Assembly: GCA_028821995.1 (NCBI GenBank)
Contig: JAPKEQ010000003.1
Coordinates: 1-49,115, forward strand
Length of the DNA stretch: 49,115 nt
Source: Alphaproteobacteria bacterium
GTDB lineage: Bacteria; Pseudomonadota; Alphaproteobacteria; UBA2136; JAPKEQ01
Direction: 5' to 3'
The notes under the pieces were generated by a model, which was not told the origin of the DNA, ran no database searches, and saw nothing but the letters and a program-made list of their open reading frames with translations. The stretch's first letter is position 1, and every line of letters starts with the position of its first letter. Positions 1-49,115 of the stretch are shown one piece after another. Position numbers and translations under genes: made by a program.

Positions 1-88
1 GGTTCTGCTCAACCATATCTTCCTTATTGGAAGTATCAAGCTCATTTTCCAAGTCCTGTAAAGTTACAGGGGCTATTTTACTGGCCAT
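1..88 (-). CDS. Hypothetical protein, 5' part only (MASKIAPVTLQDLENELD...)
   Basis: ATG at 88 preceded by AAGGAG; frame open to the window edge; absent from ORF track. Confidence 0.55.
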   Translation of the reverse strand, partial: MASKIAPVTLQDLENELDTSNKEDMVEQN

Positions 89-222
89 TTCTGGCTCCTT
101 TTCGGGAAAATTTATAGATATGAGATACCCTATAGATAGGAGCACTTTTAGCCATTTTCAAGCCTGTAAAAAGAAAAACCCCCACATATATGCAGAGGAG
201 TTTCTATGCGATTGGTTCTACT

Positions 223-522
223 TTAGGAAAACCCATGAGTTGTTTTAAAGCGAAGCATTTGAGTGCGCGTCGCGCTATACAGCTTTTGCATTTTTTCCAG
301 ATGTCTTTGCACATGTAGATAAGACCGAGAGCCGGCTTCAAGTTTTTGCAAAATAACTTTAAGCTGCATAATGCCTTGCGTATACAAAGAAAGCGCCGTC
401 AAGTATGTGTTTAAGCGGCCCTGCCAAGAGCCTTGAAATTTTTGGACACGGGCTTTCACCTTGTCACAAACAGTATTCAAATGCTGTACCGTATCATAAG
501 TATTGGGGCTAGGAGCGATCAT
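223..522 (-). CDS. Orphan helical protein
   Basis: 99 aa ORF with pyrimidine leader, TGGAG SD and downstream hairpin at about 174-204. Confidence 0.6.
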   Translation of the reverse strand: MIAPSPNTYDTVQHLNTVCDKVKARVQKFQGSWQGRLNTYLTALSLYTQGIMQLKVILQKLEAGSRSYLHVQRHLEKMQKLYSATRTQMLRFKTTHGFS

Positions 523-606
523 GGTAGATCTCCAATAAAAGAGGAAAAGAAGATATTTAAGTCGTAGATATGCTGATCCTTTTCATATCTAAATGCAAGC
601 AGAAAT

Positions 607-639
607 AAAAAAAGAGCCATCATTCTGATGGGCTCTTTT
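607..639 (-). terminator. Intrinsic terminator preceded by AAACGA motif
   Basis: AAAGAGCCATCA-TTC-TGATGGGCTCTTT with T-run on minus strand. Confidence 0.75.
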
Positions 640-648
640 CTATTCGTT

Positions 649-843
649 TTACCTGACCATTCTGGTGCGGGCAATTCTGTCTGCAAGTTTCATTCTTTTC
701 AGCCTCAAGCGATAAATCACATTCACAAGAGAAGCATGAAACGTTGCTTCGTTAACGCTTAGTAGCTTTTCTAGGGCATTTGTTTTTTCCCACAAAGCAC
801 GGTACTCAGCTTCAACAGCAGACGAAAGTTGGATAGCAGCCAT
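649..843 (-). CDS. Small coiled-coil protein, possibly DUF465-like
   Basis: AAGGAGG SD before ATG 843; C-terminal RLRLKRMKLADRIAR resembles the DUF465 pattern. Confidence 0.55.
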   Translation of the reverse strand: MAAIQLSSAVEAEYRALWEKTNALEKLLSVNEATFHASLVNVIYRLRLKRMKLADRIARTRMVR

Positions 844-942
844 AAAGGCCTCCTTAAAAAACAGTAAAATTGGTGCCCCCACCAATGATTGTCCGTAAAT
901 TAAATTATTGGTCTGATTGATCTCCTTTTCAAGGGACAAAAG

Positions 943-966
943 AAACAGCCCCAAAGGGCTGTTTTT
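943..966 (-). terminator. Intrinsic terminator (ACAGCCC...GGGCTGT family)
   Basis: AAACAGCCCCAAAGGGCTGTTTTT; TCGA at 973. Confidence 0.75.
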
Positions 967-976
967 AAAAATTCGA

Positions 977-1375
977 TCAAATTTCTACTTTAAGGCCATG
1001 CCTGCGGCAAAACGCTTTAAGGTCAATCAGCATAGGTGCATGCATTGCTTTAAACCCCAAAAGAGATTCACGCACATAGCTCACTGCGCGCTTATCTTCC
1101 AGTGCTGGCAAAACTTTAACCTTTAGCCAACGAATGCATTCCGCAGAAACAGACACAGCGCTTTCCATGCTCGCTTTAATTTCCTCATTCATATTTGCCT
1201 TTTGTTGGTCGCTCATTTGGCCAGCAGATTCCCCTTCGGAAAACTCATAACCAATCAGCGAAACAGCTTGTTCAACAAGCCTTTCCAAACGGCGAACTTC
1301 ATTTTCAACAGCAACCAAATCAGGCAGCTGATTGCCATCGTCGTCAAGCATGGTAGATGGATGTTTAAGAGCCAT
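977..1375 (-). CDS. Orphan protein
   Basis: GGAGG SD and pyrimidine leader before ATG 1375 (MALKHP). Confidence 0.65.
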   Translation of the reverse strand: MALKHPSTMLDDDGNQLPDLVAVENEVRRLERLVEQAVSLIGYEFSEGESAGQMSDQQKANMNEEIKASMESAVSVSAECIRWLKVKVLPALEDKRAVSYVRESLLGFKAMHAPMLIDLKAFCRRHGLKVEI

Positions 1376-1459
1376 GACAAGGCCTCCCCAAAAAAAGAAA
1401 GATAGGTAGAGTATGCATTCAGTATAAGGATGTATACAGATCAATGCAATATATAATAA

Positions 1460-1798
1460 TTAAGCAAGCCTTGTGCCGAGCGGCAAAGCTTTATCTTCTA
1501 CATTGGCAAGAACCACATGGCCATCTGCATCATAAAAACCTGTAATGAGCACTTCAGACATGAAATCTGCAATTTGACGCGGTGCAAAGTTCGTAACGCA
1601 AATAACATAGCGCCCCAAAAGGTCTTGCTTAGTGTAATGGTGAGTAATCTGCGCGCTAGATTTTTTAATGCCAACCTCATCGCCAAAATCCACCCACACC
1701 TTATAGGCCGGGTTTCTTGCTTTCGGAAAATCCTGCACATCAATAACCTTACCGAGGCGCAGATCAACTTTCATAAAATCATCGAAGGAAATTGTCAT
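1460..1798 (-). CDS. csaA: CsaA tRNA-binding/secretion chaperone (OB fold)
   Basis: FDDFMKVDLRLG, PAYKVWVDFG, KKSSAQIT, NFAPRQIA, SEVLITG. Confidence 0.9.
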   Translation of the reverse strand: MTISFDDFMKVDLRLGKVIDVQDFPKARNPAYKVWVDFGDEVGIKKSSAQITHHYTKQDLLGRYVICVTNFAPRQIADFMSEVLITGFYDADGHVVLANVEDKALPLGTRLA

Positions 1799-1799
1799 C

Positions 1800-3254
1800 C
1801 TAGTTATGCAACTTATTGGCTTTACTTGGACCACGAGCGTAAGGGTTGGCCTTATTTGCATAAGGGTTTGCCTTTACGTTTCCGCGGAAAATAAGCTTAA
1901 ACGGAACACTTCCAAGGTCTAGCTCTTTACGCATCACGTTTTTAAGGTAGCGCTCATAACTTGCCAGCATAAGCTCTGGGCGGTTCATCCAAATGACAAA
2001 CGTTGCTGGATCAATTGCCACTTGGCTAATGAATTTTAGCTTGAGCATTTTACCGCTACGTAGTGGCGGTGGGTTAGCCTCAAGAGCCATTTCAAGTGTA
2101 CGGTTCAGCTTAGCTGTACCAATACGCTTTTTAGAAATTTCTGCCGCAAGAAGTACGCGAGGCAGTACCTTATCCACGCCTTTTTGTTTAAGGGCAGAAA
2201 TAGTAAGGAAAGGAAGTTCTTTTACTTGGTGGAAGCCGTAGAATAGATCTTCTATCAGCTCTTCTTTAAGTTTTTGGCGCTCTTCGTTTTTGATCAAGTC
2301 CCATTTGTTAATAACAACCACAAGCGGGCGGCCATCTTTAGTTACTTTTTCAGCAATCTGAATATCTTGTTTTTCAAGTGGTTGCTGCGCGTCAATCATC
2401 AGTACAACAACGTCTGCTTTACCAATTGTCACAAGTGCATCTGCTGCACTTTTCTGCTCTAGTTCTTCGGTAATTTTTGCACGTTTACGAAGCCCTGGCG
2501 TGTCCACAAGCTCAATAATACGTCCGCCGTCGAGTTCATAAAGCGTCCCTACGCTTTCACGCGTGAGGCCAGCCATATCTCCAGCAAGCATACGCTCATC
2601 ACCAAGAATTGTGTTAATGAGAGTAGATTTACCTGCATTGGGGCGGCCAACAATAGCAAGCTTAAGAGAAGATATGTCGTTTGGGCCACGGTTATCTGCA
2701 CCGAGAGCTTCGTTTGCTTTATCTGCTTCTTCAATCACTTCTATAGGCTCTACTTTAACCTCTTCTGGGATGTAATGCTTTTCAACAAAATCAGCAATAT
2801 CATCAAAGCCAATTGCGTGTTCTGCAGCAAGCATTACAGGCTCGCCAAAACCAAGGCTCCATGCTTCCATTGCATTATCATGAGCGTCGCGTGTATCAGC
2901 TTTGTTTACAAGAAGAAGAACGGGCTTTTTAAGCTTACGTAGAAGCCCTGCAACGTACTCATCTTCCGCTGTCAGCCCTTCCCTACCATCAATCATGAAA
3001 AGAATCACATCAGCGCCTTCGGCTGCTCTTTCTGCAATTTTGTTCATATCGCCAGCAATACCCGTTGCGCGGCCTTCAAGGCCGGCTGTATCTACAATTG
3101 TGCAAGGCAGGCCCGCAATGCTGCATGAACCTTCACGGCTATCGCGCGTTACGCCCGGTACAGGTGCAACCATGGCACGCACACGGCGTGTCAGCTTGTT
3201 AAACAGCGTTGATTTTCCAACATTAGGGCGACCAGCAAGGGCAATTGTAAACAT
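1800..3254 (-). CDS. der: Ribosome biogenesis GTPase Der (EngA)
   Basis: Two G domains: GRPNVGKST/DTAG/NKAD and GRPNAGKST/DTPG/NKWD. Confidence 0.97.
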   Translation of the reverse strand: MFTIALAGRPNVGKSTLFNKLTRRVRAMVAPVPGVTRDSREGSCSIAGLPCTIVDTAGLEGRATGIAGDMNKIAERAAEGADVILFMIDGREGLTAEDEYVAGLLRKLKKPVLLLVNKADTRDAHDNAMEAWSLGFGEPVMLAAEHAIGFDDIADFVEKHYIPEEVKVEPIEVIEEADKANEALGADNRGPNDISSLKLAIVGRPNAGKSTLINTILGDERMLAGDMAGLTRESVGTLYELDGGRIIELVDTPGLRKRAKITEELEQKSAADALVTIGKADVVVLMIDAQQPLEKQDIQIAEKVTKDGRPLVVVINKWDLIKNEERQKLKEELIEDLFYGFHQVKELPFLTISALKQKGVDKVLPRVLLAAEISKKRIGTAKLNRTLEMALEANPPPLRSGKMLKLKFISQVAIDPATFVIWMNRPELMLASYERYLKNVMRKELDLGSVPFKLIFRGNVKANPYANKANPYARGPSKANKLHN

Positions 3255-3337
3255 AAGATATTCTCTTTAAATTATTTGGTAGTGTATACATACAGGAATA
3301 TAAGGGGTTGAGCAAGAAGAAACAACTGAGATATTCA

Positions 3338-3385
3338 CCTATACAAGCAGGAGTGCAGCCACCCAAAACCTTAGGAGCTTTAAAC
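3338..3385. repeat. Partial copy of the dispersed structured repeat
   Basis: CCTATACAAGC...CCAAAACCTTAGGAGCTTT resembles 24701-24750. Confidence 0.4.
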
Positions 3386-3406
3386 CAAGACAGTCGCTTG
3401 CCAAAA

Positions 3407-3440
3407 ATTTAAGAGCGGCCATAAAATGACCGCTCTTAAA
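3407..3440 (-). terminator. Hairpin after bamB, without AANCGA motif
   Basis: TTTAAGAGCGGCCAT-AAA-ATGACCGCTCTTAAA. Confidence 0.6.
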
Positions 3441-3461
3441 GCTCCAAAGCAAGAAGCCTTG

Positions 3462-4772
3462 CTATCTATAAGCAATAATCTCTGCGTCATCACTCATAAA
3501 GTAAAGCGTCCCGCCAGCTGCAATTGGTGCAAGGCTGATTGGATCTTTAAGGTTTGAGATACGTACAGGCTCGCCGCTTTTCGGATTAACAGAAACAGCG
3601 TAACCGTTGTTAGATACAACAATCAAACGTCCGCCAGCAAAGAGTGGACCGCTCCAGAAGCTTGTCTGTTCGCGTGCGCCTTTTGGTACAAGCGAAGTAA
3701 GCTCGCGTACCCAGCGTACACGGCCGTCAATACGGTGTACGTTTACAAGTTTGTTATCAGATGTCACGATGAAAATTGCGTTACCAGCAACCCAAGGCAT
3801 TTGAACAGCGCTGAGCTTGCGCTCCCAATATCTACGTCCTGATTTAAGGTCAAATACACTGAGCCAGCCATTATTATTTACAACATGTACCATGCCGCTT
3901 GCAATAACAGGCGTACCTTCAATATCTACAAGGTTAGCAAGTGGGTCAAAGCTGTTATCTGATGATAAAGCGTTGTGCCATAGGTAACGGCCATTTTTTG
4001 AGTTCAATGCATAAATTTCACCGCTAGAATAAGGCACAATAGAAACATCTTCATCTACAGCAGGAGGCGCGCCGCCCATAAGTGCAAGCGCTTCTTCTAG
4101 GCCTGAGTGAAGCCAGATTGTTTTACCTGTATTTTTATCAAGCGCAAATAAACGGTTATTGTGGCTCACCACGTAAACATGGTCGCCTTGAAGCGCAGGA
4201 GATGCGCGAAGTGGCATACCTAGGTTTTCTTTCCAGGCAAGTTCACCCGTTTTAGCGTTAAGAGCAAAAACATCGCCGCTTCCTGTTGTGATGTACACAT
4301 GTGTGTTGTTCACAGCAAGTCCGCCGCTGTAGCTTTCCAGCTCTTTCTCACGAATTTCTAGTTTTTCTTTCCAGATCTTTTTACCTGTTTTTGCATTAAG
4401 AGCAATCACTTCTCCGCAGCTATTCATCGCATAAACAGTTTCTGCGTAAACAACTGGTGGATTTAAAATAAGACCTGTTTTTGCCATGCCGCAGCCAATA
4501 CGCTCACGCCATGCTTCTTCAACATGCTCTGGCAATGCCACGTGCGTTGGACGGTGATGAGAAAAACCACCAACCTGTGCCCATGTTTGCAGAGGAATTT
4601 GCTCCGGCAAAAGAAGCGGTACATTGTAAAGATCTGTATCAGGTACAAGATCACTACTGCTTACAAGAACGTCTACGCGCTCCCCCTGCAAAGGAGGTGT
4701 TTTGTCACCGCCACAAGCAGTTAAAGCCAAAAGGCATACGCTTAAAGCGAAAGATTTTTTTAAGTTCAACAT
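3462..4772 (-). CDS. bamB: BamB-like PQQ beta-propeller lipoprotein
   Basis: Lipobox LTAC; repeated ALNAKTG..W propeller blades; between yfgM-like gene and der. Confidence 0.9.
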   Translation of the reverse strand: MLNLKKSFALSVCLLALTACGGDKTPPLQGERVDVLVSSSDLVPDTDLYNVPLLLPEQIPLQTWAQVGGFSHHRPTHVALPEHVEEAWRERIGCGMAKTGLILNPPVVYAETVYAMNSCGEVIALNAKTGKKIWKEKLEIREKELESYSGGLAVNNTHVYITTGSGDVFALNAKTGELAWKENLGMPLRASPALQGDHVYVVSHNNRLFALDKNTGKTIWLHSGLEEALALMGGAPPAVDEDVSIVPYSSGEIYALNSKNGRYLWHNALSSDNSFDPLANLVDIEGTPVIASGMVHVVNNNGWLSVFDLKSGRRYWERKLSAVQMPWVAGNAIFIVTSDNKLVNVHRIDGRVRWVRELTSLVPKGAREQTSFWSGPLFAGGRLIVVSNNGYAVSVNPKSGEPVRISNLKDPISLAPIAAGGTLYFMSDDAEIIAYR

Positions 4773-4776
4773 AAAA

Positions 4777-5421
4777 TTATAGCCCTGCTTCTTCACGTAG
4801 AATTGTCAGCTGCGTTGTTGCGCGCTGAAGTGCATTAGGAGAAGCCAGATCGTCTCCACTGTTTACAATCGCTTGGAAGTAATCAAATGCTTCAGAAGTT
4901 TTACCTTCTGACATTGCAATATCAGCAAGTGCTTCAAGTGAGCTAACACGGTATGTGCTACCCACGGCGCTTAGCTCAACGTAAAGAGCCTGAGCTGCAG
5001 GAATGTTTGTGTAACGCGTTGCTGTTGCTTCGTAAAACTTAGCAAGTTCTTTAAATTCTTTAGGGAGGCCTTTACCTTGAATGCTCGCAAAAACGCCTGC
5101 AGCTGTTTCATAGTCACCTGCGTTTAGCGCTTCTTCGCCAAGCTTAAAGCTCGCAAGCATGCCAAAACCACTTGCAGATGTTTCTTCAAGGCTTTTTAGA
5201 GAGTCTGTGTTGAGCTCTGTGCCAGATATACTCTGCCAGTAAGTTGCCGCTTCTTTATGAAGCTGAACTTCTGTGTAGTTTGAGTAGCCCTTAACACCGA
5301 TTACACTAGCAAATAAAAGGCCGACAGCACCAAAAATGTGAAGCTTATGCTTTTTCCACAAAGTTTCCATGCGCTCTGCATGCATGTGTTCATCAACTTC
5401 ACGAAGAAATTCATTTGTCAT
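4777..5421 (-). CDS. YfgM-like TPR membrane protein
   Basis: EFLREVDE..W, single TM, helical repeats, synteny with bamB-der. Confidence 0.8.
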   Translation of the reverse strand: MTNEFLREVDEHMHAERMETLWKKHKLHIFGAVGLLFASVIGVKGYSNYTEVQLHKEAATYWQSISGTELNTDSLKSLEETSASGFGMLASFKLGEEALNAGDYETAAGVFASIQGKGLPKEFKELAKFYEATATRYTNIPAAQALYVELSAVGSTYRVSSLEALADIAMSEGKTSEAFDYFQAIVNSGDDLASPNALQRATTQLTILREEAGL

Positions 5422-5659
5422 AGGTATTTGCCCCTTTATTAATAGCCTTGTTTGAATAGGCTTTTTCTTAGTTTTTAAACCTGTAGAAAGTTTTAACATG
5501 ATATGCAGGATCTTTGAAAGTATTTTGTGGCGAGACACTCTCTAAACTTCGCATGTTTGCATAAGTGCCTTGCACATACTGTATGAGGTTTCTATGAGCG
5601 CTTTATTTATATCTTGGTGGGGGCCCTCCAACCACTCGATGCTTCATAATCGCATGCGA

Positions 5660-5824
5660 AGCGAATAGCTGAGCCGCAGATCTAAGGGGCTGCGGCGGCA
5701 AAAAAGAAATCTTTTGGGATTGCTGGCAAGACCAAAAGGCTAAAAACCTTTTTTGCCAAGAAAATACACGGCGGTAGATTTAAATTTTGAAATTTTACAT
5801 TTCTAAACTTAAAGATAGAGAGCC
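5660..5824. repeat. Dispersed structured repeat (MITE/REPIN-like), copy A
   Basis: Nested stems GGCAAAAAA..CTTTTGG..TTGCTGGCAA..CCAAAAG..TTTTTTGCC; homologous to 24701-24878. Confidence 0.7.
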
Positions 5825-5829
5825 GTGCT

Positions 5830-6489
5830 TTACTTCGGCTGGAAGTTCTGCGCGAAAATGAAAATCTCTTTCGAATCCTTACGGCTGGCTTCTGGCTTAA
5901 AGAAACGTACGGTTTGAAAATGCTCTCTCAGGCTGTCTCTAAAGGCCGCCTCTTCACCGCCTTGGAAAAGTTTACAGTAGAACCAAGCGCCTGGACGCAT
6001 TGTTTTAAGCGCAAAATCCAGCGCCATTTCTGCAAGCATCATAATTTTAAGGTGATCCTGCCCGCCATGGCCTGATGTTTCTGGCGCAATATCACTAAGT
6101 ACGCCATCTACCCCTTTAGGACACATCTCAAGAAACTCTTCGTAAACTTCATCTTTTGTAAAGTCTCCTTGAAGAAAGGTCATGCCTTCTACACGATCGA
6201 CCGGAATCTTATCAAGTGAAAAAATTTGCCCGCCTGGTGATACGCGTTGCGCTGCAGCTTGGCTCCAGCTCCCTGGTGCGGCCCCAAGGTCAATAATCAT
6301 TTGGCCTGGCTTAAGGAGGCCATATTTTTCATCAGCTTCAAGCAGCTTAAATACAGCGCGAGAACGGTAACCCAATTTGCGGGCAGCAGTCACGTAATGA
6401 TCACTTTCTTGGCGATCTAGGTAACGACGAGACGATACACTGACATTTTTCTTGCCAATCCAAGCGCCTTTTTTAACAGGTTTTTTCAT
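5830..6489 (-). CDS. rlmE: 23S rRNA Um2552 methyltransferase RlmE
   Basis: GYRSRAVFKL, DLGAAPGSWSQ, SDIAP, KPEASRKDSKE. Confidence 0.95.
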   Translation of the reverse strand: MKKPVKKGAWIGKKNVSVSSRRYLDRQESDHYVTAARKLGYRSRAVFKLLEADEKYGLLKPGQMIIDLGAAPGSWSQAAAQRVSPGGQIFSLDKIPVDRVEGMTFLQGDFTKDEVYEEFLEMCPKGVDGVLSDIAPETSGHGGQDHLKIMMLAEMALDFALKTMRPGAWFYCKLFQGGEEAAFRDSLREHFQTVRFFKPEASRKDSKEIFIFAQNFQPK

Positions 6490-6565
6490 AGGTTCTCTCT
6501 CTTTGCGACGTTTCGCATTTTTAGCGGAATACTTGTGTGATATTAACTATATAGGGAAGGTTGAT

Positions 6566-7525
6566 CTAAGCTGCAAGCCCCACACCTTCGCCAGAGGCTG
6601 CGCTGAGGAGTAACCCGCGCCCAAGGCCGCCAGCGCCAAGTGTAAAGCCTTCTACCCCAACAATATCAATAATCACTTTCATAATAAGTGCAGCTGGGGT
6701 TACAAGATGCGCGCTTTTTTCATAAATATAATTATGGTCGCGGCGGCGATCAGGGCCAAGATCAACGTAGCGCTCAAATACGTTTTCAATGTCTTCTTTG
6801 GTTGTCCAGCGGCCTTCTAGGCTCACCATTTGTTCCAGTTCTGTTTTGGTAAGATAGCGAATCACAAACATAGGTGCGCCCGCAATCAGCAGAGATGTCT
6901 TTTTGGTGAACTGGCTTTGCCACTCGCTCAGCTCTTCTTCTAAAGTAGAACGAATTTCTTTTTCTAGTTTTTCAATTTCTGAAGGCTCAATGAAATCTTG
7001 CTCAAATAGCTCTGCGTAAGTGGCTGCGCCAAACTTAAAGCCACGCATCTCTCTCACCTGGCCGCCTTTTTCTAGCAGTGCAAACTCATTACTCCCTGCC
7101 CCAGACTCTACAAACACAGTCAGATCAGCCGCAGGATCAATCAGTTTCCGGTTCCCTTTAAGGGCAATTTCAACTTCTTCCATATGGCCAAGCTGGTGAA
7201 TATTTAAACCTGATTCCATTTTAAGCGCTTCAAGTAAATCCTGTGCGCCTTCTGAATGTCCAATAACAGACGTTGCGGCCACACGGGCGCGCTTCACGCC
7301 GTAAGTGACCATTGTGCGCTGTGCATGCCCCATCCAATGGGCCAGATCATCCACATGCTGCTCATCAAAACGTGTGCCGTGCACAAGGTCGCCTGCAAGG
7401 CCATGTACGTAAGAATCCTCAAAACGTACATCAACAACGCCATCGTGGCTCACATGGCCAATAACCAAACGCGCCGTTGACGTGCCAAGCTCTAGACCTG
7501 CATAGATATCCCCAGTATCAATCAT
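6566..7525 (-). CDS. Ppx/GppA family phosphatase (divergent)
   Basis: ELGTSTARL, AATS, ESGAGSNE, GLGRGLL; adjacent to rlmE as in many alphaproteobacteria. Confidence 0.75.
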   Translation of the reverse strand: MIDTGDIYAGLELGTSTARLVIGHVSHDGVVDVRFEDSYVHGLAGDLVHGTRFDEQHVDDLAHWMGHAQRTMVTYGVKRARVAATSVIGHSEGAQDLLEALKMESGLNIHQLGHMEEVEIALKGNRKLIDPAADLTVFVESGAGSNEFALLEKGGQVREMRGFKFGAATYAELFEQDFIEPSEIEKLEKEIRSTLEEELSEWQSQFTKKTSLLIAGAPMFVIRYLTKTELEQMVSLEGRWTTKEDIENVFERYVDLGPDRRRDHNYIYEKSAHLVTPAALIMKVIIDIVGVEGFTLGAGGLGRGLLLSAASGEGVGLAA

Positions 7526-7541
7526 AAGCGCCCTGTTTCCC

Positions 7542-8864
7542 TTACGTGTTCTTAATTTTCATGGCCGCACGGCGCATGGCTGTAAATGTCATATCTAAAA
7601 TAGCGTCATCATGGCAGGTGCCAAAGAACCAAGTCTCATACGCAGATGGCGGCAGGTAAACACCTTCATCTAGCATGGCATGGAAGAATTTTTTAAACAT
7701 CTCAATATCTGTATTTTGAACGTCCTCAAATGTGTATGGCAGCTCTTCGCTAAAGTAGATGCTGAACATGCTTCCTACGCGGTGCGTGCGAATGGGAATA
7801 CCAATATCTGAAAATATTTCTTCGCTTCCTTTCTGAAGCTTAGCACCTGTAACTTCAAGTTTTGCATAAACTTCAGGTGTAAGCTGCGCCACGGTGGCAA
7901 TACCTGCTGAAACAGCAAGCGGATTGCCTGAAAGCGTGCCCGCTTGATAGACATCTCCAATAGGGCTCAGCCTATCCATAATTTCAGATCTACCGCCGTA
8001 TGCCGCAAGCGGAAGACCGCCGCCAATCACCTTACCAAAGCATGATAGATCCGGCTCAACGCCAAGAAGCCCTTGGGCGCTGGACATATCGAGTCTAAAC
8101 CCTGTCATCACTTCATCAAAAATAAGAAGCGTACCGTGCTTTGTGCAAAGCTCACGGAGAGTTTTAAGATAGCCGTCCTTAGGAGGAATACAGCCCATAT
8201 TGCCTGCTACAGGTTCAAGAATCACACAAGCAAGGTCTTCCCCATGTTCATAAAAAGCTTTTTCTAAGGCGGCAACATCGTTAAATGGTGCAACGCAAGT
8301 GAGTTCAGCCAGTGCTTTAGGTACGCCTGCACTAGATGGTGAACCATGCGTAATAAGGCCGCTACCTGCTTCAACAAGAAGGCTATCGCCGTGGCCATGG
8401 TAGTGCCCTGCAAATTTAAGAATTTTATCACGTCCTGTATAGCCGCGCGCAAGACGAATGGCGCTCATAGTGGCTTCTGTACCAGAATTAACTAAACGTA
8501 CTTTTTCAATAGATGTATGGCGCTCTGCAATAAAGTCAGCAAGTGCTGTTTCGCGGTCAGTTGGTGCACCAAAAGAGGTTCCCACTTCCATGACGTTTTT
8601 AACAGCTTCAATCACGCGCGCATCTGCATGGCCTAAAATCATAGGTCCCCAACTGCCGATATAATCTACATACTGGTTGCCGTCCATATCTTGAAGAGCT
8701 GCGCCATCTGCGCCTGCCATAAATACTGGGGTTCCGCCAACGCCGCCAAAGGCACGTACGGGAGAGTTCACACCGCCAGGAATAAGCTTTAAAGCCCTAT
8801 CAAACAACTGCTTAGAAAGCGCGTAACGATCCTGTTTAACATCCACTGTATATGTATTTTGCAT
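7542..8864 (-). CDS. hemL: Glutamate-1-semialdehyde 2,1-aminomutase
   Basis: PGGVNSPVRAF, NSGTEATMSAIRLARG, FDEVMTGFR, GKVIGGGLP, YQAGTLSGNP. Confidence 0.97.
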   Translation of the reverse strand: MQNTYTVDVKQDRYALSKQLFDRALKLIPGGVNSPVRAFGGVGGTPVFMAGADGAALQDMDGNQYVDYIGSWGPMILGHADARVIEAVKNVMEVGTSFGAPTDRETALADFIAERHTSIEKVRLVNSGTEATMSAIRLARGYTGRDKILKFAGHYHGHGDSLLVEAGSGLITHGSPSSAGVPKALAELTCVAPFNDVAALEKAFYEHGEDLACVILEPVAGNMGCIPPKDGYLKTLRELCTKHGTLLIFDEVMTGFRLDMSSAQGLLGVEPDLSCFGKVIGGGLPLAAYGGRSEIMDRLSPIGDVYQAGTLSGNPLAVSAGIATVAQLTPEVYAKLEVTGAKLQKGSEEIFSDIGIPIRTHRVGSMFSIYFSEELPYTFEDVQNTDIEMFKKFFHAMLDEGVYLPPSAYETWFFGTCHDDAILDMTFTAMRRAAMKIKNT

Positions 8865-9015
8865 TGTGATTTATTCCTCTCAGCTTCCCTATAATCTACC
8901 AAGTATAGCGCAGTGTTGCTAAAGGGCAATGGTAGAGGTCTTTTTTTCTGCGCCCCTCAGACTATAATGATGCACAGTTGCATCAAAAATGCCCCACCTG
9001 TGATATTGTTATCTA

Positions 9016-9975
9016 ATGGCTGTGATACATAACATTTTAGATACCAAAATTAAGGCAGAAGTAGAGATGCTCTACAGCCTTACGGTAAACTCTATTGCCC
9101 CCATTGCTGAGGGCAGTGAAAATTCAAATTATTTGCTTCTCACAAGTGAGGGAGAGTTTGTACTTACCCTATTTGCAGAAGGACAAACCGCGCAGGACAT
9201 TGAACCGCGCACGCACATTTTGCCTTTCCTTGCGCTGAACGGCCTTGCGGTGCCCGCTATTGTACCTGCGGCAGATGGCGCATACCTGAACACGATTGAC
9301 GGCGAACTGGCTGTACTTCAGCCCAAGCTTATTGGCCACCATATTACAGAAGATGATATTCAAAAAGAGCACGTACGCGCGCTAGCGACTCACCTCGCCA
9401 TGCAGCACTGCGTACCTGTACCAGAAGATATGATGAGCCTGTCTCATGAGTATCGTCCGCTGGCGATGGAAGAGTATATTAAAAAGATTGAAGCCTCTGG
9501 CAGCACTGAAAAAGAAGCTATTACAGCGGCAAAAGTCTCTCTCGCTAAAATGAAGAACGCGACGTTTAAATCTCCCACCGCCATTTGCCACGCGGACCTT
9601 TTCCCCGATAACACACTCTTTTCTAACGGCACAACACTTACGGGCGTGATTGATTGGTGGATGGCCTGCCCGCTCCCTTGCTTGCTTGACCTGGCCATTG
9701 TTGCTAATGCTTGGTGCTGGGATAATGAAGCAGGTGAACCACATGTAATTTTTATGGATGCGCTAGAAGACACATACCGCGTACTGAGCATGTTGCCATA
9801 TGATTTATGGAAAGAAGAATGGCCGCTACTGCTTGAGTTTGCCGCTCTTATTTTTGTGGTTATGCGCCTGCGCAATCCGCTGCTTGGTAAACCACAAGAG
9901 GTCATTGATGCAAAGCCCGTTGGCCCCTGGCTAGAGCGCCTGCTCTACTGGCAAAAACATAACGCGAGCCTTTAA
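9016..9975 (+). CDS. thrB: Homoserine kinase type II (APH-like)
   Basis: IAEGSENSNY, HADLFPDN, GVIDW, DLAIVANAWC. Confidence 0.8.
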   Translation: MAVIHNILDTKIKAEVEMLYSLTVNSIAPIAEGSENSNYLLLTSEGEFVLTLFAEGQTAQDIEPRTHILPFLALNGLAVPAIVPAADGAYLNTIDGELAVLQPKLIGHHITEDDIQKEHVRALATHLAMQHCVPVPEDMMSLSHEYRPLAMEEYIKKIEASGSTEKEAITAAKVSLAKMKNATFKSPTAICHADLFPDNTLFSNGTTLTGVIDWWMACPLPCLLDLAIVANAWCWDNEAGEPHVIFMDALEDTYRVLSMLPYDLWKEEWPLLLEFAALIFVVMRLRNPLLGKPQEVIDAKPVGPWLERLLYWQKHNASL

Positions 9976-9980
9976 CATAC

Positions 9981-10006
9981 AAAAACAGCCCCGAAGGGCT
10001 GTTTTT
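9981..10006. terminator. Bidirectional terminator, identical to 10792-10817
   Basis: AAAAACAGCCCCGAAGGGCTGTTTTT; TCGA at 10011 on the orphan side. Confidence 0.85.
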
Positions 10007-10259
10007 ATTTTCGATATATAAACCATAAGGCTATATTCAGGCCAAAGTAACCAAGGCCGCCGCCTATAATCACAATTAAATAATTTGGCAGACCGCCAAG
10101 TACATAAGCTGCCAAAGCATAAGTGGGAATACACAAGACATAGCCAAGTGCAAAAGCTAGCGCCTTATGCTTAATGTTACAAAGGCGCACAATCCATATT
10201 TCGATGCCCAATGCGAGGGCACCAGCTGCAAAGAATGCAACAAAAGCAAGTATAGCCAT
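10005..10259 (-). CDS. Small orphan membrane protein
   Basis: Three hydrophobic segments; pyrimidine leader; terminator. Confidence 0.65.
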   Translation of the reverse strand: MAILAFVAFFAAGALALGIEIWIVRLCNIKHKALAFALGYVLCIPTYALAAYVLGGLPNYLIVIIGGGLGYFGLNIALWFIYRK

Positions 10260-10373
10260 AATAGGCCCCCTTCAGGATAGAAAAAAGAATAGAAGATGAT
10301 TGATTTAACTAGGTTATAGTAAGGCTTGAGTTACCTTTCAAGCAAAACCTATAAAAATATGAGTTTATATGAG

Positions 10374-10400
10374 AAAAACAGCCCGCAAAGGGCTGTTTTT
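10374..10400 (-). terminator. Intrinsic terminator (ACAGCCC family)
   Basis: AAAAACAGCCCGCAAAGGGCTGTTTTT; AACCGA upstream on minus strand. Confidence 0.8.
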
Positions 10401-10413
10401 CTTTTCGGTTCTG

Positions 10414-10710
10414 TTAAAGAGAATCTTTCTCTTTACTCGCTGTGTTAAAGGCAAATTCGCCTATAAGCAAAGCCAAAACAATACCTGTCACAATGGCAAT
10501 CAAATCCCCCACAGGAGACAGCATTTCGCTATATCCAGCAGAAATCCATGAGGCAAATATAGCAAAGACAAGAAACGTGACAAATTTCCACACCCTTTGG
10601 GAGAGGAGTGGCATATCAGGGAAAAGGTTCAAGTACACCTTTTCCATGGTCAGGCCTGCAGCCAGCGTTGCCAAAAAAAAGGCCAAAGAAACAATAAAAA
10701 AGCTCAGCAT
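10414..10710 (-). CDS. Small orphan membrane protein
   Basis: Three TM segments; TATGGAG SD; pyrimidine leader. Confidence 0.65.
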   Translation of the reverse strand: MLSFFIVSLAFFLATLAAGLTMEKVYLNLFPDMPLLSQRVWKFVTFLVFAIFASWISAGYSEMLSPVGDLIAIVTGIVLALLIGEFAFNTASKEKDSL

Positions 10711-10791
10711 AGTGGATACTCCATACGCAAAAAAAGAACAGAAGATAAATGTGCGGTGTGCTTATCTCACAGAGACGCCTGACTCACAAGC

Positions 10792-10817
10792 AAAAACAGC
10801 CCCGAAGGGCTGTTTTT
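10792..10817 (-). terminator. Intrinsic terminator after pgpA
   Basis: AAAAACAGCCCCGAAGGGCTGTTTTT; TAATCGA at the pgpA stop. Confidence 0.85.
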
Positions 10818-10826
10818 ATAAATCGA

Positions 10827-11360
10827 TTAACCAAACATAAACCAAAGCACAGCTATAGCAAAAAGTGCGGCAACGCCGTCATCCAGCATCACGCCCCAAG
10901 GGCCTTCAAATTTGCTATCCATCCAGCTAATCGGCGGCGGCTTGACCATATCAAAAAAGCGAAACAGTACAAAGGCCAGTAGCCAGTGCCACGCTTCCCC
11001 AAGGCCAAAAAGCGGAAAAGTACATATGACCATAGCCATACCAAACACTTCATCAATCACCACGCTTTTGTGGTCGTGAGCGCCGGTGTGATCTTCCACC
11101 ACGCGGCAAGCCCATACGCCAACCACAAGGCTCAGCAGTGTAAATACTGCTAAAGTCCACACACCTAAAAAAGTGTAAATCAGCCAAATAAAAGGCAGGC
11201 TTGCCACAGTGCCAGCGGTGCCAGAAAGCGGCAAATGGCCTGAGCCAAACCAAGCGGCAATCCAAAACCCTTTATGGGGGTATGGGTACGGCAGCGGTGC
11301 CACTTTGTATTTTTTTTGTCTGTCTTTTACATTGAACAGACGATTGAGAGTTTTCTTCAT
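10827..11360 (-). CDS. pgpA: Phosphatidylglycerophosphatase A
   Basis: FGSG..SGTAGT, HD..VVIDEV.GM, FVLFRFFDMVKPPPI, GVMLDD. Confidence 0.93.
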   Translation of the reverse strand: MKKTLNRLFNVKDRQKKYKVAPLPYPYPHKGFWIAAWFGSGHLPLSGTAGTVASLPFIWLIYTFLGVWTLAVFTLLSLVVGVWACRVVEDHTGAHDHKSVVIDEVFGMAMVICTFPLFGLGEAWHWLLAFVLFRFFDMVKPPPISWMDSKFEGPWGVMLDDGVAALFAIAVLWFMFG

Positions 11361-11497
11361 GGGTATCCCAACTTAATAAAAGGACAATAGATTAAGGTTA
11401 CACATCGTATACATGACTGATTAATATATAGTCAATTAAAAAGGCTGTTTATACATCTCTGATTGATTTTTCCCCCTCTTTCTCCCATGATACGGCC

Positions 11498-11959
11498 ATG
11501 AAAAATAATAACGATTTACAAAGCATTCATATCTATACAGATGGCGCATGCAGCGGCAACCCAGGCCCAGGCGGTTGGGGCGCATACATGCTATTTAATG
11601 GCCATGAAAGAGAAATGAGCGGCCACGAAGAGCACACCACAAATAACCGCATGGAACTCACTGCTGTTATTGAGGCTCTTAACGCACTAAAAAAACCATG
11701 TCACGTGACCATCTTTACGGATTCAACTTATGTGCTAAAAGGCGCAACAGAGTGGATGGAAGGCTGGAAAAAGCGCCAATGGAAAAATGCGGCTAAAAAA
11801 CCCGTTGAGAACCGCGACCTATGGGAAATGTTAGACGAAGCACTGCAACGTCACACTATGGATTGGGAGTGGGTAAAAGGCCATGCAGGCAACCCCGGCA
11901 ACGAAAAAGCTGACACACTTGCGACCGAAGCCATAAAGAAACGTACAGAAGAGGATTAG
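11498..11959 (+). CDS. rnhA: Ribonuclease HI
   Basis: YTDGACSGNPGPGGWG, TTNNRMEL, TDSTY, WVKGHAG..GNEKAD. Confidence 0.97.
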   Translation: MKNNNDLQSIHIYTDGACSGNPGPGGWGAYMLFNGHEREMSGHEEHTTNNRMELTAVIEALNALKKPCHVTIFTDSTYVLKGATEWMEGWKKRQWKNAAKKPVENRDLWEMLDEALQRHTMDWEWVKGHAGNPGNEKADTLATEAIKKRTEED

Positions 11960-12031
11960 CCTTTTTTTACTTAAGGTGTAGGGGTACACTTTTGCTAAGG
12001 GAGCAAAAATAATAACGTTAGGGATAGACCA

Positions 12032-12613
12032 ATGCTAGATACAGCACACAGCAAATCTGGAATCGTGACTAATTTTACAGGTTACTTACTTCTGGCAACA
12101 GATGCGCTTAAATATTCCTACTTTGAAAAATCCGTTATTTTTATTTGCTCGCACAGCGACGAAGGCGCGATGGGACTTGTTATTAACTCCCCTCTTCCAA
12201 GTACAAATTTTGAAAATCTCACAGAAGATCTTGGCATTAACGCAGAGCTTGCGGCATCACCTGTAGTTCTTGGCGGCGGCCCCGTTGAGCCCAACCGCGG
12301 CTTTGTGTTGCATAGCGGAGACTACATGCACAAGCTTACGGTTCCTGTAACAGAAGAAATTTTTCTCAGCGCGACAACAGATGTTATTGAAGCCACCGCA
12401 AAAGGTATAGGACCAAAAGCACAAAACCTTTGCCTAGGCTATAGCGGCTGGGATGCAGGCCAACTTGAATCTGAAATTGCAGAAGATAGCTGGCAAGTGA
12501 TTCCTGCAAGCCGCGGCATCTTGTTTGAAACACCTGTTGATCACCGCTATGACGCAGCCATGGCCTCTATTGGATTAACTGGTGCTACCATGATGACAAG
12601 CGCCTGGGCTTAG
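12032..12613 (+). CDS. YqgE/AlgH family protein
   Basis: SVIFICSH..GAMGLVIN, GGPVEPNRGFVLHS, LGYSGW.AGQLESEI. Confidence 0.92.
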   Translation: MLDTAHSKSGIVTNFTGYLLLATDALKYSYFEKSVIFICSHSDEGAMGLVINSPLPSTNFENLTEDLGINAELAASPVVLGGGPVEPNRGFVLHSGDYMHKLTVPVTEEIFLSATTDVIEATAKGIGPKAQNLCLGYSGWDAGQLESEIAEDSWQVIPASRGILFETPVDHRYDAAMASIGLTGATMMTSAWA

Positions 12614-12722
12614 GGCAAATTACTTCAAAGGGCTTTTGCACCTCACTTGTAAAGTCGTCTCACTGCCCCCATACCATATATACAACTGAATAAATCTCTC
12701 TCACCATTTCATGGAGGCAGAA

Positions 12723-13268
12723 ATGCTAAAACATGCTCTTGTGCTTATCTGCACTTTGCTGTTGCCGACCCTTGCGTTCGCAGCAAACACAACTGAAGAA
12801 ACTGCCAAAACTGAAGAATGCCTTGAATATCATGGGGACATCTTGAACGGGATGCTGAACATGACGCCGGCACTCTTTTTTGGCCTAGATGGCGATCATA
12901 GCAATGATACGCCCTCAAACTCCCAAAACCTTGATAACCTCGCTTCTGCGATCACAAAGGCTCAGAACAAAGATTGCGCATCTGAAGCTTTGGCAAAGAA
13001 TATGGCCATGCTGATTTCCAGCGCAGACGTAGAAAAAGCGGCTGGGTATATCTTCTATGGCATTCATGCTGACACAACCAACGAAGAGGCCATTTGCAAA
13101 ATTGCAAGCCACGAAATTGCTGCGCTTAAAAGCAAAGCACCCAAGCGCTACAGAAGCAGCCTTGATGAGGTTTCCAGCTCTTGGTATATGGCAATTGAAG
13201 TCCGCAAAGCTATCATTGATTTGGATTTTTGCCTTGAACCTATCGCCACATCTTTTGTTGGTGAATAA
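12723..13268 (+). CDS. Orphan secreted protein
   Basis: TGGAGG SD; signal peptide ending AFA; terminator 13279-13303. Confidence 0.7.
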   Translation: MLKHALVLICTLLLPTLAFAANTTEETAKTEECLEYHGDILNGMLNMTPALFFGLDGDHSNDTPSNSQNLDNLASAITKAQNKDCASEALAKNMAMLISSADVEKAAGYIFYGIHADTTNEEAICKIASHEIAALKSKAPKRYRSSLDEVSSSWYMAIEVRKAIIDLDFCLEPIATSFVGE

Positions 13269-13307
13269 ACGATTTTGAGACAGTCCTTCACAGGGCTGTT
13301 TCTATTT

Positions 13308-13625
13308 TTAAGGCATTGGCGAAAGAGCAGGCTCGCCTTCTTCTGACATAATAATATAATAGCCATCAGCGCTTTCTTCTGGCTCTTCCACATGCTGGAA
13401 CACCGTAAACTGCTTTGCACGCAACATCACGCCTGGCTCTTTATTATAAAGCAGCCAGCCAACGTAAGTCAGCCCAGCAACAAGCAAAGCAATGACCGCA
13501 AGAAGTCCCATAATAATTCTAGATTTATGACGATGATATAAATAGACAATACGCTTAAAGCGATGCGGCGTCCCGTCTTTTTGTATGCGCTCTGTAAGCT
13601 TTAATTTGCGCTCTACTGTTGCCAT
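13308..13625 (-). CDS. Hypothetical single-TM protein
   Basis: Basic N-terminus, one TM, acidic C-terminus. Confidence 0.55.
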   Translation of the reverse strand: MATVERKLKLTERIQKDGTPHRFKRIVYLYHRHKSRIIMGLLAVIALLVAGLTYVGWLLYNKEPGVMLRAKQFTVFQHVEEPEESADGYYIIMSEEGEPALSPMP

Positions 13626-13793
13626 AAATGTCCCTACATTCCCTTTTGTCTGACAATTTAACCATATGCGAAATACATCCATCTACCAAAACAATTTCTT
13701 AAAATTTGACAAAAACAAATCGCATATGTATACAGAAGGAATATAAATACCCACCTCTTCCCTTTTCCTTCCGAGACATAAGGAGTCCAAACT

Positions 13794-14510
13794 TTGGACC
13801 TCGAAGAATTTCAAAAACATCTCGGGTACACATTCCGAGATGTTTCTCTCCTTAAAACGGCGCTATCACGTGGTGATTCGCATGAATCCCCCCTGGCTGG
13901 CTCTCTTGAACATATTGGGGATGCTGTTGTCTCCCTTGTTGTAAGAGACCTTCTATCCAGGCTGTATGGGGATAAGAAAATTTACAAATATTCTCAACTT
14001 GTTAGCAATCACAACATGAGTATGGTTGCTCGCAAAATCCCACTGCAAAAAGCATCTAAACAGTACTCAAACTATCGCTATCATCTTTCGAAAAAGAGTA
14101 TTGCAAACTTGCTTGAGGCCCTCATTGGGGCCATTTTTCAAGATGGTGGTTTTGAACCTGCACGAGACTTTATTTGGGAGGTTTTCCCTTTCCAAGCCAT
14201 TCTTGTGCATGATTTTACCCCTCCTGAAATTAAGAGCAATAAAGAAGCTGAAAAAAGACTGCGTGAATTCCAATTTGCAAAGTTTCTCATCAAAGAAGCT
14301 TATGAAGCCACTCCTTTTCAAGCCTCAATGGACTATCATATTGAGCGCATTCAACAAAAAGACGTCAATGCATCCCATGCACTTCTTCTCTTTGAAATTG
14401 ATATGGCTCACAAATGGGACAAGTTCTTCATGCCCAATACCCTCATTGGCAAACTGCATAAAGAGCAAGGCCGGCTTCCGCTACTTGAACACAACGCAGC
14501 GTCTCTGTAA
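13794..14510 (+). CDS. RNase III catalytic-domain protein without recognisable dsRBD
   Basis: LGYTFRD.SLL..AL, LEHIGDAV, LVSN, ANLLEALIGAIFQDGG; TTG start with AAGGAG. Confidence 0.8.
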   Translation: MDLEEFQKHLGYTFRDVSLLKTALSRGDSHESPLAGSLEHIGDAVVSLVVRDLLSRLYGDKKIYKYSQLVSNHNMSMVARKIPLQKASKQYSNYRYHLSKKSIANLLEALIGAIFQDGGFEPARDFIWEVFPFQAILVHDFTPPEIKSNKEAEKRLREFQFAKFLIKEAYEATPFQASMDYHIERIQQKDVNASHALLLFEIDMAHKWDKFFMPNTLIGKLHKEQGRLPLLEHNAASL

Positions 14511-14604
14511 CCATCCTTAATATAAGAACCGGAAGTGCTTATATATAAGGTAATACATTAAACTTCCGTACCTTCCCCCCTCTTGCCCCAAAGGAGTATT
14601 TCCC

Positions 14605-15075
14605 ATGGCAAAATCCACAGTCGTCACATTTGTGATGTTCAATACTGCAGGCCAGTTGATGATGCAGGTCCGCAACCACATGAGCGCCGAAGGCAAAGCC
14701 ATCGGCAGCCCCGGCAAGCTCAGCCTGTTCGGCGCGCGCCATGATGGCGGCGCTGTTGATGTGCCTGCCGTGGTTTCACAGGAACTTGGTATCAATGTGA
14801 CTGCCGCAGATATCCAGTTTGTCGGTCACGTGCTTGATGACACCGTCAAAGGCCGTGTCAATCTGGTACACAAGATCACCGTCCCCTATGACAGTGCTCT
14901 GGTGGAACAAAACCCCGCTGGCAAAGACCTCATGGAAAAATTGGCCGCTGCCCAAGGCATGGGCGTTGTTGCCGTTGGCAAGGCCGACCTTGCCGCCGCG
15001 ATTGAAGCTGGTGATGTCAGCGAAATCAGCGTACAGATCATGAAAGAGCACCGCGGCCTGAAACCCAAAGTGTAA
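14605..15075 (+). CDS. Nudix-fold-like protein with degenerate Nudix box
   Basis: FNTAGQLMMQVR..PGKLSLFG..QELGI pattern; AAGGAG SD; terminator 15088-15117. Confidence 0.55.
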   Translation: MAKSTVVTFVMFNTAGQLMMQVRNHMSAEGKAIGSPGKLSLFGARHDGGAVDVPAVVSQELGINVTAADIQFVGHVLDDTVKGRVNLVHKITVPYDSALVEQNPAGKDLMEKLAAAQGMGVVAVGKADLAAAIEAGDVSEISVQIMKEHRGLKPKV

Positions 15076-15218
15076 AGCGAAACTGAAGCAAGCTCCCGTT
15101 AGGGGGCTTGTTTTTTTGCGCCTTAATGCCTATATATTGAGTAACACTTAACTCTCGCGCCGTTTTATACACAAGGCATTCAACCTTGAACAACGCGCCT
15201 TCTCTTAAAGGAAAACCC

Positions 15219-15692
15219 ATGAAGAAAATTCTTTTTTCCCTCCTGCTTGCAGCTCTTCCTGTTTCGGCATTTGCCGAGCAAGATTGGTGTGCAGATGTGC
15301 GCGAAACAGTTTCAAACTTAGACTTTCCCATTCATGTGGGAGAGCAAGAAAGCCCAATGCTCTATGGCGGTGCAATCATGGATTTGTTGCCAAGTTGTGA
15401 CATTTCCAAAACCATCAAAGTTCTGGTAGATGGTCATGAAGAAGCCATCATTGCCGAAGCGCGCCAGATCTACAAAGAGTATCGCGTAAATTACGTCCAC
15501 GTATGGCCAGAAACTCAAAAGGATTACTTTTGGGTGGCTATGAAAAGCGCAGAACTCCGATGGGAGCAAGCTGTTTACTTCAGCAACTGGCAAAGCAATA
15601 ATGCAGAAGCAAATCGCGATGCTGGTGTACATTTCAAGGAGCTCAAGCGCCTGCTTGATACACTTGAAGCGCTATACAACAAACAGCAATAA
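15219..15692 (+). CDS. Orphan secreted protein
   Basis: Signal peptide MKKILF..SAFA; TAATCGA plus terminator 15702-15733. Confidence 0.7.
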   Translation: MKKILFSLLLAALPVSAFAEQDWCADVRETVSNLDFPIHVGEQESPMLYGGAIMDLLPSCDISKTIKVLVDGHEEAIIAEARQIYKEYRVNYVHVWPETQKDYFWVAMKSAELRWEQAVYFSNWQSNNAEANRDAGVHFKELKRLLDTLEALYNKQQ

Positions 15693-15749
15693 TCGATAAA
15701 CAACAGCCCTCATTTTGAGGGCTGTTTGTTTTTGCATTAAAGGTACTTC

Positions 15750-15894
15750 TCATAAATAAGTAAGATAAACTCTCGTACCTTTTTTTACAGAGGCTCTTGC
15801 CTCTGCTATTGGTGCGTTTTCTTTTACCTGAGCAACTCTGCTCATAACCTTAGGGAGCCGCATCTAAACAGTGCGGTAAAACGATATGAAAACT
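15750..15894 (+). promoter_or_regulatory. Structured 5' leader, copy 1
   Basis: Near-duplicate of 16385-16527; three hairpins. Confidence 0.65.
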
Positions 15895-16320
15895 CTTCAA
15901 ACTCTTGCTGCCACTGCAACCATTTACTTGGTCATTGGTGCCGCCCTCTTTTTTGCCCCAGTTTGGGCAAAAGAAGGACTTTGGTTCACAGGCATGTGCC
16001 TAACCACCTTCCTTCTTGCCTTCATGGTCATTCTCCATGAAAACACTGAAGGGATTGCGCCAGTCCTTGGTGCAACGTTTCTGCTGACCGCCAATCTGCC
16101 CATGAGCTTTATGGGCGGCTGGGATATCAACCTGAATGAAGCGATGAGCGTTATGCTTGTATGCTTTTTGCTTTCTGGTGGGCTGTTTGTAGCCTTCATG
16201 CATCAAATGGCTTTCAAGCTGATGCATGGCTTTGATCCTTTCTGCGCGACTGATTGTCGCCGAGAAAAATGCCGAGCACGCCGAGCACGCCGCGTCAACC
16301 GTCGTGCAATTTACGGTTAA
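15886..16320 (+). CDS. Orphan 4-TM membrane protein with basic Cys-containing tail
   Basis: Hydrophobic segments; TAATCGA plus terminator 16340-16368. Confidence 0.7.
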   Translation: MKTLQTLAATATIYLVIGAALFFAPVWAKEGLWFTGMCLTTFLLAFMVILHENTEGIAPVLGATFLLTANLPMSFMGGWDINLNEAMSVMLVCFLLSGGLFVAFMHQMAFKLMHGFDPFCATDCRREKCRARRARRVNRRAIYG

Positions 16321-16384
16321 TCGATATATGAAAATAAGCAACGCCCCCACCTTGGGGGCGTTTGTTTTCTATTTATGATTCTCT

Positions 16385-16527
16385 ACATAAATAAAGGACT
16401 ACACTATGTGTACCTTTTTTACAGAGGCTCTTGCCTTTGCTATTGGTGCACTTTCTTTGAACCTGAGCATTTCGCTCATAACCCTAGGGAACCGCACCTA
16501 AGCAGTGCGGTAGAACATATGAAAACT
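16385..16527 (+). promoter_or_regulatory. Structured 5' leader, copy 2
   Basis: Near-duplicate of 15750-15894, both running into ATGAAAACT. Confidence 0.65.
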
Positions 16528-16587
16528 ATTCTTTATACCTGCGGCTGTCTTGGCCTTGTTATAGCTGTCAGCATCTTTTTCTTTTAA
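16519..16587 (+). CDS. Candidate 22-aa hydrophobic peptide (MKTILYTCGCLGLVIAVSIFFF)
   Basis: Same leader and start as the 15886 gene; AACCGA plus terminator 16608-16635. Confidence 0.45.
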   Translation: MKTILYTCGCLGLVIAVSIFFF

Positions 16588-16655
16588 AGGGTGCTAGCCT
16601 CAACCGAAAAGAGCCCCTATGTTAAGGGGCTCTTTACTTTTTTACATCAACAGCT

Positions 16656-18818
16656 TTACAGCTTAACAGCTTCGCCTGTTTTAAGGCTTTCAGCTGCTGC
16701 CAGCACCACGCGAGAGCTATGCAGGAAATCATCTAGCGTAACAGACATTGGATTGTCGCCTTTTACAGCATCAACAAAGGCGCGTAGTTCTGCGCCGTGG
16801 CCTTTGTCTTGCCCGCCAGTTAGCAGGCCTTTAATCCAGTTACAAGCACGCACTTTACGTGTTTTACCGCCTTTAATCACAAAGCCTTTTCTAAAGTTAT
16901 CAATTACACCAACCATACCGCCGCCGTACATTTCAATACGTTCTTTGCTAAAGCGTGTATCACCTTCACTTGTGTAAACAACTGTTGCTGTGCTGCCGTC
17001 TGTAAAGGTCATCACAATGGTGTAGTTATCCTGCCCTGCCCCGCGTGTGGTATGAACTGTTTCTACGTCATGGCCAACAAGACCAACAGCAAGGTCGGTA
17101 AAGTGGCAAACTTCGCCAAGTAAGCGGCCACCACCAATTGAGCTATCATGCTGCCAGTTATCACCCGGAATAAAGCCAGCATTTACACGTACAATCACTT
17201 GTTTAGGGCCTGTAACAGGGCTAAATGTATCTGTTAGCGCCTCTGTAAACGGAGAGAAGCGTCGGTTAAAGCCAACCATAAGCACTTTACCGCTTTCGCG
17301 CGCTGCGCTTTCAACAGTGTCCAGCTGCTCTGATGTAAGAGCCAGCGGCTTTTCAACAATCACATGCTTACCAGCTTTAAGAGACTCCGTTACAAGCTGT
17401 GCGTGGCTATCATGGCGCGTTGCGATAAATACGGCTTGTGTTTCACTATCGCCCATTACATCTTCTGTTTTGCTGGTGGCGTAACCAAAACCAAAACGCT
17501 TGCCTGCCGCTTGCGCGCTAAGCCCGCCTTTAGAAATAATACCTGTGAGGCTTACGTCTTTCATTTTTTTCATTTTTGGAATCATCACGCCGCGTGCAAA
17601 CGCCCCTGCGCCAATCACACCAAAACCAATTGTATCTGTGCCAGTAGCTGTTGGCTGAAGCGTAATTTTGGATGTTTCGCGTGCGCTATCACTGCGGCCA
17701 TAAGTCAGGACCACTCCCAGCTGAGGCACAGCTTTGTTTACAACAACGCCGTAAGCTTCTTCAGCTTCTTCAATGGGGTAAGTATGGCTCATGAGTGGTG
17801 CGATTTTAAGATCGCCTGTTTCCATGAGACGAATCGCTTCTGCAAGGTTTTCGCGCTCTGTCCAACGTACGTAACCAATTGGGTAATCTTGCCCTTTTTG
17901 CTCGTAGTTTGAATCATAACGGCCAGGCCCGTAAGAACGAGATACAACAAAATTAAGCTCTTTTTGCATAAAGTCTCTATGCGGTAGCGTTGTGCCTGTC
18001 TTACCAATAAGTACAATATCCGCGCGGTCACGTGCCCAAGTCGCTGCTTGCTCAATTGGGCGAGAGCTATCAGTTGCAGCGCAAATAAGAACCTTGTCAA
18101 AGCCTTTGCCTTTTGTGAAGCTTGAAACTTTATCATCAAGGTTCCCATCTTCTAGGCTATGGGCTGCCTTAATGCCGCACTCTTTAGCAATATCAATACG
18201 GCCTTTATCGTAATCCACTGCAAATACTTTAGCGCCAGATGCGCGTGCAATTTGCGCGGCAAGTTGGCCAACAAGGCCAAGACCCATAACTAAAATTGTA
18301 TCGCCAAGTTGAGGCTTTGCGCTTCTAAAGCCGTGCATTGCAATAGATGTAAGCGTTGCAAATGAGGCATGCTCAAAGCTTACGCTTTCAGGCACAGGTA
18401 CCATCAAATTTTTAGGAATGGCGTTAATTTCCGCATGGTTTGCAAGGCCTGCACCTGCAACGGCAACGCGGTCGCCTTCTTTGTAAAGGTGTTTCATATC
18501 TTCGCTAACAGCAATAACGCGGCCTGCAGCGCTATAGCCAAGCGGAAGCGGCTGCTCAAGCTGTGCGTACACAGCATTCATAGTGCTAAACAAGCCGTCA
18601 CGTTGAAGTTTATCAACCACTTTACCCACAAGGTCTGGACGCTCTTTCGCTTTACCAAGTGCGCTTTTGTTTGCAAAATCGATCAGCATTTTTTCTGTCC
18701 CTGCACTAATGAGTGAGGCTTCAGTTGCCACAAGAACTTCACCGCGGCCGAGCGTTGGCGGGGGTACATCTGAAAGTTCTGTTTTACCACTGCGTATTTG
18801 CTGAACAACTTGCTTCAT
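16656..18818 (-). CDS. Bi-domain oxidoreductase (MDR/ADH-like plus Gfo/Idh/MocA), polysaccharide biosynthesis
   Basis: SLISAGTE, LGYSAAG, GLGLVG, SRSYGPGRYD, EKPLA, VGFNRRFSP, QDKGH. Confidence 0.9.
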   Translation of the reverse strand: MKQVVQQIRSGKTELSDVPPPTLGRGEVLVATEASLISAGTEKMLIDFANKSALGKAKERPDLVGKVVDKLQRDGLFSTMNAVYAQLEQPLPLGYSAAGRVIAVSEDMKHLYKEGDRVAVAGAGLANHAEINAIPKNLMVPVPESVSFEHASFATLTSIAMHGFRSAKPQLGDTILVMGLGLVGQLAAQIARASGAKVFAVDYDKGRIDIAKECGIKAAHSLEDGNLDDKVSSFTKGKGFDKVLICAATDSSRPIEQAATWARDRADIVLIGKTGTTLPHRDFMQKELNFVVSRSYGPGRYDSNYEQKGQDYPIGYVRWTERENLAEAIRLMETGDLKIAPLMSHTYPIEEAEEAYGVVVNKAVPQLGVVLTYGRSDSARETSKITLQPTATGTDTIGFGVIGAGAFARGVMIPKMKKMKDVSLTGIISKGGLSAQAAGKRFGFGYATSKTEDVMGDSETQAVFIATRHDSHAQLVTESLKAGKHVIVEKPLALTSEQLDTVESAARESGKVLMVGFNRRFSPFTEALTDTFSPVTGPKQVIVRVNAGFIPGDNWQHDSSIGGGRLLGEVCHFTDLAVGLVGHDVETVHTTRGAGQDNYTIVMTFTDGSTATVVYTSEGDTRFSKERIEMYGGGMVGVIDNFRKGFVIKGGKTRKVRACNWIKGLLTGGQDKGHGAELRAFVDAVKGDNPMSVTLDDFLHSSRVVLAAAESLKTGEAVKL

Positions 18819-18975
18819 GAGACTTAAAATTCCTTAATATTTAAACACGCCACATATTTGCAAAAATAGCTGAATTTGTCGAGGGATAAGTTTAGGTTTG
18901 ACCATGTATACATGATGGTGATACTTTCCGGCTAAACACCTATCTTCTCTTTCTCTTTTTCCAAGGATATCATCC

Positions 18976-19524
18976 ATGACAATTAACTTCCACACCAATG
19001 CCTTTGGCATAGACGTTACGTCTTCCGAAACGCGTGAGGAAGCACTGGCCAAAATTTTACGCCGAAAAATTTTAGTTCTCTATAACGATCAGCTTGGTGG
19101 CGATGCGCCGATCAAGCGTCTGACTGGTTCATCCGCTGAAATTCAAAGTGAGTTTGCCAAAATGCTGGCAGAGGCCGAAGTGACTTTGCAAGACGTTGAA
19201 GATGCCATTGTAGAAAAATTCTCTGAAGTTCTTGCTCATATTGAAGCCAGGGCGTTTATAATTGCAGCCAATTTTGCAAAAGACAACGCCCCAAAGCAGG
19301 GCGCCGCCACAGCCATTTACGGATTCATTCCCATTGGTAAATCGCGCAACACTTACCTTTTGAAGCGAGCGCCGGGGTTTCAAGCACTGGCTGATCGCAT
19401 CAATGCGCAGCACGGGGCACAGGGCGTCAAAGCGGAAATTCGTATCTATGAGCGCTCTATCCCTGACGGCAGAACCAAGCTAGATGAAGAAGTGTGCTTT
19501 GTGATTAGTACATCACCTGCTTAA
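18976..19524 (+). CDS. Orphan protein
   Basis: Pyrimidine leader with AAGGA; AAGCGA plus terminator 19539-19563. Confidence 0.65.
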   Translation: MTINFHTNAFGIDVTSSETREEALAKILRRKILVLYNDQLGGDAPIKRLTGSSAEIQSEFAKMLAEAEVTLQDVEDAIVEKFSEVLAHIEARAFIIAANFAKDNAPKQGAATAIYGFIPIGKSRNTYLLKRAPGFQALADRINAQHGAQGVKAEIRIYERSIPDGRTKLDEEVCFVISTSPA

Positions 19525-19564
19525 AAAAGCGAAAAAGCAAAGCCCCCAGGTTGGGGGCTTTTTG

Positions 19565-19948
19565 TTATGCGGTATATCCAAGCACTCTGGCTCTAAAATC
19601 TGCCGGAATATTTTCTCGCTTTGTGCAAGGTACAAGTACAGTATGAAAATATTTATGAGCTTCTTCTATATGCTCTTCACTGTCTGTATCAAGCAGCGCC
19701 ATAAAAGCTGGCGTAAAATGGCCTTTGGCTGCAAGCTTAAAACTATCTGCTTTGGCTGCTATATCATCTGAACGGCTCAGCTTACAAATCATATCTACGC
19801 CTTCAGGTGCATCTCCTGCTTCCCATAAAAAAATGTCGCCTCCAACGTTGAGCCTGCCGCTTCGGCCTGCAAAAAGTTCAGCCAGCGTAATACCGCCTGT
19901 TTTGGGGGATAGTTTAATTTGGACGCCGTTACGTTGGCTCATGCCCAT
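19565..19948 (-). CDS. Hypothetical protein overlapping the wecC end
   Basis: 127 aa ORF directly downstream of wecC. Confidence 0.5.
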   Translation of the reverse strand: MGMSQRNGVQIKLSPKTGGITLAELFAGRSGRLNVGGDIFLWEAGDAPEGVDMICKLSRSDDIAAKADSFKLAAKGHFTPAFMALLDTDSEEHIEEAHKYFHTVLVPCTKRENIPADFRARVLGYTA

Positions 19949-21147
19949 ACCCCGCGTGTATCAACAACAGCTTTACCCTCAAGTTCGCCGAGCGTAATAT
20001 CCAAAAATTCTTTATGGTTGGTGAGCATGGCAACCACGCCTGCTTGTGCCACGGCCTCTTTTGTATCTGCCAGCTCAAAGCCGTCCATGCTATCTACATA
20101 AGGCTCAACAATAAGGATTTTTGCATCTGTTTTTGTTTTAAGGAGCTTTGCGATTTCTACGCTTGGAGATTCTCTTAAATCATCCACATTTGGCTTATAG
20201 GCCATGCCTAGTAGCGCCACAGTATCTGTAGCTGTGTCCTCAATACCTTTTAAAATTTGATCCACAACATAAGCAGGTTTTGCATCATTAATGGTACGTG
20301 CAAGGTGAGTAAGTTTAGCTTTTTCAGGCGAGCCTGAAACAATAAACCATGGATCTACGGCAATGCAATGTCCGCCAACGCCAGGCCCAGGAAAATGCAC
20401 ATTTACGCGCGGATGACGATTAGCAAATTTGATCACTTCCCACACGTTAAGATTCTTCTCATCGCAAATGCTACTTAGCTCATTTGCAAAAGCAATGTTG
20501 ATATCTCTGTATGTATTTTCAGTCAGTTTAACAAGTTCGGCTTGTTCGGCGATGGTTTCAAATACGTCACCTTTTACAAATGTTTTATAAAACGCCTTGG
20601 CTTTAACTGCTGCCTGCGGCGTAAGGCCGCCAACTACACGGTCATTTTCAATAAGTTCAGTCAAAATTTGCCCCGGCAGAACGCGCTCTGGGCAGTAGCA
20701 ATAATGAAGCTTGTTTTTTAGCTCTGGACGCGCACCTTCAATGATATCTGCCACGTTTTTGCGCGTTGCGCCCACAGGGCTTGTAGATTCAAGAATAACA
20801 AGATCGTCCTCTTTTACAAGCGAGCTGATTGCTTTTGCAGCGCTTTCTACGTAACTCATATCAGGCTGCGGCACGCCTGCCTCCTCACCTTTAAATGGTG
20901 TGGGCACAACAATAATATAAACGTCTGCGGCTTGCGGGGTTGTAAATGCTTTAAAGCTGCCAGAAGATACTGCGCTCTCAACCGCTGCATCAAGATCAGG
21001 TTCAATCACATGAGCGCGGCCGCTGTTGATAATATCAACTGTATTTTGATTTACATCACAGCCAAATACTTTATGCCCGTGGCTCCCCAGCACTGCTGCT
21101 GTCGGAAGACCAATATACCCAAGACCGATAACACTTACATTTGCCAA
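19939..21147 (-). CDS. wecC: UDP-N-acetyl-D-mannosamine dehydrogenase
   Basis: GLGYIGLPTA, ILESTSPVG, CPERVLPG, KLTEN.YRD.NIAFANE, GPGVGGHCIAVDP, DDLRESP. Confidence 0.93.
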   Translation of the reverse strand: MANVSVIGLGYIGLPTAAVLGSHGHKVFGCDVNQNTVDIINSGRAHVIEPDLDAAVESAVSSGSFKAFTTPQAADVYIIVVPTPFKGEEAGVPQPDMSYVESAAKAISSLVKEDDLVILESTSPVGATRKNVADIIEGARPELKNKLHYCYCPERVLPGQILTELIENDRVVGGLTPQAAVKAKAFYKTFVKGDVFETIAEQAELVKLTENTYRDINIAFANELSSICDEKNLNVWEVIKFANRHPRVNVHFPGPGVGGHCIAVDPWFIVSGSPEKAKLTHLARTINDAKPAYVVDQILKGIEDTATDTVALLGMAYKPNVDDLRESPSVEIAKLLKTKTDAKILIVEPYVDSMDGFELADTKEAVAQAGVVAMLTNHKEFLDITLGELEGKAVVDTRGVWA

Positions 21148-21159
21148 TTTTTTAATCCT

Positions 21160-22746
21160 TTATTGATGAGGGCCACTGTAGCGCAACTGCCTGCGTTTTG
21201 CGAGTGTTGATTTAAGAGACCATAGAGCCAAACCAAGCAGCAAAGATCCAACAAGGTAGATGACATTTTCATGACTTATATCAAATACGCCGAAAGGTAT
21301 AGTATCAATCCATTTTGCCCAGTGAATTAGAAGTTCAGCTCCCCACTGAGATATATACCAAAATGGCGCATCTAGGCCAACAGGCATCAGCACAACAGCA
21401 AGTAGTGCCATAGGTAAAATAATAAGCCCTGTAAGCGGAACCGCAATAAGGTTGGCAAACAGGCCAAGCAGGCTTACGGTTCCAAAATGCCAGGCGACAA
21501 AGGGCATCGTGGCAAAAGTTGCAATAAGGCTCCCCGCAAATATGCCTTTCATATAACCAAAGGGCATGTGCCACCACCCCATGCTCCAGTGATAATGCTC
21601 TTTATATCCCATGCGCGAAAACAGCATCAACGCAAAAGCCGCAACAAAGCTCATTTGGAAAGACGGCCCCACCACGCTATAAGGCCACAGCGCCACCACA
21701 ACCCATACAGCTACGCATAAAAGACGAAGTGGGTTTGCATTATGATCAATAAGAATCGCGATAAGCAGAAGTCCGAGCACCACGCTTGCGCGCACCGTTG
21801 GCAAGCTTGCGCCCGCCATCAGCATATAACTCACACAAAGCATAAGCGCTGGCACAGCTGCCCATTTTTGCGTGTTTATACGATCAATAATTTTAGGATT
21901 GCAGCCAATTATGCGCCTAAGCCCAAAGTAAGCCAGCCCCGTAACCAGTGCAAGGTGAAGCCCTGATATGGCAAGTAAATGAGACAGCCCCGCTTTTCTA
22001 AATTCACTCTTGGTTTCATAAGATACGCCATCTCTATGTCCTGTCATTAGCGCGGTAAGTAAAGCGCCGCCTTCGCCTGATGTACGCGCAATCACAAGGT
22101 TGTAATACCCCTGTCTAATTTTCCAGTAAGTGCGCTTTATCATGCTAATGTCTCGTGCAGGTGCACTTTCTAAAAGTGCTGAAGATGCGATAAGTCCTTG
22201 CCCATAGCCCCTTACAGATGGCCCATAAAAACGTGCATAGGATATGGCGTCAAAGGTCTCGCCTTCTTCCATAGGTTCTGGCGCAAAAGCTTTTCCTTGT
22301 ACGCTTGCGCCCTCTCCTACTTTTAAGTCTGATATTTGAGATGCTGCAACACTTAAGCGGGCTGAAGGTACATCAATGGCGCCTTCATGCGTAAATAGAC
22401 GGGGTTTTTCTAGCCATACATTATAACGACCATTAGATCTTTCAGAAATGCTTTTTACAATCCCATGCGCCCATAAAGACCTGTAACTGATGCTTTCTGG
22501 TGGCATATCTTTAAAGCTTAGGTGAAATAACGTACTGGTGAGCGCAAATGTAAAGGCTACAGCGTAAAGTGCCTCTTGCCTCCAAAAGTGCGTTAATAAC
22601 CCCAAGGATATAAGCAGTGCGCCAAGCGGAAGCCTGTATGTAACGACCCCTTCAATCTGCATTGCAGCAGATGCACCCATAAGCAGAAGCACCGCACAGA
22701 TAAGCGGCGTTTTTGTGACTTGTAGAATTTTAAATATGCTCAGCAT
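21160..22746 (-). CDS. comEC: ComEC/Rec2 competence protein
   Basis: GLSHLLAISGLH, PTVRA, SFQMSF.A, NLIAVP; divergent from gltX. Confidence 0.9.
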   Translation of the reverse strand: MLSIFKILQVTKTPLICAVLLLMGASAAMQIEGVVTYRLPLGALLISLGLLTHFWRQEALYAVAFTFALTSTLFHLSFKDMPPESISYRSLWAHGIVKSISERSNGRYNVWLEKPRLFTHEGAIDVPSARLSVAASQISDLKVGEGASVQGKAFAPEPMEEGETFDAISYARFYGPSVRGYGQGLIASSALLESAPARDISMIKRTYWKIRQGYYNLVIARTSGEGGALLTALMTGHRDGVSYETKSEFRKAGLSHLLAISGLHLALVTGLAYFGLRRIIGCNPKIIDRINTQKWAAVPALMLCVSYMLMAGASLPTVRASVVLGLLLIAILIDHNANPLRLLCVAVWVVVALWPYSVVGPSFQMSFVAAFALMLFSRMGYKEHYHWSMGWWHMPFGYMKGIFAGSLIATFATMPFVAWHFGTVSLLGLFANLIAVPLTGLIILPMALLAVVLMPVGLDAPFWYISQWGAELLIHWAKWIDTIPFGVFDISHENVIYLVGSLLLGLALWSLKSTLAKRRQLRYSGPHQ

Positions 22747-22842
22747 TACAGATCAAAATACATGATTTTAATCTGTAATGCTTCCATAAATTCATGTATA
22801 AATCCTTTCACATACATAATTTAACATAAGGTGATTCTTCAT

Positions 22843-24270
22843 ATGACAAAACCGGTAAAAACACGTTTTGCACCCTCTCCAACAGGCATGCTGCACATTG
22901 GCGGCGCGCGCACAGCCCTATTTAGTAAGCTTTACGCAAAGCATACAGGCGGAGAATACGTGGTTCGTATTGAAGACACCGACCGCGAACGCAGCACGCA
23001 AGCTGCTGTAGATGCTATTAAAGATGGCCTTAATTGGCTAGACCTTGGGCCAGACAACGGCCAGTATGTCTTCCAAACATCTCTTGTTGAAAAGCATACA
23101 GAAGCAGCGCATCAAATGCTAAAAAACGGCACAGCTTACAAATGCTTTGTAGCGCCAGAAGAGCTGGATGCTATGCGTAAAGAAGCCGAAGAGCGAGGCG
23201 AAATGCCTAAGTACGATGGCCGTCATAGAGATCTAACACCAGAGCAAATTGATGATTTAGAAGCTAAAGGCGTGCCTTTTGCTGTACGTATTAAATTGCC
23301 GCTAGACGGCAGCACCGTGTGGGAAGATGCCGTACAAGGCCGCATTGAAATTGCAAACACTCAGCTTGATGACTTTGTTCTACTCCGTAGCGATGGCACG
23401 CCAACATACAACCTTGCCGTTGTTGTGGATGATGCTGAAATGGACATTACTCATGTCATTCGCGGCGATGACCACATTAACAACACGCCAAAGCAAATTC
23501 ATATTTATGAGGCTCTTGGGCTAGATGTACCTACTTTTGCCCACCTCCCTCTTATCCATGGTAAGGACGGCAAAAAGCTATCTAAGCGCACAGGTTCAGT
23601 TGATGTTATGCACTATAAAGACATGGGTTACCTACCGGCATCTCTTAACAATTACCTTATGCGCCTTGGTTGGGGCATGGGCGACAAGGAAGTGATTTCA
23701 TTTAATGAAGCCGTAGAAGCATTTGAGCTAACAGATGTAAACAAAGGTGCCTCTATCTTTGATTTTGATAAACTTGATTGGCTGAATGGTGAATATATCA
23801 AACAAATGAATAACAATGACTTATTCGCATCTGTTAAACCATTTTTTGAGCTAGATGGTACACCTTTATCTGAAGCTGCGGCAGACCGCATCAGCAAACT
23901 TATGGATGCCCTAAAGCCTCGCGCCCGCCGCCTGACGGACTTTGTAGACGTGGCGCAGTTTTGCCTATTTGACGGCAGACCCGGCCTTGCAGATGCGAAA
24001 GCAGAGGAAGTGCTTAGCGCAGGTATGGAACATGTAAACGGCCTTGCAGATGCACTTGATATGCAAGATGATTGGTCAGAAGCCTCTCTTGATGGCGTGG
24101 TTAAAACATACATTAAAGAATCTGGCGCAAAATTCCCAGCTGTGGGTATGCCCGTACGTGTCGCCCTTACAGGCACAACGCAAGCACCAAGTGTTGGCGC
24201 AATTCTTAGTGCCCTCGGTAAAGAGGAAAGCCTTAAACGCCTTGGCCACAACATAGAAATGGAGCGCTAA
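22843..24270 (+). CDS. gltX: Glutamate--tRNA ligase
   Basis: RFAPSPTG.LHIGG, RIEDTD, THVIRGDDH, KLSKR. Confidence 0.97.
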   Translation: MTKPVKTRFAPSPTGMLHIGGARTALFSKLYAKHTGGEYVVRIEDTDRERSTQAAVDAIKDGLNWLDLGPDNGQYVFQTSLVEKHTEAAHQMLKNGTAYKCFVAPEELDAMRKEAEERGEMPKYDGRHRDLTPEQIDDLEAKGVPFAVRIKLPLDGSTVWEDAVQGRIEIANTQLDDFVLLRSDGTPTYNLAVVVDDAEMDITHVIRGDDHINNTPKQIHIYEALGLDVPTFAHLPLIHGKDGKKLSKRTGSVDVMHYKDMGYLPASLNNYLMRLGWGMGDKEVISFNEAVEAFELTDVNKGASIFDFDKLDWLNGEYIKQMNNNDLFASVKPFFELDGTPLSEAAADRISKLMDALKPRARRLTDFVDVAQFCLFDGRPGLADAKAEEVLSAGMEHVNGLADALDMQDDWSEASLDGVVKTYIKESGAKFPAVGMPVRVALTGTTQAPSVGAILSALGKEESLKRLGHNIEMER

Positions 24271-24272
24271 GA

Positions 24273-24698
24273 ATGAAGGTACTTTTTACTGCCGCTCTCA
24301 CCTTACTTGCCATAGATGCTCAGGCCTCAAAAGCGCCAGATCAACCGAGCTGTGATATTACAGGTAAAGTACTTAAAATAGAAAAACGTAACGAGCCTGG
24401 TAGAGGTCTTTCTGAAGGGCTTACAAATAAATATCTAGATGTGACTGTACGTGTTAAACAAACTGCACACGCTGAAAAAGATGAATGCGGCAACATGGTA
24501 GGCGCTGAGCATATATACCAAATGCATGGCGGTATGATGAACGCCCTTAAAGCCCCTAAAGCAGAAACCTGCATTAAAGCTAAAACCAATATATCTGGTG
24601 ATGGTAACTTTATGTTTGGCAACTGGCTGAGCGAGATTGAAAAACAACCTTTGGAAACCTGTTTCCAGCTCACTCATCCAGCAGTACAAAATCAATAG
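24273..24698 (+). CDS. Hypothetical secreted protein
   Basis: Signal peptide, four Cys, starts 2 nt after the gltX stop. Confidence 0.65.
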   Translation: MKVLFTAALTLLAIDAQASKAPDQPSCDITGKVLKIEKRNEPGRGLSEGLTNKYLDVTVRVKQTAHAEKDECGNMVGAEHIYQMHGGMMNALKAPKAETCIKAKTNISGDGNFMFGNWLSEIEKQPLETCFQLTHPAVQNQ

Positions 24699-24700
24699 CC

Positions 24701-24878
24701 CCTATACAAGCGCGAGGTGATTAACCGAGCCAAAACTTTAAGAAGTTTTGCGCGGCAAAAAGGTCCCTTTTGGAATTACTGGTAAGACCAAAAGCCTAAA
24801 AGGCTTTTTTGCCAAGATATAGCTTGTGGAGAATCATATTTTAGAAATTTAATATTTCTTAAATATGAAACTGAGAGC
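24701..24878. repeat. Dispersed structured repeat, copy B
   Basis: GGCAAAAAGG..CTTTTGG..TTACTGGTAA..CCAAAAG..TTTTTTGCC; ends in GAGAGC like copy A. Confidence 0.7.
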
Positions 24879-24896
24879 AAGCACACCCAAAAAAGC

Positions 24897-24920
24897 AAAA
24901 GGCCCCCGTTTGGGGGCCTT
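24897..24920. terminator. Terminator, inverted near-twin of 26064-26087
   Basis: AAAAGGCCCCCGTTTGGGGGCCTT. Confidence 0.8.
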
Positions 24921-24934
24921 AGCTATTCTCGTAT

Positions 24935-25702
24935 TTACTGAACGGTGATGCGTCCGGGCTTGTCGCAAGTCGCGCCGCCTTCCAGCTGGATATACTCCAG
25001 CAGGGCCCAGCTTGCTTCCTTGGTCCACAGAACGTAATCTTTGTTCGCGTCCATCACCAGCGTGGGAACATTGTTGACCTCCACCACGACGTTGTTAGTG
25101 CCATAGTCTTCTGACGTAGTCAGCACAACACTGTAGCCATGTGGAATCACAAGGTTAGAGTTCGACACCCAGACCTTATCGGAACGGATGGCCAGATGCT
25201 CCAGCAGAGCATAAAGCGAAGCCCGCATCTGGGCTTCATCGCCACCAGACCAGCGCATGTTGCTTGTCAGGCCGCAATCATAATGCAGCAGAGACAACAG
25301 CGGGAAACGGCCAGAGCTGTCCATTTCAGTGATCCGTGCCTGAACTTTCTCCCGTGCCAAATCAACCCAGCTGCTGTTGATTCCCTTGACCTGTGCCAGC
25401 TCAAACGCCAGCAGGTAGTAAAACCACAGCGTCCGGCTATTGTCGGCTACGGCCTCCTCCAGCAGAGCAACAGGGTTATCAGCCTCCAAATGCACAGCCT
25501 GTTCAACGAGCTTCATGTGCTCATCACCATAGTTATTTTTTGCTGAACGTGACAGCTTTGCACAAATGTGTGCACGCATCTCCATGCGCGGTGCAGTGCT
25601 CCAAACAGAAACCATCCAATGTGCCACAATGGCATGAGCCAGAAGCTCATCAGCAACGTAACCACTGGGAAAGTCTGAGATTTTGATGTTTTTGATAGTC
25701 AT
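24935..25702 (-). CDS. Orphan protein
   Basis: TGGAGG SD before ATG 25702; long open frame. Confidence 0.7.
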   Translation of the reverse strand: MTIKNIKISDFPSGYVADELLAHAIVAHWMVSVWSTAPRMEMRAHICAKLSRSAKNNYGDEHMKLVEQAVHLEADNPVALLEEAVADNSRTLWFYYLLAFELAQVKGINSSWVDLAREKVQARITEMDSSGRFPLLSLLHYDCGLTSNMRWSGGDEAQMRASLYALLEHLAIRSDKVWVSNSNLVIPHGYSVVLTTSEDYGTNNVVVEVNNVPTLVMDANKDYVLWTKEASWALLEYIQLEGGATCDKPGRITVQ

Positions 25703-26063
25703 AATATTGCCTCCATTGGCAATGTGCGCTGAACCATTACAGCGTCTCAGCATACGAAATGCTATCTCATGCAGAAAGAGCCTGCATGGCTTAAAAAGGA
25801 ATATGACCACATGAGGCCTGCCTTTATAGCAACCCGCCATGGGTAGATAGGGATTCAGGATAGAATCCTATGCTTAAAGTATATTATGGTGATGCCCTCA
25901 CCCGTTTTCAAGGGTGCAAAAAAGCCCCCGTTCTGGAGCATTGGGGACAGTATCTTGCAAAAGCGCACTCGCCACAGCGTACACATGTAAGTTGCTGCCG
26001 TTAATTTCTCTTGTAATATAAATGGTATCACCATTGCTAAGGGTAGGCGTTTCAGGGGCATGC

Positions 26064-26087
26064 AAAAGGCCCCCAAACGGGGGCCTT
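26064..26087 (-). terminator. Intrinsic terminator with AACCGA motif
   Basis: AAAAGGCCCCCAAACGGGGGCCTT. Confidence 0.8.
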
Positions 26088-26112
26088 CGCTATTTCGGTT
26101 ATTATTCAGCCA

Positions 26113-26229
26113 TCAGGAAAAAAATACCCATAGAATACCCTCCATAAGCGCAGAATAGAACACTGACAAGACTAAGTACGCTCCAGACAACAAAAGGATA
26201 GTGGAAACCATCAGAAAAAAAGTACGCAC
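26113..26229 (-). CDS. Candidate 38-aa membrane peptide
   Basis: Promoter-like CTTGAA..CCCCATAAC, pyrimidine leader, TATGGAGG, GTG start, hydrophobic ORF. Confidence 0.5.
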   Translation of the reverse strand: MRTFFLMVSTILLLSGAYLVLSVFYSALMEGILWVFFS

Positions 26230-26316
26230 AGAAAACCTCCATAAGCGCAAAAAAAGGAATACAGATGATTCTGTACTAAAGTTATGGGGGCGCATTGCTG
26301 TTATTTCAAGGGCACA

Positions 26317-26340
26317 AAAAACCGCCCGAAGGCGGTTTTT
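26317..26340 (-). terminator. Terminator downstream of the cyclophilin gene
   Basis: AAAAACCGCCCGAAGGCGGTTTTT. Confidence 0.8.
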
Positions 26341-26354
26341 ATAGAGCAGTATAA

Positions 26355-26470
26355 ATTCGCTCTACGGTTACGAAAATGGGTTTGTGGGAAGCGTGTAGGC
26401 CGTCATGTATTTAACATACATAAGGCCGAGCACTGCACCACGGGCACATTTGCAGTCGCGTAGAGTAGAA
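26355..26470. repeat. Palindromic MITE-like element
   Basis: Terminal inverted repeat CTCTACG/CGTAGAG; internal GGCC..ATGTAT..ATACAT..GGCC hairpin. Confidence 0.5.
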
Positions 26471-26471
26471 C

Positions 26472-27035
26472 TTAAGAGGCTTTCTCTTCTTTCACGTCAG
26501 CTGCAACTTGCATCTTAATGATTGTATCTGGCTCATCAACAGATCCGTTTGCACGGCTATCGCCTTTTTTGATGCCGTCTACGTGTTCCATGCCATCCGT
26601 CACTTGGCCCCATACAGTGTACTGGCCGTCTAGGTGTGGTGCTGCTTCTAGGCAGATGAAGAACTGGCTGTCAGCGCTGTTAGGGTCCATAGCGCGTGCC
26701 ATAGAGAGCGTGCCGCGCAAATGTGGTTTGTCGTTAAACTCAGCATCTAGGTTTGTGCCGCTTCCGCCAGTACCGTTACCGTCTGGGTCACCTGTTTGAG
26801 CCATAAAGCCTTCAATTACACGGTGGAACTTAAGCCCATCGTAAAAGCCTTCGCTTGTAAGTTCTTTAATACGCGCAACGTGTGTTGGCGCTACTTCTGG
26901 GAAAAGTTCGATTGTTACGCGACCATCTTTAAGGTCTAGGTATAGAGTGTTTTCCAAATCTTTTGCCTCCGCTGTTTGGAATGCTGCCGCTGCAAACAGA
27001 GCAACCGCTAGCATGAGTTTCTTTAAATGTGTCAT
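26472..27035 (-). CDS. Periplasmic cyclophilin-type PPIase
   Basis: GFYDGLKFHRVIEGFMAQTGDP, RGTLSMAR, SADSQFFI, LDGQYTVWGQV; signal peptide. Confidence 0.95.
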   Translation of the reverse strand: MTHLKKLMLAVALFAAAAFQTAEAKDLENTLYLDLKDGRVTIELFPEVAPTHVARIKELTSEGFYDGLKFHRVIEGFMAQTGDPDGNGTGGSGTNLDAEFNDKPHLRGTLSMARAMDPNSADSQFFICLEAAPHLDGQYTVWGQVTDGMEHVDGIKKGDSRANGSVDEPDTIIKMQVAADVKEEKAS

Positions 27036-27217
27036 GGGTATATCACCTTTGTTCTTGTTATGCAAACATGCATACATTCTTAAAAAGGATGCAAATTGCA
27101 GAAAGAATCCTACAAAAAAATGCTAGGACTTGCAAAGTAAAACAGCGGCTCTTATATATATCCTTACGTAAGTATCTCTTGCGTTCCGTTTTTTGACTCT
27201 TTTCTAGGGAGGACTAC

Positions 27218-27454
27218 ATGTCCGCACAACGTTCGTCGAATCATATCAAAATGAACCCTGCAACTGGAATGGCTTGTGAATACGGCAAACAAAAAACACG
27301 CTACAATGCCCATGCGACCACACGGCGTGATGAGGAACGCAGACTTCGCCGGACAACCAAAGGAAAAACCCTGCGCAGCCTGCGCGCCCCGAAACACGCA
27401 GCAGCCTCTTTTCGCCGCATGCTGCACCAAAAAAGTGGAGCAAGCATCGCATGA
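27218..27454 (+). CDS. Small basic protein, paralog 1
   Basis: GGGAGG SD; similar to 27530-27757. Confidence 0.65.
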   Translation: MSAQRSSNHIKMNPATGMACEYGKQKTRYNAHATTRRDEERRLRRTTKGKTLRSLRAPKHAAASFRRMLHQKSGASIA

Positions 27455-27529
27455 AACATTTCACTCTTCGCGGCCGCATGACCTTCCGATTACGTGCAAT
27501 AACGCACGGTCAGAAGAAGGAAATACGAC

Positions 27530-27757
27530 ATGTCCGCACAATTCTCTCAAAACCAGTACAAGGTTAACCCTCACACTGGTGTTGGCATTGAATTTAGCAT
27601 TAGCGAATTGGAATACGGCGGCTGGATGGATGCCCGTGCTTGGACTTGGAAACGCAAGACCAACCACAAAGGCACAACCCTCCGCACCCACCGTGACCAC
27701 ACGCGCTGCGCCAAGCGCGAACGTAAAGTTCTTAAAATGACCGCCAATCGACACTGA
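27530..27757 (+). CDS. Small basic protein, paralog 2
   Basis: MSAQ.S.N..K.NP.TG and KG.TLR shared with paralog 1; AATCGA plus terminator 27760-27794. Confidence 0.65.
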   Translation: MSAQFSQNQYKVNPHTGVGIEFSISELEYGGWMDARAWTWKRKTNHKGTTLRTHRDHTRCAKRERKVLKMTANRH

Positions 27758-27871
27758 AAAAAAACACTTCTGCCTTACCGCAGGAGTGTTTTTCTTTTGA
27801 CACAGACACGCACAATCGTATACAAACAGTATGTAAATTATCTTATTCCCTTTCTCACAGGAGACAACGTC

Positions 27872-28291
27872 ATGGAAATGATGGGTCATTACTCAACTGG
27901 GCCGACAGCATCACAGAAAGAGCCTGAAAGCCCAACTTATGAAGAGCTCATGGCTGGCATTGCTGTCTGCCATACAAACAGAGCCTTTGAGGCCCTTACG
28001 GACGGGCAAGAGCTGATTTACATTGGCACTGACGTAGAAAGTACCTCCAGAGGTGGTGCCTGTATAAGCGCCATACTTGAGGAACTTGGCATCGACTACC
28101 CTCGGTTCTATTCTTTTAAAGATAGAGACAGGTGCCTTGGCCCAGAAACCAAAAGCGAAGTGCTTTTACTGCTGCTTGCCAAACGCGCTAAAGCTAAAAA
28201 TGCCAACATCATGCACGTGATTGAGCGCAACGGCCTCCCCGATGCCATTTCCGTTGAGCTATGGTACACATCTCCCAAAGACGAAAGTTAA
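27872..28291 (+). CDS. Orphan protein, tandem paralog A
   Basis: AGGAG SD; homologous to 28329-28751. Confidence 0.7.
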   Translation: MEMMGHYSTGPTASQKEPESPTYEELMAGIAVCHTNRAFEALTDGQELIYIGTDVESTSRGGACISAILEELGIDYPRFYSFKDRDRCLGPETKSEVLLLLLAKRAKAKNANIMHVIERNGLPDAISVELWYTSPKDES

Positions 28292-28328
28292 TTTTCTTTT
28301 CCCCCACCCCTAACCATTGGAGGCCATC

Positions 28329-28751
28329 ATGGCTATTTATGAAGAAGGTGACTACCCACAAAACTCCTCCCAGAACAAACCACCCAAAGCTGAAAAACAA
28401 ACGTATCAAGAAATGATGCAAGGCATCATTATTTGCCCCAGTGATGAAGCTTTTGAAGCTGTCACCAATGGTCAGGAAAAGTCCTACCTTGGCACTGGTA
28501 GCAGAAATTTTCGGACTGGTAATTACCCAGAAACGATGATTAAAAGCCTCGACTGCAATTATGCTCAATCAAGAGAAGAGGCAAAGCCCTACCCTTTGAG
28601 TCTCCATGACGCTGCTATGCTTTCCCTTACCCTTGAAGGTAAGGAAAAGAGAGCGAATCTTATGCGGATTACTAAGGAGGTATATCACGACCGTGAGAAT
28701 GGGTTCATTCGCGTTGAGTTTTGGTATGTTTCCCCTAAAGACGAAGGGTAA
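28329..28751 (+). CDS. Orphan protein, tandem paralog B
   Basis: TGGAGG SD; TY.E.M.GI..C, AFEA.T.GQE, VE.WY.SPKDE shared; AATCGA plus terminator 28770-28800. Confidence 0.7.
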   Translation: MAIYEEGDYPQNSSQNKPPKAEKQTYQEMMQGIIICPSDEAFEAVTNGQEKSYLGTGSRNFRTGNYPETMIKSLDCNYAQSREEAKPYPLSLHDAAMLSLTLEGKEKRANLMRITKEVYHDRENGFIRVEFWYVSPKDEG

Positions 28752-28880
28752 CCCCTTCAATCGAAATAAAAAAGCTCTCCCCCCTTTGGGGAGGGCTTTT
28801 GCTTTGTCAGTTTTTTTAACCTGCCTCTTACCTCTTTTCCCATAAAAATATATGGGTTTTAGGGAGGATTCGTAAACTGA

Positions 28881-30683
28881 ATGACTTTATTTAATAAACT
28901 AGCTGCTGGTTCTGCTTTGGGAGGCCCACTTGCTGCTATTCCCTTTGCTATGCATATGAACATGTCTACACCAGATATGGCGCCTGAGCAAAATGCACAA
29001 AAGCCAGAAAGCCTCTCTACAATTGTACAGCCAGAGCCCATTAGCATGCAGGCTGTAACAACATCCCTGCGCCCCCAAATGCGCCCTGATAACTTAATGG
29101 AGCAACACAGTCTTCCGAGTATTCGCCCCAAGGCAAGGCCGTTTACACTAAGCGCCAGCAACCTTATGAAAGAGGTTTACCAACCTGAAGAATCTGCAAT
29201 GTTACAAGAAAGAATGGAAAAAACCCTTGGTAGAGAAAGCCATGCCGCAGTATTAAACTGGGATGGCATTAACCTTTCTGAGCATTCTCAAGCTGACCTT
29301 GAACGTTTTTTAAATGAGCTTCAAACACTTCAGAAGCACCCGCAAGATAGAGATTTATTCATGGAAATTGCAGAAAGAGTTAAAGATGGCAGCCAGCCTC
29401 TCTCTCATGCAGATCTTGTTAATAAAATTGAAGATAATTACGCCTTTTCTCACCTTTCTCCGCGTAATATCCAAGGAGAATCCGTTGCTGTCTCTCATTA
29501 TGGGGAATTTGATAAAGAAACAAAAATTGCCAATTTCATATCACCTGCCTTACCAATAAGTGAAGCACAGCAATCTGCTGAAAATGAACTTATGGACGAC
29601 TATGTAATGCGCCATGAGAACTGCCACGGGATTGACCCCGCAGTTTATAATTTCAGCGGAGACCATTATGCAAATCCAGAAGTTTTTGATGCTGGCAAAA
29701 CAGCTGAAGGAGAAAATATATCGCTTAAACACAACTATAATATGTATATGGCCGAGCAGTTTGCAGATGCTTGCGCAACGCTAGAATACACCATTGAAAA
29801 TAACCAAGATGGTATTGACCTCATGGAGCGCGCCTCACATTACCGTGATGCCGCAGCCCTTAACAACTTAGAAAGCAGACTCAGAAGTAAAAATTTGCCA
29901 GGCAAAGTGGAAAGAGGCATGCCCATAGGTGTTACTGAATCTATTATCCTTTCTGGGATTGATGGCGATGAGAATACAAAAAGCTACTTTATCCACCATG
30001 ATACTGGGCCAAGCATCCGTGCCATGCTTAAAGTTGGTAGCAGGCTTACAGAACAGCAAAAGGTGGAACTACAAGCAGATCCAGAAAGATTTACAGCGTT
30101 TGTAAAAGACATTATTGAGGATTCATCCCTTACACCTGAAGAATATATGCAACTCCCTAAAGATTTTGCAAAATTAATACATGGGCAAGGCACTGAAATA
30201 TCACCACAGACGCTAGATCTCATTGAGCGTAATTATGATGGAGCTAAAGCTGTTATTGAGCATAACTTGAATATTCCACTTGGCTCCATTAATGACTTAC
30301 GTGAAGCCGCGCCAGATGCCACACATGCCCAAATGAACGAATACATTAAAATACACCTTGATGCCGGCGCGACTTCTTCAGATAAAGGCTCTTTACCAAC
30401 GGGTATGGAGGTTGTTACAAACGACACCCTTCAAAACATGGATACAGAAGATCGTATTATTTATGATAATACCTACGCCATTATGCGCGCAACAGAAGAA
30501 TGGGGCAGCCTTAATATTATAGATCCCCAACTTGCCAATGGCGCTCAAAATGTAGATTTTAGCCAAGTCGCTGCTCACAAGGAAAGTTTTCATAGCCGAA
30601 ATGCTGGGAATTTTTACCGAGAAGCAGGCCATGAACTACAAGAAATTGCAGAGCCTGAGGTAACATTTGAACATGAGCGTTAA
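28881..30683 (+). CDS. Large orphan with HExxH motif, putative metallopeptidase
   Basis: RHENCHG followed by E..AD (AEQFADA); GGAGG SD. Confidence 0.6.
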   Translation: MTLFNKLAAGSALGGPLAAIPFAMHMNMSTPDMAPEQNAQKPESLSTIVQPEPISMQAVTTSLRPQMRPDNLMEQHSLPSIRPKARPFTLSASNLMKEVYQPEESAMLQERMEKTLGRESHAAVLNWDGINLSEHSQADLERFLNELQTLQKHPQDRDLFMEIAERVKDGSQPLSHADLVNKIEDNYAFSHLSPRNIQGESVAVSHYGEFDKETKIANFISPALPISEAQQSAENELMDDYVMRHENCHGIDPAVYNFSGDHYANPEVFDAGKTAEGENISLKHNYNMYMAEQFADACATLEYTIENNQDGIDLMERASHYRDAAALNNLESRLRSKNLPGKVERGMPIGVTESIILSGIDGDENTKSYFIHHDTGPSIRAMLKVGSRLTEQQKVELQADPERFTAFVKDIIEDSSLTPEEYMQLPKDFAKLIHGQGTEISPQTLDLIERNYDGAKAVIEHNLNIPLGSINDLREAAPDATHAQMNEYIKIHLDAGATSSDKGSLPTGMEVVTNDTLQNMDTEDRIIYDNTYAIMRATEEWGSLNIIDPQLANGAQNVDFSQVAAHKESFHSRNAGNFYREAGHELQEIAEPEVTFEHER

Positions 30684-30684
30684 A

Positions 30685-30710
30685 AAACGCCCGTACATAC
30701 GAGCGTTTTT
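30685..30710. terminator. Bidirectional terminator without AANCGA motif
   Basis: AAAAACGCCCGTACATACGAGCGTTTTT. Confidence 0.7.
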
Positions 30711-30738
30711 ATATTTTCAGCTATTTAAAAGTGCTAAA

Positions 30739-31887
30739 TCAAGCAACTTTTAGCTTCACCTTACCTGCACCTGGCGCCACAAGCGTAACCTTGCCAGCTT
30801 TTATCCAAGTTTCAATCGTCTCTTTGCCTTCAAAGCCCATCACTGTGGTTTCTAGCAGACGGTTAGAGATGACATACGGGTCTGCGTTTGCGCCTGGGCG
30901 GCGGTCTTCCATATAGCCATAGCCCTTTGTTGCTACAGGGCGCGGAATACGAATGGACGTTGTACGGTTAGCCGTACCCCAGTTAAACTTGGTCATAGAG
31001 CTTGTTTCGAGTGCGCCAATGAGCCGCTCCCCAAGGCCTTCACCATAATAGTCAACGTGCAGTTTATGGCGTTTTTTAAGCGCTTCGCAGGCTGCCTCAA
31101 TGGTTGCCCAGCCCTTTTTCTCATCGCGCATATCTTTTGTTGAAAAGTTAGTGTGCAGCCCAGCGCCATTCCAGTCGCCTTTTTCTGGCTTGTTATCAAA
31201 TGTAACGGTTACACCTTCAAGTTCTGCAAGGCGGTAAAGCATCCAGCGGGCAATCCAGAGGTGATCGCTCATCGTTAATGGATCAGCTTTTTCACTTTTT
31301 ACGCCGCGGTAACCAATTTGGAACTCCCACTGCCCCGGCATCACTTCTGCGTTAATGCCGTAAAAGCAAAGGCCTGCTTCCATACAAGCAACCATATGGT
31401 CTTCCGCTAGCTCTCTGCCAAATACGTTACTGCTACCAACACCGCAGTAGTACTGACCTTGCGGCGCAGGGTAGCCATTTGTAGGCCAGCCCAGCGGACG
31501 GCCATCTTTGTAAAGCGTGTACTCTTGCTCATAACCAACATAAGCATCTTGTGCATCGCCGCCCATATCCATAAGTGCGCGAAGGCGCGCGCGGTGGTTT
31601 GTTTCATGGGGCGTGCCATCTGCGTTTAAAACTTCGCACAGGGCAAGGTAATTGCCAGGGCCACGGATTGGGTCTTCCACCAAGCACACAGGCTCAATAA
31701 GGCAATCAGAATCTGTACCGCCAGCTTGCATTGTGGATGATCCATCAAAGCTCCACTGCTCAAGGTCAGATAGCGTTAATTCTTTTTCAGTTGGGACAAT
31801 TTTAGTTTTTGAACGAGGCTCTTGCGTTTTACCACCATCTAGCCAGATGTACTCTACTTTTGCGTAATGCATGTGCGTATATTCCAT
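30739..31887 (-). CDS. glnII: Glutamine synthetase type II
   Basis: EYIWLDG, WSFDGSST, GINAEVMPGQWEFQIG, DWNGAGLHTNFST, EDRRPGANADPY. Confidence 0.92.
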   Translation of the reverse strand: MEYTHMHYAKVEYIWLDGGKTQEPRSKTKIVPTEKELTLSDLEQWSFDGSSTMQAGGTDSDCLIEPVCLVEDPIRGPGNYLALCEVLNADGTPHETNHRARLRALMDMGGDAQDAYVGYEQEYTLYKDGRPLGWPTNGYPAPQGQYYCGVGSSNVFGRELAEDHMVACMEAGLCFYGINAEVMPGQWEFQIGYRGVKSEKADPLTMSDHLWIARWMLYRLAELEGVTVTFDNKPEKGDWNGAGLHTNFSTKDMRDEKKGWATIEAACEALKKRHKLHVDYYGEGLGERLIGALETSSMTKFNWGTANRTTSIRIPRPVATKGYGYMEDRRPGANADPYVISNRLLETTVMGFEGKETIETWIKAGKVTLVAPGAGKVKLKVA

Positions 31888-32059
31888 ATTTATTGGTTAT
31901 TATTTAGGAAAGTTTTGTTTATAGATACATGCCGCTAAAATAAAAAATCCGCACTCGGCTGCTCATATATACATACCTTCTTACGGAATTATATTCTACG
32001 CCTTCCCTGCTCTCTTTGCACGAAAAAAAAGAGTAAGGACAACCCCTCACTCTTTTTTA

Positions 32060-32902
32060 TTATCGCTTATGGCGCTTCACAATGCGCCTTGCTTCGGTGT
32101 ATTCGTAGCCAGATCCAAGCAGATAGATCAAAGCTTCCCGGTTACGCCGGTTTTGCAAAAGCCTTATTTTTTGGCTTCCACTATTACGCAAAATTTGACG
32201 GGCCACCTGTTCATGATCTTCTTGTGCAAGGTAGCGCCAAAGTTTGGTTGAACCGCTTACAAACACAGGATTATTATAATCCAACGAGATGAGTGCTTGC
32301 AGTTGCTGAGCACTTAGCACAACACCGTCTTTTTCGGCTCTCTCTAAAATACGCCTTTTGGCCTTTTCAATCTGCTGATCTAGCAAATTAAAAGACTGCG
32401 CGCAATTGAGAGAACAGACATCATCTTCATGAGAAAGAGGACAATAATTTAAGGCCTTTTTTCTGCGTTTTGCATACAAGCTTTCTAGCGGGCTTGTGCT
32501 GTAGGCTTTTGCGCAAAATTTTGCACGGTCAGCACGCAGCACAGTTTGCAGGTCACGGTAGGTGCGAGACTGGCGCCTAACGCCCATATCGTAGCCAAAA
32601 CCATGCGTGCAGCCACTTTTAAAGCCAGGATAATGCGGATGAACGCGCGTTGCGACAGGTGCAGCAGCGCACTGGTTCATAAGCTGGCGATGCTCAAACC
32701 TTGCCACAAAATCACGCTCTTCTGGCGTCACATCGTAATCTGGAAGTAGCCTGCGGCCGTAGCGTTCTAGCTGGTACGCAGAATATTCTGGCATGTTTTG
32801 TTGCATCCAAAGGGTATTAAAATGATAGTAAAGCGGTGCACTATTTGCAGATTGCAGAAACAAAGAAAACATCAGGAAAACAGCAGTTAAGGCAGCTTTC
32901 AT
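32060..32902 (-). CDS. Secreted lysozyme-like protein (GH24/pesticin C-terminal type)
   Basis: Signal peptide; SGCTHGFGYDMG, QALISLDYN, LQNRRNREA. Confidence 0.65.
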   Translation of the reverse strand: MKAALTAVFLMFSLFLQSANSAPLYYHFNTLWMQQNMPEYSAYQLERYGRRLLPDYDVTPEERDFVARFEHRQLMNQCAAAPVATRVHPHYPGFKSGCTHGFGYDMGVRRQSRTYRDLQTVLRADRAKFCAKAYSTSPLESLYAKRRKKALNYCPLSHEDDVCSLNCAQSFNLLDQQIEKAKRRILERAEKDGVVLSAQQLQALISLDYNNPVFVSGSTKLWRYLAQEDHEQVARQILRNSGSQKIRLLQNRRNREALIYLLGSGYEYTEARRIVKRHKR

Positions 32903-33159
32903 TGCTAAACTCCTGGTAAAAGAAACCACAGATTCAATTGTTAAAATAAGTGTATATATGGATATTTCTGCCAGCAAGTCATTTTTTAATTCTGGAAAAA
33001 CTTATATTATGCCCTATAAGTAAGGGATAAGCTGTTCGGGAATTTAAAAGTTGCCTGAATGGCAAACCTACCGTACCGCTTTACACCTGTCTTGAGGCAG
33101 GATTCGTTGCACCGTTCTGGTGTATTTATACTTTCATCGCGTAAAAGGAAAACCTAAAG

Positions 33160-33642
33160 ATGAAAACTGTACGTATCTTCGCAATCGGCGCCGTTGTCTC
33201 TGCTTTTTGCTGGGCACAAATCGGCACACTCCTTAACAAAGGAGAAATGCTCCCGATTACCCAAACGCCAGCGTATTACGCTGGCATGCTGGAAAGCTTT
33301 GACAACAAGTACGACGTGAGAGATCGCGTTGGCACTTGGGCTGACCGCGAAGGCCGCAAACTGCGCATGACCGCAACCAAAAATATGAATGAAGTAGGTG
33401 CTTACCTGTCCTCTTTCACCGTTTGGAATGCTGCCGCTGAAGAGGTGGATGGCAAGGAATCTGGCGGTGAGACTTTCACCCGCAAGGTGACTGAAAGCAC
33501 TGCTATTGAAAAGTCTCTGCGTCCGAACATGCGCCCTTGGACAGAGCTTGCGCCAATGACGTCAAAGCGCCCAGAAGCGCGGCCAGACAATTTGGCTCAG
33601 GATTTTGCAATCCGCAAGGCCATTGCTGAAGCTGGCGAATAA
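33160..33642 (+). CDS. Orphan exported protein with SxRPxxRP motifs
   Basis: N-terminal hydrophobic segment; AATCGA plus terminator 33661-33690. Confidence 0.65.
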   Translation: MKTVRIFAIGAVVSAFCWAQIGTLLNKGEMLPITQTPAYYAGMLESFDNKYDVRDRVGTWADREGRKLRMTATKNMNEVGAYLSSFTVWNAAAEEVDGKESGGETFTRKVTESTAIEKSLRPNMRPWTELAPMTSKRPEARPDNLAQDFAIRKAIAEAGE

Positions 33643-33764
33643 ATCGAAAAAAAGTATTTTAGAGGGCACTTAACGGTGCCCTCTTTTTTTGTTGTGTATA
33701 GCGCCCCTTCCCTTTATAAGAAGGCATCACTTACCCACTCTTTCCTTTTTCTATGGAGATAACT

Positions 33765-34382
33765 ATGACCAACCTTCCTGCTAATCTTGCTGTTGATAGC
33801 CTGATTGCAAACCCTGCTGCCGCCGTTTATATCTGCGATGTAGGCTTTGCTTATGTGATGTATGATGGCCTTGAAGAACCCATGCTTATTGGCACAAATG
33901 AAAGCCGTTATGTGCGGCAAAGCCTGAACCTTGGTACAATGGAACGCGTGCTGAGTGACATTTACCAGTCGGATAAGTTTCCACTGGGTACTTTGGTTGC
34001 TGTTGCAAACACCGAAGCTGCTACACCACCAGAGCTGCTTTACAGCGCAGAGCTTGCCAAAAGCTTTAACATGTACGAGCAGTTGGTTTTGCAAAAGCAT
34101 CTGCATATTCCAGAATGGAATTTTGGCCCGTTAGGCATTCAACATATTTTGAACCCGGAGCAGCATAAACGACTTACAGAGTACTGCTGGTTAACTAACT
34201 CTGGTTCTGGTCATGTGGATTTCAAACCCATGACGCAGCATGAAATCAAAGGCGTAGAGAGCCTGCTTCAATCTGGCGTTTTTGCTGAAAGCCCAAAAGA
34301 GCAATCTTTCCATAACATTCGCCTTGCGGATGTGAATCCAGATACAACTAAAATCCCTCCCTATACAGGTTGGGGCACTTAA
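33765..34382 (+). CDS. Orphan protein
   Basis: Pyrimidine leader, TATGGAG; AAACGA plus terminator 34390-34419. Confidence 0.7.
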   Translation: MTNLPANLAVDSLIANPAAAVYICDVGFAYVMYDGLEEPMLIGTNESRYVRQSLNLGTMERVLSDIYQSDKFPLGTLVAVANTEAATPPELLYSAELAKSFNMYEQLVLQKHLHIPEWNFGPLGIQHILNPEQHKRLTEYCWLTNSGSGHVDFKPMTQHEIKGVESLLQSGVFAESPKEQSFHNIRLADVNPDTTKIPPYTGWGT

Positions 34383-34503
34383 ACGATTCAAAAAGGCGGG
34401 TTTATCCCTGCCTTTTTTTGTTGCAGGCAGAAAATGAGGGGCGTATAACTTTTTCTATCAATCCTCTCCCTTCCCTTTTTTATCCTTAATACGGAGATTA
34501 AGC

Positions 34504-35094
34504 ATGTTCACATCTGACGAACGAGATTTCATGGTGGTTTACCACCGCCAAATCAACAAAAAACCATCTCCCTCTCTTCCTCATGCTACAATTGCTGATG
34601 AAAATTCCTATCAACATGCTGAGTTTGTGTGGAGTTTTTACGCAGGTATGGGCAACACTGATTTTATGGATATGCAAGCCGGTCATATTCGTGGGCTGAA
34701 AAGCCTTATTGAAAAAGGCTTTGCCAGTATTACAGAGCGCTCTAACTATATGAGCTTCACCTACCACAACATTGTAGTTCACCTTGATCGCATTCTTGCT
34801 CTTTGCCCCAAAGGGCGCCGAGATGTACCCGCTTATGTGATGATTCTTAACGGTTTGCATAGTGAAAATCTCAGCATCTTTAAAAACAGCCGCCGCGCTG
34901 CTTTTGTAGATACCCTTAGCGGAAAAAGGCTTGCTTACCGTATGTCTCATGCTGAAGAAAATGCCTTGAAATTTCTTCTAAATACTGGGTTTCTAGTAGA
35001 AACCATAGAGCAAAAACATATCATGGGCTCTAAAATGCAGCAGGTGATTCTAGCATCTCAGTCTATGCCGAAGGACCTTCCTGTTCCAAATTAA
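34504..35094 (+). CDS. Orphan protein sharing a repeat with 33765-34382
   Basis: Pyrimidine leader, GGAG; AATCGA plus terminator 35107-35133. Confidence 0.7.
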   Translation: MFTSDERDFMVVYHRQINKKPSPSLPHATIADENSYQHAEFVWSFYAGMGNTDFMDMQAGHIRGLKSLIEKGFASITERSNYMSFTYHNIVVHLDRILALCPKGRRDVPAYVMILNGLHSENLSIFKNSRRAAFVDTLSGKRLAYRMSHAEENALKFLLNTGFLVETIEQKHIMGSKMQQVILASQSMPKDLPVPN

Positions 35095-35174
35095 ATCGAA
35101 ACACCGACCGCCCCTTGAATGGGGCGGTTTTTTATGTAATCCTATAAGAAACTATAAAGAATGGGCCTTTAATT

Positions 35175-35576
35175 ATGTATGCACTGCTTTCTGCTTTAAT
35201 GGTATTTATTTCGCTTCCTGCGCTTGCTGATGATCCTAAACATACAGAAGACCGCCACGCGATGGTGACAGATATTCAGCTTATGGACCCATGCAAACGC
35301 TTAGAGCATAAAGCTCAAAAAGGCTGGGCAAAAGCTATAGAAAACAAAGAAAAAATTGCCAAAGGATGCACTATGGCTAAATATAATTGCCAAATAGCAC
35401 AAAAAAACTTCAGCCCTATTCTTGATGCCTACCAAGCTATTATGAAACGTTGCGAGCGCGGTGAAAAGCTTTCTATGCGTGACATAAATGAACTTCCAGA
35501 GTTTTCACCAAAAGGAAATGGTATGTTTTGCTGCTTTGGCTTTCAGGCTCCTGATCTAAAGGAAATTAAAGAATAA
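35175..35576 (+). CDS. Cys-rich secreted hypothetical protein
   Basis: Signal peptide ending ALA; six Cys. Confidence 0.65.
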   Translation: MYALLSALMVFISLPALADDPKHTEDRHAMVTDIQLMDPCKRLEHKAQKGWAKAIENKEKIAKGCTMAKYNCQIAQKNFSPILDAYQAIMKRCERGEKLSMRDINELPEFSPKGNGMFCCFGFQAPDLKEIKE

Positions 35577-35600
35577 AGAGGCTTATTTTTCGTATAAAAA

Positions 35601-35978
35601 TTAAGCTGTACAGCCATTACCGCGCCAACGCACACTTTCAATAAGACCGTTTGGCAGAATAACAAATCGATATTCACAACGCTCACTTCTTAGCCTTGGT
35701 TGTTTATGACCATGACGCACAGGCTTTATAGTACCGTCTATATTTTTATAAGAGACATATCCCTGCTCGCCTGGCTTTTTAGTTGTGCGGTTATATTGGT
35801 AAAGGTAAACCTCTCTATCCTTTGCAAAAGGCTGCACCATTGCAGGACGCCCCCACGCCACAAGAAGTTCTTCGCTATGCTTACCTTTCCAGTTTTTAAG
35901 CTGTGCCTCGTAAATTGCTTGCTGCATAGCGCAGCCAGAAAGAGAAAGAGCGATAAAAAAAGTCATTACATATTTCAT
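35601..35978 (-). CDS. Lipoprotein
   Basis: Lipobox LSGC; W.G....L..WG.P and C...F...G..C pattern. Confidence 0.7.
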   Translation of the reverse strand: MKYVMTFFIALSLSGCAMQQAIYEAQLKNWKGKHSEELLVAWGRPAMVQPFAKDREVYLYQYNRTTKKPGEQGYVSYKNIDGTIKPVRHGHKQPRLRSERCEYRFVILPNGLIESVRWRGNGCTA

Positions 35979-36134
35979 ATATTTATAATGCGGTATTTGG
36001 CGTGCTCTCACAAGAATTTTTAGTAAATTTAAGCGGGCTCTACTGTCATTGAAAATACATGTAAAGAGCAGTAAAGCCTGCTTAAACGCATAACACCCTC
36101 CATTTCTGGAGGGTGTTATGTTTCGTTTTCGTGT

Positions 36135-37004
36135 TTATGATCCGCAAGGATCAGAAGGATGAACCACTGAACCAATGACAATCGCAAGATCATCATGGTC
36201 AGGCTTGCGGCGAAGCTCTCCAAGGAGTTCTTCCAAGTAGCCATCAACGCCTTCATCAATGATACTGGTTGCAATAGCATCCACATCTTGAGGATTTGTA
36301 TCGTACGGCCAAGCAGCACCATCTGTGAAGACAATAAAGCCAGCAACATCTTTCATATGTCCTTCACCAGACCATTCAGAGGAGAGCATGAAGCTTTCAA
36401 AGCTTTTTTCACCGTTAAGAACAGGGAAAGAAACATTGTGCTGAGTCACACGCTTTTCATACAGCTCTTTTAGAATGGGGTGATTGATATCAAGTGAACG
36501 CCCTTCTTTGCGCTCAAGCTCTTCACGAATCATTTGACGTTCAGCTTCAAAGCGTGTGCCAGCAATGTGCTTGCGCAACACTTCAACGTTGCCATCATTG
36601 TCATAAATGATAATTTGGCAATTTCCAGCAATAGCCCAAGTATAGGTTTCATCTTCATGAACCCGAACAAGAGCACCGGCCGCCATAGGCAAATGATGCT
36701 TGGGTAGCCCCTCTGGTGTACGTGAGGCAATGAGTTTATTAGCTTCGCAAAGCAAATCGGCTGCTGAACCTTCTCCGCTTCCCAAAATGGCAACTTCAAC
36801 AGCAAGTTCACAAACTTTGGCAGCATATGTGCCAGCTGAAAAACGGTTATCTTGGAAGCGTGGGGCGTCATCGGTGCTAGAAGCACCATCAAACACCATC
36901 AGCATATCTTCGGTTGCGTCAGCACGGTCTCCGCAATCCAGCTTAGGCTGGCCTGCTTTAAAACCATGAATAACGGTAACCGATCTATCAACAAGTTTAA
37001 CCAT
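36135..37004 (-). CDS. PP2C-like phosphatase domain protein
   Basis: CGD, VFDGAS, AGNC, FTDG, DHDDLAIV; terminator 36089-36120. Confidence 0.65.
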   Translation of the reverse strand: MVKLVDRSVTVIHGFKAGQPKLDCGDRADATEDMLMVFDGASSTDDAPRFQDNRFSAGTYAAKVCELAVEVAILGSGEGSAADLLCEANKLIASRTPEGLPKHHLPMAAGALVRVHEDETYTWAIAGNCQIIIYDNDGNVEVLRKHIAGTRFEAERQMIREELERKEGRSLDINHPILKELYEKRVTQHNVSFPVLNGEKSFESFMLSSEWSGEGHMKDVAGFIVFTDGAAWPYDTNPQDVDAIATSIIDEGVDGYLEELLGELRRKPDHDDLAIVIGSVVHPSDPCGS

Positions 37005-37215
37005 GTTGATACCCTTTTCTTTTAAGGAAGCATTCTTTACTGAGTGGCATAAAGAATACTTCAGTGACAGTTTATTTAGAAACCATGGAAGCAGACCCAT
37101 GGGCTAGAATTAAAGGAAAGATAAGGTTTCATTAACCAACAACATATGGGGCACAAGAAAGCCCCCGTCAAGGGGGGCAAATCACTTTTCTCTAACTTGT
37201 ATGTATTACAAAACC

Positions 37216-37683
37216 TTAAGAGGCTTTTGTTTCTGTATCTTTTTTAGACTGCCAAGCATCAATGATTGTTTTCATCTGTCCGCGTACAACATCATTAATA
37301 TTTACAAAACCTTCAAGATTTCCGCTTTCACTTACGACAGGTAAACAACGAATTTTATGCAAGTTCATTGCTCTAAGCGCCTCTTCCAGCGTATCACTAG
37401 GGCGGCAACATACAAGATCTACTGCCATAACATCGCCAGCTTTCATGCTCATAATGCCTTCACCATGCTTACGGATAGCATGAATCACATCGTACTCTGT
37501 AATAATACCCATGGCTTTATTAGAGTTTGCACGCACAAGAACTGCACTCGCGTGCTTATTAAAAATAAGGTTCGCAATATCAAATACGCTATCTGCTGTA
37601 TTTGCCACTTCAATCAGGTCTGTTCCCTTACCGAGAATAGATTTAATTAAGTTAATATCATTATGGTTTTGCGACTTTGCCAT
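37216..37683 (-). CDS. CBS-pair protein
   Basis: GIITEYDV, DVM..LVCC.P.D, AL..M..HKIR.LPVV..G.V...D. Confidence 0.85.
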   Translation of the reverse strand: MAKSQNHNDINLIKSILGKGTDLIEVANTADSVFDIANLIFNKHASAVLVRANSNKAMGIITEYDVIHAIRKHGEGIMSMKAGDVMAVDLVCCRPSDTLEEALRAMNLHKIRCLPVVSESGNLEGFVNINDVVRGQMKTIIDAWQSKKDTETKAS

Positions 37684-37729
37684 TATGTTTTTTTTGTTCT
37701 TTCTTATGCGGGTCTAACGGGTTTAAAGG

Positions 37730-38062
37730 TTAAAACCTTGAAACTGTGCGAATAAGCTGTGCATTGGCTAGCTTTTCAATATCACTGTAATTAATACGGT
37801 TCACTTTTTTACGAAGGCGACGTTCTAAATACTCTACAGTATGGTAAAACACTTCCCTTTTAAAGGCTTCAATAATGCGTGGATTACCGTGCATATTAAT
37901 TTTCCACCCAACATTATTTTCTTTTGTTTCACAAATAGTAACACGAATTTCACAGCGCAAAGAATGAGAAAAGCGAATTTCCTCTTCCCGAGACTGCGGA
38001 TCAGTGTAATAAATGAGTTCATCACTAAAAGTTGCTGTTTGCATAGCACTCTCTTTATTCAA
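37730..38062 (-). CDS. Unknown ~105-aa protein upstream of the CBS gene
   Basis: Full-length similarity to 46545-46850. Confidence 0.75.
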   Translation of the reverse strand: MNKESAMQTATFSDELIYYTDPQSREEEIRFSHSLRCEIRVTICETKENNVGWKINMHGNPRIIEAFKREVFYHTVEYLERRLRKKVNRINYSDIEKLANAQLIRTVSRF

Positions 38063-38159
38063 TATAATTTACCTAAACGTCATACCACTATCTTATGAGC
38101 TTTCCTATAAGGATTTCGACAAAAACCTGACATTTTAAAAGAGAACATTCTCTTTTGTA

Positions 38160-38804
38160 TCAAACCTCTGTTGCAAAATGAGCTTTAATATAAGATTTTT
38201 CTTGTACAGTTGTAAGGGTTTGTGATGTGTTCGAAAATCGGACATAGAGCTTAGGCCTATCATTTCGCCATACCATAAACACAGGGTTAGGGCTTGGCCT
38301 CACTGCCACAACACAGACTGACTTACCTTCAACCTTTACAAATTTTATTTTTAAAAGCCGCGGATCAAAAGTATCCAAGCAATCACTGCACAACTTTAAA
38401 AGTTCAGCCTTAAAGGTTTCTTCATCTCCATTTAGTAACCCATAATCTTTTTCAAGGCCAAAGACGTTTTTATTATCTTCAACACCTACAAGTAACACAC
38501 CGCCATCTGCATTCATGAATGAGGCAATTGCCCGCGGCGGCGCTTTACGGATATGTTTATTAGGCTTGTTTTCAAGCACACCCCAAGCAAGTGAGCTTTT
38601 AAACTCCAGCACCTGAGATTCACGCTGCTTTAAAAGCTCATTAATAGGGAGAGATTGCCATTTGTCATCTACAACTCTTGGCCAGCCAGGGATAAGAGGT
38701 ACAAAGCTTGGCATACGCACACTGCGAATGCACTTGCGGCCATCCATATAGTGAATTTTACGTTCTGTGTAATCAAATTTACGGCGTGGAATTTTGAGTG
38801 CCAT
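38160..38804 (-). CDS. AlbA_2/Schlafen-like domain protein
   Basis: ESQVLEFKSS, IASFMNADGGVLLVGVEDN, LYVR...SQ. Confidence 0.8.
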   Translation of the reverse strand: MALKIPRRKFDYTERKIHYMDGRKCIRSVRMPSFVPLIPGWPRVVDDKWQSLPINELLKQRESQVLEFKSSLAWGVLENKPNKHIRKAPPRAIASFMNADGGVLLVGVEDNKNVFGLEKDYGLLNGDEETFKAELLKLCSDCLDTFDPRLLKIKFVKVEGKSVCVVAVRPSPNPVFMVWRNDRPKLYVRFSNTSQTLTTVQEKSYIKAHFATEV

Positions 38805-39580
38805 TAAGCGTCCATATCTAAAATAAATGTAAGGTTTGTATCATCAGAAAGGTCAGGCATGAATACATAACCTTGTTCTTTAAAAGAGCTGAGCGCCCCT
38901 TCTCTTTTAATGCCGCTTTTAATTACCCAATCAGCAAAAGCGCCGCGCGCACGTTTAGCCATAAGGCCAATCGTTTTCATTTCACCATTTTTAATGTGCT
39001 TAAAATGTACGTTAATCAACGGACGGCGCAGCTTTTTTACATCAATTGCCTTAAAATACTCTCCAGACGCAAGGTTCAGCACAAACCCACCCTCAAGAGA
39101 CATAATTTCTTGGTTAAGCTTCTCTGTTAGCGTGTCTTTCCAGAAATCATAAAGGTTTTCACCTTTTTCATTCTTCAGTTTTGTGCCCATTTCTAGGCGA
39201 TACGGTTGCATCAGGTCAAGCGGACGAAGCATACCATAAAGGCCGCTCAAAATGCGGAGGTGCTTTTGTGCAAAGTCTAGCTGTGATGGCGTATAATTTA
39301 CGCTATCCATGTTATCGTAAACATCCCCCTTAAAAGCAAAAAGTGCCGCGCGAGAGTTCTCTGTTGTAAAGAGAGACTCAAAACCTTGATAGCGTGCATG
39401 GTTTAGTTCAGCTAAATTATCAGAAAGTTTCATTAAGTTCTTGATATCAGAAACAGAGTGTTTTTTCATAACCTCAACAAGTTCAAAAGATTCATCTCTA
39501 AATTCAGGGCGCGTTGGTGTATGCGCCGGTAGCACGCGGTCATAATCTAAAGTCTTAGATGGTGAGAGAAGCATCAACAT
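38804..39580 (-). CDS. yaaA: Peroxide stress protein YaaA (DUF328)
   Basis: LLSPSKTLD, FKGDVY, LRILSGLYG.LRPLD.MQPYRLEMGT, NLAS.EY, AKRARG. Confidence 0.93.
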   Translation of the reverse strand: MLMLLSPSKTLDYDRVLPAHTPTRPEFRDESFELVEVMKKHSVSDIKNLMKLSDNLAELNHARYQGFESLFTTENSRAALFAFKGDVYDNMDSVNYTPSQLDFAQKHLRILSGLYGMLRPLDLMQPYRLEMGTKLKNEKGENLYDFWKDTLTEKLNQEIMSLEGGFVLNLASGEYFKAIDVKKLRRPLINVHFKHIKNGEMKTIGLMAKRARGAFADWVIKSGIKREGALSSFKEQGYVFMPDLSDDTNLTFILDMDA

Positions 39581-39595
39581 AGAAACACCCTTTTC

Positions 39596-40123
39596 TTAAT
39601 ATTGTACAATTGGTCGCGTGGCGCGCGTATCCACATTAAAGGCCATGTCCATAGCTGTCATTGTGTCATAAGCACGTTTTGTAAGATCTTTTACACTTTC
39701 TGCCGTTCCACTTACAAAGCCGCCAATACCACGGCAGTATCCACTGCGGTACTCAGGACGCAAGAGAGAAGCATAAACAAGAGAGCGCTCTTCCCCTTGT
39801 TTAAAGCGGGTTCTGTACACACTGACAAGAAAGCCTTTATTGAAATCTATCTTTTCAAGGCGCACGTCAATCATGCGGAGCATTTTATCAAAGTCGCGCA
39901 GATCATGACTTTTACAAAGGTTAAGCTTTTGACGGTGCGTACCAAGGTCCATGGCAAGCTCTTCAAGCATATCAATGCGACGTAAGTGCGATGGCGTAAT
40001 AGCAAAACTTTTTCCGGCCATCACATCAGAAATTGCCGGTACATAAATAGGCATATCGGCCGCCTGCGCCTGCACAGATAGCCCTAACACAAACAAACCT
40101 AAAGCAAAAAACTTACTGCCCAT
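39596..40123 (-). CDS. Hypothetical secreted protein
   Basis: Signal peptide ending AQA; overlaps the upstream ORF. Confidence 0.6.
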   Translation of the reverse strand: MGSKFFALGLFVLGLSVQAQAADMPIYVPAISDVMAGKSFAITPSHLRRIDMLEELAMDLGTHRQKLNLCKSHDLRDFDKMLRMIDVRLEKIDFNKGFLVSVYRTRFKQGEERSLVYASLLRPEYRSGYCRGIGGFVSGTAESVKDLTKRAYDTMTAMDMAFNVDTRATRPIVQY

Positions 40124-40568
40124 GGATAACCACCGATTCTGTTTCAGTAAGCCAACCATTCATAGCGCCTTGCGTAATAATGGCCTCAACCTGATCACGG
40201 CTTAAGCTGTATTTTGCAGCAATTTCAGCTTCACGGCTCAAAATACGTTTTTCTTCTTCATTCATTAAAAAGCGAAACTGATCTGCATAATCAATATAGG
40301 AGTTAACCCCTAGGTTTACGCCAGCGTCAGTGTATGTATTAACGCCCTCTTCTAATTGAATATTCATCAGCTCATAAAAAATTTTCTTGGTATCAAGCGG
40401 CCCTGATGTAGATGAAACAATATCATGAGAACTGTCGCTATATGCATCATGTATTTTATCTGATGGCTGAAAATGCCAAGCAGCTGCCGGCACACCGACG
40501 AGAAGTAAAACTGTGAAAACTTGCTGTAATTTCATGGATCTTATTATCTTATTTTTATTTTGCCACAT
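40113..40568 (-). CDS. Hypothetical membrane-anchored protein
   Basis: N-terminal TM; 151 aa ORF. Confidence 0.6.
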   Translation of the reverse strand: MWQNKNKIIRSMKLQQVFTVLLLVGVPAAAWHFQPSDKIHDAYSDSSHDIVSSTSGPLDTKKIFYELMNIQLEEGVNTYTDAGVNLGVNSYIDYADQFRFLMNEEEKRILSREAEIAAKYSLSRDQVEAIITQGAMNGWLTETESVVIHGQ

Positions 40569-40658
40569 GATACTTCAGCAAGGCCTTTTCTTCAAGGAGA
40601 GTTTGCTACCTAAAGTAAAAACCTCTCGCACACGGCAAGAGGTTTTTATCTTTCGATT

Positions 40659-41018
40659 TTATTTCTTCATAAAGAGGATCATAGGAGCGACCAAACAAGC
40701 CAAGGCAACAACACCCCCCAAAATTGAAGAGAACGCTGCCACTTTAGATACAAGAATCACTGCCCCAAGTGCCACAACAAACGCAGTAACAATCATCTTA
40801 ATGCGCGCCCCTTGCGAGCTTTTGAGCACCTGTGGATTTCGCACATAAAAAAGCCAGCAGATCATCAAAAATTCAAGCACGCCATCTAAAATGTACAGGA
40901 CTGAAAACCCTGCAATCAAACCGATAATGATAGCCAGAAGCGCAAAAGCGCCAAAGAAAAGCATAAACATAGATGAGCTGCTCTGGGAAGTCATGCCTTC
41001 AGGTTCTTTATTTAGCAT
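40659..41018 (-). CDS. Orphan 4-TM membrane protein, paralog of 42120-42449
   Basis: Pyrimidine leader, TATGGAG; AATCGA plus terminator 40617-40647. Confidence 0.7.
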   Translation of the reverse strand: MLNKEPEGMTSQSSSSMFMLFFGAFALLAIIIGLIAGFSVLYILDGVLEFLMICWLFYVRNPQVLKSSQGARIKMIVTAFVVALGAVILVSKVAAFSSILGGVVALACLVAPMILFMKK

Positions 41019-41206
41019 GTGAAAACTCCATAAAAAGAGAAAAGAAAGATTAAATCTGCCGCAAAAATCGCATACAACCACATGAAAATCAAGCCAGTTT
41101 TGTGTTTTATATGCTTTTTGGCATAGTTTCTGCATTGTATACAAAACCTAAACATAACGTACCTTTTATAAGGCAAAACACAAAGATACATAAGGGGAAG
41201 AAAACA

Positions 41207-41608
41207 ATGAAACCACTAGAGTACTCAGGAAGCAGACCAAACATTTGGGCAAAAACAGTTACAATTAGCCGCCCAGTGAGTCATCAAACAATTTTCTTAA
41301 GTGAAAATTTTGATAAAATTAAGCTCTCTTTTGATCCAGAAAGCGCCACCCTCTATTTTGATGGCTATACGCTTCATATTCAATTTGATGATGATACAGT
41401 TTTAAGCCTAGAAGGATTTCTTATGGCGGCTCACTTGATGAGCTATGATGGTATTGAACTTGCCGATGGACGCACCATTAGCGCAGGCCACCTGCTCAGT
41501 AGCGCCAAGCGCTCTGGCCTGCCGGTGGATAAACATACAAAACTGCGCGAGCCAAAACTGGAAGAGATTCTGGCAAGCCCTGACGATTTTGTGACTCATC
41601 GCGAGTAA
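41207..41608 (+). CDS. Hypothetical protein
   Basis: Purine-rich SD before ATG 41207; ends before bidirectional terminator 41655-41683. Confidence 0.6.
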   Translation: MKPLEYSGSRPNIWAKTVTISRPVSHQTIFLSENFDKIKLSFDPESATLYFDGYTLHIQFDDDTVLSLEGFLMAAHLMSYDGIELADGRTISAGHLLSSAKRSGLPVDKHTKLREPKLEEILASPDDFVTHRE

Positions 41609-41693
41609 ACTCAACCTCTAGCACTTCAGTCTCAAGTCATAAAGTCACAAAACTTAAGCCCCCGTCATGTAGACGGGGGCTTACTTTATTCGA

Positions 41694-41897
41694 TTAGCTC
41701 TCCAGCGGTAGAGTGCATGCCATCCCAATTAAGGCAATCAGAAATACAATGGCCAGAATGATTGCAAGGCTTACCCAGAAAAGAGAAAGAGCCCAAATAA
41801 TACCCGTTAACACAACGGTAAAAACGAGAAGGAGAGTTATAATAGCGATACTGAGAGCGAAGAAAAAATATTTGGCACACCTTTTGCAAATTATTTT
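41694..41897 (-). pseudogene. Hydrophobic reading frame lacking a canonical start
   Basis: Frame ...KYFFFALSIAIITLLLVFTVVLTGIIWALSLFWVSLAIILAIVFLIALIGMACTLPLES* ends in TAATCGA plus terminator; in-frame TGA at 41898-41900. Confidence 0.5.
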
Positions 41898-41939
41898 TCA
41901 GGACGTTACATGACAATTGAATATGACGAGTTTAACCAG

Positions 41940-42040
41940 TTTCACGCTTCAAGCGCGTGAAAGGGTCGCGCCCCCGAACCTCACACCCCTGACATCCCCC
42001 TAACCTCCCCGAGGTTTGCGTGACCCACCCCTTTTACCCA
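41940..42040. other. GC-skewed structured non-coding element
   Basis: TTTCACGC/GCGTGAAA hairpin; GGGTCGCG/CGTGACCC and AACCTC/GAGGTT nested stems; several C-runs on the + strand. Confidence 0.5.
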
Positions 42041-42119
42041 AACCATGATAGTACGTCCGTACAGCAAAAAACCCCGCCTAGTCAGCGGGGTTTTTTCATA
42101 TTCGATATTAAGGATTCTG

Positions 42120-42449
42120 CTATTTCATAAAAGATGGAAATAACAAAAGGGCGAAAGCAACAAGTACTGCCCAGAATACGCCAATAAAGCTAATGCAGCC
42201 AACAATAAAAGTTGCAATCACAGTCATAAGTATAGCTGCAACCAGATCACTTTCATCTGCAAATCCACCAGTAGACTTATGTGCCCAGCGGCACACCATA
42301 CAGAATTGCAACAAGCAATATATGCCTAAGGACACCAAAGGATTACTTGAAACGCCGACAAGGGCAATAATGCCAAATAGAGCAAACACGCCCCATCCAA
42401 ACACATGTTCTTTTGTAAGAACAATAGATTTAGGTTGTTGATCAGCCAT
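42120..42449 (-). CDS. Orphan 4-TM membrane protein
   Basis: Pyrimidine leader, TATGGAGG; TATCGA plus terminator 42066-42096. Confidence 0.7.
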   Translation of the reverse strand: MADQQPKSIVLTKEHVFGWGVFALFGIIALVGVSSNPLVSLGIYCLLQFCMVCRWAHKSTGGFADESDLVAAILMTVIATFIVGCISFIGVFWAVLVAFALLLFPSFMK

Positions 42450-42631
42450 GAGAAACCTCCATAAAGAGCCGAAAGAAAAGATAAAAGATGTGAGAATTAG
42501 CCAATGTATACCATTAAAACTAAAAGTTAGCAAGGGGTTTATGGGGCATACCTTAAACCAAGGCAATACTTTTAAGGCCCAGCGCAAAGCCCTCCCCTCT
42601 CACAAAAAACTTGCATAAATGCGGGGCGTTT

Positions 42632-45514
42632 TTAGTACCCTCTCGCTACGTAGGTCATATCTCGTGCAACGGCGCTGCCTGCACTGTTGTAAACAGTGAC
42701 ATCAAAACCTGCGTTTGTGACACCAGAAAAGCTAAAGTAATCTCCGCTTATGCCATTTTGTAGCGTAAGGCTTACCGCAGGAGGGCTATAAAACCCTTGC
42801 GCAAAGCTAACAGACATTCCACCCGTGCCAACACTTATCTGATGGCTTTCAAGCCTATCTGGCATATCTACAGAAATATGAATATCTGAGATTTGCACGT
42901 TATGGGCGCTATTAGCACTTTCGGCAACCACCCGAAACTCAAAGCCGCGGGCTGTGATATCTGCCTGGGTTAGCGGCTGCCATACTGTCCATACGGGGCT
43001 GCTTGCTGGGTCATCCTGCGTGCTGCGCACCTCAAGGCTAACATCAATGGTCGCAAGATCGTCTCCATCAAATTTGCCTGTTCTGCTATCAAATTCCCCA
43101 TCGGTAACATCAAACACATTTCTGCTATCGGTAATTTCAGCAATAAAACGTCCTCTCACACGGCTGGTATAGATAGAACCCAAATCAATATGATCAGCAA
43201 GCGTGTAAGTTCCTGTTGTTACAAAACCGCCATATCCATCAAAAGAACCAAGCGCATCATCAAAATCTCCCGTTGCATCATCAAAGGGGCTTAACCCGTC
43301 CAGAATAATATTTTCTGTATCATGAACAAATCCCATAAGGGCCCCATCAAAGGTAGGGGCTGGTGTAAGGGTTTCTATAACATTCATACCAACAACCTGT
43401 GGCGCCGTTGTAATAATAGCTGCCGCACTGACACTTTCATTGCCTGTGCTATCTACTGCTTTTACCATATAAGTACCTTCTAGCAGGGGCACCACAGCGT
43501 GAGTACTAATCCCTGCAAGGGCGGGGACAAGGTCTACTGCTGTGCTCCAAGTAGCGCCAGATGTTTTTGCGCTATGACGTAGCCTTATACGCCCCCCTAC
43601 TTTTACATCTATATCTTCTGCCTGAAGCCAACTTAAATGCGCCTGACCGTTTTGCGCACTTAGGTTAAAGTTTTCTATGTCAGCGGGCGCTGCTGTTAGG
43701 CCCTCTACTGTAAGGGTAGCCTCTGATGGATCGCTCTCTATACCAAGCGGGCTTACAGATACAACTTGTACAGTAACCTCCCCCGGTGCAAGGTCTTCTA
43801 TAACCCACTGCGTATGAGCTGTTTCCCCAAGCGTTGTATAGGCACTCTCTCCTGCCTTTTTAAGCTTAATACGATACCTTATAGCAAAGGCATCATTGGC
43901 ATCTGCCCAAGTTGCAGTTATACGTGCCTTAACGCCGCTTCCATCTGTGGTTACATATAAGTCCTCTATAAGCTCTGGTATACCGGGCGCGGTAATCTCT
44001 CTCCCTGTAGGAAGTGTTATCTCTTCTATAAGAGAAACTGTCTTAGCGGCGCTCTCATCCCAATCATAAGCACTAGCAGATTCTTCCTTAAGGTTTATAT
44101 CTACGCCCCCGTCTTCGCTCATTTGCCAGTGAGTAATACGGAAAAGCTTATTCTCCCATCCAAGCTCTGGCAGGTTCAGGTTTATAACGTCCCAGACTTT
44201 AAGAGACATGCCTTTTAGGTTAAGAGGCACACTGAGAGAAATAGTATTTCCGGATTGAGAGAGCATGAGCGCTGCTATACGCTGGGCGCTCTCTATATGA
44301 TTTGTTAAAGGGAGCTCTATATTACTAGCAATAGATGTCCCCCCTAGGGCGGCAACCAAATCATCATCCTTCACCTCAGGGAAATCTACAATCTGATAGG
44401 CCTGTTCAGGATCTGCAAATACGCCCCTTACAGTATTAAAGCGCTCCTTAAGTGAAGGCGCAGCGTGAATGTTAATCTCTCCCCTCAGCCAATCTGCATC
44501 TAAAGTAGCACTTGGCGCATCATAGGCACCTGCCAGCACATGGAAAGCTCCATCTATATAAGGCACTGCCCCTGCCCCTGCACTTGTAAGAGTTTCAAGC
44601 AGAGTGAGAGGTGTATTGGCTGTATCAAGTACCCCGTTAACTGTGTAGCGTTTTACAGTGCCGCCCCCTTTAAGGTTTACAGGCTCATCAGATATATCAG
44701 CGCTTGCCATAATAGAAGCTTCATCTATTTCATCTACTGCGCAACCCAGCCCATAAATAGGGTTTGTCAGATAATCCCTAACGGCCAGTGCCCAGTTATC
44801 AGAGTATGCGCTTACCCCACTACGCGGATCGTATAATTTTTTACCTCTTATCTTAGCTGTTACGTTTGGAATACCATTGGGATAGGCACTGTCATTATAA
44901 AGGAGCCTAATTCTGGCATAAGACACACCTTGCAGACGATGCGCCTCTGTCCACTCTCCAAGATCTCTCACCATATCAGGGTCTGCTGTTTGCGTACTCT
45001 CGCCCGAATAAAACTTTACATTCACCATGGGGTAGCCTGCAGCAGTGATATATTCAGGGTTTGTGGCATTATCAAACTCATCTAGTGTCAACGGTACTCC
45101 GTCAAGGTAAAGGGTATCAAGGCCGTCCACCTCATGCCCTGTAAAGGCAACAGCCATATATAAGGTGCCATTAGTTACGTTATAAGGTACCAGCCGGAAC
45201 ACCTCCTCCGGCACACCTTCAACAAGCTCTTCTACCGTCATAGGCAGCAAAGTGCTGTTTACCGTACTAATATGGGCAATCACGCCGCCGGTGCGCGCAG
45301 TGCCATAAATTACCTTATGGCTTTCTATGCTACTACGTAACGTGGTGGAAAGGCCTCTGTTGCCTGTAAGGCCTCTTGGGCTTTGCGCCATAGACGCCGC
45401 AACAACAGTACTTGCAGCCGTGGCAGCAAAAGCGGCAGTTGCCGCGCTTAATCCAAGTGCAGCCGCCCCATGGGCAGCGGCGTATCCAGCAGCAGCAACA
45501 GCAATCGCAGGCAT
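42632..45514 (-). CDS. Phage tail-tip/host-specificity protein (J-like) with Fn3-like domains
   Basis: VIYGTARTGG, HRLQGVSY, GKKLYDPR..YSDNWAL..DYL...YGLG, RYTVNG, FNTVRG.F.DP, C-terminal ARGY. Confidence 0.85.
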   Translation of the reverse strand: MPAIAVAAAGYAAAHGAAALGLSAATAAFAATAASTVVAASMAQSPRGLTGNRGLSTTLRSSIESHKVIYGTARTGGVIAHISTVNSTLLPMTVEELVEGVPEEVFRLVPYNVTNGTLYMAVAFTGHEVDGLDTLYLDGVPLTLDEFDNATNPEYITAAGYPMVNVKFYSGESTQTADPDMVRDLGEWTEAHRLQGVSYARIRLLYNDSAYPNGIPNVTAKIRGKKLYDPRSGVSAYSDNWALAVRDYLTNPIYGLGCAVDEIDEASIMASADISDEPVNLKGGGTVKRYTVNGVLDTANTPLTLLETLTSAGAGAVPYIDGAFHVLAGAYDAPSATLDADWLRGEINIHAAPSLKERFNTVRGVFADPEQAYQIVDFPEVKDDDLVAALGGTSIASNIELPLTNHIESAQRIAALMLSQSGNTISLSVPLNLKGMSLKVWDVINLNLPELGWENKLFRITHWQMSEDGGVDINLKEESASAYDWDESAAKTVSLIEEITLPTGREITAPGIPELIEDLYVTTDGSGVKARITATWADANDAFAIRYRIKLKKAGESAYTTLGETAHTQWVIEDLAPGEVTVQVVSVSPLGIESDPSEATLTVEGLTAAPADIENFNLSAQNGQAHLSWLQAEDIDVKVGGRIRLRHSAKTSGATWSTAVDLVPALAGISTHAVVPLLEGTYMVKAVDSTGNESVSAAAIITTAPQVVGMNVIETLTPAPTFDGALMGFVHDTENIILDGLSPFDDATGDFDDALGSFDGYGGFVTTGTYTLADHIDLGSIYTSRVRGRFIAEITDSRNVFDVTDGEFDSRTGKFDGDDLATIDVSLEVRSTQDDPASSPVWTVWQPLTQADITARGFEFRVVAESANSAHNVQISDIHISVDMPDRLESHQISVGTGGMSVSFAQGFYSPPAVSLTLQNGISGDYFSFSGVTNAGFDVTVYNSAGSAVARDMTYVARGY

Positions 45515-45664
45515 AAATCTTTTCCTTTATTGGTTATATAAACAGGCCAATACATTCTGCTGTTACTTGCCTTGTGTGCGAAGGGGTTGAAAAATGAGAA
45601 AATCACGCTTATAACATAGGTAATAAAACAACTCTGTTTTCCTCTTCCTAGAAAGGACGCTCTC

Positions 45665-46378
45665 ATGCGTTTTCTTAAAACTGCCGTTTTCGGCTTTCTC
45701 TCTATCCTCTTGTTTGCAACACATGCAAACGCAGACATATCTAAAAGCCGCTTAAGTGGCTTCAAAGCACACAGCAGCCACACTTATGTGCGGCAAACTG
45801 AGTACCGCACATTCCGGAGCTCAACAGATGGCAAGCGTTACGAAGCCTCTTGGGTGACGTGGCAACGCTCTAATGGCTCCCGTTACAAGCGCTACACATG
45901 GTGCCAGCTTGATAGCCCGCGCCTTTGCAGTGCACGCAACAGCGTTGTTGAACTGCGCGGCCGGGTGGCTGAACCAGAACCCTACCGCGGTAACAGACGT
46001 GGTGAAGTACGCCTCAAACCGCTAAACCGTAGCGACAAATACATTGGACAGCGCGAATATAGACGCACACGTCAACATGAGTCTGCTTGGGTAAAGTTTG
46101 CGCGGCGCAATGGCAACGTCTATGAGGTCTATACGACCTGTCGTATTGGCACAACAACCTGCCAAAACCAGTCTGTAGAGGAACTCGGTTACCAGCGGCG
46201 CTACGACCAAACCCATAGAAATGGAAGCCGGCGTGGAAACACCCGCTATAATAACCTCACCGACAAGCAAAAAGAATGCATCCAAGGTGCAGGATTTTTG
46301 GGCGCCATTGATGACAACATCTTTGAACAGGATGGATTTAAGGCCATTCTGGCTCTTTGCCTGTTGCTCAACAAATAA
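45665..46378 (+). CDS. Orphan secreted Arg-rich protein with two internal repeats
   Basis: Signal peptide ending ANA; TAATCGA plus terminator 46392-46419. Confidence 0.7.
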   Translation: MRFLKTAVFGFLSILLFATHANADISKSRLSGFKAHSSHTYVRQTEYRTFRSSTDGKRYEASWVTWQRSNGSRYKRYTWCQLDSPRLCSARNSVVELRGRVAEPEPYRGNRRGEVRLKPLNRSDKYIGQREYRRTRQHESAWVKFARRNGNVYEVYTTCRIGTTTCQNQSVEELGYQRRYDQTHRNGSRRGNTRYNNLTDKQKECIQGAGFLGAIDDNIFEQDGFKAILALCLLLNK

Positions 46379-46544
46379 TCGAAAATAACTTAAAGCCCCT
46401 CCTTACCGAGGGGCTTTTTGCATGCCTGCCACACCCTGTAAGTTTTTCATTTAGCCTATAAGACATAAGAAAGCATCAAACGTTACAAGGCTCAGGTTTA
46501 GTGCTACACTTGAGCTCGTACAATAAAAAAGGCCAAAACACATC

Positions 46545-46850
46545 ATGGAAGCAGTCTTTAGAAACCGCCTGACCCGGGTTGAAAAACGACAAACTTTACA
46601 GGTTGAATTTAAACATGGCTTTGATGCTCCTGTTCGAACATGGTTTGAGGCTTCTGATAACAACCCCTTTGGCTGGGTTATGCAATTTGAATGTAAAAAT
46701 GATGCTCTTCTTAAAGAGTTCAAAGAAGACATTTTCCGTCGCGGTATAAATTATATTGAAAAACGTGCCGATGACGAAGTAAAGCAAATCTCTTTTAACG
46801 ATATCCAAGGCATGGCAGATGCCCTTGAAATTAAAAGCGTAGAGCGCTAG
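46545..46850 (+). CDS. Unknown ~100-aa protein upstream of the CBS gene
   Basis: Similar to 37730-38062; 1 nt gap to the CBS gene. Confidence 0.75.
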   Translation: MEAVFRNRLTRVEKRQTLQVEFKHGFDAPVRTWFEASDNNPFGWVMQFECKNDALLKEFKEDIFRRGINYIEKRADDEVKQISFNDIQGMADALEIKSVER

Positions 46851-46851
46851 G

Positions 46852-47256
46852 GTGGCACACATGACAACTTTGGATAAAGTTCTTCAAAAACAAAATTTGG
46901 GCCTCATTACCATTAATGAGCACAAAAAGCTTGGAGATATTATTGACAAACTGCTGGATACCCAGCGCAAAGCTATTCTTGTAACCGAGAATAATGGCGA
47001 GCTTGTTGGTATGGTGAGTGAAAGCGACATTATTAAGGCCGTGGGTAAATACGGTAAAGAAGCATCCGAAGTTGTGATTCATGAAATTATGACAGAGAGC
47101 CTTATTGTATCGCCTCCTCTAACAGAGGCACAAGAAGCACTGCGTATTATGTCAAAAAATAAAATCCGTCACCTGCCTGTTGTGACTGAGCATGGACATA
47201 TGCTTGGCGTGGTTGGCGTGGTCGAACTTGTCAGTTCTGTTATGGGCGAAGAATAA
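46852..47256 (+). CDS. CBS-pair protein
   Basis: LVGMVSESDI, EIMT, AL.IM.KNKIRHLPVV. Confidence 0.88.
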   Translation: MAHMTTLDKVLQKQNLGLITINEHKKLGDIIDKLLDTQRKAILVTENNGELVGMVSESDIIKAVGKYGKEASEVVIHEIMTESLIVSPPLTEAQEALRIMSKNKIRHLPVVTEHGHMLGVVGVVELVSSVMGEE

Positions 47257-47440
47257 AAAAAAACGCTTTCCCCTTGTAATTGTATTCAACATAGCATATA
47301 TACTGAATCAGTACAGTTTTTTCACGCTCATATGAGCACACGTTTTAAGGTTAGGTAATCTTAAAACAGAAAAAGCTTTTTAATGATAAAGATCCGCAGG
47401 AAATAGGCTTTTGCCCACCTGCAAAGAAAGTATAGATACA

Positions 47441-47644
47441 ATGGCTACTGGTACAGTAAAATGGTTTAACCCAACTAAAGGCTTCGGCTTCATCCAACCT
47501 GAAGATGGCGGCAACGACGTATTCGTTCACATCACAGCTCTAGAAAAAGCAGGCCTTAAAGGTCTTGACGACGGTCAAAAAGTGACTTACGAGCTTGAAG
47601 AGAGCCGCGGCAGAACTTCTGCTACGAACCTTGAGGTAAACTAA
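47441..47644 (+). CDS. cspA: Cold-shock protein
   Basis: [23 protein letters not shown]. Confidence 0.97.
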
Positions 47645-47661
47645 GCAGTTTCCCTTTGCCC

Positions 47662-47690
47662 CAGAAAAGGGAGCACTTGCTCCCTTTTCT
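47662..47690 (+). terminator. Terminator after cspA, without AANCGA motif
   Basis: AGAAAAGGGAGCA-CT-TGCTCCCTTTTCT. Confidence 0.8.
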
Positions 47691-47842
47691 ACCGGCATTA
47701 AATACCCAGCTGGCTTAAACGCCGCTGATGCCACCGCTTGCGTCTAAAAAAAATCACGTTCGCTCTCGGTTGCATATTTCCAGACAAACCGAGAAAGCGC
47801 AGATTTAAACAGAATCTCTGTCGCTACATGAAAGACGATGAT

Positions 47843-49115
47843 ATGACGCAAACATTCGCCCAATTAGGGCTTTCTGAAGATTTGGTAACAGCACTTGCAA
47901 AGCAAGGCTTTAACTCCCCCACCCCCGTTCAAGAAGCAGCTATCCCTCTTGCCCTTACAGGTAAAGATATTCTAGGTTCAGCGCAAACTGGTACAGGTAA
48001 AACTGGTGCCTTTGGTATTCCAATGGTAAACCACCTGCTCTTTAACGAAGACGATACAGCTCTTATTGTAACGCCAACACGTGAGCTTGCCGCTCAGGTT
48101 GAGCAAAGCATCAAAAGTTTCCTTCCACACCGTAGCGGCATTAACACTGCGCTTATCATCGGTGGGGATTCCATGCAAAAGCAGCTTAAGCAACTTAGCT
48201 TTAACCCACGCATTGTTGTTGGTACACCAGGCCGTCTAAACGACCACCTGAGCCGCCGTACACTTAAGCTTAACAACACAAGCTTCCTTGTACTTGATGA
48301 AACAGACCGCATGCTGGACATGGGCTTCTCTATTCAGATTGAAGAAATCGTAAGCCACATGCCTCCTCAGCGCCAAACACTTCTGTTTAGTGCAACGCTT
48401 CCACGCAACATTATGTCTCTTGCTAAAAACTACCTGAACGAGCCTGAGCGTATTGCAATTGGTTCTACAACCAAGCCAGCGGAAAACATTGACCACCAAA
48501 CAAAGCGTATTGAAGATGGCGATAAGTACGAAGACCTATTAAACGAACTTTCTGGCCGCGATGGCTCTGTGATTATTTTTGTAAAAACAAAACATGGTGC
48601 AGACCGTCTGGCTGATAAAATTAAGCGCGATGGCTTTAAAGCTGCTGCGATTCACGGTGACCTACGTCACAACAAACGTGAGCGCGTAACAGATGGCTTC
48701 CGTAAAGAGAAATACAAAGTACTTGTTGCAACTGATGTTGCAGCGCGCGGACTTGATATTCCTCACATTCAGCACGTTATTAACTATGACCTACCACAGT
48801 GCCCAGAAGATTACATCCACCGTATCGGACGTACAGCACGTGCCGGGGCTAAAGGCCATGCACTTGCTTACATCAGCCGTAAAGAATTCGGAAAATGGAA
48901 AGCCATTGAGCGCCTTGTATGGGGCGGCGAAACAACTGACGCACCACAAGCACGCGGCGGCGGTAACGGCGGCGGCAAGCCTCGTTCTTTCCAAGATCGT
49001 AAAGCGAAAAGCCACCGCAAAGGCGGATACGGCGAACGCAATGGTGGCGGCGAACAGCGTCGTAGCTTCGGCGGCGACAGAGACGGCAACCGCAGCTACG
49101 GCAACAGAGATGACA
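47843..49115 (+). CDS. DEAD/DEAH-box RNA helicase, 3' truncated by window end
   Basis: Own translation: PTPVQ, AQTGTGKT, PTRELA, GTPGR, LDETDRM, SAT, ARGLDI, HRIGRTAR, Gly/Arg-rich tail. Confidence 0.93.
   Translation, partial: MTQTFAQLGLSEDLVTALAKQGFNSPTPVQEAAIPLALTGKDILGSAQTGTGKTGAFGIPMVNHLLFNEDDTALIVTPTRELAAQVEQSIKSFLPHRSGINTALIIGGDSMQKQLKQLSFNPRIVVGTPGRLNDHLSRRTLKLNNTSFLVLDETDRMLDMGFSIQIEEIVSHMPPQRQTLLFSATLPRNIMSLAKNYLNEPERIAIGSTTKPAENIDHQTKRIEDGDKYEDLLNELSGRDGSVIIFVKTKHGADRLADKIKRDGFKAAAIHGDLRHNKRERVTDGFRKEKYKVLVATDVAARGLDIPHIQHVINYDLPQCPEDYIHRIGRTARAGAKGHALAYISRKEFGKWKAIERLVWGGETTDAPQARGGGNGGGKPRSFQDRKAKSHRKGGYGERNGGGEQRRSFGGDRDGNRSYGNRDD

What the first reader, a model, noticed from the sequence alone, without database searches (positions are those of the whole stretch)
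607..46419. Conserved AANCGA(A/T) motif before terminators marks the 3' end of orphan genes
Seen: 23 intrinsic terminators are preceded, roughly 35-45 nt before the T-tract, by AANCGA(A/T) and an A-rich spacer. Exact TCGA occurs at 973, 10011, 10823, 15693, 16321, 27748, 28761, 33644, 35096, 40653, 41690, 42102 and 46379. ACGA/CCGA/GCGA variants occur near 644, 10405, 13269, 15077, 16604, 19529, 24929, 26095, 34383 and 36123. At terminators shared by convergent genes (9981, 13279, 16608, 19539, 24897, 41655) it lies on only one side, that of an orphan gene. It is absent after bamB, glnII, cspA and the 37216 CBS gene; pgpA is the one housekeeping exception. In two cases it lies inside the last codons (YRK*, NRH*), so it is placed relative to the hairpin rather than the stop. 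TCGA looks scarce elsewhere in the window. Inference: either a recombination/integration site of a dispersed single-gene cassette system, or a 3'-UTR signal for an RNA-binding protein or nuclease that defines an orphan regulon. I know no described system with this grammar.
Basis: partly seen in the sequence, partly recalled or inferred. Interest (0 to 1): 0.85.

Follow-up and report, generated by a model that had tools for sequence, protein, structure and literature searches.

The report
Hexamer tag before accessory-gene terminators
A six-letter motif (AATCGA and close variants) lies between the stop codon and the terminator hairpin of the fast-evolving, lineage-specific genes of this small marine bacterium, is kept by selection, and matches no described signal.

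Summary
AATCGA occurs 101 times in the 30 nt upstream of 670 strong predicted terminators, against 1.5 expected. Local shuffles give a mean of 6.3 and a maximum of 14. The motif is always on the gene's sense strand (58 to 1 in tandem gene pairs). It starts about 10 nt before the hairpin base and often overlaps the stop codon. Between congeners at about 78% nt identity the motif is kept while the spacer and stems drift. Its frequency falls from 50% to 2% of terminators across quartiles of coding-score density. It is absent after tRNAs. Terminators with and without it are equally strong. The tagged genes have no Pfam or PHROG hits and evolve fast. They also share pyrimidine-rich 5' leaders carrying ATCTT. 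No Rfam family or paper matches. My best reading (confidence 0.4) is an RNA-level 3'UTR tag, read together with the hairpin by an unidentified factor. A terminator helper or a DNA-level cassette boundary is less likely.

The parts
644..649 (-). AAACGA, overlaps the stop of orphan 649-954 by 1 nt; hairpin 608-641
   Evidence: no Pfam hit
973..978 (-). GATCGA (TCGA core), overlaps the TGA stop of orphan 977-1444; hairpin 943-964
   Evidence: no Pfam hit
10011..10016 (-). TATCGA inside the last codons (YRK*) of the 84-aa membrane orphan 10005-10259; hairpin 9979-10008, shared with the APH gene
10405..10410 (-). AACCGA after orphan 10414-10710; hairpin 10372-10402
10823..10828 (-). AATCGA overlapping the TAA of pgpA (10827-11360), the one Pfam-named exception; hairpin 10792-10817
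13267..13272 (+). AAACGA overlapping the TAA of orphan 12711-13268; hairpin 13277-13302; conserved in G001
15075..15080 (+). AAGCGA after 14605-15075; hairpin 15085-15114; the orthologous site reads AACCGA in G002 and AATCGA in G001
15691..15696 (+). AATCGA overlapping the TAA of orphan 15186-15692; hairpin 15698-15731; the whole gene and unit are absent from G001 and G002
16319..16324 (+). AATCGA overlapping the TAA of orphan 15886-16320; hairpin 16330-16369; motif kept in G001 and G002 while the stem is replaced
16602..16607 (+). AACCGA 14 nt after orphan 16375-16587; hairpin 16608-16635, shared with the GFO/ADH gene
19527..19532 (+). AAGCGA after orphan 18976-19524; hairpin 19536-19566; in G002 the ORF is replaced and homology resumes at this motif (AAACGA there)
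24929..24934 (-). ATACGA (weak variant) after 24935-25840; hairpin core 24899-24920
26095..26100 (-). AACCGA (a second TAGCGA lies at 26087-26092) after the 60-aa orphan 26113-26295; hairpin 26067-26086
27746..27751 (+). AATCGA inside the last codons (NRH*) of 27530-27757; hairpin 27756-27798
28759..28764 (+). AATCGA 7 nt after orphan 28317-28751; hairpin 28770-28800
33642..33647 (+). AATCGA overlapping the TAA of the secreted-looking orphan 33160-33642; hairpin 33661-33684; motif kept in G001 with a different stem
34381..34386 (+). AAACGA overlapping the TAA of orphan 33753-34382; hairpin 34391-34416
35094..35099 (+). AATCGA overlapping the TAA of orphan 34504-35094; hairpin 35109-35126
36123..36128 (-). 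AAACGA 6 nt after orphan 36135-37100; hairpin 36089-36120
   Evidence: the family has only 4 proteins in 5.8 billion
40653..40658 (-). AATCGA directly after the membrane orphan 40659-41144; hairpin 40613-40652; the whole unit is absent from G002
41690..41695 (-). AATCGA in the last codons of 41686-41916; hairpin about 41656-41682; in G002 homology ends at this motif
42102..42107 (-). TATCGA after the membrane orphan 42120-42587; hairpin 42066-42096
46377..46382 (+). AATCGA overlapping the TAA of orphan 45665-46378; hairpin 46392-46417; in G001 the stop lies 13 nt further upstream but the motif-hairpin spacing is kept

Best explanation
AANCGA (consensus AATCGA; C4, G5 and A6 are essential) is a cis element in the 3' untranslated RNA of one class of genes. 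It lies single-stranded, about 4-5 nt 5' of the A-tract and hairpin of an otherwise ordinary intrinsic terminator. I infer that a trans-acting factor of this lineage reads it together with that hairpin. The factor would be an RNA-binding protein or an endoribonuclease, and it would set the fate (stability, processing or translation) of these mRNAs. The tagged class is the fast-evolving, lineage-restricted, monocistronic accessory genes. That is about 170 of 1632 predicted genes, or 42% of gene-proximal predicted terminators. The same genes carry pyrimidine-rich 5' leaders with ATCTT, so they look like a co-regulated set.

Shown: the motif's existence, polarity, spacing, conservation, gene-class specificity, and independence from terminator strength.
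Inferred: that it acts in RNA, that a factor binds or cuts it, and what the outcome is.
For: - Enrichment: 101 observed against 1.5 expected before 670 terminators, with controls.
- Polarity and transcript location: in tandem pairs the motif is on the upstream gene's side 58 times and on the other side once. It is never found alone downstream of the T tract.
- Spacing: the motif start is a median of 10 nt before the hairpin base (sd 2.9), tighter than its distance to the T tract (sd 6.5).
- Selection: in 15 spanning G000-G001 alignments, motif positions 1, 2, 4, 5 and 6 are 87-93% identical. The spacer is 33-53% identical and the last codons about 68%. The motif is kept at orthologous sites where the stems are replaced.
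- Genus-wide: 43 observed against 0.94 expected in 400 kb of G001. TCGA ranks first of 256 tetramers before terminators in G001, G002 and G004, which belongs to another family.
- Not needed for termination itself: 0 AATCGA in the 3' flanks of 27 tRNA genes. Terminators with and without the motif match in dG (-18.2 vs -17.7), stem length and T tract.
- Class specificity: the AATCGA share among 404 terminator-bearing genes is 50%, 31%, 16% and 2% across quartiles of coding-score density. Spearman rho is -0.46, p = 2e-22.
- Fast evolution: in syntenic regions the motif genes have a median 55% aa identity to G001, with 8 of 33 having no hit. Other terminator-bearing genes have 81%, with 3 of 35 having no hit; p = 5e-4.
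- Orphan status in the window: 22 of the 23 tagged genes have no Pfam hit. 0 of 19 orphans tested have a PHROG hit.
- Second signature on the same genes: the 5' leader is T 0.41 / C 0.25, against A 0.36 / T 0.30 in other genes. ATCTT occurs in 34% against 11%.
- Substitution profile: no G-U-type tolerance (AATTGA 0.6%, AATCGG 1.8%, baseline 0.69%). This fits recognition by a protein better than a simple RNA duplex.
Against: - No factor was identified. ProQ/FinO (0 of 21) and RRM (0 of 21) were not found. Hfq is present in 20 of 21 genomes, including families that lack the motif, so it does not explain lineage specificity.
- No expression, 3'-end or cleavage data exist. No RNA run is on record.
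- Six bases carry little information. The hexamer also occurs 62 times in sense and 58 times in antisense inside genes, with no sign of sense-strand avoidance. It would have to act only next to a hairpin.
- Polarity and class specificity could also arise from a DNA-level cassette history.
- The gene calls, the terminator calls and the coding-score proxy come from my own heuristics.
- The footprint rests on only 15 alignments.
Confidence: 0.4

Rival explanations
1. Co-transcriptional terminator helper or insulator. The motif, as RNA or as non-template DNA, contacts RNA polymerase, NusA or NusG. It pauses the polymerase or aids hairpin folding, which raises termination efficiency for strongly expressed stand-alone genes wedged between core operons.
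For: The motif is always paired with a hairpin at a fixed short distance. 131 of 186 intergenic AATCGA copies are followed by a hairpin plus T tract, against 14 of 119 copies in coding sequence. A 2026 preprint (abstract read) reports that bases directly upstream of a terminator hairpin change expression up to five-fold in E. coli.
Against: tRNA terminators (0 AATCGA among 27 flanks) and core-gene terminators (2% in the top quartile) lack it. Terminators with and without the motif do not differ in dG, stem length or T tract, so it does not compensate for weak terminators. The preprint's effect is an adenosine next to the stem, not a CGA-containing hexamer.
Confidence: 0.15
2. DNA-level site. 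The motif plus hairpin is the 3' boundary or landing pad of a gene-cassette exchange system, or a polar binding site for a DNA-binding protein. Orphan ORFs would be swapped between a resident promoter and a resident AANCGA-terminator.
For: In G002 (about 93% nt identity) the orphan units at 15121-15750 and 40596-41116 are missing. The ORF at 18902-19527 is replaced by a sequence that does not align, with one breakpoint right after the -35 hexamer and the other exactly at the motif. At 41696 homology likewise ends at the motif. One unit between repeated hairpins is gained or lost relative to G001. A ComEC gene lies in the window.
Against: No Y1/HUH transposase was found in 21 genomes and no reverse transcriptase in the 3 genomes of the genus. 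No shared core sequence links the two breakpoints. The units are dispersed, lie in both orientations and are mostly syntenic with G001. The stems are not conserved in sequence. The replaced alleles look like very distant homologues at their C-termini when compared by eye. That fits allelic replacement through flanking homology, in which conservation simply resumes at the first constrained element. Tyrosine recombinases were not surveyed.
Confidence: 0.13
3. Target of a trans-acting small RNA. An abundant sRNA carrying UCGAUU would pair with the tag.
For: The motif is single-stranded, lies next to an Hfq-type module (A-rich stretch, hairpin, U tail), and Hfq is present.
Against: Position 3 varies freely among all four bases. 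U-for-C and G-for-A changes, which would keep wobble pairs, sit at baseline. Six pairs, two of them next to a free position, give a weak duplex. No candidate sRNA was sought.
Confidence: 0.07
4. Inherited relic. The 5' leader and the 3' tag-terminator are leftovers of a common expression cassette (moron-like, from a shared phage or plasmid pool, or from duplication) and have no present function.
For: The genes are stand-alone promoter-ORF-terminator units. Their GC3 (0.44) differs from that of the other terminator-bearing genes (0.38).
Against: The motif is markedly more conserved than the adjacent spacer across 22% nt divergence. There is no paralogy among tagged genes: 6 of 43 paralog links go to other tagged genes. 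0 of 19 orphans have PHROG hits. Two orphans searched in viral contigs gave no relative.
Confidence: 0.07

Closest known systems
DNA uptake sequences (Neisseria DUS, Pasteurellaceae USS) in terminators
   Same: A short, lineage-specific sequence that recurs at intrinsic terminators, with 'dialects' among related taxa (recalled knowledge).
   Different: DUS and USS are 9-12 nt long and are strongly over-represented genome-wide. They usually form the stem itself as inverted pairs. Here the hexamer is not over-represented overall: 14 in the window against 16 expected, and 307 copies in the genome. It lies outside the stem, on one side only, and tracks a gene class.
Hfq- and ProQ/FinO-type 3'-end binding modules
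   Same: Both are read as an A-rich single strand, a terminator hairpin and a U tail. Both decide mRNA or sRNA fate.
   Different: Those modules are defined by structure and base composition, not by a fixed hexamer, and they do not mark a gene class. ProQ was not found in 21 genomes. Hfq is also present in families that lack the motif.
Phage 'morons' (promoter-ORF-terminator units)
   Same: Stand-alone units with their own promoter and intrinsic terminator, unknown function, deviating composition, and presence/absence between close relatives.
   Different: These units are chromosomal, mostly syntenic across species, and have no phage-family hits (0 of 19). Morons have no known shared 3' hexamer (recalled).
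Integron gene cassettes with attC
   Same: Mostly orphan single ORFs, each followed by an imperfect palindrome whose sequence varies but whose short core is conserved.
   Different: attC has inverse core sites on both arms, the cassettes are co-oriented in one array next to intI, and most lack promoters (recalled). Here the units are dispersed in both orientations, each has a promoter, and the core lies on one side only.
REP/BIME elements with RAYT
   Same: Extragenic palindromes after genes with a conserved short 5' sequence.
   Different: REP stems are conserved in sequence and a Y1 transposase is encoded. Here the stems are diverse and Y1_Tnp was found in 0 of 21 genomes.
Eukaryotic and organellar 3'-end signals (AAUAAA; yeast mitochondrial dodecamer)
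   Same: A short linear hexamer or dodecamer at a set distance before the mRNA 3' end, read by a dedicated factor (recalled).
   Different: Those mark all or most mRNAs and direct cleavage. Here only accessory genes carry the tag, and the 3' end is presumably made by intrinsic termination.

Membership tests
Intrinsic (Rho-independent) terminator | G+C-rich hairpin followed by a T/U tract, just after a gene | tested here: met
   All 23 window sites fold, with dG from -15.7 to -31.7 for the folded 56-nt segment. 131 of 186 intergenic AATCGA copies have a hairpin plus T tract.
Intrinsic (Rho-independent) terminator | The hexamer is part of the general terminator consensus | tested here: not met
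   It is absent from the 27 tRNA 3' flanks and present at 2% of top-quartile genes. Hairpin parameters are equal with and without it.
DNA uptake sequence (DUS/USS) | Strong genome-wide over-representation of the motif | tested here: not met
   Window: 14 observed against 16.3 expected. TCGA itself is depleted: 35 against 95, and O/E 0.83.
DNA uptake sequence (DUS/USS) | The motif forms the terminator stem as an inverted pair | tested here: not met
   The motif lies 5' of the stem on one side only. 0 of 145 convergent hairpins have AATCGA on both sides.
REP/BIME-RAYT | A Y1 (HUH) transposase gene in the genome | tested here: not met
   PF01797 found in 0 of 21 genomes; the control rang in 6 of 14.
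REP/BIME-RAYT | A conserved palindrome sequence family | tested here: not met
   The stems are diverse. One local stem family (AACAGCCC...) recurs in the window, but most stems differ.
Integron attC cassette array | Co-oriented array with inverse core sites on both arms | tested here: not met
   The units are dispersed on both strands, and the conserved core is on the 5' side only.
Integron attC cassette array | An adjacent intI integrase | not tested
   Tyrosine recombinases were not surveyed.
Diversity-generating or other retroelement target | A reverse transcriptase is encoded | tested here: not met
   PF00078 found in 0 of the 3 genomes of the genus (86-97% complete) and in 4 of 21 genomes of the order.
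ProQ/FinO ligand | A FinO-domain protein is present | tested here: not met
   PF04352 found in 0 of 21 genomes.
Hfq 3' module | Hfq present, plus a hairpin, a U tail and an A-rich 5' flank | tested here: inconclusive
   Hfq is present in 20 of 21 genomes and the A-rich flank and U tail are present. This does not explain the CGA core or its lineage and class specificity.
Any Rfam family | A match at the gathering score | tested here: not met
   0 matches at gathering. At E<=1 there are 3 matches, none on the motif units; the best is a cspA leader match below threshold.

The most novel reading that the evidence does not exclude
A streamlined marine bacterial lineage marks the mRNAs of its hypervariable accessory genes (about one gene in ten) with a two-part code: a pyrimidine-rich ATCTT leader at the 5' end, and an AAUCGA tag at the foot of the terminator at the 3' end. 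A dedicated, still unknown factor reads the 3' tag to control these transcripts as a block, separately from the core genome. New or replaced genes in these slots must carry or acquire the code, which is why non-homologous alleles share it.
Probability: 0.3. Interest if true: 0.85.

Novelty: categorically new. Interest (0 to 1): 0.75.

Why it matters
Bacterial 3' untranslated regions are thought to act mostly through structure: the terminator, and Hfq or ProQ modules. Genome-wide 3' sequence tags that define a gene class are a eukaryotic and organellar idea.

Here a hexamer under clear purifying selection separates accessory genes from core genes at the level of their terminators. It does so in a lineage with a genome of only about 1.8 Mb, and it is paired with a distinct 5' leader. 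If it is an RNA tag, it would give direct access to how a cell handles its fast-turnover genes apart from its core genes. It would also give a simple sequence rule for finding real small orphan genes in metagenome-assembled genomes.

If it instead marks cassette boundaries, it would point to a new way of exchanging single genes. Either way it can be tested with Term-seq, reporter mutants and RNA pull-downs.

Tried and rejected
Readings rejected
- DNA uptake sequence: the motif is not over-represented and is not part of the stem.
- REP/RAYT or IS200-type element: no Y1 transposase and diverse stems.
- Retroelement-driven diversification of the fast-evolving genes: no RT in the genus.
- ProQ and RRM proteins as readers: not found in the 21 genomes searched.
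- Compensation for weak terminators.
- Stop-codon context or an in-frame CGA codon: the common offsets put CGA out of frame, and the in-frame offset 0 occurs only 7 times.
- IHF-like WATCAR site: AATCAA is at baseline, 0.9%.
- Membrane or secretion zip code: the share of genes with a TM segment or hydrophobic N-terminus is the same with and without the motif.
- Paralogous family expansion.
- Phage origin: 0 of 19 orphans have PHROG hits, and 2 orphans gave no relatives in viral contigs. That method finds only close relatives.
- TAAGTA/AAGTAA before G003 terminators is simply a C-terminal Lys codon plus the stop, not a counterpart motif.

Steps that led nowhere or needed redoing
- My first footprint alignment was inflated by cheap gaps. 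I discarded it and redid it with strict local alignment.
- No RNA holder was listed for window:27000-36900.
- I laid contigs of four runs. Two runs with a metatranscriptomic library label hold one contig over gene 33160-33642 at depth 681 and 508, against 2-4 for neighbouring pieces. Contig depth cannot rank genes and these runs were found through that piece, so I use it for nothing beyond a lead.
- The ESM Atlas gave nothing usable for the conserved 110-aa protein at 37730-38062.
- Paper supplements were not consulted.
- Papers: searches were read as search listings only. For 10.64898/2026.07.06.736697 I read the outline and abstract only.

Full report
SETTING. The window is contig C61 of a 1.67-Mb assembly in 140 contigs, with 43.9% G+C and 86% completeness. 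Two congeners are about 1.8 Mb and 95-97% complete, so the real genome is small. The only named close record is a marine MAG labelled 'uncultured Magnetococcales' (94% aa identity over a tail-fibre-like protein). Runs that hold parts of the stretch are labelled seawater. G002 is about 93% identical in DNA to the window. G001 is about 78% identical and syntenic.

- All 13 TCGA coordinates are correct. TCGA is scarce in the window: 35 sites against 95 +/- 10 in dinucleotide-preserving shuffles.
- The ten variant sites exist too. Four of the 23 deviate from AANCGA in positions 1-2 (GATCGA, TATCGA twice, ATACGA).
- I predicted terminator-like hairpins over the whole genome with my own scanner. It found 970 strand-specific sites, 670 of them strong.
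- In the 30 nt upstream of the strong set, AATCGA is the top hexamer: 101 observed against 1.54 expected from genome frequency. TCGA is the top tetramer: 145 against 14.
- Against an AT-matched background, the median over the 120 permutations of the same six letters is 5. 1000 shuffles of the same upstream windows give a mean of 6.3 and a maximum of 14.
- Seen from the motif, 113 of the 307 AATCGA copies in the genome lie within 35 nt 5' of a predicted stem.
- With RNAfold, 131 of 186 intergenic copies are followed by a hairpin plus T tract, against 14 of 119 copies inside genes.

ANATOMY.
- The core is short. Flanking positions carry little information beyond an A/T-rich spacer, a C-rich arm, a G-rich arm and the T tract.
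- A single-substitution scan shows that C4, G5 and A6 are essential. Their variants sit at 0.2-1.8% near terminators, against a baseline of 0.69%. Positions 1-3 are preferred but tolerant: A>G at position 1, and T>A>C>G at position 3, at 2-6%.
- The motif start lies a median of 10 nt (sd 2.9) before the first paired base and 35 nt (sd 6.5) before the T tract. It is therefore set relative to the 5' foot of the hairpin.
- It is also pushed against the stop codon: 42 cases overlap TAA by two bases and 35 overlap the stop by one. The rest trail off to about +20.
- At 46377 the G001 stop lies 13 nt further upstream, yet the motif-hairpin spacing is unchanged.
- Polarity is nearly absolute. In tandem gene pairs the motif is on the upstream gene's side 32+26 times and on the other side 0+1 times. 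At 145 convergent hairpins it is 26 left, 28 right and never both for AATCGA. For AANCGA it is on both sides in 10, against about 19 expected under independence.
- None of the 218 hairpins inside genes carries AATCGA within 30 nt on either side.

CONSERVATION.
- In 400 kb of G001, AATCGA is again the top hexamer before terminators: 43 against 0.94 among 234.
- At orthologous sites the motif persists while stems drift or are replaced (15693, 16321, 16604, 33644).
- Only 36 sites had an anchor in the G001 sample, and 15 of these gave strict local alignments spanning the motif. In those 15, motif positions 1, 2, 4, 5 and 6 are 87-93% identical and position 3 is 73%. The next five spacer bases are 33-53% identical and the last codons about 68%. 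The sample is small, but it shows an island of constraint.
- Outside the genus, TCGA (without the AA) is the top-ranked of 256 tetramers before terminators in G004, a different family: 12 of 386 copies against a 0.7% baseline. It ranks third in G005 (4 of 284). It ranks 183rd and 85th in two genomes of family f2.

WHICH GENES?
- In the window, 60 ORFs were scanned against Pfam.
- 22 of the 23 tagged genes have no hit at E<=0.01. PgpA is the exception.
- Among genes with a clear terminator, a lenient NCGA count gives 22 unnamed and 2 named with the motif, against 4 unnamed and 6 named without it (Fisher p = 0.003). A strict AANCGA count gives p = 0.04.
- Genome-wide I used two proxies. First, among 404 genes with a predicted terminator, the AATCGA share by quartile of dicodon coding-score density is 50%, 31%, 16% and 2%. 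For AANCGA it is 71%, 53%, 36% and 9%. Spearman rho is -0.46, p = 2e-22.
- Second, in regions syntenic with the G001 sample, the 33 tagged genes have a median 55% aa identity, with 8 having no hit. The 35 untagged terminator genes have 81%, with 3 having no hit; p = 5e-4.
- The untagged 'hypothetical' partners at shared terminators are the conserved ones (62-85% identity).
- tRNA genes, about 18 of which have hairpins by eye, show 0 AATCGA and a single TCGA among 27 flanks.
- Tagged genes are not paralogues of one another and are not enriched for membrane or secreted proteins.
- They have higher GC3: 0.44 against 0.38.
- They have no PHROG hits (0 of 19).
- One tagged gene, tested against 5.8 billion proteins, has only 4 relatives. 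The search's length and word-index limits apply.

A SECOND SIGNATURE. The same genes have unusual 5' leaders. From -40 to -12 the composition is T 0.41, C 0.25 and G 0.12, against A 0.36 and T 0.30 in other genes. ATCTT(T) lies about 35-45 nt before the start codon in 34% of them, against 11% of other genes. GTATAC and TTGAC boxes are also more frequent upstream. So both transcript ends of this class are marked.

TURNOVER. Compared with G002, several tagged units are missing (15121-15750 and 40596-41116). One (18902-19527) is replaced by an ORF that does not align. That ORF keeps the same -35 box, has its own ATCTTT leader, and has the same AA(G/A)CGA-hairpin. Homology ends right after the -35 hexamer and resumes exactly at the motif. 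The same happens at 41696. Hairpin loops are inverted between the two strains at two terminators.

HOW IT MOST LIKELY WORKS.
- Strict sense polarity, location inside the transcript, spacing to the hairpin foot and purifying selection all point to action in RNA or during transcription.
- tRNA and core-gene terminators lack the motif. Terminators with and without it are equally strong: dG -18.2 against -17.7, stem 11.8 against 11.7 pairs, T tract 7.4 against 7.2 of 10. So the motif is not a general termination element and does not compensate for weak hairpins.
- The remaining reading is a class-specific 3'UTR tag, read together with the hairpin by a lineage-specific factor. The lack of wobble tolerance favours a protein (binder or nuclease) over an sRNA.
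- This step is inferred. No factor was found: ProQ and RRM are absent from the genomes searched, and Hfq is present but not lineage-specific. No usable RNA data exist.
- The cassette reading keeps some weight because of the breakpoints at the motif. It lacks an enzyme, a matching 5' site and any array structure. The breakpoints are also what one expects when divergent alleles are exchanged through conserved flanks.

COMPARISON WITH KNOWN SYSTEMS. The units are ordinary intrinsic terminators plus an extra element. That element fails the tested defining features of DUS/USS, REP/RAYT, integron attC arrays, retroelement targets and ProQ ligands (see the membership table). Rfam has no match on these units. 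Three full-text searches found no description (listings only). One preprint on bases upstream of terminator hairpins concerns a single adenosine next to the stem (abstract only). In function it most resembles 3'-end sequence signals of eukaryotes and organelles, and Hfq/ProQ modules. In genomic behaviour the tagged genes resemble phage morons.

VERDICT. The feature is real, statistically overwhelming, conserved and gene-class-specific, and it has no described counterpart. Its mechanism is unresolved. I give 0.4 to an RNA tag read by a protein factor, 0.15 to a termination helper, 0.13 to a DNA-level boundary, and smaller weights to an sRNA target or a relic.

Caveats: gene and terminator calls are home-made heuristics, 'orphan' is measured by proxies outside the window, the conservation footprint has n = 15, and the organism is uncultured.

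Noticed in passing
genome-wide; window examples upstream of 18976, 33160 and 15186: Genes carrying the 3' motif share pyrimidine-rich 5' leaders (T 0.41, C 0.25 from -40 to -12). They carry ATCTT(T) about 35-45 nt before the start in 34%, against 11% of other genes. GTATAC and TTGAC boxes are also more frequent upstream.
   Followed up: partly
window 18902-19527, 15121-15750, 40596-41116, 16374-16663, 41696-41863 versus G002:C11: Orphan slots are replaced or missing in a relative at 93% nt identity. In two slots homology ends at the -35 box and/or resumes exactly at the AANCGA motif.
   Followed up: partly
window 19539-19561 and 15702-15726 versus G002 (L067): The terminator loops are reverse-complemented between the two strains while the stems are kept. 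These are small hairpin-loop inversions.
   Followed up: no
window 943-964, 9981-10006, 10372-10402, 10792-10817, 13277-13302, 15702-15726: Six terminators share nearly the same stem (AACAGCCC...GGGCTGTT). One unit between two of them (about 445 bp, holding a small membrane ORF) is gained or lost relative to G001.
   Followed up: partly
window 15724-15900 and 16360-16531: The two segments are similar to each other: a duplicated post-terminator, promoter and 5' region of neighbouring orphan genes.
   Followed up: no
window 42632-45514 (-): A 960-aa protein matches phage tail fibre / central tail fibre J families (PHROG 5616 at 1e-75, PHROG 31 at 2e-74). It may be a prophage remnant or a gene-transfer-agent-like host-specificity protein. 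A gene with a lysozyme domain lies at 32060-32977.
   Followed up: partly
window 37730-38062 (-): A 110-aa protein with no Pfam hit is 97% identical to its G001 counterpart, more conserved than the neighbouring enzymes. The Atlas gave no usable relative.
   Followed up: partly
window 47339-47693 (+): A match to the Rfam cspA thermoregulator below threshold (60.8 bits against a gathering score of 78, E = 5e-13) lies in front of and over the cspA-like gene 47411-47644.
   Followed up: no
whole genome: CCGG (O/E 0.53) and GATC (0.70) are the most under-represented tetramers, which suggests restriction-modification or methylation pressure. TCGA is at 0.83 by second-order Markov expectation but only 0.37 of dinucleotide expectation in the window.
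   Followed up: no
window 33039-33575: In two seawater runs with a metatranscriptomic library label, one contig over orphan gene 33160-33642 has depth 681 and 508, against 2-4 for neighbouring pieces. It is flanked by adapter sequence at both ends. This is only a lead that the gene may be very highly expressed.
   Followed up: no
window 21160-22746 (-): A ComEC competence gene is present and conserved (82% aa identity to G001). DNA uptake could feed the slot replacements.
   Followed up: no
genome-wide stop codons: Among genes with terminators, TAG-ending genes rarely carry the motif (3 of 47). The share is 27% for TAA and 23% for TGA, in line with the motif overlapping an A-ending stop.
   Followed up: no
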